Shown piece by piece: positions 1 to 64,000 of a DNA stretch of 64,000 nt (position 1 is its first letter; the number at the start of each line of letters is the position of its first letter). This DNA comes from an uncultured Chloroflexia bacterium. GTDB taxonomy: Bacteria > Chloroflexota > Anaerolineae > CG2-30-64-16. The translations under genes were made by a program, and so were the position numbers. The DNA lies in assembly GCA_963810095.1 (NCBI GenBank), contig CAWEMM010000009.1, forward strand, positions 288,001 to 352,000. Reading direction: 5' to 3'. A model generated the notes under the pieces. That model was given only the letters and a program-made list of their open reading frames with translations. It did not search any database and was not told where the DNA came from.

Positions 1-1418
1 GCCTGCATGGAAAAAGGTCGAGTCGCCGATGGTTGCAATGACCGGCGTCTGCACCCCGGCATAGACGTAACCCTGCGCGAGCGGGATGCTCGCGCCCATG
101 CTCACCTCGTTCCACACCGTGTTGAAGGGCGGGTTCATGCCGAGGATGGTGCAGCCGATATCGCCCGTCACCATCACGTCGTCCTTTTTGTACCCTGCCT
201 TCCGAACCGCGGTGTTGATGCTCATGAACACGCCGCGGTGTGGGCAGCCGGCGCAGACGGTAATCGGTCGAGCGGCAGCGAGCTTCTCGGCCTCCACATT
301 GCCCCGCAGCAGGTCCGCGGGGAGCGCCAGGTTGGGCAGCGCCGCGGTCAGACCCGCGAAAATGTGCCGCAGCCCGTACTCTCCCACTCGTTCGTACAAG
401 CCGGATTCTTTGCCCAGGATTCGCCCGTTCCAACCCATTTTCTGGGCTTCGACGTAGAAGCCGCGTTCCACGGCCGGCTCGAGCTCCTCCAGCACGAGCA
501 CGACCTGGCAGTGCGCCAGCATCTGCCGCGCCTCTGTCGCGGGGAAGGGATGGACTGCGGTCAGGGTCAGCACCGACAGGGCTGCCGGGTCCAACCCGTG
601 GGGCCGAGCCATCTCGAACGCCTCTTCCAGGTAGGCGGCCACCACGCCGCAGGCAACCAGCCCGACGCCATTTTTCTGCGCCGAGAGATGCAGCGAGTTC
701 AAACCGAGCTCGCGGGCCAACTCGCCTGCCTGTCCCAGCCGGGTGATGACATCGCGGTGCTGCGCCATGCAGATGGCCGACCCCGCCTTCGTGAAGCGGT
801 CGATGTCGCGAATAAGCTGCGCGGGCCGCGCCGAAGAGCATCCTGGGCGGAGCGGAGCGGAGTCGAAGGACCGTCGTCGTCCACGTCAACCGGCGCGAAC
901 GAGGAGGAAATTGACGTAACGAGACGAACGAAGACGGGTGTCCCCGTGCGCTCCGAGATATCAAACGCGACCTTCGTGAGCCGGTACGCGTCCGCCACGG
1001 AAGCGGCATCCAACATGGGCAAGTCGGACATCACGGCGAACCCCCGCGAGTCCTGCTCGCACATGCCTGCGCTGACCCCTGGATCGTCGGCAACATAGAT
1101 GACGAGTCCGCCCACCACTCCCGAGTAGGCGATGGACGTGATCGAATCGTAGGCCACGTTCACGCCCGACATCTTCATCGTACAGAGCGCGCGCTGCCCG
1201 GCCCACGCCGCGCCGGACGCGATCTCGAACGCCACCTTTTCGTTGGTGCTCCATTCGACGTGTACGCCAGCATCCCGCAGGGTTGTGGGGTCGAGCAGGA
1301 GCAGGCTTTCGATCGCACCCGTCGAAGGCGTTCCCGGATAGCCGGTCACCACCTTCACGCCTGCGTGCAGCGCGCCCAGCGCCAGCGCCTCGTTGCCGGT
1401 AAGCAGTTTCAAAGCCAA
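1..1418 (-). CDS. iorA: Indolepyruvate:ferredoxin oxidoreductase alpha subunit (3' end runs off window; frameshifted)
   Basis: N-term LLTGNEALALG..GYPGTPST..EWSTNEKVAFE..ADDPG; further fragments in other frames give CAGCPHRG, VTGDIGC and the ThDP motif IATIGDSTFFHAG. TTG start with GAGGAGG RBS. Confidence 0.88.
838..872 (-). repeat. CCTTCGACT..CAGGA short element inside iorA
   Basis: Minus strand GGTCCTTCGACTCCGCTCCGCTCCGCCCAGGATGC, related to copies at 5362 and 40931; translated as PSTPLRSAQD. Confidence 0.65.
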
Positions 1419-1450
1419 GTCAGGCCTCCTCAAAATCGGGCTTGAACGCT

Positions 1451-1500
1451 AAGACAAAGGCACAAAGACACGACGTCGTTGGTGGCTTCGTGTCTTTGTG
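1451..1500. repeat. ACAAAGAC-type palindromic intergenic repeat
   Basis: CACAAAGACACGA ... TCGTGTCTTTGTG arms built from 8-nt submotifs; relatives at 6796, 10817, 49748, 52211, 61654. Confidence 0.7.
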
Positions 1501-1511
1501 TGATTCATCGC

Positions 1512-2868
1512 TCACACAGGCGCAGCCGGCGACTTCATCGTTTCGAGGAAGCGGCCGCACCCCGGCGCGGCGACGATCTCCCCTTCCCACAGCACCGGCT
1601 GGCCGCGCTGGAACGACATTTCGGGCCACCCGAGCACGGTGCGGCCGGCGTAGAGCGTGTACCCCACGTTCGTATGCTGGTTCTGGTCCGTCAAGGTCAT
1701 GGGCCGGTTCGGGTCGAACACGACGATGTCGGCGTCACTCCCGGGCGCGATCGTGCCCTTCTGGGGGTACAGGCCGAAGATCCGGGCGGGATTCTCGCAT
1801 AGCGCCTGCACCAGCCGCACCGGCCCGATGTGCCCCCCGTTCACACCTTCGTCCCACGTGATCGGCAGCAGCGTTTCGATCTGCGGCGAGCCGAACCCCT
1901 GCACGAGGAAGTCTCCGTGCGGGTCCTTTGCCTTCGGCGCATGATCAGATGCGACGACCGACAGCGTGCCGTCCGCCAGCCCGCGCCACAGCGCCCCGTT
2001 GTCCGCCGCGGTCCGGATGGGCGGCCCGATCTTGGCGTAGGCCCCCCGGGTGTTCAGCACATCCTCGGTAAGCGTCAGATACTGGGGGCAAGTTTCCGCG
2101 TATACCTTCCGCCCTTCGGCTTGCGCCTTCCGGATCGGCCGCAGGACGCGGCCGGCCGTGACATGCGGGATGTACAATGGACAGCCGGCCACTTCGGCCA
2201 GGCAGATGGCCCGGAAAACCGCTTCTTCCTCCAGGGCAGCCGGCCGCGATGCATTGAAGTACTTCGCCGACGCATCGGGCCCCTTGAGGTACTTGTCCTC
2301 CAGGTAGTCGATCGCGCCGCCGTTTTCCGCATGCACCATCGCCATGCCCCCCCGGCTCGCGAGCAGGTCCATCGCCTTGATCAACTGGTAGTCGTCCGTG
2401 TACCAGCCCTGCTTCAGGTAGGTCAGGAAGAACTTGAACGTGCGGACGCCGAGCGCCATCACGCGGGGGATCTCGGGGACCTGGCGGGGGGCTTCGAACA
2501 TGCCGCCGTGCAGCCCGAAGTCGAGCGGGGAGCGCCGCGTCGCATCTTCGAGCATTTTCGTCACCTGCTCTTCGAGCGACTCGCCGGTCCGCGCGTAGGC
2601 GAAGTGGAGGACGGTGGTCGTGCCCCCGAAGGCCGCGCACCGCGCCGACGCCTCGACGTCGTCCAGGTACACCGGGTGCACGTGGACGTCGATGGCGCCC
2701 GGCATGACGTAGCGTCCGCTCACGTCGACAACCTCCCGCGCGCCTTCCGCGAGGCAAACCCGGGGCGACGTCAGCCACCTTGTCGCCGCGCACGCCCACG
2801 TCGGCCCGCCGCATGCCGGTTCCCGTAATGACCGTGCCATTTGTCAGAAGCAGATCGTAGTGACCCAT
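1512..2868 (-). CDS. Dihydropyrimidinase/hydantoinase-family cyclic amidohydrolase (one frameshift near 2760)
   Basis: MGHYDLLLTNGTV N-term in one frame; PGAIDVHVH, GGTTT, HAEN, ETCPQYL, SDHAP, GSDADIVVFDP in ORF 1512-2840. Confidence 0.88.
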
Positions 2869-2901
2869 GAACATCTTCCTTGCCTTCCGCCGCGAGGGTG
2901 A

Positions 2902-2995
2902 AACGGCACGCTGATTGAACGGACATGACTGGGCTTGACTGATTCTCTTAGGAGATCAGGTGAATCAGTTTCATCCGTTCAATCAGTGTCCCATT
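2902..2995. repeat. AATGGGACGC-type palindromic element, supplies the stop codon of the Mo-subunit gene
   Basis: ACGCTGATTGAACGGA / TCCGTTCAATCAGTGT inverted arms; last codons W-D-T-D-stop of 2979-5339 lie in the arm. Confidence 0.75.
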
Positions 2996-5339
2996 CCGCT
3001 ATCATCCGTAATACCCGCTCGGGCGTGATCGGCAGCTCGCGCACGGGCTTGCCCAGTGCGTCGCTGACTGCGCTGGCCACCGCGGGCGCCGCGGGCGTCA
3101 GCGACGGCTCGCCGATCCCCTTCGCGCCGAACGGTCCGACGCCCGTCCCCGATTCGAGCAGGATCACCTGCACCGGGGGGAAGTCCATGCTGGTCGGCAG
3201 CAGGTACTCTGCCAGCGAAGGCGTCTGGATGCGCCCGCCCTTCACCAGCATGTCCTCCAGCAGCGCGTAGCCGAGCCCCTGGTTCGCGCCGCCCGCCAGC
3301 TGCCCCTCGGCCGCGGTCCGGTTGATCGCCCGGCCCACGTCGTGGCACGTCACCGCCTTGAGCAGCGTCACCTCGCCCGTCTCCATATCGACCGCCACCT
3401 CGCACGCCAGTGCGCCAAAGGTGAAGTCGGGGAAGACGCGGCCCTGCCCGGTTTCCGGGTCCAGCGGCTCGCTGAACGGGGCCTGGAACATCGCGAGGTT
3501 CGCGAGGGGTAGCCCTTCGGCGGCGCAGCGTTTCACCAGGTCGGCCAGCGGCACGCACTCGGCTGCACTCTTCGGCTTGCCGCCTGCACCCTTGACGTAC
3601 GCCATTTCGTTACCGAGGTCAATCTGCTCGGGTTCCTCTTCCAGCAGCTGCGATGCCCGGGTGACGAGCACCTTGCGCACCGCATTGGCCGCCTGGAGCG
3701 TTGCGTTGCCGGACATGTAGAGCTGGCGGGTGGCCGTCGACGTGCCCGAGAGCGGCGTCAACGCCGTGTCGGTGTGGTACACGGTCACCCGGTTGAGCGG
3801 CACGCCCAATACTTCGGCCGCGATCTGGGCCAGGCTGTTGACCTGCCCGGCGCCCAGGTCGGGCACGCCAGCCCGCACCACGACCGTTCCATCGAGTTCC
3901 ATGCCCACCCAGGCCTGGCTCGTGTCGTGCAGCCAGGTGATGCGCCCGTAGCTTTGGAAGTACGATGCGAACCCCTGCCCGATCTTGACATACTCCGACC
4001 AAGGCTCGGTCTTCTGGCCGAGTGCAGCCAGGGCGCGCGTGGCGGTCTCTTCCAGCCAGGCGGCCGACTCGACGGGCTGCCCGGTCGACGTCGTGTCGCT
4101 GGTGTGCAGGTAGTTGACACGGCGCAGCGCCAGCCGGTCCATGCCCAGGGCCGCAGCAATACGGTCCATCTGGCCCTCGTAAGCGAAGGCCGCCTGCGGG
4201 CCGCCAAAGCCGCGGAACGCGCTGGTAAAAGGGTTGTTGGTAGCCACCGCGACCGCGTCGACAAAGAGGTTGTCGATGGCATAGGGCCCCGGCGCCATGA
4301 TGGCCGAGTAGAGCAGCACGTAGGGGGTGAGGTAGGGGTACGCGCCCGAATCCGCGACGATGCGGATGTGACTCGCCGTGATCTTGCCGTCGCGGCGGAC
4401 GCCCGTCCGATGGGTGATGACCATGGGGTGCCGCTTGGAGTGCGCGAGGATCGATTCCTCGCGGGTGTAGACCAGGCGCACGGGCCGCCCCGTTGCCTGA
4501 ACGAGCAAGGCCAGGAAGATTTCGACGGTGATGTCTTCCTTGCCGCCGAACCCGCCGCCGACGAAGGTGCCTTGCACACGGATCTTGTTCTGCGGCACCC
4601 CGAGCGCCTTCGCGACGCTGCGGAAATGCTCGATCACCTGGGTCGACACCCGGAGGTTGATCACACCCTGGCTGTCCAGCCAGCCCACCCCCGCCTCCGG
4701 CTCGATGTAGGCATGGTCCTGGTAGGGCACCCGGAAGGTGTTCTCGACCACCAGGTCCGCGTCGGCAAAGCCGCGCTCGAGGTCGCCCTTGCGGATCTTC
4801 CACTTGCCGACCTTGTTGTGTTCGCCCGGCAGGGCGCCCTCATGCAGCACCGGCGCGCCCGGCTTGAGCCCGTCCTCGGGATCGAAGATGCCCGGCGTTG
4901 CCTCGTACTCGATCTCCACCAGCCGCAGAGCGGCCTCGGCAATGGCCTCCGTCTCCGCGGCGATCAACGCGACGGGCTCGCCCACGAAGCGGACGCTGTC
5001 AATCGCCAGCACGGGTGCATCTGACCCCTTGCGCTGCGCCTGACCGGTCTGCCCCGGCATGTCGGTGACCAGCCGGGCATTCGGGAGGTCGCCCGAGGTG
5101 AGCACGCACGCGACGCCGGGCAAGGCGCGCGCCTTGCTCACGTCGAGGCGCACGATGCGTGCGGAAGGCTCGGTGCTGCGGAACACCTTGGCGTGCAGCA
5201 TGCCGGGCATGGCAAAGTCGCCGGCGTAAACGGTGGCGCCGACGGCCTTCCCCAGCGCGTCCACCCGGCGCAGCGGCTTGCCGATGATCTTGAGTTCGGG
5301 CAGGTTTACGGGCGGCAGCGGCTTGACTTCGACGATCAT
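2979..5339 (-). CDS. Xanthine dehydrogenase family molybdopterin-binding subunit
   Basis: Intact 786 aa; HAYIEP, GGGFGGK, AFRGFGGPQ, DVGRAIN, GPFGAKGIGEP. Confidence 0.93.
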   Translation of the reverse strand: MIVEVKPLPPVNLPELKIIGKPLRRVDALGKAVGATVYAGDFAMPGMLHAKVFRSTEPSARIVRLDVSKARALPGVACVLTSGDLPNARLVTDMPGQTGQAQRKGSDAPVLAIDSVRFVGEPVALIAAETEAIAEAALRLVEIEYEATPGIFDPEDGLKPGAPVLHEGALPGEHNKVGKWKIRKGDLERGFADADLVVENTFRVPYQDHAYIEPEAGVGWLDSQGVINLRVSTQVIEHFRSVAKALGVPQNKIRVQGTFVGGGFGGKEDITVEIFLALLVQATGRPVRLVYTREESILAHSKRHPMVITHRTGVRRDGKITASHIRIVADSGAYPYLTPYVLLYSAIMAPGPYAIDNLFVDAVAVATNNPFTSAFRGFGGPQAAFAYEGQMDRIAAALGMDRLALRRVNYLHTSDTTSTGQPVESAAWLEETATRALAALGQKTEPWSEYVKIGQGFASYFQSYGRITWLHDTSQAWVGMELDGTVVVRAGVPDLGAGQVNSLAQIAAEVLGVPLNRVTVYHTDTALTPLSGTSTATRQLYMSGNATLQAANAVRKVLVTRASQLLEEEPEQIDLGNEMAYVKGAGGKPKSAAECVPLADLVKRCAAEGLPLANLAMFQAPFSEPLDPETGQGRVFPDFTFGALACEVAVDMETGEVTLLKAVTCHDVGRAINRTAAEGQLAGGANQGLGYALLEDMLVKGGRIQTPSLAEYLLPTSMDFPPVQVILLESGTGVGPFGAKGIGEPSLTPAAPAVASAVSDALGKPVRELPITPERVLRMIAEWDTD

Positions 5340-5884
5340 CGTCCACCTCCCTGCCGTGTCGCATCCTTCGACTTCGCCTCGTCCCTCGGGGACGGTCTCC
5401 GCTCAGACTGCTCCGAATCCTGGATCTTTGCCGCCGCGACCTTCACCGCCTCGACGATGGGGCCGTACCCGGTGCACCGGCACAGGTTACCCGAGATGGC
5501 TTCCTTGATTTCGTCGTCCGTGGGCCGCGGGTTTTGGTCGAGCAATGCTTTCGCCGCGATGATCAGCCCGCCGGTGCAGTACCCGCACTGGACCGCGCCC
5601 AGGTCGGCAAAGGCCTCCTGGAGCGGATGCGGGTGGTCGAGGGTGCCCACGCCGGCGGGCGTCAGCACCGGTAAGCCGTCGGCCTGCCAGGCGAGCGTCA
5701 GGCAGGAATTCACAGGCTGCCCGTCGAGTAGCACCGCGCATGCGCCGCAGTCGCCCTTCTCGCAGCCGTTCTTGACGTCGGTATACCCGAGATCGCGCAG
5801 CGCCTGCAGCAGGGTCACGTTCGGCGCCAGCGCGGCATAATGGGTCCGGCCGTTGACGATCAGTGTCACAACCTGTGGCTTCAT
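5336..5884 (-). CDS. XDH/CODH family (2Fe-2S)-binding small subunit
   Basis: GCEKGDCGAC..C, QCGYC..GNLCRCTGY; ATG overlaps upstream stop (ATGA). Confidence 0.92.
   Translation of the reverse strand: MKPQVVTLIVNGRTHYAALAPNVTLLQALRDLGYTDVKNGCEKGDCGACAVLLDGQPVNSCLTLAWQADGLPVLTPAGVGTLDHPHPLQEAFADLGAVQCGYCTGGLIIAAKALLDQNPRPTDDEIKEAISGNLCRCTGYGPIVEAVKVAAAKIQDSEQSERRPSPRDEAKSKDATRQGGGR
5362..5410 (+). repeat. CCTTCGACT..GCTCAG short element inside the 3' end of the 2Fe-2S subunit gene
   Basis: CATCCTTCGACTTCGCC..CTCCGCTCAGAC; read antisense as the C-terminal extension QSERRPSPRDEAKSKD. Confidence 0.65.
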
Positions 5885-6774
5885 TGGGGCTGACCTCCCG
5901 GCAGGCAACCGCAGGCAGTTCCTGCCTGGGACAGGAGACGCCTGACGATCACCTCCGTGATGTGGCGCCTGTATGCTGCCGAGCCGCGAATGTCGTCGAT
6001 GGGAGAGGTGTGCTGCGCCGCCAGGTGCGCGGCCTCGGCAAGCAGGTCCGTCGTCCAGGCGTTCGCGCACAGCAGACGCTCGGCTTCCGGCACGCGGATA
6101 GGCCGTGGCGCCACCGCCCCGAGAGCGACCGCAGCATGTGACAGCCCATTCCCGTTCGGCTCCACCGTCACGGCCGCGCTGATCACCGAGATCGCGTCGG
6201 CCCTGCGCAGCCCGAACTTGCGGAACGCGCCGGCGCGCCGCTCGGCCGCGGGCCACATCATCCGTATCAGCAGCTCGTCGGGCAGGCGCACGGTTTTGCG
6301 AACCCCGACGAAGAACTCGGCGAGGGGCACGCAGCGCGTGCCGCGCACGCTGGCAAGTTCCACCTGTGCATCGAGCGCCAGCAGGGGCGGCGCGGTGTCC
6401 GCTGCGGGTGAGGCATCCACCAGGTTTCCGCCCACGGTCGCCCGGTTGCGCACCAGAGGGCTGGCGAACACACTCGCTGCCTGCGCGAGCGGCGCGCCGT
6501 GCGCCGTGATCAGGGGGTGCTTCAGCAGCTCTGCGAGCGTAACCGCCGCGCCCACCGAGACCGTCGCGCCGTCGCGAGCCAGCGCAATTCCGCGCAATTC
6601 GGGCAGCCGGCCAATGTCGACCAATATGGGTGGCCCCGCAAAATGGTCCCGGAGCTCGACGAGCACGTTCGTGCCGCCCGCCAGCGGACGTGCGTCCGAC
6701 CCGTACCGGGCAAGCAGGTCCAGCGCTTCGTCGAGCGAAGCAGGTCTGAGAAGCTCAAATTCCGGCAACATCAT
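5881..6774 (-). CDS. XDH/CODH family FAD-binding subunit
   Basis: LAGGTN, RNRATVGGN, ASPAADT, PIDDIRGSAAYR. Confidence 0.92.
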   Translation of the reverse strand: MMLPEFELLRPASLDEALDLLARYGSDARPLAGGTNVLVELRDHFAGPPILVDIGRLPELRGIALARDGATVSVGAAVTLAELLKHPLITAHGAPLAQAASVFASPLVRNRATVGGNLVDASPAADTAPPLLALDAQVELASVRGTRCVPLAEFFVGVRKTVRLPDELLIRMMWPAAERRAGAFRKFGLRRADAISVISAAVTVEPNGNGLSHAAVALGAVAPRPIRVPEAERLLCANAWTTDLLAEAAHLAAQHTSPIDDIRGSAAYRRHITEVIVRRLLSQAGTACGCLPGGQPQ

Positions 6775-6795
6775 CGCCTCGAAGGAAGAAGAAAT

Positions 6796-6858
6796 GACGC
6801 AAAAACACCATGCGTTACAGGTTGACCAGGTTCACCGGTGTCTTTGTGTCTTTGTGTT
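6796..6858. repeat. ACAAAGAC-type repeat overlapping the 3' end of 6815-8335
   Basis: GTGTCTTTGTGTCTTTGTG arm encodes the terminal QHKDTKT of the gene. Confidence 0.6.
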
Positions 6859-8335
6859 GAATGCTCTCTGCCGCGGCGAGCACCCCCCGCACGATGCTCA
6901 CATAGCCCGTGCAGCGGCACAGGTTACCGCGCAGGTAGTGCCTCACCTGGTCCTCCGTCGGTTGTGGGACCTCGGCCAGGAGGCTCTTTGCAGTCAGCAA
7001 CATGCCCGGCGTGCAGTATCCGCACTGGAACGCGGCATGGTCGATGAAGGCTTCCTGGAGCGGGTCGAGCGTGCCGTCGGCTGCCTGCAGCCCTTCCACC
7101 GTCCGGATGTCGCACCCTTCCGCCGTTACTGCCAGCACCAGGCACGCCAACACCGGCCTGCCGTCCATGAGCACGGTGCACGCGCTGCACTCGCCGATGC
7201 CGCACCCGTACTTGCTGCCGGTGAGTTGGAGCTTCTCGCGCAGGACGTTCAACAGCAACTCGTTCGCGCCCACCCGTACCCGCTGCGGTTGGCCGTTGAC
7301 ACAGAGCGTAACGGCCAGCTCTTCTCCGGGTGCGAGGGTGAGCGACTTGTTCGCGAATGCATCCTGAGCGGCGTGCCCACCTGCGGACGCGAGCGAGGTC
7401 GAAGCATGCTCGGCTGGCTGGGGGGGTGCCCAACTGTGGCTCGGCGCGCCCGCCCGCTGCCAGGCACGCAGAAGCCCATCGTGCACCATGACGCGCACGA
7501 TCTCGCGGCGATACCATGCCTGAGAGCGTATGTCGTCTATCGGGCTAACCTGCTCCGCCGCCAACTCGGCTGCCCGGGCGGCGAGTTCGGGTGTGAAGCG
7601 CTTTCCGGCCAGGAATTCCTCCGCATGGAGCGTTCGAAGCGGGGTCGGCCCGACTGAGCCAAAAGCAAGGCGAGCCGCGACGACCGTGTCGCCTTCCCGC
7701 AAGACGAGCACTGCCGCGCTCGCCTTTGCGATATCCGCCGCCACCCGGCCCATTTTCAGAAACGCGCTCCCCGCCGCCGTGCCCCCAGCCGAGGGCCAAG
7801 GGAGGAAGATTTGCGTGATGATCTCCCCGCGTTGCAGCGCACTGCGACCCGGACCGAGGAAGAACTCACCGAGTGGTACCCGGCCCTTGCCGACCGGCCC
7901 ATCGATCATGATCCACGCATCGTAAGCAAGCAGCGCGGGCGCCGTGTCGGCAGCGGGCGACGCATTGCCGATGTTCCCACCCAGCGTGCCCATACTTTCC
8001 ACCTGCCGGGTGCTGAATCCGTCGCACGCTTCGGCCAGCGCGGGGAAGTGCTGGTGTACGGATGGGTGGCCGGCGACTTCTGCGATTGTCGTCAGGGCGC
8101 CGATTTCCAGGCCCACGTCGGTGGCGCGGATGCCCGCCAGCCCCCGAATTCTCCGCAAGCTCACCAGGTGCTCGTGCGCGCCCCGTTCGATCTTCATGTG
8201 CACCAGCACGTCGGTCCCGCCCGCTATGACCTGAGCGTCGTGAGCCAGCAGCAGCTCCGATGCCTCGGCCAGTGTCGCGGGCTCGTGGTACGTGAATTGG
8301 TTGACGAGGATGTGCGTATTGGTTGCCTGGCTCAT
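6815..8335 (-). CDS. Fused XDH-family FAD-binding + (2Fe-2S) subunit
   Basis: IAGGTD, GTLGGNIGNASPAADT, then GCGIGECSAC, QCGYC, GNLCRCTGY in one frame; start MSQATN overlaps upstream stop. Confidence 0.9.
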   Translation of the reverse strand: MSQATNTHILVNQFTYHEPATLAEASELLLAHDAQVIAGGTDVLVHMKIERGAHEHLVSLRRIRGLAGIRATDVGLEIGALTTIAEVAGHPSVHQHFPALAEACDGFSTRQVESMGTLGGNIGNASPAADTAPALLAYDAWIMIDGPVGKGRVPLGEFFLGPGRSALQRGEIITQIFLPWPSAGGTAAGSAFLKMGRVAADIAKASAAVLVLREGDTVVAARLAFGSVGPTPLRTLHAEEFLAGKRFTPELAARAAELAAEQVSPIDDIRSQAWYRREIVRVMVHDGLLRAWQRAGAPSHSWAPPQPAEHASTSLASAGGHAAQDAFANKSLTLAPGEELAVTLCVNGQPQRVRVGANELLLNVLREKLQLTGSKYGCGIGECSACTVLMDGRPVLACLVLAVTAEGCDIRTVEGLQAADGTLDPLQEAFIDHAAFQCGYCTPGMLLTAKSLLAEVPQPTEDQVRHYLRGNLCRCTGYVSIVRGVLAAAESIQHKDTKTPVNLVNL

Positions 8336-10788
8336 GAGCGCACCTCTTCGCCGGCCAAGAAACCAGGTTTCTCGAAGAAACCTGGTTTCTGAAGCGCCGC
8401 AAGGATCTTCTCCGGCGTGATGGGCAGCTCGTAGAAGCGGACGCCAATCGCGTTGTTGATCGCATTGGCGTAGGCGGCCGCCACCGGGTTCGTCGCGGCC
8501 TCGCCGATGCCCTTGGCGCCAAACGGCCCCGTCGGCTCGAACGTGTCCGCGAAGTACGTGGTGATCGCGTTCATGCACGGCGTCTCTTCAAATCCCGGAA
8601 TCTTGGCGTCGACCATGAACCCTTTGGAAAAGAGCTGCCCGTTGCCGTCCCAGCCGTTGTCTTCGAGCAGCGCATACCCCGCGCCCTTCGACAGCCCGCC
8701 TTCCAGCTGCCCGGCGGCCATGTCCGGATTAATCACAGTTCCGCAATCACTGCCCAACGCGGCCTTGACCGTCCGGACCTGCCCCGTCCACGTGTCTACC
8801 TCGACGTCCAGAAACACCGATACGTAGGCGGGCGGGCACGACGTCGGCCGGTAGCTGACGACGCTGGCGATGGTCTTCCAGCTTTCGGTCCAGCAGCGTG
8901 TGGCCACTTCGCCGATGGTCATGCGTTTGTCGGGGATCGAGGGCACGTAGAGCACGCCCTGGCCCAGCTGCTCGTCCATCGTCAGGACCAGCGCCTCGGG
9001 CTGGACGTTCAGGAACCGCCCCGCCGTCGCAAGCAGATCGGCCTTGGCCTCCTGCACCGCCTTCACGGCCGCGCCGCCGCCCGCATACACCCCCCGGGTC
9101 GCGTGCGTGACAACGTCGTACACGGTCGTGCGGGTGCCTGCGGGCGACAGGTTCACCTTGTCCAGCGGCACACACAACCCCTCGGACACCAGCTTGGCAA
9201 TCGCTTCGAGCGTCCCGCCGCCGTGATCCATCAGTGCGGTGATGACGTCGACCGAGCCGTCCTGGTTGATCTTCACCATCGCGCCCGAGTAGTCGATCAC
9301 GTCGCCCGGCTGGGGTGCGCCCGCACTGGAGGTGTGGAACCCGCGCGCCATGCCGGTTCCCCGGCGGTAACGGGAGGGAGAATGGGACGCTGATTGGACT
9401 GCTGGATCTGATCGGTTCGCAAGATCATGCAGATCAGTTCGATCGGTTGAATCTGCGTCCCATTTGATCCCCATGATCTCGGCGCCGGTGTGCAGCAGCT
9501 CGGGCACGCCGTCAGAGCGGACAATAGAGCGCACCAGCGGGCCCTGGCCCCAGAATGTGTCCCCTTCGCCGATGTAGTTTTTGAGGCGCAGAGCGATCGG
9601 GTCGAGCCCCAGCTTTGCGGCCAGCTCGTCCATCAACGACTCCACCGCAAAGGTCACCTGCGGGTTGCCGAAGCCCTGCATCGCGCACGACGGCACCTTG
9701 TTCGTATAGACCGCAACGCCGTGGTATTTGATGTCGGGCAGGCGGTACAGCGACACGAGCCAGCCGATACACACGCCAAGGAATGAGTACGCCTGGACGA
9801 TATGGGCGCCGATATCGACGATCAGCTCCATTTCCGCGCCCAGCAAGGTCCCGTCTCTTTTAGCGGCCAGCTTGAGGCTGATCTGTGACGGGTACTTGGT
9901 GTGCTCGTTCATGTCCTCTTCGCGCGTCAGCGCGAGGCGCACGGGCCGTCGCGCCTTAAGCGCCAGGGCCGCGCAGATCGGGAGGTTCGAGTTCATCTGG
10001 ATGCTGGAGCCGAACGTGCCGCCCACGGGGATGCGTTGCACGTCGATCTTGCTGAGGGGGATGTCGAAAATCTGTCCCAGCAGGATGCGGACATTGTGGA
10101 TGGACTGGGTAGTCGCCCAGAGGGTGAGACCGCCGTCGGGCTCGGGCCGGCAGACGGCTGTCTTCGGCTCCAGCTGCGCGTGGTAAATCTTCGGGGTCTT
10201 GAAAGTCCCCTCTACAACCGTGTCCGCCTGCGAAAGCGCACTTGCCCAGTCGCCTTCGACGATCGTGCGTTCACATGCGACGTTGTTGACAACGGGGATC
10301 TGCTTCTCGCCGTGCCAGATGCTGTCGTAGATGGCCGCCGCGCCGGGTTGCATCGCCTCGACCGGGTCGGTCAGGACGGGCAGCACCTCGTACTCCACCT
10401 TGACGGCCCGCGCGGCTCGCTCGGCCAGCTCTTCCGTTTCTGCAGCCACCGCCGCGACGGGCTCGCCCAGGCGCCGCGCCTTGTCGGCCAGCACGAAGTG
10501 ATCGCGGTGCAGGGCCGAGGGGATGGTGACGATGCGCTCGTTGTAGCACGTGTGCGGCACGTCGTCCCAGGTAATCACGACTGCGCCCATGGCTTCCGCT
10601 TCGCTCGCGTCGACGCTGAGAATCCGAGCGTGCGCGTGAGGACTGCCGACGATCCGGCCGTGCAGCATGCGCGGCAGGTAGATGTCCGAGGAGTATTGTT
10701 CCTGGCCGGTGACCCGCGCGATGGCATCCTTGCGCTTTGTCACCTTCCCCAAGACGTGCCAGCCGCTGCTGGCGCCATTTTCTTCCAT
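8332..10788 (-). CDS. Xanthine dehydrogenase family molybdopterin-binding subunit (second, divergent motifs)
   Basis: HAQLEP, GGTFGSS, AMQGFGNPQ, DCGTVINP, GPFGAKGIGEA; GGAGG RBS before MEENG. Confidence 0.92.
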   Translation of the reverse strand: MEENGASSGWHVLGKVTKRKDAIARVTGQEQYSSDIYLPRMLHGRIVGSPHAHARILSVDASEAEAMGAVVITWDDVPHTCYNERIVTIPSALHRDHFVLADKARRLGEPVAAVAAETEELAERAARAVKVEYEVLPVLTDPVEAMQPGAAAIYDSIWHGEKQIPVVNNVACERTIVEGDWASALSQADTVVEGTFKTPKIYHAQLEPKTAVCRPEPDGGLTLWATTQSIHNVRILLGQIFDIPLSKIDVQRIPVGGTFGSSIQMNSNLPICAALALKARRPVRLALTREEDMNEHTKYPSQISLKLAAKRDGTLLGAEMELIVDIGAHIVQAYSFLGVCIGWLVSLYRLPDIKYHGVAVYTNKVPSCAMQGFGNPQVTFAVESLMDELAAKLGLDPIALRLKNYIGEGDTFWGQGPLVRSIVRSDGVPELLHTGAEIMGIKWDADSTDRTDLHDLANRSDPAVQSASHSPSRYRRGTGMARGFHTSSAGAPQPGDVIDYSGAMVKINQDGSVDVITALMDHGGGTLEAIAKLVSEGLCVPLDKVNLSPAGTRTTVYDVVTHATRGVYAGGGAAVKAVQEAKADLLATAGRFLNVQPEALVLTMDEQLGQGVLYVPSIPDKRMTIGEVATRCWTESWKTIASVVSYRPTSCPPAYVSVFLDVEVDTWTGQVRTVKAALGSDCGTVINPDMAAGQLEGGLSKGAGYALLEDNGWDGNGQLFSKGFMVDAKIPGFEETPCMNAITTYFADTFEPTGPFGAKGIGEAATNPVAAAYANAINNAIGVRFYELPITPEKILAALQKPGFFEKPGFLAGEEVRS
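8358..8390. repeat. 33-bp AGAAACCAGGTTTCT double palindrome, in-frame at Mo-subunit C-terminus
   Basis: AGAAACCAGGTTTCT-CGA-AGAAACCTGGTTTCT reads KPGFFEKPGF; second copy 18253-18286, half copy near 30730. Confidence 0.8.
9381..9464. repeat. 84-bp AATGGGACGC-type palindromic element inserted in-frame in the Mo-subunit gene
   Basis: Terminal inverted arms AATGGGACGCTGATT / AATCTGCGTCCCATT (1 mismatch); 84 bp = 28 codons (KWDADSTDRTDLHDLANRSDPAVQSASH). Confidence 0.8.
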
Positions 10789-10816
10789 CACGCCTCCATT
10801 GGCGGGTGGCGATAAA

Positions 10817-10884
10817 CCACAAAGGCGCAAAGACACGAAGACCTACAAAGGCTGTGTGCCGACTGGTGTCTTCGTGTCTTTGTG
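10817..10884. repeat. ACAAAGAC-type palindromic intergenic repeat
   Basis: CAAAGACACGAAGAC ... GTCTTCGTGTCTTTG inverted arms. Confidence 0.75.
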
Positions 10885-10889
10885 TTAAG

Positions 10890-11819
10890 CTACTCCGCGC
10901 CCAGCACGAGTGCCAGGAGTGCCATGCGGACGAAGACGCCGTTGCCCGCCTGGCGGAAATAGGCCGCGTTTGGCAGGCCGTCGACGTCGGTCGCGATCTC
11001 GTTGATCCGCGGCAGTGGGTGCAGCACCGTCACATCTGGCCGCAGCCGCTCCACCATCTCCCGGTTCAGCACGTACGCGTCCTTCAGCCGTTCATATTCC
11101 GCGACGTCTGCGAAGCGCTCCTTCTGGATGCGCGTCATGTAAAGGACGTCAGCATTCGGCAGCGCAGCCTCCAGGCTGTCGGTCTCTTCCACCGCGAACC
11201 CGCGGCCCCGCAGTCGCTCGACCACTTCGGCCGGCATGCGCAACGCATCGGGGGCCACACAGATCAGCTTGCAGTCGTAGTGCTTGTAGATCTCCACGCC
11301 TGCGTGCACGGTGCGCCCGTTCTTCAGGTCGCCCACCAGCACGATCGTGTTGCCTTCGACCCTGCCGCGCTCCTGGCGGATGGTGTACAGGTCGAGCAGG
11401 GCCTGCGTGGGATGCTGACCCGCGCCGTCGCCGCCGTTTAGCACGGGCGCGTTCGCCACATTGGCTGCTTCGCCGGCCGAGCCGATGCGCGGGTGGCGCA
11501 TGGCGATGACGTCGACGTATTGGTCGATGGTGCGGATGGTGTCGGCAAGGGTCTCGCCTTTGGCCACCGAGGTCGACTCGGCCGACGAGAAACCGACGAC
11601 CGAGCCCCCCAGCCGGTGCATGGCCGTTTCAAAGGACAGCCGGGTGCGGGTGCTGGGCTCAAAAAAGAGGGCGGCCAGAACCGCGCCCTTCAGTACTTCC
11701 AGGCTGCGCTGTTTGCGCAACCGGTCGCGGTACTGATCGGCGAGTTCCATGATCATCTCGATCTCGCCGCGGCTAAACTGCGCGCCGTCGAGAATGTCCT
11801 TACCCTTCAACGTCGACAT
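10890..11819 (-). CDS. pyrB: Aspartate carbamoyltransferase catalytic chain (or close paralog)
   Basis: FFEPSTRTRLSFE, KGETLADT, NGGDG..HPTQALLD, RIQKERF, LHPLPR. Confidence 0.88.
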   Translation of the reverse strand: MSTLKGKDILDGAQFSRGEIEMIMELADQYRDRLRKQRSLEVLKGAVLAALFFEPSTRTRLSFETAMHRLGGSVVGFSSAESTSVAKGETLADTIRTIDQYVDVIAMRHPRIGSAGEAANVANAPVLNGGDGAGQHPTQALLDLYTIRQERGRVEGNTIVLVGDLKNGRTVHAGVEIYKHYDCKLICVAPDALRMPAEVVERLRGRGFAVEETDSLEAALPNADVLYMTRIQKERFADVAEYERLKDAYVLNREMVERLRPDVTVLHPLPRINEIATDVDGLPNAAYFRQAGNGVFVRMALLALVLGAE

Positions 11820-11869
11820 GCTGCCTCCTGTTTCAGAACGGATAACGCAGAGCCGCGGGCGTGGCTCAA

Positions 11870-12682
11870 TCAGAACTGTTGGTTCTGCGTCCCATTGTGC
11901 CTTATGGGTGCAAGCTCCTTCGGGCTGCCCAGCAGCACCGAAACATGGGCCGCTGCGTCACAGCAGAGGCGGACGAAGCGCTGCGCCTCATCCTGGCTGA
12001 AGCGCACCGTTGGGCCTGCTACGCCCAGCGCCGCGACGACGGTCCCTTCCCAATTGCGGATCGGCGTGGCAATGCCCCACGCGCCCAGGTCAGTTTCCTC
12101 GTAGCTCAAGGCGTAGCCACACTGGCGGATGTGCGCCAACTCGCGGTGGAGCGCAGCGGGGTCGGTGATGGTCTCGTCGCAGTAGCGCGGGAGGCCCTTC
12201 TGGCTTATGATGGTGGCGATTTCGGCTTCTGGCAGGAAGGCCATGAGCACTTTTGACGACGCGCCCGCGTGGGGCGCGCGGCGGGCGCCCACATCGAGCG
12301 CAATCCGCACCGAGTGGTTCGTCTCGATTTTGTCGATGCACACCACTTCGCCGTCGTGGTACTCCGTCAGGAGCACCGTCTCGCCCGTCGTCTCCGCGAG
12401 GTCGCGCAGCACGGGCAGGGCGACGTGCCGGACGCCGGTGCTTTCCGCCGCCAGGCTGCCCCAGATGAACAAGCGATGGCCGAGCCGCCATTTACTATCC
12501 TCGTGCCCGCGGCGCAGCAAGCCGTGGCGCTCCAGCCCGACGAGGAAACGGTGCAGCGTGCTTTTGGGTAGGGCGAGACGCGCGCTCAGCTCGGACAACG
12601 ACCAGGCGGGGCGGTCCTTTGAGAAGCAGTCGAGGACGTCGACCATCCGATCGATGGTCCGCACGGAGGAAGGATCGTCCAA
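11870..12682 (-). CDS. IclR family transcriptional regulator
   Basis: N-terminal HTH (LSELSARLALPKSTLHRFL), C-terminal effector domain (GASSKVLMA, IRQCGYA..EETDLG..IATPI). Confidence 0.93.
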   Translation of the reverse strand: MDDPSSVRTIDRMVDVLDCFSKDRPAWSLSELSARLALPKSTLHRFLVGLERHGLLRRGHEDSKWRLGHRLFIWGSLAAESTGVRHVALPVLRDLAETTGETVLLTEYHDGEVVCIDKIETNHSVRIALDVGARRAPHAGASSKVLMAFLPEAEIATIISQKGLPRYCDETITDPAALHRELAHIRQCGYALSYEETDLGAWGIATPIRNWEGTVVAALGVAGPTVRFSQDEAQRFVRLCCDAAAHVSVLLGSPKELAPIRHNGTQNQQF

Positions 12683-12729
12683 ATCACACCATTCATTCGA
12701 AATAGTGGAACGGCATTCGATCTAGTAGT

Positions 12730-12758
12730 ATGATAACACCTTGTGAAACCGGTGTCAA
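12730..12758 (-). promoter_or_regulatory. Sigma70-type promoter for the iclR operon
   Basis: Minus strand TTGACA-17 nt-TATCAT with an extended TG. Confidence 0.7.
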
Positions 12759-12807
12759 TAACCTTTTCGCCCTGACGAAATGAGTCGGTCGCACCGGGGG
12801 AGCGTGG

Positions 12808-14241
12808 ATGGAACGGATAACCAGCCGCCGGCCGCGTCTATCGGTCCTGTCGGTCGAGGACCTGCAGGAGGTGCACGCAGCGTCGCTCCAGGTTCTTGCC
12901 GAGGTGGGTTTGCGCGTCGATGCGCCCGCCGCGCGGCAGGTGCTGCACCAGGCCGGCGCCCGCACGGGAGGGGCCCGCACTGACGGCGCCCGCTGGTTTC
13001 TCCCGGCGGAGGTCGTGCAGGAAGCCCTTGCAGCCGCACCGCGCTCGTTCGCGCTCTTCGACCGGCTGGGCAGTCCGGCCTTCAGATGCGGCGAAGACCA
13101 AAGCCGGTTCGGCATCGGCGTAACGAACCTCTATTACGAGGACCCCGGCACCGGCGAAATCAGCCCTTTCAGTCGCCAGCATATGGCCGCGTCGGCCCGC
13201 CTGGGCCACGCGCTCCCTCAGTACGCGCTGGTCTCGACGATTGGCGTCGTCCAGGATGAGCCGGTCGAGCGAGCCGACTTGGTCGCGACGCTCGAGATGG
13301 CGGCCAACACGAGCAAGCCGCTCGTCCTGCTCGTCTCCGATCCGGCCCAGTTCGCGCCCTGCCTTGACTTGCTCGAGTCCCTTGCCCCCCAGCTTGGCGA
13401 GCGCCCGTTCGTGCTCCCCTACGTCAACCCGATCACGCCGCTGGTCCTGAATGCTGAAACGACGGACAAGATGACCCTGGCGATCCGGCGCGGCTTCCCC
13501 CTCATCTTCTCGAACTACGGCATGGCGGGGGCATCCACGCCCATCACTCCCGCCCGCGCGCTCGTGCTGCTTAACGCGGAGTTGCTCGCCGGCCTGGTCT
13601 TCAGCCAGGCGGTGCGCCGGGGCGCACCGGTTATCCTCGGCAGCCTGCCCGCATGCTTCGACATGCGCACGATGGTCGATTTTTACGACCCACGCTCGAT
13701 CCTGGTCAACCTGGCCTGCGCCGAAATGATGGCCTACTACGGTATTCCGCACGCAGGGACTTCGGGTTCGGGCAACGGCTGGGGGCCGGATATCGTGGCC
13801 GCCGGCGAGCTCTGGCTTAACCACCTGGTCTCGGACACGAGCCTTGCGGGCCTTGTGCCCTTCGTGGGCGGCAACCTCGGTTCCAAGGTGTTTTCGCCCG
13901 CGGCAGCCGTATACGGCGCAGAGGTCATCGACCAGGTGGCCGCGTTCCGCGCCGGACTTGACCTGTCAGAGTTGGACGGCCTGCTTGCCGAGATCGCGGA
14001 GGCAGGTCCCGGCGGGAGCTTCTTCGAGAGCGCCCACACCTTGCGCCATCTCCGCACGGCTTACCACACCAGCCGCATCTTTCCTCACTACGGCCTGGAG
14101 CAGTGGCAGGCCGCGGGCCGCCCGATGGCCGAGACGCGGCTGCGCGAGGCGACGGTTGAGCTTCTCAGGTCGGCCGTGGGGCCGGAAGACCGGGATGAAG
14201 TGCTGGCGCGCGGCGAAGCCTGGCTGGCCGCTGCGAGGTAA
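12808..14241 (+). CDS. Trimethylamine methyltransferase (MttB) family protein, non-pyrrolysine
   Basis: LSVEDLQEVHAASLQVLAEVG, NPITPL, GMAGASTPIT..NAELLAGLVFSQ, GPGGSF..HT..W..AG; open frame without internal TAG. Confidence 0.85.
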   Translation: MERITSRRPRLSVLSVEDLQEVHAASLQVLAEVGLRVDAPAARQVLHQAGARTGGARTDGARWFLPAEVVQEALAAAPRSFALFDRLGSPAFRCGEDQSRFGIGVTNLYYEDPGTGEISPFSRQHMAASARLGHALPQYALVSTIGVVQDEPVERADLVATLEMAANTSKPLVLLVSDPAQFAPCLDLLESLAPQLGERPFVLPYVNPITPLVLNAETTDKMTLAIRRGFPLIFSNYGMAGASTPITPARALVLLNAELLAGLVFSQAVRRGAPVILGSLPACFDMRTMVDFYDPRSILVNLACAEMMAYYGIPHAGTSGSGNGWGPDIVAAGELWLNHLVSDTSLAGLVPFVGGNLGSKVFSPAAAVYGAEVIDQVAAFRAGLDLSELDGLLAEIAEAGPGGSFFESAHTLRHLRTAYHTSRIFPHYGLEQWQAAGRPMAETRLREATVELLRSAVGPEDRDEVLARGEAWLAAAR

Positions 14242-14259
14242 ACCTTCCAGCCGGCCGAG

Positions 14260-15048
14260 CTATCCCTGCTTTGGCGTGTAGTATCGCCGGAGCCACAAGC
14301 TCAGCCCGTCTAGCCCGGGGAACAGCACGCGCTCGGTGATATTCCCCTGATCCAGCTTGTCGCGGATCTCCCACTTGAGTTCTGCCGGTATGACGACCCG
14401 GCGGGCGAGCCCCGGCCGGTCTGCCAACCACTCGTCGAGTCGTGCTGTGGGGCTCGACATCAGGCTGAACAGCGCGAACTGGTTGACAATTCGGTCGTCG
14501 AGCGAGGGTGGCTCGAGAAACAGCGGGAATGGCTCCTCCGCCAGCTTGTCCAGGTCATACAAGCTCGCAGTCCCCTGGGCGAGAAGCTCGGTTGTTAGCA
14601 CGTCTGCGCCTTCCTGCCTGAGCAAGTCCTGCAACGCTGTGGGGAGGTGCTTCTTGGCCTGCCGGTAGTTCACGCACCACACGACGCCGTCGACGTCGAA
14701 CTGAAGCGGGCTATCGGTCGCAAAGTGCAGCGCCACGAAAGGCGAGTACGTCCAGTCGAGCAGGCGCGTCGGGAGCCCATGATGGGCGGCCACTGCCAGC
14801 CAGTTCCATACCGAGTCGCCCGGCACGGCCGACCTGGGCGCATACTTACGAAAGGCGCGGAGCAGCGGCGATTCGACTCGCTGGTATGCGCCGCCGAGCC
14901 GCATTAACGTCGTGACGAGGGGTTCCTGCGCGTCCGGCATGCCACGGAACGCAAACTCAGAGCGGAAGCGCCCGAGCGATTCGTGCCACGAAGCCTCGTA
15001 TAGAGCTTCCTGCAGTTCATTCCATGATGTCACGCGCACGTCTTGCAA
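14260..15048 (-). CDS. FRG domain-containing protein
   Basis: FAFRG, AAHHGLPTRLLDWTYSPFVALHFA, LFPGLDG; TTG start with GGAGGAG RBS. Confidence 0.88.
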   Translation of the reverse strand: MQDVRVTSWNELQEALYEASWHESLGRFRSEFAFRGMPDAQEPLVTTLMRLGGAYQRVESPLLRAFRKYAPRSAVPGDSVWNWLAVAAHHGLPTRLLDWTYSPFVALHFATDSPLQFDVDGVVWCVNYRQAKKHLPTALQDLLRQEGADVLTTELLAQGTASLYDLDKLAEEPFPLFLEPPSLDDRIVNQFALFSLMSSPTARLDEWLADRPGLARRVVIPAELKWEIRDKLDQGNITERVLFPGLDGLSLWLRRYYTPKQG

Positions 15049-15248
15049 AGCCCTGCTCCTCCCTGCACGCGATACAACGACGAGGTTCCGCCGCGTAGTT
15101 CCTTGCACAGCCGTGTTTTGGTGCAAACCCGATGATTCTGTCGCATAATGAGGGCGCAAACAGGCAATCTGCCATACCGACAGGCAGCGGGTAACGGTGA
15201 AAGATAGTGCGAGATGCTCGGGTTCGTCGAGCGCGGAGGAGGTTCTAC

Positions 15249-15458
15249 ATGGGGAAGCACCGGGGTCTGTTTCTTTTGGTCGGCCTGTTCGTCGTGCTTG
15301 CGGTGGCAGGCTTTGCCGCGGGGTTTGCGCTGCCCTTCTGGAACTACAGCCATACCTACGCGCCCGTGATTGGGGCGGGAGCCGCGTCGGCCGGCCCGAC
15401 AAGCAGCACCGGCTCGGCGGCGGTCGACTTGCTGATGGGCGCGCGGGGCCCGAGCTAA
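15249..15458 (+). CDS. Small hypothetical membrane protein
   Basis: GGAGGAGG RBS, 69 aa with one hydrophobic helix. Confidence 0.55.
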   Translation: MGKHRGLFLLVGLFVVLAVAGFAAGFALPFWNYSHTYAPVIGAGAASAGPTSSTGSAAVDLLMGARGPS

Positions 15459-15537
15459 CTTGAGGGGTTCGACCGGAGGCGGCGCGCTGCGGACCGCCTA
15501 GCCGGCGGTCCACAGCGCGCCGTCGCTCGCACCACGG

Positions 15538-16644
15538 CTACGCCTTCTCCCAGCCCATCTTCGTCACCTGGCCGGTTTCGATGCGCAGGTACGCGACGGT
15601 GCCTTCGATCCGCGCGACCTCGGTGAGCGGGACGAGCAAGTCGCTGCCCTTGGGGCGGTCGAGCACAAATGCGTCCTCGCGGACTTCCTGCACGCGGCCG
15701 ATGTCGGTGCCGTCAAACGCAACGACCTTCATGCCGTTGCTCAGCCCGAGATCCCTGGCTTCCTGCTGAGCCTCTTCCTGCACGCGCTCGACTTCCTCAA
15801 CCGCCGCGTCAATCGCTGCTCGAGTGTCCTCGTCTAGGGCGCTCCCGGCCTCTTCCGCGGCCGGCGCCGGCTTTGCAGCCTTGTCGCTGTCCCGCTCGGC
15901 GGCCGCTTGCTGCTTTTCCGCTTTCTTCTCCGCGCCGTTGCGTGCATCCTCCGCTGCGGGCGCTTGGCTGATGGTGACTTCTCCGGCGACAGCGGCCGCG
16001 TCGGATAACCGCTGCTTTGCCTCTTCGACGCCCTGGTCGCCCTGCCCGCGCACCTGCTCGATTACAGAGCCGGCCCGCGTGGCAATGTTCTGGGCCACCT
16101 GCCCCGCCCGGTCTCCCACGAGCCCGGCGTACTGACCCGCCTTCTGACCGAGCCCTTGCGTGGCCTCTCCGACCCGCGAACCCGCCGCCTTCAGCCGCTC
16201 CGCCGCCGCTCGCCGGTCGACGCGCCGGATCAACCAGACCGCTGCGACGGCTCCGATCGCCACGCCCACGATCAAGCCCTCGCGGCGCCCGAACTTGAAG
16301 TTCTTCACGCTGGTCTCGAGCTCTTTGCGCGCCTGTTCCAGCTTCTCCTCCAGGTCGCCGCCGAGCGCCTCGGCCTTCACGCCCACGGCTTGGGCTACGG
16401 GCGCCGCCCGCTCTTCCACGGTCTTTGCCAGCGCCTCGACCGTGGCGCTCACAGCTTCGGCCAGCGGCCCCGCCCGCTGTTCGACGGTTTTGGCGAGCGT
16501 GCCCGCCTTCTCTTCGATGGCCTCGGCCAGCGGCACTGCCGACGCACCGATCGTCCTGGCGACTGTTCCTGCAGCATCTGCAAAGGTGATCACCAGTTCG
16601 CCCGCCTTCGCCCCATTCGATCTCAGCACAGTCTGTGCATTCAT
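15538..16644 (-). CDS. Hypothetical membrane-anchored protein with 11-mer amphipathic repeats and a C-terminal PRC-barrel/DUF2171-like domain
   Basis: PLAEAIEEKAG/TLAKTVEQRAG/PLAEAVSATVE repeats, TM helix GLIVGVAIGAVAAVWL, C-term GMKVVAFDGTDIGRV..LLVPLTEV. Confidence 0.7.
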   Translation of the reverse strand: MNAQTVLRSNGAKAGELVITFADAAGTVARTIGASAVPLAEAIEEKAGTLAKTVEQRAGPLAEAVSATVEALAKTVEERAAPVAQAVGVKAEALGGDLEEKLEQARKELETSVKNFKFGRREGLIVGVAIGAVAAVWLIRRVDRRAAAERLKAAGSRVGEATQGLGQKAGQYAGLVGDRAGQVAQNIATRAGSVIEQVRGQGDQGVEEAKQRLSDAAAVAGEVTISQAPAAEDARNGAEKKAEKQQAAAERDSDKAAKPAPAAEEAGSALDEDTRAAIDAAVEEVERVQEEAQQEARDLGLSNGMKVVAFDGTDIGRVQEVREDAFVLDRPKGSDLLVPLTEVARIEGTVAYLRIETGQVTKMGWEKA

Positions 16645-16810
16645 CTGCGTCTCCTCGTCAATCTATTGGTCTGTCTTCGATTCTCAATCATAGCGCCACG
16701 AGCTTTTCATGCGGTAGTGCTGCATCCACTAGCCGTCATCCCCAGCCGCCTGCAGCGTGGCTACCGCGTAGGATGGTGGTCAGTCTGCGAAGCAGCCATG
16801 AGTGGGGCCC

Positions 16811-16819
16811 TGCTATAAT
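16811..16819 (+). promoter_or_regulatory. Extended -10 promoter element upstream of ROK gene
   Basis: TGCTATAAT about 35 nt before the RBS-supported start. Confidence 0.55.
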
Positions 16820-16853
16820 GTCTCCAAGAATTCACCAAACGGAGGCGCCAGAG

Positions 16854-18248
16854 ATGTCACAATTCCCGCTCGTCCCCCCGCGCTTTGTGCCGCCGCTCGA
16901 ACCCAGCTTCCGCCCGGCCGCACTGGCCGACCGTGCGTTTCGGGTGGCCGTCGAGTCGTCGGGCCAGGCCACCGCCCTGGTCATCGGGCTCGAGCGCAGC
17001 GACGGTACGCGCTCGCGTTACGAAACGCTCGTCTTCCCGGAGAACCACGACGGGGCCGCGGCGAACCTGTTCTACGCCGAGCGCCTGGTGAAGTTCCTGT
17101 TGTGGGCGCGGGGTGGCTGGCGGGTGACCGTGGGTGGGCCGCCGAGTATCGCAGAGCATCTACGCAGGGTCTATGCCCCGGGTGGGCCCCGCAGCTTTGA
17201 CCACCAGTTTATGGGCGAGCAAGTCTACGAGCACACCTTTGAGGTGGTCGGGTGCGCGGCGGACGATGTTCCCCCGGCCGCAGAAGCCGGCTTGTCGGTG
17301 GGCGGGCACACGGGCGGCGCGCGGATCGGTTTCGACCTGGGTGCGTCCGACCTGAAGGTGTCGGCTGTGCTGGACGGGACAGCGGTTTTCGGGGAGGAGA
17401 TCGTGTGGGAGCCGGTCGAGCAGCAGGACCCGGCGTATCACTACGATCGGATCCTCGCGGCGCTCAAGCTGGCCGCGTCGAAACTGCCGCGCGTCGACGC
17501 CATCGGCGGCTCGTCGGCTGGCATCTATGTCGACAACCGCCCCATGGTCGCCTCCCTCTTTCGCGGCATTCCGTCGGAGCGGTACGGCGAGATCCGCACG
17601 ATGTTTGCCCGGATAGGGCAGGAGCTCGGGGTGCCGCTGGTGGTGGTGAACGACGGCGACGTCACGGCGTTGGCCGGCGCACTGTCCCTTGGCGACAACG
17701 GGGTGCTCGGGGTTGCGCTGGGGTCGAGCGAGGCCGCGGGGTACGTGAACGGTGCGGGCGCGATCACGGGCTGGCTCAACGAGCTGGCCTTTGCCCCCAT
17801 CGACTACCAACCCGGCGGCCCGGTGGACGAGTGGTCGGGCGACAGGGGCGTGGGTTCGCAGTACTTCTCGCAGCAGTGTGTCTTTCGCCTGGCGCCGCGC
17901 GCAGGCATCGAAATCCCCGTTGAGCTGGCGAAAGCCGACAAGCTCAAGCACGTCCAGCGCTATCTGGAGGCCGGCCACGAAGGCGCCCGGCAGATCTGGG
18001 AGAGTATTGGGGTGTACCTGGGGTACGGGGTGGCGCACTATGCGGGGTTCTATCCGGACGTGCGCCACGTGCTGATCCTCGGCCGGGTGACCTCGGGCCG
18101 AGGCGGCGAGCTGATCCTGGACGGGGCGAGGAAGGTGCTGCGGGGGGAGTTCCCCGAGCTGGCCGAGCGGATCGGCATCGCCCTGCCCGACGAGAAGTTT
18201 CGCCGCCTGGGCCAGTCGGTGGTGGCGGCGAGCCTGCCAAGGCTCTAG
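16854..18248 (+). CDS. ROK family protein (putative sugar kinase with N-terminal extension)
   Basis: IGFDLGASDLK, VVNDGDVTALAG, LGSSEAAG, WLNELAF; GGAGG RBS. Confidence 0.82.
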   Translation: MSQFPLVPPRFVPPLEPSFRPAALADRAFRVAVESSGQATALVIGLERSDGTRSRYETLVFPENHDGAAANLFYAERLVKFLLWARGGWRVTVGGPPSIAEHLRRVYAPGGPRSFDHQFMGEQVYEHTFEVVGCAADDVPPAAEAGLSVGGHTGGARIGFDLGASDLKVSAVLDGTAVFGEEIVWEPVEQQDPAYHYDRILAALKLAASKLPRVDAIGGSSAGIYVDNRPMVASLFRGIPSERYGEIRTMFARIGQELGVPLVVVNDGDVTALAGALSLGDNGVLGVALGSSEAAGYVNGAGAITGWLNELAFAPIDYQPGGPVDEWSGDRGVGSQYFSQQCVFRLAPRAGIEIPVELAKADKLKHVQRYLEAGHEGARQIWESIGVYLGYGVAHYAGFYPDVRHVLILGRVTSGRGGELILDGARKVLRGEFPELAERIGIALPDEKFRRLGQSVVAASLPRL

Positions 18249-18252
18249 AAAA

Positions 18253-18286
18253 AGAAACCTGGCTTCTCGAAAGAAACCAGGTTTCT
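18253..18286. repeat. AGAAACCAGGTTTCT double palindrome between convergent genes
   Basis: AGAAACCTGGCTTCTCGAAAGAAACCAGGTTTCT. Confidence 0.78.
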
Positions 18287-18300
18287 TCGTCCAGCGACCT

Positions 18301-20537
18301 TTACTTCGCCGGGCGGACTTCGACCTGCATGAAGCCATCCTGAGCGCTGTAGCTTACGATGCGGATCTGCGTGCCGGTGTTCGGGTGCTTGACGCTGCCC
18401 TGCGGGTTCGCCGCATCGCAGTACAAAGTGCGATCGTCAAAGACCGTGACCGCCTTCAGGCTCTGGAATTTGTGCTCGACGCCGCCGGAGTGCAGGGTGA
18501 GCGGATCGGTTGCCTCGAGGCCGAAGGTCGCGTCGTAGGACTGGATGCGGTTACGCAGAACTGAGTGCCGTCGGTCCGTGTCATCGGCCTTCGGGTGCGC
18601 GTCGATCGGCAGGACAGGCCTGCGCCCGGGATGCGTCTTGGTGTTGTTGTTGCGCTGTGACGTGTCCCAGTAGTTGATCGCCAGGCCGTCCTGGTACGGG
18701 AAGTGCTCGACCCGGTTGGACATGACCGGGCCGTCGTGAAGCCGAAGTTGTACGGGCCGATCTTCAGCGTCGCATCGTAGCCGCGGTACTGGCGGAATTC
18801 GGCGACGTAGTAGTTGTTGAAGAGCTTATTCTCGATGCCAGTGGTGACATGGAAGCCGGTGGTGGGCTTGAAGGTCCAGCCCGCATCGGTCTCCGCGCCG
18901 TCTGCCGCCCAGCCAGTGATGTTGATTTCATCGACCATGAAGCCGAAGCCGCCGGTGTTCGCCGTCGGTCTGGTAGCGGAAGCCGAGGAGTGACGTCTGC
19001 CCGGCATAGGCCGAAAGATCGGCCGTCAGGGCCACCCAGCCCTTTGACGAGCCGGTGATACCCGAAGCCGCGGTTCTGAGCCGTTCGGATTGGTGTCAGT
19101 CGAAAGATTGGTCTTGCCGCCGGTCCATGTCGTGCCGCCGTCAGTCGAGACGACGAGGTACGCATAGTCGTAGTCAAGCTCGATGTTGTAGCGAACCATC
19201 GCGGCGAGGTTGAGATGGCCGCGTCAGGGTGACCTTCTTGCTCATGCAGCGGTCGAAGTTATCACCGTCGCCGCTGTAGTAGTAGTTGGCGCCGGCGAAA
19301 GGCTTGCCGACCTCCGTCACAACAGTCTTCTTGGGCAGCACCACAATGACTGCCTGTGCCTGCCGGGTGTTGGTCATGGACGGGCCCAGCTTGAAGCGAG
19401 GAGGTCTTGCCGGCAGGCGCAACATCGTAGTTCAGCCAGCCGAGCTGCAACTTTTCCCACGCGCCCATGTGGTTGGGCTTCGAGCCGATGTCGTCCTTGC
19501 CTTCGTTGAGCCAGGAGCCGGACGACATCAGGGTCCAGAACGCGGTGCCATTGTCGCCGCCCGCGGTGTCGTACAGGTCGGGCAGGCCGAGGTCGTGGCC
19601 GAACTCGTGTGCGAACACGCCAACGCCGCCATTTTCCGGCTGAACCGTGTACTTGCCGACCCAGTAGTTGCTGTCGCCGATGCGGATGCCGCCGTACTTG
19701 TTGAAGTCGGGCCCGTCGACGGCCGATCAAGTCGTAGGGCACGTACCAGCTGTGGCTCCAGATCGTCCACGGCTCGGCGCCTGCTTCTTCGCCCTCACCC
19801 GCATGCACGGACTGGAACGTGTCGATGTAGCCGTCCGGCTCGTCGAAGTTGCCGTCCCATCTGTAGTCGTAGCTATCCCAGATGGTCGAACTTCTCGAGG
19901 TACGCGTCGATTTCGTCGGCCGACTTGCCGGCAGCAACCTGCCCGGCATACCAGCCGTCGACGCTATCGTGCAGGAAGTACCAGACGCATTGCTCTGTGG
20001 GGATTGTCGTCGTAGGTTGTACGACGCCATGTCGCCGGGCACTCGTCACCCAGTCGGTGACATCGCCGGTGGCGCCAAAGCGGCCCGAGGACTGCTCCAC
20101 GTAGAAATTGTACAGGGAGTTGGCACCCGGGCTTCTGGCTGTAGAACATATCGACGTAGTGCTGCCGGCTGAAGTCAGACACCCAGCAGGGTGCTGTTGT
20201 CGGCCTTGCGGTCGGGCTGCGGGATCTTGTTGTGCTTCAGATCGCTGAACTCGCCCAACACGGTCCAGATGGCGCGGGATTCGTCTTGTTCGAGCTGCAC
20301 GTATTGTCCCTTGGCGACCTCGTGGACCTTCCCGTTGGCCTTGCCGTTCAGCTTGGCCTGGAGCGCCTGGCCCTTCAGCTCAAGCTGGCGGTCGGTGAGC
20401 GGATCGGGCCGGTTATCGAGCTTCGGGGCCTGGGTGGGTTCGTCCGTGACGGGGCCGCTTGCGTGGATCGGCGCGACGAGCACGGAGAACAGGAGCAGGA
20501 CGGTGAGCACCGTCCAGAGACGCGTGGTGACCTTCAT
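18301..20537 (-). CDS. Immune inhibitor A (M6 family) secreted metalloprotease, many frameshifts
   Basis: Signal peptide; [62 protein letters not shown] spread over several frames. Confidence 0.85.
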
Positions 20538-20726
20538 CGGTCCTCCAGAAAGAAATGGGAGTCTGGATCAATATGCGCACGGAGCAGGCGTAGCGCCAAG
20601 CATGGGACTGCAAGGCCGCCGAAAGGCTTGGGAGAGATGCCCGGAGCAGCGGCCGGAAAATACGGCAGAAGCCCCTTGTTTATGTGCTGAGGCTATCTTA
20701 GATCGACATGCGATATTGATGAAAAG

Positions 20727-20755
20727 AGGGTACAACAGTACGCAAAATTACGCAA
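20727..20755 (-). promoter_or_regulatory. Possible promoter upstream of the protease gene
   Basis: Minus strand TTGCGT-17 nt-TACCCT in an AT-richer patch. Confidence 0.35.
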
Positions 20756-20770
20756 GTCGTGAAAATGGGG

Positions 20771-20841
20771 TGCCAGGGAGGACATAGACTTGTCGAGACC
20801 TCTCACAGGAAGTCCCTGAGCCCGCTATGTCCTCCCTGGCA
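20771..20841. terminator. Strong stem-loop downstream of ppk2 (terminator or structured RNA)
   Basis: Perfect 17-bp inverted repeat TGCCAGGGAGGACATAG / CTATGTCCTCCCTGGCA around a 37-nt loop. Confidence 0.5.
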
Positions 20842-20876
20842 AGTGCGCTTGCTTCGCAAGCGGGGTGCTTCGTGTT

Positions 20877-21782
20877 CTACTTCTTGGGGTCGGGCGCCTT
20901 GTCCTCGTCCAGCAGCTTCTCGCGTGCGGTCAGCATGGCTTGCCGTGCCTTGTCGTCGACGACGGGGAACTTCGGGTCCATCTCGATCAGTTTCTGCCCG
21001 ATGATGCCTGCCACGGCCAGCCGGGTAAACCACTTCTTGTCAGCCGGGACGACGTGCCAGGGCGCGGATTTCGTGCTCGTGTTCTCGAACATGTCCTCGA
21101 ACGCCTGCATGTACTTGTCCCAGTAGGCGCGCTCGTCGATGTCGGCCGGGCTGAACTTCCAGTTCTTCTCGGGCCGGTCGATGCGCTCGAGCTGCCGCTG
21201 CTTCTGCTCCTCCTTGGACACGTTCAGGAAGATCTTGACGACTTCTGTGCCCTGCTGGGCCAGGTACTTCTCGAAGTTGTTGATGGCTTCGAAGCGTTGG
21301 CGCCACAGCCCGTCACCCACCGTGCCGGGGGGCAGGCGCTGGGGCACGAGGAACGACGGGTGCACGCGGACGACCAGGACTTCCTCATAGTATGAGCGGT
21401 TGAAGATGCCAATCCGACCGCGCTCGGGCAGGGCCCTCACCGCCCGCCACAGAAAGTCGTGATCGAGCTCCTCCGGCGAAGGGGCCTTGAAGCTGAAAAC
21501 CTGGCAGCCCGTCGGATTGACGCCCGTCATCACGTGCGCGATCGCGCTGTCTTTGCCCGCCGCATCGAGCGCCTGGATGATGACCAGCAGGGCGCGGCTG
21601 TTCTCCGCATATAGCTTCTCCTGGTAATCAGCCAGCACCTGGACGCCCTGCGCGAGCAATTCGTCCTCGTCTATGGATTTCTTCTCGTAACCCCCTGTCG
21701 AGCCGGGGTCGAAGTCTTTCGCCAGGTTGACCTTCTTGCCGGGCTCCACACGAAACTGCTTGACGAACTTCTCCAGATCCAT
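20877..21782 (-). CDS. ppk2: Polyphosphate kinase 2 family protein
   Basis: QALDAAGKDS, HDFLWR, IFNRSYYEEVLVVRVH, KNWKF, APWHVVPADKKW. Confidence 0.93.
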   Translation of the reverse strand: MDLEKFVKQFRVEPGKKVNLAKDFDPGSTGGYEKKSIDEDELLAQGVQVLADYQEKLYAENSRALLVIIQALDAAGKDSAIAHVMTGVNPTGCQVFSFKAPSPEELDHDFLWRAVRALPERGRIGIFNRSYYEEVLVVRVHPSFLVPQRLPPGTVGDGLWRQRFEAINNFEKYLAQQGTEVVKIFLNVSKEEQKQRQLERIDRPEKNWKFSPADIDERAYWDKYMQAFEDMFENTSTKSAPWHVVPADKKWFTRLAVAGIIGQKLIEMDPKFPVVDDKARQAMLTAREKLLDEDKAPDPKK

Positions 21783-22027
21783 GGCGGCCTCCTCGAGTGG
21801 ACGCAATCGCGAGCGAGTGCGAACGCCGTCGCGAGTTGCTACAGAGGGAGTATACCATGGCGCCGCGGTGCGGGGCAGCGGGGGCCGCTGCTGACGGAGA
21901 CGACGGCCGGCGTGGGCCACGCCGACCGTGCACGCGGCAGCGTCTGTGGCGGAACATGTGCGGGCGCGGGCCCGTTCTATTTCGCTGGTATGCGGTAACC
22001 CCGCGAATTCTACACGGAGGCAATGAC

Positions 22028-22573
22028 ATGGCCACGCAACGCAAGGGTACTTCGAACACAGCCGGCACGAAGGAAGCCTCGGGCCGGCGCTTCACGACGC
22101 GGCACGATCTCGAGGAAGAGGTGCGCGGGCAGATGATCGAGCTGTGCAACCGCCAGTTGGCCGATACGTTCGATCTGTACAGCCAGGACAAGCAGGCCCA
22201 CTGGAACGTGAAGGGCCGCGACTTCTTCCAGCTGCACGAGCTTTTCGACACGCTGGCCGAAGAGGTCCTGCCGTTCGTCGACATGATCGCCGAGCGCGTG
22301 ACGGCGTTGGGTGGGCAGGCGCTGGGCACGGCTCGCCTGGCTGCGCAAAGCTCGCGGCTGACCGATCTGCCATTGGACAACGTCGAGGGGATGGCCGTGG
22401 TGGAGGCGATGGCCGGCTGCTACGCCAACATCTGTGCGAGCACGCGCCAGGCCATCGAGGAAGCCGAGCAGGCGGGCGACACCGATACCTCGGACCTGTT
22501 CACCGAAATTTCACGGGAGCTGGACAAGCACCTGTATTTCCTGGAGTCGCACCTGCAGGGTGGGGAACGCTAG
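22028..22573 (+). CDS. dps: Dps DNA starvation/stationary phase protection protein
   Basis: KQAHWNVKG..F..LHELFD..D..AER..LGG, D..T.DLFTEISRELDK.LYFLESH. Confidence 0.93.
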   Translation: MATQRKGTSNTAGTKEASGRRFTTRHDLEEEVRGQMIELCNRQLADTFDLYSQDKQAHWNVKGRDFFQLHELFDTLAEEVLPFVDMIAERVTALGGQALGTARLAAQSSRLTDLPLDNVEGMAVVEAMAGCYANICASTRQAIEEAEQAGDTDTSDLFTEISRELDKHLYFLESHLQGGER

Positions 22574-22613
22574 AGCGGGGGTTTCAGGTCGGGCCGGGAT
22601 GCCCTGGGCTCAC

Positions 22614-22646
22614 AGACCTTCGGGGTTTCCGAAACCCCGAAGGTCT
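22614..22646. repeat. 33-bp AGACCT..AGGTCT palindrome between convergent genes
   Basis: Perfect 16-bp arms AGACCTTCGGGGTTTC / GAAACCCCGAAGGTCT. Confidence 0.8.
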
Positions 22647-22656
22647 CCGGCGCCCG

Positions 22657-23683
22657 TTACGTGCGATAGAGGGCCGGCCGGGGCAGTGCTGCCACAGTGA
22701 CCGGCTCTCCGGTCTGCAGCGACCTGACACACGCGTCGGTCACTACCAGCGTCATCAGGCCGTCCCAGGCACTCGCCCCGGGGAACACTGTTCCGGCCTG
22801 TACCGAGCGCACCCACTCGCGCAGCTCGCGCACGTACGCCTCCTGGAATCGCTCCAGCCAGTCGTGAGGTAAGGCCGTGCGAGCGGCCCTGTCCGTGCGG
22901 AGCAGCGCGCCGTCGGGCCGGTAAGAAGTCGCCACGCCGCGCTCTCCGACGACTTCGGCCGTTACTTCATACCCATATTCCGCGGCCGCATACACCTCGA
23001 CCGTCGCGAGGCAAGCACCGGTCAGACGCAGCTGAAGCAACAGCAGATCGGTCGTCTCCGCACTGAAGGTGCCGTGCGTCCGTACACCCGTGACATACAC
23101 CTGCTCGATTTCCTCGCCAAGCAGCCAGCGCGCCGCGTCGATGTCGTGCCCCGCCGAGTTCGTCAGGATGACTTCGCCCCGAGAGTCGTACGGGATGGCT
23201 GCGTTGCGGTGCGTGCCCTTGTAGAGGACGGGCCGGCCGAGCGTGCCCGCCGCGACGACCTCGCGCACGGCCACGTGATACGGGTCGAAGCGGCGCATGA
23301 GACCGACGGAGACGAGCCGGCGGCCCAGGCGCAGCTCCGCGCTCGACCACCCGCCGCGCACCTGCCGCGCTTGTCGCCAACGGCTTTTCACAGAGGACGG
23401 GTTTCCCCGCATGCAGGCATGCGAGGGCGAAGTCCAGGTGCGTCGCATCCGGGGACGCGACGATGACGGCGTCGATGCTGCTATCCGCGATCAGTTTGAA
23501 GGGGTCACTGAAGAGGACGGCCGGCGGGCAATCCTCGGCCACCCGCTCGGCCCGCCCCCGATCGAGATCGTAAACGCCGGCCAGCCGGGCCGCGGCCACC
23601 TGCTCGTGCAGGTTGCGGGCGTGGCGCCCGCCCATGCCCCCAGCACCGATAAGGCCAACTGAAAGAACATCTCGTGCGAGCAT
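22657..23683 (-). CDS. Gfo/Idh/MocA oxidoreductase (inositol dehydrogenase-like), frameshift near 23340
   Basis: GLIGAGGMG, LCEKP, GLMRRFDP, HDIDAARWL, YGYEV. Confidence 0.87.
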
Positions 23684-23700
23684 ACGCACTCCGCGAAAGA

Positions 23701-23751
23701 AGACCTCCGAGGCTCGGGCCAGCGTTGCCGGCCTCAAAACCTCGGAGGTCT
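23701..23751. repeat. AGACCT..AGGTCT palindrome with enlarged loop
   Basis: AGACCTCCGAGG ... CCTCGGAGGTCT. Confidence 0.75.
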
Positions 23752-23768
23752 CGTGGTTCTTGCTGCTA

Positions 23769-25686
23769 CTACTTGCTCGTGAACTGGGCGACGTTGTCCT
23801 TGGAGACGACTTCGACGCCGGTGTTGACGAACTTGTCGACGGCCTGCTTGCGGGCGACCTTAGCCGCGGTGAGGGTGCCGAGTTCGCCGATCTTGGTGGG
23901 GAACTGGGCGACCGAGCCGGCGAGGCCGGCGGCCTGGATCGAGGCCAGGGCGTCGGGGGTGGCGTCGAAGCCGACGATGACGAGGGTCTTGCCGGCGGCC
24001 TGGGCGGCGTTGAGCGCGCCGAGGGCCATCTCGTCGTTGGTGGCGAAGATGCCCTTGAGGTTGGGGTTGGCCGTCAGCAGGTTTTCGGCGACGGTCTGGC
24101 CCTTGGCGCGGTCCGAGTCGGCGGGCTGCACGGCGACGACCTTGAGGCCGGCCTTCTCCAGGGCGGTCTTGGCGCCGTTTTCGCGCAGGTTATGGACGGG
24201 GTCGCCGGCCGCGCCGCGGATGATCGCGACCTCGTCGCCGGCCTTGAGGTTCTTGGCGATGAACTCGCCGCCGAGCTGGCCGCCGAGCTGGTTGTCGGTG
24301 CCGACAAAGGCGGACTTGTTGGTGAAGTTAGCGATGTCGGTGTCGATCAGGACGACCGGGATGCCGGCGGCGACGGCCTTTTCGAGGGTCGGCTGGACCT
24401 GGTCGGCCTGCGAGGGTGCGACGGCGATGGCATCGACCTTCGAGGAGATGGCCGACTCGATGATGCGGATCTGGCCTTCGATGTCGGTCTCTTCGTTCGG
24501 GCCGAGGAAGGAGGCCTTGATCGTCGGGTCTGTCTTCATGGCCGCATCCACGCCCGCGCCTACGGTCTTCCAGTAGGTGCTGGTGACCGCCTTGACGATC
24601 ACGGCGATGTTCAGCGGCTTGTTCTCGCCGCCGGTGGCCGGAGCAGGCCCTGCGAAGTTGGCGACGTTGTCCTTGGAGACGACTTCGACGCCGGTGTTGA
24701 CGAACTTGTCGACGGCCTGCTTGCGGGCGACCTTAGCCGCGGTGAGGGTGCCGAGTTCGCCGATCTTGGTGGGGAACTGGGCGACCGAGCCGGCGAGGCC
24801 GGCGGCCTGGATCGAGGCCAGGGCGTCGGGGGTGGCGTCGAAGCCGACGATGACGAGGGTCTTGCCGGCGGCCTGGGCGGCGTTGAGCGCGCCGAGGGCC
24901 ATCTCGTCGTTGGTGGCGAAGATGCCCTTGAGGTTGGGGTTGGCCGTCAGCAGGTTTTCGGCGACGGTCTGGCCCTTGGCGCGGTCCGAGTCGGCGGGCT
25001 GCACGGCGACGACCTTGAGGCCGGCCTTCTCCAGGGCGGTCTTGGCGCCGTTTTCGCGCAGGTTATGGACGGGGTCGCCGGCTGCGCCGCGGATGATCGC
25101 GACCTCGTCGCCGGCCTTGAGGTTCTTGGCGATGAACTCGCCGCCGAGCTGGCCGCCGAGCTGGTTGTCGGTGCCGACAAAGGCGGACTTGTTGGTGAAG
25201 TTAGCGATGTCAGTGTCGATCAGGACGACCGGGATGCCGGCGGCGACGGCCTTTTCGAGGGTCGGCTGGACCTGGTCGGCCTGCGAGGGTGCGACGGCGA
25301 TGGCATCGACCTTCGAGGAGATGGCCGACTCGATGATGCGGATCTGGCCTTCGATGTCGGTCTCTTCGTTCGGGCCGAGGAAGGAGGCCTTGATCGTCGG
25401 GTCTGTCTTCATGGCCGCATCCACGCCCGCGCCTACGGTCTTCCAGTAGGTGCTGGTCACGGCCTTGACGATCACGGCGATGTTCAGCGGCTTGTTCTCG
25501 CCGCCGGTAGCTGCCGTCGGCTGTGCCGCGGCGACGTCGGTCGGGTTAGCGGTCGGCAGGACTTGCGGCGACTGCGTCGGGGCGGCCACGGGCGCAGCCG
25601 GGGTTGAGGGCACCGGCGCGCAGCCGGCCAAGAGCGATCAGCACGATCAGGCTCAAAGCGACAAGGATCTTGAACTTGGACGACAT
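23769..25686 (-). CDS. Sugar (inositol) ABC transporter substrate-binding lipoprotein with two tandem identical RbsB-like domains
   Basis: Start MSSKFKILVALSL with AGGAGGAG RBS, lipobox LAGC (frameshift near 25631), P/A/T-rich linker, then a domain repeated at a 291-codon period. Confidence 0.9.
23787..25508. repeat. Near-perfect tandem duplication, period 873 bp
   Basis: Copies about 23787-24635 and 24660-25508; only about 4 substitutions seen by eye, all synonymous. Confidence 0.93.
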
Positions 25687-25835
25687 ACTGTTCTCCTCCT
25701 GACAGGGTCTGGTAAGCTCGCAGTAACTCTGCTGTCGATAGAACGAATCCCGAAACTGTGTTGTCGTTTACCCCCTTTGTGGTTTGCCACACGTGCGCCT
25801 TGCGGCGCTACATTCTAGATGACGAACCAACGCGC

Positions 25836-26837
25836 CTAGCGGCGCGCTCGCTGGCGAAGTACGTCCACATAGACTGCGCCGATGATGACGAGGCCGATGG
25901 CGACGACTTGCCATTCGGTTGGTACTTTCAGCAGCACCAGGCCATTCCGCAGCACCGCGATTAACGCGACGCCGACGGCCGTGCCCCAAACGGTGCCCGA
26001 GCCGCCCGCGAAGCTGGCCCCGCCGATAATCACCGCTGCGATCGCGTCGAGCTCGTAGCCCGTTCCGGCCGTGGGATAGCCCGAGTTCGTGCGGCCCGCC
26101 AGTGTCAGCGCGGCCAACCCGGCCATGAACCCGCTGATGCTGTAGACGATCAGCAAGGTCCGGTCGACGTTGATCCCCGACAGCCGAGCTGCCGACTGGT
26201 TGCCGCCGACCGCGTAGATGTGCCGGCCCAGCGCAGTGTCGGAGAGCATGAGGTGAAAGACGATGTAGACCAGGATCACGGCGATGAACGCCACCGGAAC
26301 GACGCCCAGCGTCCCGGCTCCCAACGCCAGCACTTGGGGTGCGCCGGCCCGGTCGAAGCCCGAGATCGGCGCGGCGCCGGTGATGATGAGCGCCAAACCG
26401 CGCGCGACGTTCATCGTGCCCAACGTGGAAATGAACGGGTGCGGCAGGTGCAGCCGCGTCAGCAGCAGCCCGTTGATGACGCCGAAGCCAAGCCCGACCG
26501 CGAGGCTGGCGAGCACCGCGAGGAATGGGTTGACGTGCAGCTTGATGGCGAGCAGCGCGAGCACGCTCATCGACAGCGCCAGGATCGACCCGACCGAAAG
26601 GTCGATGCCGGCTGTGACGATGCACAGCAGCATGCCAACGGCGAGAAGTGCGTTCACCGTCGCCTGGCGCGCGATGTTAGCGATATTATCCGGGCTCAGG
26701 AACACGGGCGAGAGGATCGAAAGCACGATGACCAGGATCGCGAGGCCGAACAGCGCGCCAAACCTCGCCACGAACGCGCCCATCGTCATCCCGAACGTCC
26801 GGCCTTCCTTCTTGTCGGCGGCTGGCATGCTAGTCAT
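25836..26837 (-). CDS. Sugar ABC transporter permease (RbsC family)
   Basis: AGIDLSVGS, FISTLG, GRHIYAVGGN..AARLSGI, YELDAIAAVIIGG. Confidence 0.93.
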   Translation of the reverse strand: MTSMPAADKKEGRTFGMTMGAFVARFGALFGLAILVIVLSILSPVFLSPDNIANIARQATVNALLAVGMLLCIVTAGIDLSVGSILALSMSVLALLAIKLHVNPFLAVLASLAVGLGFGVINGLLLTRLHLPHPFISTLGTMNVARGLALIITGAAPISGFDRAGAPQVLALGAGTLGVVPVAFIAVILVYIVFHLMLSDTALGRHIYAVGGNQSAARLSGINVDRTLLIVYSISGFMAGLAALTLAGRTNSGYPTAGTGYELDAIAAVIIGGASFAGGSGTVWGTAVGVALIAVLRNGLVLLKVPTEWQVVAIGLVIIGAVYVDVLRQRARR

Positions 26838-26842
26838 TCTTG

Positions 26843-28369
26843 CTATGCTCCCATCGCGGCGGCCAGGATCTTCTCTTCGGTCGCTTCTTCGCGGCTGAAC
26901 TCGGCGGCCAGGCGCCCTTCGTGCATGACGAGGATCCGGTCACTCATGCCCAGCAGTTCCGGCATCTCTGAGGAGACCATGATCACGGCCACGCCGCTTT
27001 GAACCAGGGTATTCATCAGGTTGTACACCTCGACCTTCGCGCCGACGTCAATGCCGCGGGTGGGTTCGTCGAAGATGAGGATCTTCGACCTGCTCGCCAG
27101 CCACTTGGCGAGCACCACTTTCTGTTGGTTTCCACCACTCAGGTACTGCACTTGCTGGTTCACGCTCGGGGTGGAGATGCGCAGTTTTTCCACAAACTCG
27201 CCGGCTTGCTTTCGCTCGTCTCCCCGGCGCAGAAACACCCTGCTCGTGAGCTTGTCCAGGCTTGCCATGCTCATGTTGTGCAGCACGGACAGCATGAGGA
27301 CAAGACCCTGCTGTTTGCGGTCCTCGGGCAGCAGCCCGACGCCGGCGCGGATCGCCTGCTGGGGCGAGCGCACGTCGATCTGCTTCCCAAAGATAAAGAC
27401 CTCGCCTGCGTCGATCGGGTCTGCGCCAAAGACGGCCCGCATGAGCTCGCTGCGGCCCGCTCCCACCAACCCCGCGATGCCCAGGATCTCGCCGGTGAAA
27501 GCATTGAAGGTGATGTCGTGCAACACACCGTCGCGCTTCAGACCCTCGACGCGCAGCGCCTCTTCTCCGCGCAGCGACTCCGCCTTCGGGTACTGCTGTT
27601 CGAGGTTGCGGCCCACCATCATGCGGATGATATCCTCTTTGGTCACAGCAGCCAGGTCGACCGTGTCGATGTACTCGCCGTCGCGCAGCACCGTTCCCCG
27701 ATCGCAAATCTCGAACACCTCTTCCAGGTGGTGGGAGATGAAGACGACGGAGACGCCGCGTGCCTTCAGCCGGCGGATGACGGTGAACAACTGGTTGATC
27801 TCGGTGTCGGTGAGCGCGCTGGTCGGTTCGTCCATGATGAGGAGCTTGGCGTCGAGCGAGAGGGCCTTGGCGATCTCGACCATCTGCTGCTGGGCCACGC
27901 CGAGACCCGCAACCGGGCGCCTGGGGTCGAGCGGCAGATGCACTTCGTCGAGGAGTTCTCTCGTCCGGCGACCCATCTCCTTCCAGTCGATCAGCTGGAG
28001 CGGCCGGTTGCGGTAGGGTTCGCGGCTGATCCAGACGTTCTCGGCAATGCTCAGCTGGGGAACGAGGTTGAACTCCTGGTAAATGATCCCGATGCCGAGT
28101 TTTTGGGCCTCGCGGGGGTTTGGGATCGTGATGGGATGGCCTTCCCAAAGGATTTCGCCGGCATCGCGGCTGTAGGCGCCCGAGAGGATTTTCATGAGCG
28201 TCGACTTGCCCGCGCCGTTCTCGCCCAAGAGCGCGTGGACTTCGCCTCTGCGGATTTCCATGCGCACGTTGTGCAACGCCCGCACGCCGGGGAAGCTCTT
28301 TGAGATGCCTTCGAGCCTGAGCAGGACGTCAACGCCGTCCGGCGCACCAGAATGTGTTGCCTCGGCCAC
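26843..28369 (-). CDS. Sugar ABC transporter ATP-binding protein (RbsA family)
   Basis: GENGAGKST, DEPTSAL, LSGGNQQK, DEPTRGIDVGAK. Confidence 0.95.
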   Translation of the reverse strand: MAEATHSGAPDGVDVLLRLEGISKSFPGVRALHNVRMEIRRGEVHALLGENGAGKSTLMKILSGAYSRDAGEILWEGHPITIPNPREAQKLGIGIIYQEFNLVPQLSIAENVWISREPYRNRPLQLIDWKEMGRRTRELLDEVHLPLDPRRPVAGLGVAQQQMVEIAKALSLDAKLLIMDEPTSALTDTEINQLFTVIRRLKARGVSVVFISHHLEEVFEICDRGTVLRDGEYIDTVDLAAVTKEDIIRMMVGRNLEQQYPKAESLRGEEALRVEGLKRDGVLHDITFNAFTGEILGIAGLVGAGRSELMRAVFGADPIDAGEVFIFGKQIDVRSPQQAIRAGVGLLPEDRKQQGLVLMLSVLHNMSMASLDKLTSRVFLRRGDERKQAGEFVEKLRISTPSVNQQVQYLSGGNQQKVVLAKWLASRSKILIFDEPTRGIDVGAKVEVYNLMNTLVQSGVAVIMVSSEMPELLGMSDRILVMHEGRLAAEFSREEATEEKILAAAMGA

Positions 28370-28448
28370 GTGCAGATTCCCGTCCTCTCGACGATCCCAC
28401 GCGAGCTAGAATAGACACTCATTTCGCGCGGCTGGACAACAAGGGATG

Positions 28449-28657
28449 AAATGGGACACTGATACGATGGACTGGTATCTATCTGAGAATGAGCTGGGGC
28501 CGGTCTCCGACCGTGCCCCGTCTGGGCCTGGGCGCCAGCAAAACTGGCGTACGAAACCGGCCAGAGCATTTTCAGATAGATTCCAAGACCGATCTACCCT
28601 GTGCTCCGTCGACAGATCAAGTGAACCAGTTGCATTAGTTCAATCAGTGTCCCATTT
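28449..28657. repeat. Composite nested palindromic element (AATGGGACAC-type outer arms)
   Basis: Outer AATGGGACACTGAT / ATCAGTGTCCCATT, inner TCTATCTGAGAATG / CATTTTCAGATAGA, plus a core motif shared with 36845-36875. Confidence 0.72.
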
Positions 28658-28703
28658 TGATCTGCGGCATCTGCGTCCTGTTACCATGCCGTCTGCCACA
28701 GTC

Positions 28704-29723
28704 TCATTCGATCTCGCTCAACTTCACCGGGCGCCCTTCCCGGTGCGATTTCCAGGCTGCCAGCCCCATCACAACGGGCGCACGGGCGTCTGTGCCGCTC
28801 ACAGCGACGGGGCGGTCTTGCAGCACCGCGTCCACGAACGCGAGCACTTCCGTAGCAAAGCTCTCGGTGTAGCGGTCCATGAAGAAGTTCAGCGGCAGGT
28901 CGCGGCGTACGCTCGTCGCATCGCTTAACACCGCCGCGTTCGGGTAGTTGTTGGCGGTCGCAATGCTGCCCTTGCTGCCCAAGCACCTCGACCCGCTGGT
29001 CGTATCCGTAGGCCGCGCGCCGGCAGTTGTCGATCGTGCCGATAACGCCGTTGGCAAACTTCAGCATGATGACTGCCGTGTCCACGTCGCCCGCTTCGCC
29101 GATGGCCGGATCGACGGTGACGGCGGCCTGAGCGTAGACCTCTTCGACCTCGGACCCCACCAGGAACCGGGCCATGTCGAAGTCGTGGATCGTCATGTCC
29201 AGGAACATGCCGCCCGACACCTTGACGTACGCGATCGGCGGCGGCCCGGGATCGCGGCTGATGATGTGCAGCAGGGCCGGTTGCCCGATTTCGTCGCACT
29301 CGATCGCCTGCCGCACCCGGGCAAAGTTCGCATCGAAGCGGCGGTTGAAGCCTACCTGCAGCTTGACGCCGGCCTGTTCCACCACGGCCAGGGTCCGGTC
29401 GATCTGTTCCAGGTCGAGCGCGATCGGCTTCTCGCAGAAGACGTGCTTGCCTGCGCGCGCCGCTTCCTCGATGAACTGCGCGTGCGTGTTGGTCGGCGAG
29501 CAGATGAAGACCGCGCCTGATCTCCGGGATTCGCCAGCACCTCCCGGTAGTCGGCCGTGGCCTCCGGAATGCAGTGCTGCTCGGCCAGTTCCTGCGCCGC
29601 AGCGAGATCCACGTCCGCGACGGCCAGCAGTCGGGCACTGGGCGCCCGGTAGGCCACGGTCGCCGCGTGCACCTTGCCGATCCGCCCGGCGCCTATGATA
29701 CCAATATTCAACAAATCTGTCAC
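28704..29723 (-). CDS. iolG: myo-Inositol 2-dehydrogenase (frameshifts near 29520 and 28975)
   Basis: GIIGAGRIG, FCEKP, GFNRRFD, SRDP, SGGMFLDMTIHDFDMARF, YGYDQRVEV, FFMDRY. Confidence 0.9.
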
Positions 29724-29757
29724 GAGTCTCCTCCTTGAGTTGCTCAGCCCGACCGGG

Positions 29758-30688
29758 CTACAGCCCTATCGTGCGCAGATACTCCCGGTTGCGTGCAGCG
29801 CTTGCCTTTGGCGAGCCCATGCCCGGCAGCACATCCTGCTCCACGATCCCCCACTTCAGCTCGGGACGCGTATCCAGCCAGCGCGGCCACGGCTGGGAAG
29901 TCGACGCACCCTTGGCCCAGCTCGCAGAACACGCCGTTCCCCACCGACTGGAAGTAGTCCCAGCCTTCGCCGCGTGCCCGCGCGGCCACTTCGGGGTGGC
30001 AGTCCTTGAAGTGGATGTACCGGATCCGGTCCGCGAAGCGTTCAGCCCATCGACCACGCCCCGCGCAGCCGCCGGCGCCGAAGGCGTAGTGGCCGGTGTC
30101 GAAGACGAGGCCGAGCAAGTCGGGATCGGTCAGGTCCATCAGCCGGGCGATCTCGTCCGGCGTTTCGACGTAGCCCGCGCAGTGGTGGTGGAAAACGGTG
30201 CGCAGGCCGGTCTCGTCGCGCACGGCCTGCGCCACTTGTGCTGCGCCGCGTAGCGAAGATCCGCCACTCCGCGTCGCTCAAGCCCCATCTCCGGCGTGAT
30301 CCGGCCGGCGTTCTTCGTCCGCACGGGGTCGCTGCCGTTGTTGTCGGCAAGCACCAGGAAGGGCAGGTACATGGCGTGGTCCTGTCGGCGGTCGCGCGCA
30401 AGCAGCCGCGCGACCTTCAGGGCCGATTCGACCCCTGCCGCGTGCGCATCCGCATCCTTCAGCGCCACTGGCACGAACGCGCCGAGCATGCGTCAGGCGG
30501 CGGCTGTTGAGCTCCGCGGCCAGCTGGTCGGGGTCGGTGGGCATGAAGCCCCAGTCGCCCAGCTCCGTCCCGGCGTAGCCCGTTTCAGCCAGCTCGTTCA
30601 GCACCTGCGTGTATCCGGCCGCCTTGCCGTCCAGGTCGAACTCGAGCGCGCCCCACGAACACGGGGCATTGCCAATCTTGATAGGCAT
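29758..30688 (-). CDS. iolE: myo-Inosose-2 dehydratase (several frameshifts)
   Basis: [49 protein letters not shown]. Confidence 0.82.
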
Positions 30689-30753
30689 AATCCTTCCCTC
30701 CGACACAGCCGCCAGCGAATGCCGGCGATAAACCAGGTTTCTCCTGGATGCTC

Positions 30754-32236
30754 CTAGAACTTCCGCGACCACTCGTCGAGCCAGCGCTCGACGACGACCT
30801 TCGTCTGGGTGAAGAACTCCACCGCGTGCTTGCCCTGCGCGTGCAGCGTGCCGAAGAAGCTGTTCTTCCAGCCGCTGAAGGGGAAGAAGGCCATGGGCGC
30901 GGCCACGCCGATGTTGATGCCGATGTTGCCCGCGTCGGCCTCGTAGCGGAACTTGCGCGCGGCCGAGCCGCTGCTGGTGAAGACGCAGGCCATGTTGCCG
31001 TACTCGCCGCTGTTGACCAGCTGGATCGCCTCCTCGACCGTGTCCACGTGCATCATGCCGAGCACCGGCCCGAACACCTCCGTCCGGGCGATCGTGCTGC
31101 CGGGGGCGACGCCCTGCAGGATGGTCGGCCGGAGGAAGTTGCCGTGCTTCGTAACGCTCGACGTGCTCGCGCGGCGTCCATCCACGAGCACGGCCGCGCC
31201 TTCCGTCACGCCCTGGTCGATCAGCCCCTCGATGCGCGCCTTGCTCTGCGGCGTGATGACCGGGCCCATCTGGACGCCCGGCTCCAGGCCGTAGCCGACG
31301 ACCCGGCTTGTAGCGGCTTCTGCCAGCACGGGCGTGAAGATCTTGTCTGCGCCGCCCACCGTGACCGCCAGCGAGGCGGCCAGGCAGCGCTGGCCCGCGT
31401 TGCCGAACGCGCTGTCGGAGACGATGCTCGTGGTCAGGCTCGACGTCGGCGTCGGGCAGGATGATCAGCGGGTTCTTGGCGCCGCCCTGCGCCTGCACCC
31501 GCTTGCCGTTGGCCGAGGCCCGGCTGTAGATGTGCCGCGCCACGGGCGTCGACCCGACGAAGGTCACCGCGGAGATGGCCGGGTGGTCGAGCAGTGCGTT
31601 GACCGTGTCGGCCCCGCCGTTGACCAGGTTGACGACGCCCTCGGGGAAGCCGACCTGTGTCGAGCAGACCGGAACACCTTCTGCATGCGTGAGCGGGCAG
31701 CGCTCCGACGGCTTGACAATGACGGTGTTGCCGCAGGCGAGCGCATAGGGCAGGTACCAGAAGGGGATCATGCCCGGGAAGTTGAACGGGCAGATGATCG
31801 CGGCCACGCCCACCGGCTGCCGGATCATGTACTCGTCCACGCCCCGCGCCACGTCCTCGGAAAAGTCGCCCAGCATCATCATGGGGATGCCGCAGGCCAC
31901 CTCCACGTTCTCGATCGCCCGGCGCATCTCGCCGCGGGCGTCGTCGAGCGTCTTGCCGTTCTCCATCACGATCGTGCGCGACAGGTCCTCGAAGTTCTCC
32001 TCGAGCAGTGCCTTCAGCTTGAAGAGATACTGGATGCGGCTGGGCGCGGGCACCCGCCGCCAGCCAGGGAAGGCTGCGAGCGCAGCCGTCGCCGCCTCGT
32101 CCACCTCGGCCGCAGTCGACAGCGGCGTTAGCGCCATCACTTCGGCCGTTGCAGGATTCGTCACCTCGACGGCATCGCCGGCCGCGGCAGACTCGCGCCA
32201 TCCGCCATTGACATAATTCCTAAGTCGTTCGGCCAT
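30754..32236 (-). CDS. iolA: CoA-acylating (methyl)malonate-semialdehyde dehydrogenase (frameshifted)
   Basis: [48 protein letters not shown]. Confidence 0.9.
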
Positions 32237-32258
32237 TGTTCGTCTCCCACTGGACATG

Positions 32259-32289
32259 GACCTCCGAGGTTTCGAAAACCTCGGAGGTC
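32259..32289. repeat. GACCT..AGGTC palindrome between iolD and iolA
   Basis: GACCTCCGAGGTTTCGAAAACCTCGGAGGTC. Confidence 0.8.
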
Positions 32290-32301
32290 TCTCTTGTCGC
32301 C

Positions 32302-34209
<1,908 letters not shown>

Positions 34210-34244
34210 GAGCTATCCTCCTTGATCACTTGCCATGCGTCGCT

Positions 34245-34288
34245 GACGGAATAGGACACTGATTGTACTGACTGCGTCCTATTCCGTC
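34245..34288. repeat. Short AATAGGACAC-type palindrome overlapping the iolB stop
   Basis: GACGGAATAGGACAC / GCGTCCTATTCCGTC; same family as 2902, 9381, 28449, 43838. Confidence 0.65.
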
Positions 34289-35184
34289 CTCGCGACCGGA
34301 TAAATCGGCACGCGCGGGTCGAGTCCGTGGTACGAATCCTTGACCCAAGCGAAGTCGGGGTCATCCTTGGCGGCCAGGCTCTGCGCCGAGCCGGCGAGCA
34401 CGTTAAGGTAGTAGGTGGTGTAGCCCACCGGGCTCGAGACCGGGTGGTAGCCCTCGGGAATCAGGACCACGTCGTCGTTGCGGGCAATGACCGCGGCGTC
34501 GATGGGGAAGCCGGCCGCGTGCAGCGGCGATTCGGCATCCGTGTAAATGCGCTGGAGCGCATACCCTTCCGGCCGGTCGATCTTGTAGTAATAGATCTCG
34601 TCCAGGTCGGCCTGCAGCAGGCTCCCGTCCGGTTTGGCGGTGTGAACGTCGTGCTTGTGGGGGGGATAGCTCGACCAGTTGCCGCCCGGGGTGTAGACCT
34701 CGACGACCACGAGCCGCTGGCAGGGGAAGCCGGGAGGGATCATGCGGTTGATCTGCCGGGTGGCATGGTCGCCGCCGCGGATTTCCACCGTCACGTCTTC
34801 CGGCGCGACCAACCGGGGCTCGAACTCCTCGCTCGCCGGGACCCAGGCCACGCCAAACTCCGCGCTGCGATCGGCTTTGACGGTGAACCTCGTCCCGGTC
34901 GGCAAATACAGTGCGTGCGGGAGCCCGGCGAACACGTTCGCGCGCCGGCCCAGCCCTGCCCATTCGCCGCGATTGGACGACACGCTGACCGTGCCCCCGA
35001 GCACGACCAGGGCGAGTTCGTTCGTGCCTGTTTCCAACTCCCACGTCTGCCCCGGCGCCAGCCGGCGCGCCTGGAAATTGATCGTGTCCCAGCCGGCGGC
35101 CTGTGGCGTCACCGCGACGATTAGGTTGGGGTCGGGGCCGAACGACGGGTGTACGACCAGGTTTTCAGCGTCGTATTGTCGCAT
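34279..35184 (-). CDS. iolB: 5-deoxy-glucuronate isomerase
   Basis: EVYTPGGNWSSYPPHKHD, EIYYY, GYHP, YYLNVLAG; GGAGG RBS. Confidence 0.94.
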   Translation of the reverse strand: MRQYDAENLVVHPSFGPDPNLIVAVTPQAAGWDTINFQARRLAPGQTWELETGTNELALVVLGGTVSVSSNRGEWAGLGRRANVFAGLPHALYLPTGTRFTVKADRSAEFGVAWVPASEEFEPRLVAPEDVTVEIRGGDHATRQINRMIPPGFPCQRLVVVEVYTPGGNWSSYPPHKHDVHTAKPDGSLLQADLDEIYYYKIDRPEGYALQRIYTDAESPLHAAGFPIDAAVIARNDDVVLIPEGYHPVSSPVGYTTYYLNVLAGSAQSLAAKDDPDFAWVKDSYHGLDPRVPIYPVARTE

Positions 35185-35284
35185 TCTGCAGCACCTCCAC
35201 CACAGTGCACCCCGAAAGTCGAAGGCCACCCCACCGAGCCACTGGGGCACACGCGGCGGCTCGGAGAGCTCAGCCGCAGGCCTT

Positions 35285-36229
35285 CTAGGATGGGTCGGGG
35301 ACCACCGGCGCAATCCAGAGCGCCGCCAGGCGATCCGCAAGATCGGCGAAGCGACCCGCATCCCAGGCGTTTCCGCTCCCGACAGGCCATTGGCCCCCCA
35401 GGGCCGCCCGCCAACGCGATGGGATCGCGGCTAAGCCGTAGGCGGCGCCGGCCAGCGCCCCGGCAACACTGGCCGCGGTATCGGCATCGTTCCCGAGGTT
35501 CGCGACCTGGACGACGGCCTCCTCAAAAGAGTTCGTCGTGAGCAGGCCCCACACCGCGCTCTCGAGCGTGTGGCGAACCCAGCCCGTGTTCTTGAGTTCG
35601 TCGCGCGTCCTCGTGGGAGCGGCTTCGACCATGGACCGCACGGCATCGGGCAGCTCGACATCCTGGCCGGCCCTCGCCACGGCCTCGCCGGGCAGCGCGC
35701 CTTGCAAGAGGTGGAAGATCGTAATGTTGATAAAGGCAGACCCGGCCACGCAGTCGACGTGCGGGTGGGTGATGCGGCCCTGTAACTCGCTTGCTTCGAG
35801 CAGGCCCTGCTGGTTGCGGTGGTACGCAAGCGCAACCGGCCAGCAGCGCATCACCGACCCGTTACCGGCCGAGTTCGGCCGGCTCGCCTGGACGGCCTCG
35901 GCCGCCGCCCGCCATCGCTCGCCCGCCTCGATCCTGCGCAATGCGCTGCTCGTCTGAATGCCGACATCGCTCGGCCCTGTCCGGTACCACGCGACGAAAT
36001 GGCCGGCCAGGTTATCCGGGTCCAGCGGATAGCGTTCGAGCAGGCTGTCGGCAAGCGCCAAAGCCATTTCCGTGTCGTCCGTGAACGAACCGGCAGGAAT
36101 CCGCCCGGGCTGCATCTCCCGGACCAGTCGGTCGCTCGGGACCCGCTCCTTGAACTCAAGCGGCATGCCCAACGCGTCGCCGATGGCCGCGCCCACCGCG
36201 ACCCCGCGTAACCTATCCTCTAGCTCCAA
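35285..36229 (-). CDS. ADP-ribosylglycohydrolase family protein
   Basis: AIGDALGMPLEF, TDDT, GNGSVMR, DADT..AGALAGA.YG. Confidence 0.92.
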   Translation of the reverse strand: MELEDRLRGVAVGAAIGDALGMPLEFKERVPSDRLVREMQPGRIPAGSFTDDTEMALALADSLLERYPLDPDNLAGHFVAWYRTGPSDVGIQTSSALRRIEAGERWRAAAEAVQASRPNSAGNGSVMRCWPVALAYHRNQQGLLEASELQGRITHPHVDCVAGSAFINITIFHLLQGALPGEAVARAGQDVELPDAVRSMVEAAPTRTRDELKNTGWVRHTLESAVWGLLTTNSFEEAVVQVANLGNDADTAASVAGALAGAAYGLAAIPSRWRAALGGQWPVGSGNAWDAGRFADLADRLAALWIAPVVPDPS

Positions 36230-36259
36230 CGGTCGCCTCCGTCGAACGACACGGCATAC

Positions 36260-36758
36260 TTATGGTACGCTGTTGGCGGGAGCTTGCCCGAACGCCTGCA
36301 ACTCTGCCTGGATGTCGCGGCCGAGCTCCATCAGGTGCATCGCGTGCGCCTGCAGCGCCCGGTCTTCCTCAGTGTCGGGTTCCCACTTGGGGACGGACGT
36401 CGGCCGCCCCTCGGCGTCGATGGCCACGTAGACCATCAGGCAACTTGTGGTTTGCTCGTATTCGCCCTGGCGGGGGTCACGCGAGCAGACGCGGACCGCG
36501 ATGTGCATGCTGGTGCGGCCGGTATAGACCAGCCGCGCCGCGCAGCTCGACGATGTGCCCCAGGGTGACCGGCTTGTGGAAGGTGATGCCGCTGACCGAG
36601 ACCGTGACGCACGGCAGGCCGCACCAGCCCGCCGCGCACGCGTACGCGGCCTCGTCCATCCACTTCATCATGATGCCGCCGTGGACGTTGCCGTATAGGT
36701 TCCGGTCCGCCGAACCGGCGAGGAACCGCATCGTGAATTCGCGATCTTTGCCTGGCAT
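36260..36758 (-). CDS. Acyl-CoA thioesterase (hotdog fold), frameshift near 36535
   Basis: NLYGNVHGG..MKWMDEAA, VTVSV, MVYVAIDAEGRP. Confidence 0.85.
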
Positions 36759-36844
36759 GGCCACCCTCCGCTGGCAGATTGCTGCAGCCGATTATACAAC
36801 GTAGCCGCCGTTTGCGCTTCGCCCTCTGGCGCGCCGGGCCGGAG

Positions 36845-36875
36845 GGGGCACGGTCAGAGACCGCCGCCAGCTCAT
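36845..36875 (-). repeat. GAGCTGG..CGGTCTCYGACCGTGCCCC motif
   Basis: Reverse complement matches 28489-28519 at about 28 of 31 positions. Confidence 0.65.
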
Positions 36876-36883
36876 GCCCGTTA

Positions 36884-37759
36884 TCAAGCTCGCACGACGA
36901 CCGGATTTTCCAACGTCCCTACTCTCTCGATCTCCACCCGCACGACGTCCCCATTTCGCAGCCAACGCTGCGGCGTCCGCGCCATCCCCACCCCTGAGGG
37001 CGTGCCGGTGGCGATCACGTCCCCCGGCTCCAGCGTCATGACAAGACTCATGTCGGCAATCAGGTGTGCGACGCTGAAGATCATCAGGCTGGTGTGCCCC
37101 CGCTGCAGCACTTCGCCGCTGACCACTGTGCGGAGCACGAGGTTCTGCACATCGGGCACCTCGTCGGCCGTCACCAGGGCCGGCCCCATCGGGCAGAAGG
37201 TGTCGGGCGTTTTGCCCAGCGTCCACTGGCTGGTTCGCATCTGCCAGTCGCGCGCGCTGACGTCGTTCAGGGGCAGGTATCCTGCGACGAACGACAGGGC
37301 GTCTGCCTCTGGTATTTCGCGCCCGCGCCGGCCAATGACCACCCCGAGCTCGCCCTCAAAATCAGGCTGCTTGACTGCGGGGGGAACCACGATGGCCTCC
37401 CCGTGCCCGATCACCGCGTTTGCATACTTGGCGAAGATGATGGGAAAGGGCGGGGCCTCACTGCCGGTCTCGTTCGCGTGGTCGAGGTAGTTCTTGCCGA
37501 TGCAGATGATCTTCCCGGGACGCGCGATAGGCGCCATGAGGGTAACTGCCCCGGCGTCCAGCCCGGCTGAGGGTGCGGCAGAGGCGAGCGCCTGACGTGC
37601 GAGCGCCAGCGCGTCGGGGCCGGCTGCCAGGAAGGCGAGCATGTCGCTCGGAAGGGCAGGATCGAGCCGGTTGAGGTCGAAGATCCTTTCGCCGTCCCCG
37701 TCCCGGACCAGCGCGCCCAGGCGGATGGCATCATTGTGAACGAAGGTGACAAGCTTCAT
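36884..37759 (-). CDS. Fumarylacetoacetate hydrolase family protein
   Basis: KIICIGKNY..H, DFEGEL, NDVSARD, GKTPDTFCPMGP, TLEPGDVIATGTPSG. Confidence 0.92.
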   Translation of the reverse strand: MKLVTFVHNDAIRLGALVRDGDGERIFDLNRLDPALPSDMLAFLAAGPDALALARQALASAAPSAGLDAGAVTLMAPIARPGKIICIGKNYLDHANETGSEAPPFPIIFAKYANAVIGHGEAIVVPPAVKQPDFEGELGVVIGRRGREIPEADALSFVAGYLPLNDVSARDWQMRTSQWTLGKTPDTFCPMGPALVTADEVPDVQNLVLRTVVSGEVLQRGHTSLMIFSVAHLIADMSLVMTLEPGDVIATGTPSGVGMARTPQRWLRNGDVVRVEIERVGTLENPVVVRA

Positions 37760-38072
37760 GGGGTTTGTGCTCCGCAGGTTGATCTGAAAGAGAACGCTGA
37801 TAAAGCTCGGCGGTCGCTGGTCCGGGCGCCGGGAAGCGACCGGATAGGCTGAAGTAGTATAGCACATGCGCCGGCCGGCACATGCCCACGTGGAGGGCCC
37901 AAAGGTCCGTTCGCTCGCCCCGGCGACCTCGTGTTTGGCCCTCCCGGCATGGTCTGCGCACTCGATGCCGCGGCGTCAGGCAGCGCGGCAGCTCCCGCTT
38001 TTGCTTCGGGTGTAGTATGCTGTAAGTCACATAACGACAAAGGGACCGGGGACGTAGCGAAAGGAGAGTGTG

Positions 38073-39170
38073 ATGGACACGTTTCGGAGTATTCTGAGCC
38101 GGTTGAACTGGATGCAGCGGTACCTCTTAGAGGAATACGTTGAGGATTACCAGGAAGGGGCATTGACGCGCCGCGAAGCGCTGAAGTACCTCACTGCCGT
38201 GCTCGGCACTGCGGCAGCGGCTGCGACCGTGCTGACAGCCTGCACGCCTGAAGCGGCGCCGGCGGGCACCGCTGAAGCCACGGCGGCAGGGGTTGGCGGA
38301 TCGGGAACCGCACGTGCGGTAGCAACGGCGCCCCGCGCCACCCGCGCACCGGGGCCGACGCCCGAGGAGACCCGGGCCGCAGCCACGGCCGCCGTCATTG
38401 CGACGACGGACACCTCGGCCGCGCCTACGCCAACCCCCGCGCCCGCCGGAGTCAGTGTTCCGGCAGACGATGCCGGCCTCGACGCCCGCGATCTGACTTT
38501 TTCCGGCTCCGGCCTAGAACTCAGCGCGTACCTCGCAAAGCCAAAGGGCGTCGGGCCATTCCCCGCGATCCTCGTGTGCCATGAGAATCGCGGATTGACC
38601 GACCACATTAAGGATGTGACGCGCAGGCTGACGCGAGCCGGATACGTGGGCCTGGCGGTCGACCTGCTCTCATCCGAGGGCGGCACGGACAAGGTGAGCG
38701 ATCCGGCGCAAATCCCGGGCATCCTGAGCGGCACCCCGCCCGACGAGCTCGCAGGCTATTTCCTGAGCGCCATCGCATATTTGCAGGCACAGCCTTTCGT
38801 CCGAAAGGACCAGCTGGGCATGGTCGGCTTCTGTTTCGGCGGGGGCATGACCTGGCTGGTGGCGACCAAGGCGCCCGAACTGAAGGCCGCGGTGCCCTTC
38901 TACGGTCCCAATCCCCCGCTGGAGGCCGTTCCCAATATTCGAGCCGCAGTTCTGGCGATGTACGGAGAGAACGACCAGCGGATCAACGCAGGCATCCCGG
39001 CGATCGAGGAAGCGATGCGCAAGAACGGGAAGGTGTTCGAGAAGGTGATCTATCCAGGTGCAAGCCACGCCTTCCATAACGACACCGGCCGCAACTACGA
39101 CCCGAAGGCGGCCGTCGATGCCTGGGCCCGCACGCTGGCTTGGTTCGATAAGTACGTGAAGCGCACTTAG
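38073..39170 (+). CDS. Dienelactone hydrolase family protein (YghX-like), putative Tat lipoprotein
   Basis: TRREALK..LTAC, low-complexity linker, HENRGL, GFCFGGG, HAFHNDT. Confidence 0.88.
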   Translation: MDTFRSILSRLNWMQRYLLEEYVEDYQEGALTRREALKYLTAVLGTAAAAATVLTACTPEAAPAGTAEATAAGVGGSGTARAVATAPRATRAPGPTPEETRAAATAAVIATTDTSAAPTPTPAPAGVSVPADDAGLDARDLTFSGSGLELSAYLAKPKGVGPFPAILVCHENRGLTDHIKDVTRRLTRAGYVGLAVDLLSSEGGTDKVSDPAQIPGILSGTPPDELAGYFLSAIAYLQAQPFVRKDQLGMVGFCFGGGMTWLVATKAPELKAAVPFYGPNPPLEAVPNIRAAVLAMYGENDQRINAGIPAIEEAMRKNGKVFEKVIYPGASHAFHNDTGRNYDPKAAVDAWARTLAWFDKYVKRT

Positions 39171-39177
39171 CGCGCCG

Positions 39178-39217
39178 GCGGGCACGGATACGGCGCAGCT
39201 TCTGTGTCCGTGCCCGC
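39178..39217 (+). terminator. Stem-loop after dienelactone hydrolase gene
   Basis: GCGGGCACGGATAC / GTGTCCGTGCCCGC just after the stop; weak U tract. Confidence 0.5.
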
Positions 39218-39279
39218 TTCTCAGCCCGGGGCCAACCGCCTTCTTCGGCGCGGCGCCTCCCTCTCTTGTAAACTCCCAC

Positions 39280-39308
39280 TTGACACGATAGTCATTCCGT
39301 AATATAAA
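39280..39308 (+). promoter_or_regulatory. Sigma70-type promoter heading the 39.6-61.6 kb cluster
   Basis: TTGACA-17 nt-TATAAA. Confidence 0.7.
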
Positions 39309-39575
39309 AGGCATGATCGTCCGCCTTGTGCGACGACGCTATGCCAACCACGAACCACGAACGAGAGACCGACTAAGCCATGCCCGCGGGTTGCGGACGC
39401 GGCGCCGTAGATGGCTGCGCTCGCGTCGCGGGCGCACGGCGGCCTTACCGGCGCCGAAACTGGCGTGGCCTGCTGCTGAAAATGCCCCACGTATCGCGGG
39501 GTCGTCAGCGGCGCCATCAGTGCCGGCAGTACGGGGCGGATGCCTTCGCAACCGGGCCATTCCGAGGGAGGTACC

Positions 39576-40328
39576 ATGAATCTGAATGGAAAGGTCGCTC
39601 TGGTCACCGGCGGAGCGGTCCGGGTTGGCCGGTCGATCTCGCTGGGGCTGGCGCGCGCCGGTGCAGACGTCGTCGTCAACTATAATTCTTCAGAGCGGCA
39701 AGCCGAGCAGACCGAGGCCGACATTGTCGCGCTGGGCCGCCGGGCAATGCGCTGCCAGGCGGACGTGTCGAAGGAAGCCCAGGTCCGGGCCATGATTGAC
39801 GCGACGATGGAGCGGTTCGGCCGGCTCGACGTCCTGATCAACAGCGCGTCCATCTGGAAAGGCACCCCTTGGCCCGACATCAGCGAGACCGAATGGGACC
39901 TCTTGAACGGCGTGGTGGCGAAAGGGTCATTCTTCTGCACGAAGGCCGCTGCGCCCCACTTGGCCGCCCACGGTGATGGCGCGATTGTCAACATCGTCGA
40001 TTTGTCGGCGTTCCGGCCCTTCGTCGGCTACCTGCCCCACTCCGCTGCTAAGGGTGCGCTGCTCAACATGACCTACGCGTTCGCGATCGAGATGGCACCT
40101 GAAGTCCGGGTCAATGCGGTCGCACCGGGGGCTGTTCTGGCGCCGCCCGGCCTCACAGAAGACGACCTCGCCATCGCGGCGCGTGCGACGCTTCTGCAAC
40201 GCTGGGGCGAGGCCGAAGATGTCACCAGGACCGTTGTCTTCCTGGTGGAGTCGCCCTACATCACGGGCGCCGTGATTCCCGTGGACGGGGGCGAGATGCT
40301 GGCCTGGCGCAGGCCCTGTTTCGACTGA
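39576..40328 (+). CDS. SDR oxidoreductase, pteridine reductase (PTR1/FolM)-like
   Basis: TGGAVRVG (Arg variant), NSAS, NIVD, YLPHSAAK, VRVNAVAPG, VDGG. Confidence 0.82.
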   Translation: MNLNGKVALVTGGAVRVGRSISLGLARAGADVVVNYNSSERQAEQTEADIVALGRRAMRCQADVSKEAQVRAMIDATMERFGRLDVLINSASIWKGTPWPDISETEWDLLNGVVAKGSFFCTKAAAPHLAAHGDGAIVNIVDLSAFRPFVGYLPHSAAKGALLNMTYAFAIEMAPEVRVNAVAPGAVLAPPGLTEDDLAIAARATLLQRWGEAEDVTRTVVFLVESPYITGAVIPVDGGEMLAWRRPCFD

Positions 40329-40346
40329 GAACAAAGGATCGCGCGT

Positions 40347-41734
40347 ATGCAGATCATTATGCCCAAACTGGGCCTGACCATGACGCAAGGCACCATCACG
40401 GAGTGGCTGAAGTCGCCCGGCGACGCCGTCCGGGCCGAAGAGGCCCTGTGCGCGTACGAGACGGAGAAGGTCACGCTCGAGTTGGTCGCGCCGGAAGACG
40501 GCGTCCTGGTCGAGATCCTCGCACCTGCGGGCGCGACGGTGCCCGCCGGCGGGCCGGTGTGCGAGTTCCGAGTGGGCGCGGCCGTGGGCGCGGAGGCGAC
40601 CGCGACTGCACCCGTGGCAGCGCAGGCCGGTCCGGTCCTCGCGACGCCGAAGGCGCGTGCCCTGGCACGTGAGCGGGGGGTGGCGCTGGCTGCACTGAGC
40701 GGCAGCGGCCCGGCCGGCCGGATACAGGCGGCCGATGTGGCGGCCGTAGCCGGCGCAGGAGCGCGACCCGCAGGTGGCCCCTGCCGGCGGAGGCCCGCTC
40801 AAGGCGACGCCGCTTGGCCCGCAAGATGGCGGCCGCCGAAGGGATCGATCTGGCTGCCCTGGAGGGCACGGGTCCCGAAGGCACGGTGACGCGCGAAGAT
40901 GTTGAGCAGGCAGTGGTGCAACGGGGGGCGCATCCTTCGACTCCGGCCGGAACGGCCTACGCTCAGGATCTCTTGCCACAAGCGCAGCCACTGCATCCTG
41001 AGCGGAGCGCGTCCCACTGGGACGCCGCGCAGCCGAAGGATGTGACCACAGGCGAGACCGTCCTCCCACACTCCGTGCTCCGCCGCACCATCGCCGAGCG
41101 CATGAGCCAGTCCGCCTTCACGGCGCCGCACGTCACGCTGATGACCGAGGCCGACGCAGCCAATCTCGTTTCGGCCCGCGCACAACTGAACCAAGAGACG
41201 CCTCCCGATAAAAAGATCAGCTACAATGCCCTGTTTTCGGCGTTGGTTGCCAAGGCGCTCAAGGACTATCCGGGGCTCAATGCGCGCTGGGAGGCGGACG
41301 GCGTTCACCTGCTGGCCGATGTCAACATCGCGTTGGCGGTTGATACGGAACGCGGGCTGATGACGCCGGTCTTGCAGGGCGTCGATCGCCTTAACCTGCC
41401 GGCCGTGCAAGCAGGTTTCGCTGCGCTCGTGTCTCGGGCCCTGGCCGGCAGATCGCTGCCAGGCGACTTCGACGGCGGCACGTTCACCATCACGAACCTG
41501 GGCGCCAGCGACATCGACGGCTTCACGCCGATTATCAACCCGCCGCAGGCCGCCATCCTGGGCATCGGCAGGATCATTGAGAAGCCGGTCGCGCGCGACG
41601 GCGCGGTGGTGATTCGCCCCATGGTTACGTTGAGCCTAAGCTTCGACCACCGCATCGTCGACGGTGGGCCGGCGGGCAGGTTCCTGCAGCGAATCAAGCA
41701 ACTCGTGGAAAGGCCCATGGCGCTGCTCCTATGA
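40347..41734 (+). CDS. Dihydrolipoamide acyltransferase E2 (frameshift near 40800)
   Basis: Lipoyl domain MPKLG..ETEKV, two binding domains, GGTFTITNLG, PIINPPQ, SFDHRIVDG. Confidence 0.92.
40931..40969 (+). repeat. CCTTCGACT..GCTCAGGA short element inside the E2 linker
   Basis: CATCCTTCGACTCCGGCCGGAACGGCCTACGCTCAGGAT = HPSTPAGTAYAQD. Confidence 0.68.
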
Positions 41735-43083
41735 CTCATGTATCCTGATCGAGAACGGCACGCTGCTCTCGCCCGGTGCGTCCGGGGCTCACGGAAACCG
41801 TGGGCTGGGTGGCGCTCGAAGGCGAGAGCGTCGCCGCGATCGGTCCGGGGGCCGCGCCGCCAAGAGTGGCGCGGCTCGTGCCCAGCGGCTCATCGACGCC
41901 CGGCACATGGCCGTGCTGCCCGGCCTGGTCAACGCGCACACCCACCTCTCGCAGACGTTCCTGCGCGGGCTGGCCGACGACCGGCCGCTGTTGCGCTGGC
42001 TCAAGGAAGTGATCTGGCCGGCCCAGGCCGCGATGACGCCCGAGGACCAGCACCTGGCCGCGCTGCTCGGGCTCGTCGAGAACCTGCACTGCGGCGCGGC
42101 GACGGTGGTCCAGCACCACAAGCTGCCGGGTTACGAGTACGAGGACGCGGTGTGCCGCGCCGCGGCCCAGGTGGGCGTACGGATGGTGCTGGCGCGCGGC
42201 TGGGTCGACCTGGGGGCTTCGGGCGAAGGTATCGACGCCATCCTGGCGGACATGACCCACCTGCACGATGACATGGGGCGGTGCGAACGGCGGCCGGATC
42301 ACGGTTGCTTCCGGGCCGCTGACCCCCTGGCGCTGCTGCGACGACGCGATGCGCGAGGCCACGGCCCTGGCACGCAGCTGGGGCGCAGCGACCCACATTC
42401 ATGTAGCCGAGGCCCAGGACGAAATCGACCTGCTCGAGCAGCGATGCGGCCGGCGCCACATCGAGTGGCTGGCCGATCTCGGCTGCCTGGGGCCCGACAC
42501 GCAATTGGTCCACGCCGTCCACGTCACCGACGGCGAACTCGACCTCATTGCCGCAGTCTGGCGCACAGGTCGTCCATTGCCCGACGAGCAACATGTACCT
42601 GGCATCCGGCGCCGCGCCGGTCCGCAAGATGCTGGACCGGGGCATCCCCGTGTTCGCTCGGCACCGACGGATCCGGGTCCAACAACTCGCAGGACCTGCT
42701 CGAATGCGCGAAGGTCGCGGCCCTGCTGGCGAAGCACTCGACCGGCGACGCGCAGGCGCTGGTTCCCGCAGAGGTCGTGCCGATGCTGCTGCCCGTGGCG
42801 TCCGGTGGCCGGCGGTGGCTCGAAGTGGGCGGGCCGGCCGACGTGACCATCGTGGACCTGAACAATGCCCGCTGCCAGCCCGTTCACAGCGTCGCCTCCG
42901 CACTGGTGTACAACGCGGCCGGCCCCGATGTCCACACCGTGATTGTCGGCGGGCAGATCTTGCTGGACGCCGGGCGAGTGACGACGGTCGACGAGAGCTG
43001 CGCTCCTGGACGCGTGCCGGGCGGCTGCGGGCCGGCTGATGGCGCGGGCGGGAATCACACCGGTGAGGCACGAGAATGGCTGA
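41731..43083 (+). CDS. Amidohydrolase, MTA/SAH deaminase (AtzA/TriA/SsnA) family; several frameshifts
   Basis: PGLVNAHTHL.Q..RGLADD, HIHVAE, LVHAVH, HCPTSNMYLASG, GTDG.GSNN. Confidence 0.87.
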
Positions 43084-43832
43084 GTTGCTCCCGATGGCAA
43101 CGTCTCTGGTCGGCAAGGTCGCGTTGGTGACGGGCGGCGGCATGCGGGTCGGCCGCGCCATCTAGCCTGGCATTGGCCCAGCGAGGCGCGGCGGTCGCCT
43201 TCACCCGCCTGTCGTGCGAGGAGTGCGAGCGCGACCGCGGACGAAATCGCCGAGTGCGGCGTGGAGGCGATGGCGCTGGAGCTCGACGTAACGCGAGCCG
43301 GGCGCGCCGGCGCAGGTCGTGGAGCGGGTGATCGAGCGGTTCGGCCGGATCGACATCCTGGTGAACAACGCGTCGGTGTGGCTCCGCGCCCCGTTCCTCG
43401 AGATCACGCCCGCCGCGTGGCAGCAGGCGCTCGACGTCAATCTGACCGGTCCGTTCCTGGTCAGCCAGGCCGTCGGCGCCGCACATGCTGCGGCAGGGGG
43501 GCGGCCTGATCGTGAACATCACCGATCTCTCGGCCTACCAGACGTGGAAGGAGTACGCGCATCATGCGGCCAGCAAAGCCGGCCTGGTGGCCCTGAGCCG
43601 CGTCATGGCGGCCGAGCTTGCGCCGCACGTGCGCGTCAACGCGATCGCGCCCGGCACCGTGCTCCTGCCCGAGGGCGCGCCCGACGCCAAGCGCGCTTGG
43701 GCCGAGGGCAACTCGCTGCTCAAGCGCGTCGGCCACCCGGAAGACGTGGCGCGCACTGTGCTCTATCTCGTCGACAGCGACTTCGCCACCGGCGGCGTCT
43801 ATTTCATCGACGGCGGCCGAGCTTTGGTTTGA
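43076..43832 (+). CDS. SDR oxidoreductase, pteridine reductase-like (second copy; frameshifts)
   Basis: TGGGMRVG, NNAS, NITD, YAHHAASK, VRVNAIAPG, IDGG. Confidence 0.8.
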
Positions 43833-43837
43833 GGGGA

Positions 43838-43930
43838 AATGGCACGCAGATTGAATTGATCTGGCTGATCCACACGATCTTTTCGCAGAGATCAGTTCAA
43901 ATCAGTTCTATCGGTTAAATCGGCGTCCTA
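43838..43930. repeat. AATGGCACGC-type palindromic element
   Basis: AATGGCACGCAGATT.. with 9-nt periodic xxGAT units ..AATCGGCGTCCTA. Confidence 0.7.
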
Positions 43931-43955
43931 CTTGGGCCTTCCTAAGGAGATCAAT

Positions 43956-44949
43956 ATGGCTATTCAGGACTACTCACCGGAGTTGTTGCTCCGACTTTAC
44001 CGGCAGATGCTATTGGTGCGCGAGTTTGAACTGCGCGCCATTGCCGAGCGTCGTGCAGGGCTGATCCCCGGCTTCATCCACAGCTGTGTAGGCCAGGAAG
44101 CCACGGCTGCGGGCGCATGCGCCGCGCTCGAACCGCACGACGTGATCGCCAGCACCCACCGCGGCCACGGTCACCTCGTCGCCAAGGGTGGCGAGCCGAA
44201 GTACATGATGGCCGAACTAGCCGCTCGCACCACCGGCTACTGCGGCGGCAAGGGCGGCTCACTCCACATGACCGATTTCAACCTTGGCATCCTGGGGGCG
44301 AACGGCATCGTCGGCGGCGGAATCCCCATCGCGGTCGGCGCCGGCCTGGCCTTCCAGCAGCGCCGCGAGCCCCGGGTGGCCCTCTCCTTCTTCGGCGACG
44401 GCGCGACCAACGAAGGCTCCTTTCACGAGGCGCTGAACCTGGCCGGGTTGTGGAAGCTGCCCGTGGTCTTCTTCTGCGAGAACAACCTCTACGGCGAGGG
44501 CACGCCCCAGAACAAGCAGGCGCCGGTAGCCGATCTTGCCATCCGGGCAAGCAGCTACGCGATGCCGGGCGTGACCGTGGACGGTAACGACGTGTTGGCG
44601 GTGTACGAGGCGACGAAGGTCGCAGCCGACCGCGCACGTTCCGGCGGGGGCCCCACGCTGGTCGAGGGCAAGACCTACCGCCAGCGCGGCCACTACGAAG
44701 GGGACCCGATGGTCTATCGCAGCAAGGCCGAAATGGACGAGTGGAAGGGCCGGGATCCCGTCGTCTCGTTCCGCCGGCGGCTGTTGAGCGAGGCCGGCAT
44801 CGGCGAGGGCGAGGTCATCGCGCTGGAAAAGGACGTCCAGGCGCTGCTCAACGAGGCAGTGGCGTTTGCGGCATCCAGCCCCAAGCCCGCAGCCCGAGAC
44901 GGCGCTTGCCGGCGTTTACGGCGACACGCACGACGGACTGGTCTTCTAG
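43956..44949 (+). CDS. ThDP-dependent dehydrogenase E1 alpha (acetoin/pyruvate DH family); frameshift near 3' end
   Basis: GFIHSCVGQEA, STHRGHGH, GANGIVGGG, FFGDGA, ENN, RGHYEGD. Confidence 0.92.
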
Positions 44950-45048
44950 TCCGAGCGGAGTCGAGGCTTCTTCCGGCAGACCGCCCACAAGCGCCGCTCC
45001 AATGTCAGCAGCGAAGGCGGCCGTTCCACCAGGGGGATAAGGGTAGAC

Positions 45049-46035
45049 ATGAGCATCATCACTTACAGTCAAGCCATCTATAACGCCATGCGCGAGGAAA
45101 TGGACCGCGACCCCAACGTCATCCTCATTGGCGAGGATGTGGGCACATTTGGCGGCGTCTGGGGGGTCTCGGGCGACCTGGTCAAGATCTACGGCGAGGA
45201 TCGCGTGCGCGACACCCCGATCAGCGAGGCGGCCATCGTGGGTGCGGGCCTGGGCGCGGCGATGGTCGGTATGCGTCCCATTGTCGAGATCATGTTCGGC
45301 GACTTCCTGCCTGTCGCAGGCGATCAGCTGGTTAACCAGTTGGCGAAGGCCCGCTACATGAGTGGCGGGAAGGCGAGCGTCCCTGTGACCGTCCGCGTTA
45401 CCACGGGTGCGCCCGGCTCGTCGGCCGCGCAGCACTCGCAGTCGCCTGAGGGCTGGTACATGAATGTACCCGGCCTGAAGATCGCGGTGCCCGCCACGCC
45501 CGCCGATGCGAAGGGCCTGCTCAAAACCGCGCTCCGCGGAGAGGACCCCGTCCTCTTCTTCGAGCACAAGATGCTGTACGCGGTGAAGGGAGAGGTCCCC
45601 GACGATCCGGACTTCATGGTGCCGTTCGGCCAGGCGCAGATCAGCCGGCCTGGCAAGCGACCTGACCATCGTGGCGATCGGCGGGATGCTGCCGAAGGCG
45701 CTCGAAGCCGCGGGGATTCTGGCAAACGAGGGCATCGACGCCGAAGTCGTCGACCCCCGCACGCTTGTGCCGCTCGACAAGGAGACGATCGTCGCGTCGG
45801 TCAAGAAGACCAGCAGCTGTTGATCGTTCACGAGGCGCACAAGCGGCTGGGACCGGGCGCAGAGATTGCCGCGATGATCGCGGAAGAGGCGATCGGCTAC
45901 CTGGACGGCCCGATTGTGCGGGTGGCCGCCAAGAACGTGCCCTTGCCCTACAGCCCGGATCTCGAGAACACGGTGCTGCCAAGCTGCGAGGATATCGTCG
46001 AGAAGGCGCGCGGGCTGGCGCGCGGCAAGCTGTAG
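45049..46035 (+). CDS. Dehydrogenase E1 beta subunit (compensating frameshifts about 45660-45820)
   Basis: [38 protein letters not shown]. Confidence 0.92.
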
Positions 46036-46043
46036 GACGGCCG

Positions 46044-46076
46044 AGACCTCGGAGGTTTCAAGAACCTCCGAGATCT
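46044..46076. repeat. 33-bp AGACCT..AGATCT palindrome
   Basis: AGACCTCGGAGGTTTCAAGAACCTCCGAGATCT. Confidence 0.78.
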
Positions 46077-46099
46077 GGTCCGCGCAAGGGAGCAATCGC

Positions 46100-47996
46100 A
46101 TGTCCAGAATGGCAGTCGTCGACCTGTCAACGGGCCGCATCACGATGAGCGAAACGCCGGCAGAACTGCTGCGCGACTACCTGGGAGGCCGCGGCCTCGG
46201 CGCCCGGCTGCTCTACGACCTGGTCGGTCCCGAGGTCGATCCGCTCGGTCCGGACAACTACCTGATCTTCACCGCCGCGCCGCTGGCCGGCACGCCCTGG
46301 CCGACTTCTGCGCGTATGCACGTCACCTTCAAGTCGCCGGCCACGGGCATCTATGGCTACGCCAACACGGGCGGGCCAGATCGTCGCGCGAGCTGCGCCA
46401 CGCGGGCTACGACGCGCTGCTCGTGACCGGCCGGGCGCCCGTAGCCGTCAGTCCTCCGGGTGGTCGACGACGAGATCACCATCGTCCCTGCGCCCGAGCT
46501 GTGGGGCCTGCAGACCGGCGCGGTGCACGATGCGCTGCTGGGCAGCGAGGGCAGCGCCGGCAAGGGACGCAACGGGTGTGTTGCCTGCATCGGTCCGGCC
46601 GGCGAGAACCTGGTCAAGATCGCCGCGATCATCAACGATCGCGGCCGGGCGGCGGCGCGCGGCGGGCCCGGCGCAGTGATGGGCAGCAAGAACCTGAAGG
46701 CGCTCCACGTCACGGCCACCAGCCGGCCGCCGACCAGCCCCGAGTTCCGCGAGGCCGCCAAAGAGACGGTCGGGAAGCTGCAAGGCCGATCCGCATCTCG
46801 ACGGTCTGCGCAAATGGGGCACGCTGGTGCTGATGGACTCGCAAGAACATCGGCGGCGATCAGCCGGCCAAGAACCACCAGTTCGTCCAGGTGCCCTACA
46901 TCAACAAAGTCAACGCCAAGGCGTTCGACCGCTACGTCGAGCAGCACCGGGGCTGCTATTCCTGCCCGATCCGCTGCAGCCGTGACTCGAAGGTCGCCGA
47001 AGGACCCTACCAGGTCGAAATGGAGGGCCCGGAGTACGAGACCACCAACGCCCTTGGCCCGATGTGTTGGGTCAGCGACCCTGAGGCCATCCTCTACGCC
47101 AACCGGCTGTGCAACGAGTACGGCCTGGATACCATCTCGACCGGCGTGACCGTCGCGTTTGCGCTGGAGCTGCGCGAGCGCGGGATCATCTGGCGACGAG
47201 CCGGACCTGGCGCTGGAATGGGGTAGCCCCGCGGCGCTGCACGGCTTGATCGAGCGGATCGCCCTGCGCCGCGGCATCGGCGACGTGCTTGCCGAGGGCA
47301 CGCGGCGGGCCGCGGAGATGATCGGCGGCGGCGCCGAGCGGTATGCGATGCAGGTCAAGGGGCTGGAACTGCCGCGCCAGGAGCCGCGCTTCGCCAAGGG
47401 CTTTGGCCTCGGCCACGCCACCTCGAACCGCGGCGCGGATCACCTTTACGGTATGCCGGCCATCGACCTGGCCGGCGCCTGGGATGTCGCGAACCGGCTG
47501 TTTGCCCCGGAGATCGTGCCCGAGCTGATGGATCCGGCCAACGAACGGTATAAGCCCGACATGGTCGTGTACGGCGAGCATTTCTGTGCGGTGACCGATA
47601 GCCTCGGCATCTGCAAGTTCAGCACGATCGAGGAGTGGGCGTTGTTCCCCGACGACCTGGCGCCCGGCGTGGCCGCGCTGTGGGGCCACCCGGTCACCGG
47701 CGCGGACCTGCTGGCCGTCGGCGAGCGGATCGTGAACCTGGAGCGCATGTACAACGTGCGCCAGGGCTTGTCGCGGGCAGACGACCAGTTGCCCAAGCGC
47801 TTCACGACCGAGCCCGCGCCCCTGTACGAGTATGAAGAGGACCCCGCGACCGGCCAGATGGTGCGCTCGGCCGAGCCCATCCGCGAGGGCCTGCTGCACG
47901 ACTTCGACGGGATGCTCGACCGGTACTACGATGCTGCGCGGCTGGACGCCCGATGGCAAGCCCACCGCGGAGACACTGAAGCGAGTCGGACTTTAG
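46100..47996 (+). CDS. Aldehyde:ferredoxin oxidoreductase family (W/Mo-bis-pterin), frameshifted
   Basis: YLGGRGLG, KSPATG, CIGPAGE, GAVMGSKNLKA, CYSCPIRC, GPEYET, GLDTISTG, VKGLELP..EPR, RGADH, DSLGICKF. Confidence 0.9.
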
Positions 47997-48091
47997 CGAC
48001 GTGTTTCGTTTACTTTTGATGTGATTTCTGATACACTTGCTCTCGGTGCATGCCAGCCAGGCACAGCGGCTATCACGTGCACGGGGGTGCG

Positions 48092-48348
48092 ATGATCACG
48101 GTCGACGTCCGTTTCTTTGGCAGGATGGAGCAGTTCACCCGGCAGGCTTCCGCCGGCAGTCCAGCGGGAACTCCCGCTGGTTCAGCTGCCCGACGGGCGC
48201 GCAGGTGAACGATCTGCTGCGCCTGCTGGGGATTCCGACGGTCGACGGGCGTCCGCTCGTCAGCGTAAATGGGTTCTACGAGCGGGATGACGCGGTGTTG
48301 TCGGATGGCGACCGCGTTCAGCTATTGCGAACCGTCGTCGGTGGGTAA
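48092..48348 (+). CDS. MoaD/ThiS family sulfur carrier (frameshift)
   Basis: MITVDVRFFG N-term, VNG, LSDGDRV, C-terminal GG. Confidence 0.82.
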
Positions 48349-48399
48349 CGTCCCCGTTGCTCGCATTCGGGCGGGGGACCTTGATGCAAGGATGAATCT

Positions 48400-49282
48400 A
48401 TGCCTAGATTCGACTACTTGAGAGCGCAATCCGTGGAGCATGCGTTAGAACTGCTCGCCGATCCCGCGCACGTCAGCCGGCCGCTTGCCGGAGGAACGGA
48501 CCTCCTGGTGCTGATCCGGCACCAGCAGCCGGTCTTCGACCGGGTGGTGGACCTGACGCGCGTGCCCGAGATGAAGGCCATCGAGCAGCGGCGGCGATGC
48601 GAGATCTACATCGGCGCGGCGGCCAGCTTCACCGACGCTGGCCGAGAGCGCCGTGCTGCAGCAGTTCGCACCGTGCCTGGTCGAGGCCGCGCTGACCGTA
48701 GGCGGACCGGCCATTCGCAATGCAGGCACCATCGGCGGCAATACGATCAACGCGGCGGCATGCGCCGACGGCGTGCCCTCGCTCGTGTGCCTCGATGCGG
48801 TGGCGCACCTGGCGAGCACGAGCGGAACGCGCTCGCTCCTGGTCAGCGACCTGGTGACCGGCGCGAACGGACCGCGGTCCGGCCCGGCGAGTTGCTCACC
48901 CATTTCACGTTTCCGCTGCCGCCGGCCGGCGCGCGGCAGGCTTTCACCAAGCTCGGCCGGCGCAACGCGCAGGCCATCTCCCGGCTCAGCATGGCCGCCG
49001 CCGGCCACCTGGACGAGCACGGCTGCGTCGATTATGTGCGCCTGGTGCCCGGCGCGGCGATGCCGACCCCGCGGCGCTTCCCAGAAGTGGAGAAGATGCT
49101 GCTGGGCCAGGCGCCGACCGACGACATTCTGGCCGCGGCCGGGCTGCAAGACCGCCGAGCTGATGCTCGAAGTCACCGGCCGCCGCTGGTCGACCGAGTA
49201 CAAGGAAGTCGCGATCCAGGCGCTGGCCGAGCGCACGTTGCGCCGGGTGCTGGTGGGTGAGGGAGAGGTGAACGTATGCTGA
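48400..49282 (+). CDS. XDH family FAD-binding subunit (frameshifted)
   Basis: LAGGTD, IRNAGTIGGN, KLGRRNAQAISR, WSTEYK. Confidence 0.87.
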
Positions 49283-49748
49283 TCGAGTTCACGGTGAACG
49301 GCCGCCCGGTCGCCGTCGAGGCGCCGCCAGATATCTCGCTGCTGACCCTGCTCCGCGACTACCTCGGCCTGACCGGCTCGAAGGAAGGCTGCTCGGTGGG
49401 CGAGTGCGGCGCGTGCTCCGTGATCATGGACGGCCGCCTGGTCAACAGCTGCCTGGTGCTGGCGCCGCAGGCCGGCGGGAGCGAGATCATCACGATCGAA
49501 GGCGTCCACGCGGACCGGACGGCGGCCCGAACGACATGCAGGAGAACTTCATCACATACGGCGCGGTCCAGTGCGGCATCTGCATCCCGGGGATGGTGAT
49601 GGCCGGAGAGGCGCTGTTGTTGCACAACCCGCAGCCAACCCGTGCCGAGATCCGCACCGCCCTTGCCGGCAATCTCTGCCGCTGCACCGGCTACCAGCAG
49701 ATCGTCGACGCCATCGAAGCGACCGCCGTCGGCCGGCGAACAGGCTAA
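49276..49748 (+). CDS. XDH family (2Fe-2S) subunit (frameshift near 49510)
   Basis: GCSVGECGAC..C, QCGIC, GNLCRCTGY. Confidence 0.9.
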
Positions 49749-49815
49749 CACAAGAACGAAGACACGAAGGTCACGAAGTCTTCGACGTGCCCTGGGTGTC
49801 TTTGAGACTTTGTGG
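49748..49815. repeat. ACGAAGAC-type palindromic intergenic repeat
   Basis: ACGAAGACACGAAGGTCACGAAG ... GTGTCTTTGAGACTTTGTGG. Confidence 0.6.
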
Positions 49816-49841
49816 TCGTCAAACGTAACGGAGAGCGACAA

Positions 49842-52186
49842 ATGCCTGAGCTGCAATATATCGGCAAGCCCGCCCGCCGGGTCGACGCGCTGGATAAGGT
49901 GATGGGGCGGGCGAAGTACATCGGCGACCGCAAGCTGCCCGGCATGCTGCACGCCCGCTGCCTGCGCAGCGAGGTGCCGCATGCGCGGATCGTCAAGACC
50001 TCGACGTTCGGCCTGCGCTCGCCGTGCCCGGCGTTTGCGCCGTGATCACGAGCGAGGACTACTTCGAGCACGGGCTGTACGGCTTCCCGGTCAAAGACAA
50101 GTACATGCTGGCCTACCAGAAGGTGCGCTACGTCGGCGAGGCCATCGCCGCGGTCGCCGCGGAGACGCCCGAGGCTGCGCTGAAGGGCATCGAGGCGATC
50201 ATCTGCGAGCTGGAGCCGCTGCCCGGCCTGTTCGACCCGGAGCTCAGCCTGGCACCCGACGCGCCCCAGGTGGGCCCGGACCGGCCGGACGGCAAGCACC
50301 CGAATTTCCTGGACAACGCTGATCGTGCAGAAAAGGCGACTCCGCTGGCCGAGTGGGCGGCCTGCCCGGTCAAGCTGGAACAGCGCTATTCGGTCGTGCC
50401 GCAGGAGCACGCGTACATCGAGCCCGAGGGCGACGCTCGCCATCCCGACGCGCGAGGGCGGCGTGGTCGTCTACGCGCCGAACCAGAGCCCCTTCGTCAA
50501 CCAGTCGAACCTGGCGCTGGTGCTCGACCTGCCGTACAACCTCGTCCGCATCATCCAGCCGCCCGTAGGCGGTTCCTTCGGCGGCAAGGACGACCTGATC
50601 TACGAGACCTCTGCCCAGGTCGCCAAGCTGGCGCTCAAGGCCGGGCGGCCGGTCCGCATGATCTTCAGCCGCGAGGAGAGCCTGATCGCGAGCTACAAGC
50701 GCGATCCCGATGCGCATGAAGATCTGGCTCGGCGCGGACACCGACGGCACGCTGCGCGCCTGCAAGTTCGACGGGCTGCTGGACTCCGGCGCCTACGCGT
50801 CCGAGAGCCCCTTCACCGCCTGGCGCGCGAGCATCCACGCCATGGGCGCGTACCGCTATGACGCCTGCGATGTCGACATAACCTGCGTCTACACCAACAA
50901 CGGCTACTACGGCGCGTTCCGCGGCTTCGGCAACACGGAGGTCTGCTCGGCGATCGAGCAGGCGGTCGACGAGGTGGCCGAGGCCGTGGGCATGGACCCC
51001 ATGGACTTCCGCCTGAAGAACTGCCTGCGGGTGGGCGACGAGACGCCGCACGGGCAAACGCTGACCGAGTCGGTCGAGCGTGGCCGACTGCCTTGCCACC
51101 GTCCGCCGGCTGAGCGACTGGGACCGGAAGCGGGCCGCGTACGCCAACGCAGGCCGGCGACATCCGCCGCGGCATCGGCGTGGCCGCGCTCTTCCACGGC
51201 ACCTCGCTGGGCGCCGAGGGCCACGACTACGCGGGCAGCACCGATCGCCGTCGAGCAGAACTACTCGATCGACCTGACGTCCGGGCCTGACCGACTACGG
51301 CACCGGCTCGCGCACCGTCTTCACGCTCATCGCGGCCGAAGAACTGGGCGTGCATCCCGATCGCATCCACATGCAGCGGCCCGACACGGATACGGCGGTG
51401 GAGTCGGGCCCGACGGTGGCAAGCCGCTCGACCATGCTGGGCGGCAACGCGGCGCGCGTCGCGGCAACGCAACCTGCGCCAGACGCTCGACTACGCCGCA
51501 GCCGACCTGCTTGGCTGCGAGCTGTACCAGCTCGTCCGCCACGGCGAGGACTACGTCGGGCCCGAGCGAGGAGCCGGTTAGCTGGGAGCGGGTGGTGGAT
51601 CACGCCCGGGAGATGGGGCTGGCGCTGTCGGCGCAGGGCAAGTGGACCGCGCCGCACATCAACTGGGACCATCATGCCGGCCGCGGCACCCCGTACATGG
51701 CCTATCACTTCGCCGCTCAGGTGGCCGAAGTCGAGGTCGACACCCGGACGGGCAATGTGCAGGTGGTCGGCCTGTGGGCCGCGCACGATCCGGGCAAGGT
51801 GATCTTCCCGCAGGGCGCATACGGCCAGCTCTTCGGCGGCATCGCGCAGGGCCTCGGCTACGCGCTCATGGAGCAGATCACGTATACCGACGGCTATCTG
51901 CAGGAGACCAACTTCGAGTCCTACCTGATCCCGACGTCGGTCGACGTGCCCGAGCTGGTCGGGACGTTCGTCGAAGCGCCCTTCTCCAAGGGCCCGTACG
52001 GCGCCAAGAACATCGCCGAGCCGGCGATGGTCCCCACCGCGCCGGCCATCCTCAACGCGATCTACCATGCGACGGGCAAGCGCGTCCGCGACCTGCCCGC
52101 CAACCTGGAGCGCGTCCTGCTCGGGCCGCGACCTGGCAAAGGGCGGCTCGCCGAAGGCCTGCAAGCTGGGCCTGCACACGGCATAG
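49842..52186 (+). CDS. XDH family molybdopterin-binding subunit (many frameshifts)
   Basis: IGKPARRVDA, HAYIEP, GGSFGGK, AFRGFGNTE, GPTVASR, HDPGKVI, GPYGAKNIAEP. Confidence 0.9.
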
Positions 52187-52313
52187 CTGCAGCAGCAAGG
52201 CAGACGCTTCACCGGAAGACCGAAGAACCAAAGCTGCACAAGCGCTTCAGGCTCTGTGCATCTCGACTCTTCGGTTCATTCGTGCGAAGTCGCACACCCA
52301 CACAGGAGAAGGA

Positions 52314-53308
52314 ATGAACACCAAGCTCTTTCAGAAGGATTTCATCACCACCCCCGACTGGTCCGTCGAAGATCTGAACACGATGCTCGATCTCGCGTTC
52401 CGGCTCAAGGGCGACATGGCGACCGGCGTGGTCCACGACCACATCCTGCGCGCCAAGACGCTCTACATGCTGTTCTTCGAGGAATCGACGCGCACCCGCA
52501 ACTCGTTCGAGACCGGCATGACCCAGCTCGGCGGCCACGCGATCTGGCTGACGCCGAAGGCGACGCAGATCGGGCACGGCGAGAACGCGAAGGACACCGG
52601 CATCGTCCTGAGCAGCTACGGCCACGGCATCGCGATCCGCGACTGCCGCACGGGCATCGGCAACAAGTACCTGTACGAGATGGCCCAGTACGCGGATGCG
52701 CCCATCATCAACATGCAGGACGACGTGGACCATCCCTGCCAGGCGATGGCCGACCTGATGACGCTGATGGAGCTGTTCGGCCGCAACCTGCGCGGCAGCA
52801 AGTTCGTCATCTCCTGGACCTACGCGCCCAAGTACGTCCGCCCGCTCAGCGTGCCCCAGTCGCTGCTGTGGCTGATGCCGCGCTTCGGCATGGACGTGAC
52901 CCTGGCGTATCCGAAGGGCTACCACATGATGCCCGACGTGATGGAGAAGGCGTGCCAGTTCGCCGACCAGGCCGGCACGAAGATCACCGAGACCAACGAC
53001 ATGGACGAGGCGTTCGAGGACGCCGACTTCCTCTATCCCAAGTCGTGGGGCCCGATCATGGTCACCGAGGACGAGCCCGAGGTCGAGGCGATGGCCGCGC
53101 AGAACGTCGAGCTGGCGGGTGACCAGCGAGAAGATGGCGCTGGCGAAGAAGCACGCGGTGTACATGCACTGCATGCCCATCGACCGCCACCACGAGGCCG
53201 ACGACGACGTGATCGACGGCCCGCAGTCGATCATCTACAAGCAGGCCGAGAACCGCCTGCACATCCAGAAGGCGCTGCATGGCGCTCGTCATGGGCGGCC
53301 GGGCGTAA
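52314..53308 (+). CDS. Carbamoyltransferase, YgeW-like (knotted OTC/ATC superfamily); frameshifts near 3' end
   Basis: STRTRNSFE, DHPCQAMAD, SWTYAPKYVRPLSVPQS, RFGMDVTLA, YPKSW, YMHCMP, QAENRLH. Confidence 0.85.
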
Positions 53309-53394
53309 CGACGTGACTCGCCAGGCGACACTGGTGACCGGTCGCGCTCACGCTGCTCGAGATCTCCGTGACTGGTGAAAACTGGAGGGCAGCG

Positions 53395-54466
53395 ATGGCT
53401 CCACATCCCACCCTGTGGATCACCCACCGCGGCGAGCGGCACCAGCAGGCCGCGCTGAACAGCGCGCCGCCCGAACTCGCGGTCACCATGCGCCGTTCGC
53501 CCTCGAAGGAGGAAATCCTCGAGCCTGCTGCCGGGCATGGAGTTCCTGGTCAGCGAGCGGACGGGCGTGATCGACGCCGACATGATCGCCGCGGGCAAGA
53601 ACCTGCGCCTGATCCAGCGGCTCGGCTCGCAGACCTACGACATCGACCTCGCCGGCGGCACAGGCCGCGGGCATCCCGGTCTGCTATGCGCCGGTGCTCG
53701 GCTGCATCATGGTGGCCGAGCACATGCTCATGCAGATCCTGGCGCTCGCCAAGCGCACGCGCGAGCTGATGGTCGTGGTCCAGGAGGCGAAACGACTTCG
53801 GCTATCCGCCGCGGCGCTGCGACGAGGACTACTTCGCCTACAACTGGTCGGGCTACCGGGGCGTGATGGGGCTGTGGGGCAGCACGATCGGCATCCTGGG
53901 CATGGGTGAGATCGGGAGCGAGCTCGCGCGGCTGCTGCGGCCGTTCGGCTGCACCGTGCTGTACAACAAGCGCAACCGGCTGCCCGAGGGCGCCGAGGCC
54001 GAGCTGGGCGTGCAGTTCGCGACCGTGGACGAGATGCTCGCCGCCAGCGACGTGATTTGCATGCTGCATGCCCTTCTTCCCCGAGACGGAGCAGAGCCTG
54101 AGCGCGGCGTTCTTCGCGGCGATGAAGCCCGGCAGCCTCTTCGTGAGCTGCGGCGGCAGCGGGGTGGTCGACGAGGACGCGCTGGCGGCAGCGCTCCGTT
54201 CGGGTCACCTGGCCGGCGCCGCGCTCGACACGTACACCTTCGAGCCGGTCGCGCTCGACGATCCGCATGCGGGCGCTGGCCGCCGACCCGCGGGCCAATG
54301 TCATCCTGACGCCCGCACACCGCGGCCGGCACCGGCCCGATCGCGTCCGATCCAGCCGACGCGCCGAGCGGGCCGAGGACTACGCCAACATCCTCCGCTG
54401 CCTGCGCGGCGAGCCGTCTGGCGGGGCGCCTGGTATAGGCCAGCATCGGAACTGTCGGAGGTCTGA
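53395..54466 (+). CDS. D-isomer-specific 2-hydroxyacid dehydrogenase family (frameshifted)
   Basis: [42 protein letters not shown]. Confidence 0.8.
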
Positions 54467-54470
54467 GCCC

Positions 54471-55836
54471 ATGGGGACGATCCTGATCGAAAACGGCGCG
54501 GTCGATCACCGTCGACGACGCGCCGACGTGTCTTCGACCCCGGCTACGTGCTGCTGCGGGAGACCGTATCGCGGCAGTGGGCGCCGGCGCCGCGCCCGAC
54601 GACGTTCGCGCGGCAGGCGGACGAGGTCATCGACGCGTCGCTGATGGCCGTCATGCCCGGCATGGTCAACGCGCACACGCACCTGTTCCAGACCTTCATC
54701 CGCGGGCTGGCCGACGACAAGCCGCTGCTCGACTGGCTGAAGGCCGCGATCTGGCCGGTCGCCAGCTGCCTGACGGAGGAGGACGCGTACCTGGCGGCGA
54801 TGCTCGGCCTGGTCGAGAACATCCGGGGCGGCGCGACGAGCGTCATCGACCACCAGTACATCCACACCGAGCCGGGCAACGACGACGGCGTGTTTCGAGC
54901 CGCGGAGCAAAGCGGCGTTCGCTTCCTCAACGCCCGCGGCTGGGCCGACATGAACTACCACCCGGCGCTTCATGGAGACGCCCGACCGGATCGTGGCCGA
55001 GATGGCGCGGCTGCACGAGCGCTGGCACGGCGCAGGCGGGCGGCCGTCTGCGGCTCGAGTTCGGCCCGCTGATCCCCTGGGGCTGCTCCGATGCGACGAT
55101 GCGGCGCACGCGCGGCCTGGCGGCCGAGTGGGGCGTGGGCACGCACATCCACGTCGCCGAAACGCGCGCCGAGATCGACATGGAGCTCGCGTCGCGCGGG
55201 ATGCGCCACGTCGAGTGGCTGGACTCGATCGGCGCGCTTGGGGCCCGACGTGCAGCTGGTCCACAGCGTTTGGCTGAGCGACCACGAGATCGACCTGGTC
55301 GAGCAGATCGGGCGCGGTGGTCGTCCACTGCCCGGTCTCGAACATGTACCTGGCGTCGGGCGTCGCGCGTGTGCCCGAGATGCACCGGCGGGGCATTCCG
55401 GTTGCTCTGGCGACGGACGGACCCGGCAGCAACAACAGCCAGGACATGCTGGAAGTGCTGAAGGCCACCTGTCTCCTGCACAAGGTCAGCTCGCTCGACG
55501 CGATGATCCTGCTGCCCGAGGACGCGTTGTGGATGGCCTGCCGGGGCGGAGCGGCGCGCGTTCGGCCAGCCCGGCCTGATCGGCTCGCTGGAACCGGGCA
55601 AGAAGGCCGACGTCGTGCTGGTCGACCTCAACACGCCGCTCGCGATGCCGGTGCACAAGCCTGTTTCCGCGCTCGTCTACAACCTCGCGGCGCGCGACGT
55701 GGACACGGTGATCGTGGATGGCAAGGTGCTGATGCGCGGCAAGCGCGTCCTGTGCGTCGACGAGACCGCACTGCTGGCCGAAGCCCGCCGTTCGTGTGCG
55801 CGGTTATTCGAGCGAGCCGGAGTGGCAGTCAATTAG
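54471..55836 (+). CDS. Amidohydrolase, MTA/SAH deaminase family (paralog of 41731-43083; frameshifted)
   Basis: PGMVNAHTHLFQTFIRGLADD, HIHVAE, HCPVSNMYLASG, ATDGPGSNN. Confidence 0.87.
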
Positions 55837-55848
55837 GCAAAGCGCGTC

Positions 55849-55880
55849 GACCTTTGGGGTTTCCAAAAACCCCGAAGGTC
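55849..55880. repeat. GACCT..AGGTC palindrome
   Basis: GACCTTTGGGGTTTCCAAAAACCCCGAAGGTC. Confidence 0.75.
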
Positions 55881-55914
55881 CTGAAATCCACGTGAACGGC
55901 GTTTTGGAGAAGCG

Positions 55915-57156
55915 ATGCACCCTGAGATTATCGAGCGCGTGAAGACGCTCAGCGGGCAGATGAGCGAGCGGCGCGAGCGCTTCCTGGCCGACCTGATCCG
56001 CATCCGCTCCTACACGGGCCAAGAGCGCCCTGCAGTCGAGCGAACGCTGGAAGAGCTGCGGGCGATCGGCTGCGACGAAGTCTGGATGGACTCGGCGGGC
56101 AACGCGCTGGGGCGCATCGGGCGCGGGCCGCGGGTGCTGCTCTACGACGCGCACTTGGACACCAACGAGGTGGCCGACGAACGCGAGTGGCCTCACCCGC
56201 CGCTCGAACCGGTCGTCGAGGGTTCCGGCCCGGACGCAGTCATGTATGGCCTGGGCGCATCCGATTGCAAGGGGGGCGTCGCTGCCATCGTATACGGCGC
56301 TGCGATCCTCGCCGCGTTGAAGCGCGAGAGTTCAGAGGTCTCAGAAGACCTCCGGCGTCTGTTCGACGAAGTCTCTGTTGTCGTCATGGGCGCAACGCTC
56401 GAAGAGGATGCCGAAGGCTTCGCGCTCCGTTCCCTGGTCGAGCGCGACGGCCTGCGTCCCGAGGTCGTCCTGCTTGCCGAGGCCACCGACCTGACCCTCC
56501 GTCGCGGACAGCGTGGGCGCTGCGAAATCCGCGTTCGGACGGAGGGCCGGGCGGTTCATGCCAGCCAGCCGCATCTGGGCGAGAGTGCCATCCTCAAGAT
56601 GCTGCCCGTCATTTCTGCGCTGGAGGCGATGAACCCCCACCTGCCCGTCGATCCGATTTGGGGCCGCGGGACGCAGGTGGTCTCGTTGATAGAGGGGCCC
56701 CACACGCCCAACTCGGTGCCGGGATGGTGCGAGGTGGCGGTCGACCGTCGCCTAACGCCGGGCGAGACGCCTGAGTCAGTGCTTGCGGGCATCCGGTCGT
56801 GCGTCGAGCCGCTGGGCGCGACGGCTCGCATTCCGGACCAGCCCGTGCTGACCCATACGGGCCTGCGGCTCGACGGCCCATCGTTCTATCCCGGTTGGCT
56901 GCTGGCAGAAGAACACCCGCTGCTGGCCGCGGGTCAGTCCACCTGCCGGGCTCTGTTCGGCCGGGAGGCAGGGGTCGACGTGTGGCGCTTCTCGACCGAC
57001 GGCACCTACTCGGCCGGTGCGGCCGGCATCCCTACGCTCGGCTTCGGTCCCGAAGAGGAGCCGTTTGTGCACACTGCGCTCGACCAGGTTAACCTGGCAA
57101 AGCTGCGCCACGCGGCTGAGTTCTACGCCCTGTTCCCGTTGGCCTACCTGGCATGA
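55915..57156 (+). CDS. M20 family metallo-hydrolase, YgeY-like
   Basis: GNALGRIG, DAHLDT, GASDCKGG, EED, RGQRGR, DRRLT.GE, WRFSTDG, GFGP.EE..H. Confidence 0.87.
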   Translation: MHPEIIERVKTLSGQMSERRERFLADLIRIRSYTGQERPAVERTLEELRAIGCDEVWMDSAGNALGRIGRGPRVLLYDAHLDTNEVADEREWPHPPLEPVVEGSGPDAVMYGLGASDCKGGVAAIVYGAAILAALKRESSEVSEDLRRLFDEVSVVVMGATLEEDAEGFALRSLVERDGLRPEVVLLAEATDLTLRRGQRGRCEIRVRTEGRAVHASQPHLGESAILKMLPVISALEAMNPHLPVDPIWGRGTQVVSLIEGPHTPNSVPGWCEVAVDRRLTPGETPESVLAGIRSCVEPLGATARIPDQPVLTHTGLRLDGPSFYPGWLLAEEHPLLAAGQSTCRALFGREAGVDVWRFSTDGTYSAGAAGIPTLGFGPEEEPFVHTALDQVNLAKLRHAAEFYALFPLAYLA

Positions 57157-58550
57157 TCTACGACACCGTCATCCGCAACGGCACGGTGGTCACCCGAATC
57201 GGCCTCGTCCAGACGGACCTCGGGATCATGGGCGAGCAGATCGCGACGATCGATCGAGGGCTCGATGGAGCGCAGGTGATCGACGCGGCCGGTAAGCTGG
57301 TCATCCCGGGCGGCATCGACCCGCACGTCCATCTCCAGATGCCCGCCGGTCCGGTCACCTCGAGCGACGACTGGCGCACCGGCACGGTTGCAGCAGCGTG
57401 CGGCGGCACCACCACGGTCATCGACTTCGTGGAGCCGGAAAAGGGCAGCTTGATCCAGGGGCTTGCCGACCGCCGAGCTGAGGCCGAGGGCGCGAAATCG
57501 GGGAATGGCGGCGCGGTCGTCGACTTTGGCCTGCACATGACCATCATGGATGTGCAGCCCACCACGCTCGCCGAGATCCCCTTCGTGGTGCGCTCGGGCT
57601 GCACGTCGTTTAAGACGTACCTGACCTATGAGGGCTTCAAACTCGACGACGGGGAGCTGCTGGCCGCGTACGAAGCGGTGGCAGAAGCGGGTGGCCTTGC
57701 GCTGGTGCATGCGGAAAATGACGGGATCGTCAATCGCTTGAAGGCGCGCTTCCTTCGCGAGGGACATTTCGAGCCGCGCTGGCATCCAAGGTCTCGGCCG
57801 GGTCCGGCGGAAGCCGAGGCCGTGGTGCGAGCACTGGCCGTGGCCGAAGTTGCCGGCTGCCCGCTGTACGTCGTCCACGTCTCGACCGCCCGGGGGGCAG
57901 ATGCTGTGGCGCACGCCCGCGGCAGGGGGCAACACGCCTATGGCGAAACCTGCCCGCAGTACCTGCTGCTGACCGAGGCGGAATACGAGCGGCCGGGATT
58001 CGAGGGCGCGAAGTTTGTCTGCTCGCCCCCGCTGCGCCCTGAGTCCGACCGGGAGGGGCTGTGGGCGCGCATGGTCGCGGGCGATCTCAGCACGGTGGGC
58101 ACGGATCACTGCCCCTTCTTCTACCGGGGCCAGAAGGACCTGGGCCGGCCGGATGGGCAACATCCGCCGTTCAGCCGGATTCCGGGCGGGATGCCGGGTG
58201 TCGAGTCGCGGCTGGCCCTGCTGTACTCTTTCGGCGTCGGACAGGGTTGGTTGAGCGTCGAGCAGTGGGTCGAACTGTGCTGCACTGCCCCGGCCCGCAT
58301 TTTTGGCCTGGCCGGGCGCAAGGGCGAGTTGGTCGAGGGGGCAGATGCGGATGTTGTCATCTTTGATCCGGAGCGCAGTGTGACGCTCTCGCCGGCAGTC
58401 CTTCATGAGAACTGCGACTATACGCCCTACGAGGGGTTCCGGCTGAAGGGCTATCCGGTCCTGACGATGCTGCGCGGCCGCGTGATCGTGCGGGACGGCA
58501 ATTTCGTGGGCGAGGGCGCGGGGCGCTACCTGGTGCGCACCGGCATGTAG
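57153..58550 (+). CDS. hydA: Dihydropyrimidinase / D-hydantoinase (HyuA-like)
   Basis: PGGIDPHVH, GGTTTVIDF, SFKTY, HAEN, GETCPQYL, FVCSPPLR, TDHCPF, YTPYEG. Confidence 0.92.
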   Translation: MIYDTVIRNGTVVTRIGLVQTDLGIMGEQIATIDRGLDGAQVIDAAGKLVIPGGIDPHVHLQMPAGPVTSSDDWRTGTVAAACGGTTTVIDFVEPEKGSLIQGLADRRAEAEGAKSGNGGAVVDFGLHMTIMDVQPTTLAEIPFVVRSGCTSFKTYLTYEGFKLDDGELLAAYEAVAEAGGLALVHAENDGIVNRLKARFLREGHFEPRWHPRSRPGPAEAEAVVRALAVAEVAGCPLYVVHVSTARGADAVAHARGRGQHAYGETCPQYLLLTEAEYERPGFEGAKFVCSPPLRPESDREGLWARMVAGDLSTVGTDHCPFFYRGQKDLGRPDGQHPPFSRIPGGMPGVESRLALLYSFGVGQGWLSVEQWVELCCTAPARIFGLAGRKGELVEGADADVVIFDPERSVTLSPAVLHENCDYTPYEGFRLKGYPVLTMLRGRVIVRDGNFVGEGAGRYLVRTGM

Positions 58551-58607
58551 GTGTTCGGCGGGGGCACCCGGCCCTGAACGCCCCATTGCAAGGGTTGCCT
58601 TTTCGTT

Positions 58608-58793
58608 GGGGGCCGGCCGGCCCCTGCCAAATAGAAAGATGGAGCAGCGCCCGAAGCCCGAGGGGCCGGGGGCCAGCCGGCCCCTGCCAAATAGAAAGAC
58701 GGAGCAGCGCTCTTCTCCGGAGGGGCCGGGGGCCCGCGAGCCCTCGCCAGAGACCTAGTGCAGACGCGGGGTGGCGGGGGCCAGCCGGTCCCC
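58608..58793. repeat. Tandem 60-bp GC-rich intergenic repeat (2 full + degenerate partial units)
   Basis: GGGGGCCRGCCGGCCCCTGCCAAATAGAAAGAYGGAGCAGCGC at 58608 and 58668; partial copies near 58728 and 58776. Confidence 0.85.
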
Positions 58794-58823
58794 GGAAGAA
58801 TGCAACGCAGACTGGGGGATTTC

Positions 58824-60137
58824 ATGGGAACACTCATCCTGCCCGATTTCCTCATCGACATTCCCGGCGAGCCGCCCAAGGCCGGTTGGGGCGTCCGCGT
58901 GACCGGCGACCATGTCCACGCGGTTGCGCCCAATGCCGACTTGCGCCTGTCCTACCCCGACGACGAGGTTGTAGACGCGGCGGGCCAGGCCCTCTCGCCC
59001 GGTTTTGTCGACGCGCACACGCACCTGTACGGCGTGCTGGCGCACGGTATCCCCCTCCACCGGGCGCCGTCCGGCTTCTGGCCGTTCCTCACCGACTTCT
59101 GGTGGCCGCTCGTCGAAGACCGGCTGGACCACGAGATGATCTGTGCCGCAACTGACCTGAACCTGGTGCAGATGCTGCGCGGGGGCACGACGTCATTCTA
59201 CGACATCACCGAGGCGCCCCACGCCCTGCCGGGCTGTTTGAATGCCCAGGCCGCGGTGGTAGAGGCGAGGGGCATCCGCGGCATCCTCTCCTTCGAGGCA
59301 ACCGAACGGGTGAGCAAGGAGAACGGCCAACTGGGGCTCCGCGAGAATCTCGAGTTTGTCCGCTCGCACAGGTCCGGCTCGCTTGTCTCCGGCTTAATGT
59401 GCTATCACACAACCTTCACCTGCTCGGCGGACTTCATTCGCCAGGCGTTCGAGATGGCGGCGGGTGAGGGCGTCTCGGTGCACATGCACGCGTCGGAAGG
59501 CACGTACGAGCCCGAGCACGCGCTGGCCCATTTGGGCGGGCGCACGTTCGAATACTACGAGCGCCTGGGTGTGGCCGGCCCTGCCATGCAGGCTTCGCAG
59601 TGCGTGCAGATCACGCCCCGCGAGATCGAGATTCTCGCACAGCGCGGGGTCCGCGTCACCCACATGCCGCTGTCCAACTGCGAGGTGGGCGGCGGCATTG
59701 CACCCGTCCCTGACCTGCTTGCGGCGGGCGTGACGGTCGGCCTCGGTTCCGACGGGTACATCACCGACATGTTTGAGGTCATGCGCGGGGCCTTCCTGAT
59801 CCACAAGGCCCACCGGCAAGACCCGCGGGTGATGCCCGCAAGCGTCGTGTGGAAACTGGCGACTGAGGGCGGGGCGCAGGCGCTGGGGCTGGACAAGGTC
59901 GGCCGGCTGGCACCCGGGTGGCAGGCTGATCTGCAGTTGATCGACGCCGGACTGCCCACACCGGCCGAGGCGTGGAACCTGTACGACCAGCTGCTTCTCT
60001 ATCGGAGCCGGCGCGACGTGGCCGCGGTCATGGTCGCGGGGCAGTGGCAGGTGCGCGACGGGGCCGTGCTGGGCGCGGACGAGGCGGCGCTGCGCGCGAG
60101 AGCGCACGCCGCGGCTCGCCGGCTCTGGCAGATCTAG
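58824..60137 (+). CDS. SsnA-like amidohydrolase
   Basis: PGFVDAHTHLYG.LAHG, FWWP..DRLD, HTTFTCS, HMHASEG, HMPLSNCEVG, GLGSDG. Confidence 0.88.
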   Translation: MGTLILPDFLIDIPGEPPKAGWGVRVTGDHVHAVAPNADLRLSYPDDEVVDAAGQALSPGFVDAHTHLYGVLAHGIPLHRAPSGFWPFLTDFWWPLVEDRLDHEMICAATDLNLVQMLRGGTTSFYDITEAPHALPGCLNAQAAVVEARGIRGILSFEATERVSKENGQLGLRENLEFVRSHRSGSLVSGLMCYHTTFTCSADFIRQAFEMAAGEGVSVHMHASEGTYEPEHALAHLGGRTFEYYERLGVAGPAMQASQCVQITPREIEILAQRGVRVTHMPLSNCEVGGGIAPVPDLLAAGVTVGLGSDGYITDMFEVMRGAFLIHKAHRQDPRVMPASVVWKLATEGGAQALGLDKVGRLAPGWQADLQLIDAGLPTPAEAWNLYDQLLLYRSRRDVAAVMVAGQWQVRDGAVLGADEAALRARAHAAARRLWQI

Positions 60138-60147
60138 CGGAGGGTTG

Positions 60148-60474
60148 ATGAAACGCCGGTTCCTTGCCGCACTCGTGGTCTTGTTGCTGGGCGCGGTCCT
60201 GGCGACGCTCCTTGTGTTGGTGGCGACAAACGGCTACGGCACGGCCGGCGCGGACCTCGGTAAGGCCGCGACGGCCTACCTCGCAATCGGGCTGGTGATC
60301 GCGGTCCTGCTCGCCTGGCTGAGTGCGGCGTTTTCCCGGTGGCTGAGTGCACGCACCGGGTGGCGGGGGTATGTCACGCTGCCGCTCGCGTTGGCTCCGG
60401 CGCTGGTGCTGGAGCTGTTCTTGCTCTTGTTTGCCGGCGTCTCGTCGGCTGCGCTCAGCACGCCAGTGGGCTGA
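60148..60474 (+). CDS. Hypothetical membrane protein (3 TM)
   Basis: Three hydrophobic segments, GGAGG RBS, operonic position. Confidence 0.65.
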   Translation: MKRRFLAALVVLLLGAVLATLLVLVATNGYGTAGADLGKAATAYLAIGLVIAVLLAWLSAAFSRWLSARTGWRGYVTLPLALAPALVLELFLLLFAGVSSAALSTPVG

Positions 60475-60506
60475 GCGAACGGCTCCAAAGGTGGTGTGGA
60501 GGCTTC

Positions 60507-61645
60507 ATGGCTGATCTGCGTACAACTTTATTCGGTGTCGGGATGCCGTCGCCGTTTATCCTGGCCTCCGGGCCGCTCTCGTACGATGCGACGGGGCTGT
60601 GGGAGGCGTACCGAGCGGGCGCGGGTGGGGTGGTCACGAAGACCTTGCGGCTCGAGGCGGCGATCAACCCGACGCCGCACATGGTCGTGCCGCGCTCGTC
60701 CAACCTGCGCGCGACGCTGTTCAATACGGAGAAGTGGGCTGACCTCACGTGGCAGCATTGGGTCGAGAAGGAACTGCCCGCCCTGGCTGGCCACCCAGGC
60801 ATGTTGATCGCCAGCATCGGCCACACCGCGGCCGAGGGCGACGTGATCGCAGGCCCGGTCGCCGACACGGGCGTCGTGGATGCCATCGAATGTGTGGCAT
60901 ATACGAAGGCGACGATCGTCGATCTCGTTCGGATCGTCCGCCATCGTGCGCCCAGCATCCCGATCCTGGCGAAGCTCACCTTTAATTGGGGGATGACCTC
61001 TACCCCGCGGCGGAGGCCGCGCTCGAGGCCGGGGCCAACGGGTTCACTGCCATCGACTCGATCGGTCCCACGCTGCAGATCGACATCGAGAGCGGCGAGC
61101 CGACCATTGGCGGCGCGGGCAACAAGGCCTGGATGTCAGGTGCGGCCATCCGCCCGGTGGCGCAGGCCGTCGTCTCCGAGTTGGCGACGCGCTTCCCCGG
61201 CGTCCCGATTGTGGGCACCGGCGGCGTCATCCAGGCAGAAGATGCGGTCGAGATGACGATGGTGGGCGCGAGCGCGCTGGGAGTGTGCACGGGCCCGCTG
61301 CTGCGGGGCCTGGAATGGTTCGGACGGACGGGCGAGAAGCTGTCGGCGTGGCTCGACAGCCATGGCTACGCGGATCTCGCTGCGGTGCGCGGGATGGCGC
61401 TGCCCAAGCTGCACCCGGTCGAGGACACGAGCCGCCTGACCTTCGATTTCAACCCGATGCTGTGCACCAAGTGCGACCTGTGCGTCGTGCTGTGTCCGTA
61501 CGATGCCCGCGAAATGGGCGGCGGCGACAAGCCCAAGACGCCCACGCTCACGCAGATCCTGGACGAGGATCGCTGCCGGTACTGCGGCCTCTGCGTGGAA
61601 GTATGCAAGCCCGCAGCATTGACCTACGGCAACTGGCCCCGCTAA
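60507..61645 (+). CDS. Dihydropyrimidine/dihydroorotate dehydrogenase-like FMN protein with C-terminal 4Fe-4S dicluster (PreA-like); frameshift near 60990
   Basis: PFILASGP, GGVVTKT, ILAKLT, SGAAIRP, IVGTGGV, CTKCDLCVVLCP and CRYCGLCVEVC. Confidence 0.85.
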
Positions 61646-61653
61646 TCCCTTCG

Positions 61654-61736
61654 TCACAGAGCGCCCAGAGGTATTGGTCGAGAGCCTTGCGGCTCTTGAT
61701 CTCGTAACCGCCTCCGCTACCTCTGGGTCCTCTGTG
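61654..61736. repeat. CACAGAG-type palindromic repeat between convergent genes
   Basis: CACAGAGCGCCCAGAGGTA ... TACCTCTGGGTCCTCTGTG. Confidence 0.65.
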
Positions 61737-61743
61737 GCAAGTC

Positions 61744-62533
61744 TCAGGTCAGCACCGTGCCGCCGTCGATCGAGATCGCCTGTCCGGTGATAAACCGCGC
61801 CTCGTCTGAGGCCAGAAACGCGACCAGCCCCGCAACTTCGTCCACTTGGGCATAACGTCCCATCGGGCAATCCTTCGAGCGCATCGCGATCCATGCTTCG
61901 GGGGTCATGCCCGCGTCCTTCGAGGCCGCGCGAGCCACGTCCAGCGCCATCTCCGTCATCGTGTTCCCCGGGCACACGGTGTTCGCATTGATGCCGTGCG
62001 GCGCCAGGTCCATCGCCACGCTGCGCGTCAGGCCGATGATGCCCGACTTCGACGCGTCTGTACTGCGCGCTCGCCGGATACGAGGTCTTCCCGGCTGCAG
62101 AGGAGATGTTGACGATTGCCATGCCCCGGCCGGTCTGCAGCATGACGCGAGCGGCCGCCTGGTCGGCCAGGAAGACGCCCGTCAGGTTGATGTCGATGAG
62201 TTTCTGCCATGCGCCAAACGGCACTTCGGACAGGGGGTGGCTGGAGTAGATCCCCGCAGCCGCTACGAGGACGTCCACCGCGCCCCATGCAGCGACGATC
62301 GAATCGAAGGCCGCCTGTACGCTGTCCGGATTGGTTACGTCGCAGTGCAAGGCCAGCGCCGGTCGATCGCCCAGGCGATTGCATTCGTCTGCCGTCGCAG
62401 CCGCACTTTCCTGTACGATATCCAGGACAGCAACCCGGGCGCCTTCTTTGGCAAAACGCAAGCAGCAGCCGCGGCCGATACCCTTCGCGCCGCCGGTGAC
62501 GACCGCTACCCTGTCGACGAATCGTTGCATCAT
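61744..62533 (-). CDS. SDR family oxidoreductase (frameshift near 62055)
   Basis: TGGAKGIG, NISSAAG, Y..SK across the shift, NTVCPG, ITGQAISIDGG. Confidence 0.88.
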
Positions 62534-62572
62534 TGAGACTTCCTTCTGACGTGGTCCGGGGAATACTATTCC

Positions 62573-62636
62573 AATATAGCACATAAGGCGTCTCTGTCAA
62601 GTGGTGGTTGACAAAGCGCCCTCGTTCTGGTATGTT
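62573..62636. promoter_or_regulatory. Back-to-back divergent sigma70-type promoters
   Basis: Plus: TTGACA(62608)-17-TATGTT; minus: TTGACA(62600)-16-TATATT with extended TG. Confidence 0.62.
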
Positions 62637-62720
62637 TGTGCCGGTTTCCGCGTCCTATCTACGCCATTTCCCAAATGATTCGCGGCCGGGCTCCGCCGGC
62701 GAGCGAGGAGGCAACTAACC

Positions 62721-63527
62721 GTGGAATATACCGGTTATCTCGATTTCTGGTTCACCGGCCGTCCCATGATCGAACGGATCGCGCCCATGGTCGAGCTGGG
62801 CTTGCGCCGCGTCGACGTGTGGTCGTGGCGGCGCCAGCCGATGGCCGAGCTTGCGGCCGAGTGCACGCGCCTCGGCGCCGTCCTCAACTCCACCTTCGAC
62901 GACGAGATGGGCTCCCTCGCCGATCCGGGCGACAACGAGCTCACCTATCGCTCCTGGGCCAAGAGCCTCGAAGTGGCCTGCCGGTACGGCATCGAGCATC
63001 TGTACCTCTTCTCCAACCAGGTCGACCTGGTCAACGGCAGCACGTGGACCCGCCGTCTCTCCTCGAATTTCGGCGAGGCCGAGCAATACGCCAATTGCCT
63101 CCGGCAAACCGAGCGCATCCTTAAGCTGGTAGAGCAGACGCCGGTGCAGGTGTGGGTGGAGGCGCTCAACGAGTTCCACATTAAGGGCGGCATTCTGGTG
63201 CACAACCACGATCTCGCGGCCCACTGGGTCCGCCAGTTTGACCATCCACAGCTCCGCATGGTCTTCGACTGCTACCATCAACAGCGCGACGGTGGGAACC
63301 TCACCTGGGGCCTCGAACAGTACGCCGGGCTTTACGCCGCCTTCCACATCGCCGACGTCCCCACCCGCCAAGAGCCGGGCACGGGTGAGGTGAATTATCC
63401 GCGCCTGGCCGCCAAGCTGCGCGAGCTAAAGTACGACGGGCTCATCGGGCTCGAGTTCTACCCGTCGACGACCGAAGCCGCAGCCCTCGAAACCATCAAG
63501 TCCATCTTCCCGCTGGAGGCAGCATGA
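62721..63527 (+). CDS. Hydroxypyruvate isomerase-like TIM barrel protein
   Basis: VEALN, FDCYHQQR..GN, HIADVPTRQEPGTGEVNY, IGLEFYP; GAGGAGG RBS. Confidence 0.85.
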   Translation: MEYTGYLDFWFTGRPMIERIAPMVELGLRRVDVWSWRRQPMAELAAECTRLGAVLNSTFDDEMGSLADPGDNELTYRSWAKSLEVACRYGIEHLYLFSNQVDLVNGSTWTRRLSSNFGEAEQYANCLRQTERILKLVEQTPVQVWVEALNEFHIKGGILVHNHDLAAHWVRQFDHPQLRMVFDCYHQQRDGGNLTWGLEQYAGLYAAFHIADVPTRQEPGTGEVNYPRLAAKLRELKYDGLIGLEFYPSTTEAAALETIKSIFPLEAA

Positions 63528-64000
63528 AAGCAGTTGTGCTTGGGTGTGTCGGCGCAATGGGTGTCAAGGCCACGGCCGAGCTGGCCGCGTCGGGCCGTTT
63601 CGACCGGCTCGTCGTCGCCGACGTGGACGTTGCCAAGGCGCGCCAGATGGCGGACGTCTGGGGCCTGCCGCAGGAGGACGTCGTCCAGCTCGACGCGTCG
63701 GACGAGGCGGCGCTCGAACACCTGATGGCCGGCGGGCCGGACGTGGTCGTCAACGCACTGCCAAAGGGCTTTACGCTCAAGGTTGCCAGGGCCGCGATCC
63801 GCCAGAAAGTGCGCTGCATCGACCTGAGCGACATCTCGGCCGACCTGCGCGGGCTGCATGACGAAGCACAAGCCGCGGGCGCGGTCTACGTGTCGGGCTG
63901 CGGCTCCTCGTCTGGCCTCACGAACATGATGGCGAGACACGGCAGCCGGGGCATGGACGAGATCGAGTCGGTCGAGATCGATTTCGCGTCGTTCCGCGCC
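63524..64000 (+). CDS. Saccharopine dehydrogenase family NAD(P)-binding protein (partial)
   Basis: MKAVVLGCVGAMG, VVADVD, DVVVNALP, GCGSSSGLTNMMA; ATGA overlap with upstream gene. Confidence 0.8.
   Translation, partial: MKAVVLGCVGAMGVKATAELAASGRFDRLVVADVDVAKARQMADVWGLPQEDVVQLDASDEAALEHLMAGGPDVVVNALPKGFTLKVARAAIRQKVRCIDLSDISADLRGLHDEAQAAGAVYVSGCGSSSGLTNMMARHGSRGMDEIESVEIDFASFRA

Follow-up and report, generated by a model that had tools for sequence, protein, structure and literature searches.

What substrate is handled by a long run of co-oriented genes, in an Anaerolineae (Chloroflexota) bacterium, that draws on the enzyme families of anaerobic purine ring opening? We analyzed a 64,000-nucleotide stretch (the window) of a MAG from this soil or sediment bacterium, in which all coding signal between 39.5 and 61.6 kb lies on the plus strand. 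The first-pass annotation had described 19 co-oriented genes here; the single strand holds, and we count 18 genes. Pfam and NCBIfam profile searches recovered every family that it had named: two SDRs; a PDH-like E1 alpha, E1 beta, and E2; AOR and a ThiS/MoaD-like protein; the FAD, 2Fe-2S, and molybdenum subunits of an XDH-family enzyme; a carbamoyltransferase; a 2-hydroxyacid dehydrogenase; four Amidohydro_1 enzymes; an M20 hydrolase; and a PreA-like protein. Searches also confirmed that YgeX, YgfK, and carbamate kinase are absent from the window. We read the locus as a conserved catabolic cluster whose core is a second, paralogous reductive-urate enzyme set, probably directed at another N-heterocycle, and whose frame breaks are assembly errors, and assign this reading a probability of roughly 0.6.

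The promoter proposed ahead of the gene set has a counterpart in a promoter-like site on the plus strand (39280..39308), about 265 nt 5' of the first gene. Direct reading of the sequence places TTGACA at 39280-39285 and TATAAA at 39303-39308, with a 17-nt spacer. A consensus promoter scanner reported no promoter-like sites in 38500-58400; because it demands a T in the final position, the TATAAA site went unlisted. The leader downstream of this site has no Rfam match, is not conserved in the fetched loci, and does not fold unusually (z = -0.56). Terminator-like sites show no excess (7 observed versus 8.2 expected from shuffles).

The first gene, SDR_A (39540..40328, intact), encodes a pteridine-reductase-like short-chain reductase (Pfam adh_short_C2, 1e-43) with a likely start at the ATG at 39576, preceded by GGAGG. 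Its top NCBIfam match is pteridine reductase PRK09135 (210 bits versus a cut-off of 288), and it contains both the TGX3RXG and HX3K motifs. Next is an E2 dihydrolipoyl acyltransferase (40338..41734; two frame breaks) with lipoyl, E3-binding, and catalytic domains matched by Pfam on two pieces and 70% identity to the ortholog in MAG G014 by frameshift-aware alignment. Pfam and the same type of alignment identify deam1, a deaminase/chlorohydrolase-type Amidohydro_1 enzyme (41742..43059; seven breaks), and SDR_B, a second pteridine-reductase-like SDR (43082..43832; four breaks). The deam1 ortholog in MAG G015 matches chlorohydrolase, 5'-deoxyadenosine deaminase, and 8-oxoguanine deaminase best in NCBIfam, all below cut-off, and SDR_B carries TGX3RXG at 43130 and, in another frame, HX3K at 43563. 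The following genes encode the E1 alpha (43956..44949; one break; Pfam E1_dh, 5.5e-85) and E1 beta (45028..46035; two breaks; Pfam and frameshift-aware alignment) of a TPP-dependent 2-oxoacid dehydrogenase. The E1 alpha ortholog scores 354 bits against PDH E1 alpha TIGR03182 (cut-off, 394) and that of E1 beta exceeds the PDH E1 beta PRK09212 cut-off (368 versus 321 bits), so that the NCBIfam scores are PDH-like rather than acetoin-type as initially labeled. AOR, an aldehyde:ferredoxin oxidoreductase (46100..48019; seven breaks), has AFOR_N and AFOR_C domains spread across three pieces, and its intact G015 ortholog is 639 amino acids long.

A small ThiS/MoaD-like protein (48037..48348; Pfam ThiS, 1.9e-5, 25.5 bits versus a cut-off of 22.5), whose gene precedes the XDH genes in loci L013, L060, and L062 as well, leads into the putative ring-processing genes. 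The XDH-family FAD subunit (48397..49260; three breaks; Pfam, NCBIfam, and frameshift-aware alignment) and 2Fe-2S subunit (49276..49745; one break; Pfam and frameshift-aware alignment) are followed by the molybdenum subunit (49842..52186; 13 breaks; 778 amino acids in relatives), which has about 30% identity to E. coli XdhA and likewise to XdhD and lacks the XdhD-specific insertion carrying E606. The ortholog of the YgeW-like carbamoyltransferase (52227..53308; two breaks; Pfam and frameshift-aware alignment) is closer to E. coli YgeW (35%, 208 bits) than to ArgI (30%, 137 bits) and falls below the NCBIfam cut-offs of both YgeW and OTC. Pfam, NCBIfam, and frameshift-aware alignment identify a member of the D-2-hydroxyacid dehydrogenase family (53386..54438; eight breaks) and deam2, a second deaminase/chlorohydrolase-type Amidohydro_1 enzyme (54471..55836; nine breaks); the closest solved structures to deam2 are uncharacterized amidohydrolases, MTA/SAH deaminase, and 8-oxoguanine deaminase. 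Three intact genes follow: a YgeY-family M20 hydrolase (55915..57156; NF009555, 342 bits versus a cut-off of 321; 36% identity to E. coli YgeY), with orthologs of 76 to 88% identity in 11 of 40 relatives; a HyuA-type D-hydantoinase/dihydropyrimidinase (57153..58550; TIGR02033, 500 bits versus 393), the genome's top HyuA match, with 42% identity to E. coli HyuA; and an SsnA-related amidohydrolase (58758..60137; top NCBIfam match TIGR03314 SsnA), with 27% identity to E. coli SsnA. The last of the 18 genes (60498..61645; one break at about 60991) encodes a PydA/PreA/UacX-type reductase with a DHO_dh domain and two 4Fe-4S motifs, no FAD/NAD domain, and 30% identity to E. coli PreA over its full length; no PreT-like gene adjoins it.

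The cluster probably extends past 61.6 kb by at least three more genes, so the end assigned to it at 61645 does not stand. Pfam identifies a xylose-isomerase-like TIM barrel (AP_endonuc_2, 62721..63527, plus strand) and a saccharopine-dehydrogenase-like gene (63524..64000, plus strand, continuing beyond the window), after which a UbiD-family decarboxylase lies outside the window (G000:C9:353977-355470). The AP_endonuc_2-type and UbiD genes travel with the cluster in relatives, the former at 56 to 76% identity in 13 of 80 loci and the latter at 55% identity or more in 19.

These 80 loci, chosen for relatives of the carbamoyltransferase and all but about seven titled Anaerolineae, Caldilineae, or other Chloroflexota, show that the gene set is conserved across many Chloroflexota genomes. 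Two short-read MAGs, G014 and G015, contain intact orthologous clusters, and intact, rearranged versions are found in many genomes of Anaerolineae and Caldilineae. Relatives of M20 are present in 53 loci, of SsnA-like and deam2 in 21 each, of HyuA, 2-hydroxyacid dehydrogenase, and E1 beta in 20 each, of the XDH molybdenum subunit in 16, of UacX-like, AOR, and SDR_B in 10 each, and of SDR_A in 8. The order HyuA, SsnA-like, UbiD, UacX-like is repeated in four loci (L057, L060, L062, and L088). The 18 genes may nonetheless represent several modules rather than one pathway, since their order varies from relative to relative, with the carbamoyltransferase-M20 pair as the only near-constant arrangement.

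How does this gene set relate to the urate pathway? The reductase at its end, first labeled an atypical PreA-like protein, is built like UacX, which a published report (PMC12507026) describes as a PydA-type enzyme that stands in for YgfK in Clostridioides difficile; its gene also adjoins the SsnA-like gene, as in that C. difficile variant. With a UacX-type reductase in the window, the absence of YgfK alone is no departure from the known pathway, and some characterized urate degraders also encode carbamate kinase away from the cluster. In the 57 loci that span 12 kb or more, we found no match to YgfK, carbamate kinase, or PALP. Several core proteins score below curated NCBIfam cut-offs (SsnA, 246 versus 455.5 bits; YgeW, 221 versus 453; PreA, 173 versus 335; all XDH subunits), and the urate analogy thus draws on distant similarity together with context.

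Using E. coli K-12 proteins as tblastn queries, we located a second cluster on another contig of the same genome (G000:C6:1264-1290k). It encodes YgfK (38% identity, residues 1-988 of 1032), SsnA (32-42%), a carbamate kinase (48%, above the TIGR00746 cut-off), and YgeW-like and YgeY-like proteins, an arrangement that is intact in G014. Among 24 relatives in the same family, 22 have a YgfK ortholog and 14 a UacX-like ortholog, and 12 of these 14 have both. In a tree whose long branches the tree tool marks as unreliable, the SsnA-like clade (9 rows, support 100/100) stands on a long stem apart from the deaminase clades and is sister to E. coli SsnA plus the canonical SsnA of G014 (99/98). These results support reading the window cluster as a paralogous variant of the enzyme set for reductive urate (2,8-dioxopurine) breakdown, distinct from the host's canonical urate cluster. 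Because the canonical YgfK-SsnA cluster coexists with it in this genome and in most cluster-bearing relatives, the variant most likely acts on an oxidized N-heterocycle other than urate. Alternatively, the genome could keep both systems for the same substrate, as redox or regulatory redundancy.

If the substrate is not urate, pteridines are one candidate. Both window SDRs carry TGX3RXG, as do 16 of the 17 related SDRs in the loci; two reports (PMC1971073, PMC13259868) describe it as a pteridine-reductase motif. In relatives, the cluster also includes a UbiD-family decarboxylase. The window cluster, however, has no Amidohydro_2 gene, and another part of this genome holds a closer look-alike of the characterized lumazine cluster (two Amidohydro_2 genes, UbiD, and a three-subunit XDH). 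The original guess of a pterin or lumazine gains from the SDR motifs and the UbiD gene and is weakened by this look-alike, so that such a compound is a candidate substrate. The leading candidates are pteridines and substituted or carboxylated purines or pyrimidines.

As assembled, 13 of the 18 genes lack an unbroken reading frame. Against intact orthologs, frameshift-aware alignment counts 60 one-base frame breaks from 40773 to 60991, of which 53 are extra bases and 7 are net -1; there are no in-frame stops, and the corrected genes are 70 to 91% identical to orthologs. In a genome-wide frame-tracking scan of 851 windows of 14 kb, the two that cover the cluster have the highest numbers of same-strand frame switches (30 and 29, against a median of 7). 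The breaks show no tie to homopolymers. Among the best-supported 12 of 90 indel rows from short-read contigs, 10 fall on seven predicted break sites, and the remaining two cancel out. For SDR_B, a near-identical short-read contig (4 mismatches in 304 nt) has three gaps exactly at three predicted breaks; for the 2Fe-2S subunit, short-read contigs lack one base each at 49514 and 49517. Unbroken stretches align to near-identical short-read contigs with no gaps. The contigs lacking the extra bases come mostly from 90 to 99% identical populations, so are not certain to be the same strain, and the few-contig relatives G001, G002, and G008 have split genes of the same kind. Gene decay is a less likely source of the breaks than assembly error, given the predominance of extra bases, the lack of in-frame stops, and the short-read contigs without those bases. 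We therefore consider long-read assembly errors most likely and treat the genes as intact. Neither these breaks nor the UbiD decarboxylase nor the genome's other related clusters had been noted in the first-pass annotation.

The observed gene content, conservation, paralogy, and motifs are consistent with the following route, in which we infer every catalytic step and the substrate. The three-subunit XDH-family molybdenum enzyme would hydroxylate or dehydroxylate the ring, the PydA/UacX-like FMN/Fe-S reductase, of ferredoxin type, would dearomatize it, and the SsnA-related hydrolase and HyuA-type hydantoinase would cleave the rings. The YgeW-like carbamoyltransferase may then phosphorolyze one ureido group to carbamoyl phosphate, which could yield ATP through the carbamate kinase encoded on contig C6, with the other ureido group taken off by the YgeY-family M20 hydrolase. 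This core would be fed and drained by the two deaminase-type amidohydrolases, the two pteridine-reductase-motif SDRs, the UbiD decarboxylase, AOR, the PDH-like E1/E2 set, and the 2-hydroxyacid dehydrogenase. The Anaerolineae host thus holds a conserved second gene set resembling the newly found anaerobic uric-acid pathway.

The coding signal between 39.5 and 61.6 kb lies wholly on the plus strand in codon-position analysis, and all of the families that the first-pass annotation had named there are found by Pfam; its count of 19 genes becomes 18 after frame correction. In order, these encode SDR_A (39540 to 40328), E2, deam1 (41742 to 43059), SDR_B (43082 to 43832), E1 alpha, E1 beta, AOR, a ThiS/MoaD-like protein, the FAD, 2Fe-2S, and Mo subunits of an XDH, a carbamoyltransferase, a 2-hydroxyacid dehydrogenase, deam2 (54471 to 55836), an M20 hydrolase, a hydantoinase, an SsnA-like hydrolase, and a PreA-like reductase (60498 to 61645), with deam1 and deam2 being deaminase/chlorohydrolase-type Amidohydro_1 enzymes. 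A strong promoter had been proposed ahead of the array and, indeed, a promoter-like site is present about 265 nt before the first gene, with TTGACA at 39280 to 39285, a 17-nt spacer, and TATAAA at 39303 to 39308. The sigma-70 consensus scanner requires T at the final position and therefore lists nothing in 38500 to 58400. Terminator-like sites number 7, versus 8.2 in shuffles, and the scan for promoters and terminators, a check set by the first-pass annotation, yields no evidence of internal transcription units. A riboswitch in the 265-nt leader was considered and dropped: Rfam returned no matches at gathering thresholds over the whole window and only chance-level ones in a permissive scan of 39150 to 39650, the leader is conserved neither in the retrieved loci nor at other places in the genome, and it folds no better than shuffled sequence (z = -0.56).

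Pfam matches along the cluster are fragmentary: E2 is split between two ORFs, AOR is in three pieces, and several ORFs each make up the Mo subunit, one amidohydrolase, and the PreA-like gene. The source MAG, G000, is assembled as 6.13 Mb in 16 contigs (65% G+C; completeness 88.5%), and the window corresponds to C9:288001-352000. When a six-state codon-position tracker was applied to the whole genome in 14-kb segments (n = 851), the segments at C9:329000 and C9:336000 ranked first and second for same-strand frame switches (30 and 29; median, 7). G014 and G015, short-read MAGs from other genera, carry orthologous clusters with full-length genes, and their proteins land in two to six frames per window gene by tblastn. 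Frameshift-aware alignment to these orthologs places 60 single-base breaks across 13 genes, 53 of them extra bases in the window and 7 net -1, and detects no in-frame stop codons or larger deletions in the cluster genes; the frame-corrected proteins are 70 to 91% identical to the orthologs. The breaks fall in E2 (2), deam1 (7), SDR_B (4), E1 alpha (1), E1 beta (2), AOR (7), the XDH FAD (3), FeS (1), and Mo (13) subunits, the carbamoyltransferase (2), the 2-hydroxyacid dehydrogenase (8), deam2 (9), and the PreA-like gene (1), at a density of 3.8 per kb from 40.3 to 55.9 kb and 0 from 55.9 to 60.4 kb. For SDR_A, M20, HyuA, and the SsnA-like protein the alignment reference was the window's own ORF; the intactness of the latter three is given by single-frame ortholog matches (tblastn), and that of SDR_A additionally by a full-length Pfam match. 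Association of the 60 break sites with homopolymers was tested and is absent.

We compared these sites with public short-read contigs from four DNA runs in which the source has small shares (0.05 to 0.08), using them for indel comparison only; the sequencing runs listed with the source included no RNA run. Among the best 12 of 90 indel rows, the window is one base too long in 11, and 10 coincide with 7 predicted break sites, the remaining 2 (53078 and 53081) offsetting each other. A contig at 43129 to 43435 with 4 mismatches in 304 nt has 3 gaps at 3 predicted breaks, and unbroken stretches are matched by contigs with 0 to 2 mismatches and no gaps; most of the compared contigs represent populations that are 90 to 99% identical, so that identity of strain is not certain. 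The frame breaks are very probably assembly errors, because an insertion-only spectrum without nonsense codons or larger deletions is unlike gene decay. It is highly improbable that the breaks are genuine and the cluster a decaying pseudogene array in this strain: its two segments are the most frame-switch dense of the genome and the damage is local, the upstream window genes and four cluster genes being intact, but the extra bases are missing from the short-read contigs, like patches occur elsewhere in G000, genes are split in a similar way in the few-contig relatives G001, G002, and G008, and completeness is low for an assembly of so few contigs.

Suspected insertion errors are patchy across the G000 assembly and extend beyond the cluster. 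Further dense patches of same-strand frame switches lie at C12:259000-280000, C9:357000-378000, and C6:1232000-1295000. On the minus strand of the window, 28700 to 32400 shows short frame segments, including an aldehyde dehydrogenase split into ORFs at 30278 to 32404 and 30754 to 31359, and is probably another error patch; its surroundings resemble inositol catabolism, with IolB/KduI, TPP enzyme, and GFO/IDH/MocA genes and a sugar ABC transporter. Where single-base insertions accumulate locally in a long-read MAG, a working operon can be mistaken for a string of fragments.

Family calls were based on curated NCBIfam score cut-offs. The M20 hydrolase passes the YgeY family model NF009555 (342 bits versus 321) and falls just under TIGR03526 (317.4 versus 321.5). 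The hydantoinase passes the dihydropyrimidinase/D-hydantoinase model TIGR02033 (500 versus 393) and aligns with E. coli HyuA at 42% identity across 464 columns. An E1 beta ortholog passes the PDH E1 beta model PRK09212 (368 versus 321), E1 alpha is nearest to PDH (TIGR03182), and the acetoin E2 model PRK14875 scores 74 bits versus 307, so that the E1/E2 proteins previously called acetoin type are better described as PDH-like. Below their cut-offs are the SsnA-like protein (TIGR03314, 246 versus 455.5; NF005540, 234 versus 444), the carbamoyltransferase (OTC model, 255 versus 306; for the intact G014 ortholog, YgeW models TIGR03316, 221 versus 453, and NF005538, 211 versus 500), the PreA-like protein (PreA model, 173 versus 335), and all XDH subunits in the equivalog models. 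Both SDRs find their best match in the pteridine reductase model PRK09135 and fail it (210 to 214 versus 288), and deam1 and deam2 are nearest, below cut-off, to chlorohydrolase, 5'-deoxyadenosine deaminase, and 8-oxoguanine deaminase models. Searched against PDB sequences, SDR_A, deam2, and the SsnA-like protein matched only generic or uncharacterized relatives, which do not discriminate between substrates.

To follow the cluster across relatives, we scanned one genome per species for the carbamoyltransferase, obtaining 80 loci, many of them short, which makes absences weak. A synteny search had been called for in the first-pass annotation, and the cluster genes do recur among these loci: M20 in 53; the SsnA-like gene and deam2 in 21 each; the hydantoinase, 2-hydroxyacid dehydrogenase, and E1 beta in 20 each; E1 alpha and the XDH Mo subunit in 16 each; deam1 in 11; the UacX-like (PreA-like) gene, AOR, and SDR_B in 10 each; and SDR_A in 8. 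Gene order is variable, the constant element being the carbamoyltransferase-M20 pair, with recurrent modules consisting of E1 alpha-E1 beta, 2-hydroxyacid dehydrogenase-deam2-SDR_A, the XDH trio, and hydantoinase-SsnA-like-UacX-like. The 57 loci that span 12 kb or more contain no YgfK, carbamate kinase, or PALP match. The cluster had been taken to end at 61645, but the set continues with an AP_endonuc_2-type TIM barrel gene (62721 to 63527; 13 of 80 loci) and a UbiD-family gene (C9:353977-355470), which lies just past the window, 4.3 kb beyond the PreA-like gene, and recurs at 55% identity or more in 19 of the 80 loci. In loci L057, L060, L062, and L088 from relatives, the UbiD gene stands between the SsnA-like and UacX-like genes. 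Both additional genes are predicted members of the cluster set. The approximately 1.07 kb that precedes the next conserved gene (61646 to 62720) has no coding signal or family match, and G015 has a deam2-like gene at the corresponding place.

Gut bacteria have a reductive urate (2,8-dioxopurine) pathway, which was described in 2025 (PMC12507026). According to the available sections of that report, XdhD-YgfM reduces urate to 2,8-dioxopurine, which is dearomatized by YgfK or by the C. difficile PydA homolog UacX, a PF01180 protein without the FAD domain that is probably ferredoxin dependent; SsnA and HyuA carry out ring opening, the ureido groups are removed by the knotted carbamoyltransferase YgeW (phosphorolytically, with the carbamate kinase YqeA) or UacY, followed by YgeY, and a step by the diaminopropionate ammonia-lyase YgeX leads to pyruvate. 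The E. coli genes are xdhD-ygfM, ygfK, ssnA, hyuA, ygeW, yqeA, ygeY, and ygeX, 2,8-dioxopurine is also named yanthine, and the C. difficile variant employs UacX and UacY (PMC12507026; bioRxiv 10.1101/2025.04.24.650524). The C. difficile cluster has UacX beside SsnA, together with XdhD, HyuA, and YgeY (PMC12507026).

The window cluster resembles this system in several respects. It has an XDH-family Mo enzyme with an FAD subunit, a HyuA-type hydantoinase, a YgeY-family M20 hydrolase, and a carbamoyltransferase that is closer to YgeW (35% identity and 208 bits for the G014 ortholog) than to ArgI (30%, 137 bits) or PyrB (28%, 91 bits); like the C. difficile variant, it has a PF01180 Fe-S reductase adjoining an SsnA-type hydrolase. 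This PreA-like protein contains a DHO_dh domain and two 4Fe-4S motifs, its gene directly follows the SsnA-like gene, and there is no PreT-like gene beside it. By domain architecture and SsnA-adjacent position, it is a predicted UacX-type reductase. YgfK is absent from the window, as first reported, but because the PreA-like protein shows the UacX architecture this absence has a published precedent and does not in itself mark a departure from the known pathway. The Chloroflexota SsnA clusters in the available sections of PMC12507026 have an F420-type reductase and neither YgfK nor UacX, and the window cluster differs from them in having the UacX-type enzyme.

Other features set the cluster apart from the urate system. 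The SsnA-like, YgeW-like, XDH, and PreA-like proteins all fall below curated cut-offs, and the Mo subunit is approximately 30% identical to both E. coli XdhA and XdhD and lacks the XdhD-specific insertion (E606). At 27%, the identity of the SsnA-like protein to E. coli SsnA falls within the range of deam1 and deam2 (25 to 28%). In a 24-row amidohydrolase tree, for which the tool warns of long branches, the SsnA-like clade (9 rows; support, 100/100) has a very long stem, is separate from the deaminase clades, and is sister to E. coli SsnA plus the canonical SsnA of G014 (99/98). YgeX and carbamate kinase are missing from the window, as the first-pass annotation stated, but a carbamate kinase is present on contig C6 (TIGR00746, 365.9 bits versus 358); for YgeX, no TIGR03528 match above cut-off was found in G000, at its 88.5% completeness, the best reaching 34.8 bits. 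In addition, the window set includes two SDRs with the motif TGX3RXG, two deaminase-type amidohydrolases, AOR with a MoaD-like protein, a UbiD decarboxylase, PDH-like E1/E2, and a 2-hydroxyacid dehydrogenase.

Using tblastn with E. coli K-12 proteins, we found a second cluster at C6:1264-1290k (loci L108 and L109). It contains a full-length YgfK (38% identity, 660 bits), a true SsnA ortholog in three frames (32 to 42% identity to E. coli SsnA), PyrB-like and YgeW-like carbamoyltransferases in tandem, the carbamate kinase (48% identity, above the TIGR00746 cut-off), YgeY-like M20 genes, two PALP enzymes, two XDH sets, a GntR regulator, and an ABC transporter. This cluster, too, is riddled with frame breaks. 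In G014, the YgfK-SsnA-XDH arrangement is intact, and its SsnA is 37% identical to E. coli SsnA. The window carbamoyltransferase and the C6 YgeW-like copy share 47% identity, and for each of them YgeW (35%) is a closer match than ArgI or PyrB. The best XdhD-like gene in G000 (C12:407528-409858) is 40% identical to E. coli XdhD and has the insertion; it is distant from both urate-type clusters. The window cluster is a paralogous edition of the urate enzyme set. Of 24 related genomes in the family, 22 have a YgfK ortholog and 14 a UacX-like ortholog, with both in 12 of those 14; the two relatives with the UacX-like gene alone are 65% and 92% complete. Retention of the two systems side by side argues for different roles, although it may also reflect redox redundancy. 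The YgfK orthologs of G003, G013-G016, G020-G024, and G032 are each interrupted by a single stop codon, which may be TAG, TGA, or TAA, and that of G000 is one 1,145-aa frame, which looks like a two-gene versus fused form rather than recoding.

We considered whether the window cluster might serve the known urate pathway in its ferredoxin/UacX-type variant, with the same substrate as the C6 YgfK cluster. The deaminases would funnel in guanine-, 8-oxoguanine-, or adenine-type purines, the PDH-like E1/E2 and 2-hydroxyacid dehydrogenase would dispose of pyruvate, and AOR would supply reduced ferredoxin. The shared families and neighborhood with the C. difficile UacX cluster (PMC12507026), M20 and HyuA scores above family cut-offs, and 8-oxoguanine deaminase among the near matches of deam1 and deam2 are consistent with this. 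Further, some characterized urate degraders have their carbamate kinase at a separate chromosomal site (bioRxiv 10.1101/2025.04.24.650524, available sections), and C. difficile XdhD is only about 26% identical to its E. coli counterpart (PMC12507026), so that low identity does not exclude function. However, a better SsnA (37% versus 27%), the full-length YgfK, and the insertion-bearing XdhD-like paralog are found elsewhere, YgfK is kept in most relatives that have the UacX-like gene, YgeX above cut-off is missing from G000, and there is no role for the TGX3RXG SDRs or for a UbiD embedded between the SsnA-like and UacX-like genes. We regard this reading as possible but doubtful, and the substrate of the cluster probably differs from urate.

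The first-pass annotation had proposed pteridines, and one line of evidence for these comes from the SDRs. TGX3RXG is a mark of the pteridine reductases PTR1, FolM, and PruA, with the Arg described as diagnostic in the available text of PMC1971073 and PMC13259868. The motif occurs in SDR_A, SDR_B, and 16 of 17 cluster-linked SDR relatives, and the Arg is present in only 2 of 12 SDR-like ORFs from a genome motif scan. Unlike in PTR1, FolM, and PruA, the catalytic Tyr is replaced by His (HX3K for YX3K) in both window SDRs and at least 13 of the 17 relatives, and the genes lie in a catabolic cluster rather than with folate or pterin synthesis. A third SDR with TGX3RXG and HX3K lies near C1:120568, approximately 17 kb from an XDH gene.

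An aerobic precedent is lumazine cluster I of Cupriavidus sp. LA-1, which according to the available text comprises a pterin deaminase, a three-subunit XOR-family dehydrogenase, and a UbiD-family xanthine-8-carboxylate decarboxylase that works with UbiX, its defining enzyme being a 6,7-dihydroxylumazine isomerase of two Amidohydro_2 subunits (PMC12391406). The window set likewise combines an amidohydrolase-superfamily deaminase, a three-subunit XOR-family enzyme, and UbiD, but it has neither the isomerase subunits nor UbiX, and it would proceed to ring reduction and ureide cleavage whereas LA-1 stops at xanthine. PF04909 (Amidohydro_2) has 5 matches in G000, none on C9, and both PF02441 matches in G000 are far from the cluster. 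A better compositional match to the LA-1 lumazine-to-xanthine cluster is C6:823-833k (locus L118), which has the same protein families: GntR, two tandem Amidohydro_2 genes (C6:824122-825717), UbiD, XDH FAD/FeS/Mo subunits, and a Bmp-type ABC transporter. The nearest plasmid homologs of the cluster UbiD (36 to 39% identity) are in furoate-type clusters and are uninformative as to substrate.

In an anaerobic pteridine (pterin, lumazine, or folate-derived) route, the deaminases would yield lumazines, the PTR1-like SDRs would reduce the pyrazine ring, XDH would hydroxylate, AOR and UbiD would strip an oxidized side chain from formyl through carboxyl to CO2, and the purine-type toolkit would open the pyrimidine ring. 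The motif retained in the SDRs and the parallel with LA-1 argue for such a route; the His-for-Tyr exchange, the PRK09135 scores, the furoate-type UbiD homologs, the placement of the Amidohydro_2 pair on C6, and the lack of any sequence feature tying XDH or the deaminases to pteridines argue against it. The observations behind the proposal are largely right and its interpretation is plausible but unproven, with the corrections noted here; taken in this specific form, we consider it unlikely.

A monocyclic ureide or imidazole route is less probable still. It could take the form of a reductive pathway like that of pyrimidines, acting on uracil, orotate, or 5-substituted pyrimidines and using a PydA-like reductase, a dihydropyrimidinase, and either M20 or the carbamoyltransferase as decarbamoylase. 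The hydantoinase passes the dihydropyrimidinase equivalog, and the reductase is a PreA/PydA homolog (30% to E. coli PreA). As in reductive pyrimidine degradation (PydA/PreAT, beta-ureidopropionase), a PreA-type reductase, a dihydropyrimidinase-type hydrolase, and a decarbamoylating enzyme are side by side, but PreT is missing and the window adds XDH, an SsnA-related hydrolase, deaminases, and a carbamoyltransferase. Clostridial xanthine fermentation runs through 4-ureido- and 4-amino-5-imidazolecarboxylate, and in a route of that type UbiD would serve as decarboxylase. UbiD enzymes do act on heteroaromatic carboxylates (PMC12391406, available text). Neither option explains the SDRs or the affinity of the SsnA-like protein to true SsnA, and the pyrimidine function could instead belong to a second PreA-like gene, about 21 kb downstream and next to a nucleoside-type ABC transporter.

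That second PreA-like gene (C9:372958-374097) lies 17 to 22 kb past the window with an amidohydrolase and the transporter. In the region C9:364000-375000 (locus L111 and beyond), which may be a separate pyrimidine or nucleoside unit, genes for a Bmp-type nucleoside ABC transporter and a DAO-family oxidoreductase accompany one for a guanine-deaminase-like amidohydrolase that contains 3 internal TGA codons. At the other end of the window, positions 1 to 12700 on the minus strand carry another cluster of N-heterocycle type, in which the genes are intact: a hydantoinase-like amidohydrolase (1512 to 2840), two XDH-family sets (2979 to 10836), a carbamoyltransferase (10890 to 11819), and an IclR regulator (11870 to 12682), followed on the plus strand by an MttB-family gene (12808 to 14241).

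We conclude that the cluster encodes a conserved, modular, predicted reductive set for N-heterocycle/ureide catabolism that is paralogous to the urate pathway. Its strongest single substrate candidate is the pteridines, at roughly one in four, and we give about the same probability to the most far-reaching reading, an undescribed anaerobic Anaerolineae pathway for pteridines or other substituted fused N-heterocycles that is distinct from both the reductive urate and the aerobic lumazine pathways. Such a pathway would combine the TGX3RXG/His-for-Tyr SDR clade with a UbiD wedged between the SsnA-sister hydrolase and the UacX-type reductase, and the YgeW-like carbamoyltransferase would conserve energy as carbamoyl phosphate. 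No account of this cluster type in Chloroflexota emerged from a literature search that had most subscription journals outside its scope. G000 is unusually rich in N-heterocycle toolkits, and look-alikes of the reductive urate and lumazine pathways are apparently both encoded in it. Abundant environmental Chloroflexota, as this locus shows, hold several paralogous editions of the urate enzyme set within one genome, one of them with added reductases, deaminases, and a decarboxylase. If their substrates differ, these editions would point to unknown anaerobic recycling routes for nitrogen-rich rings (purines, pteridines, and cofactor debris) in soils and sediments, for which they offer a ready candidate enzyme set.
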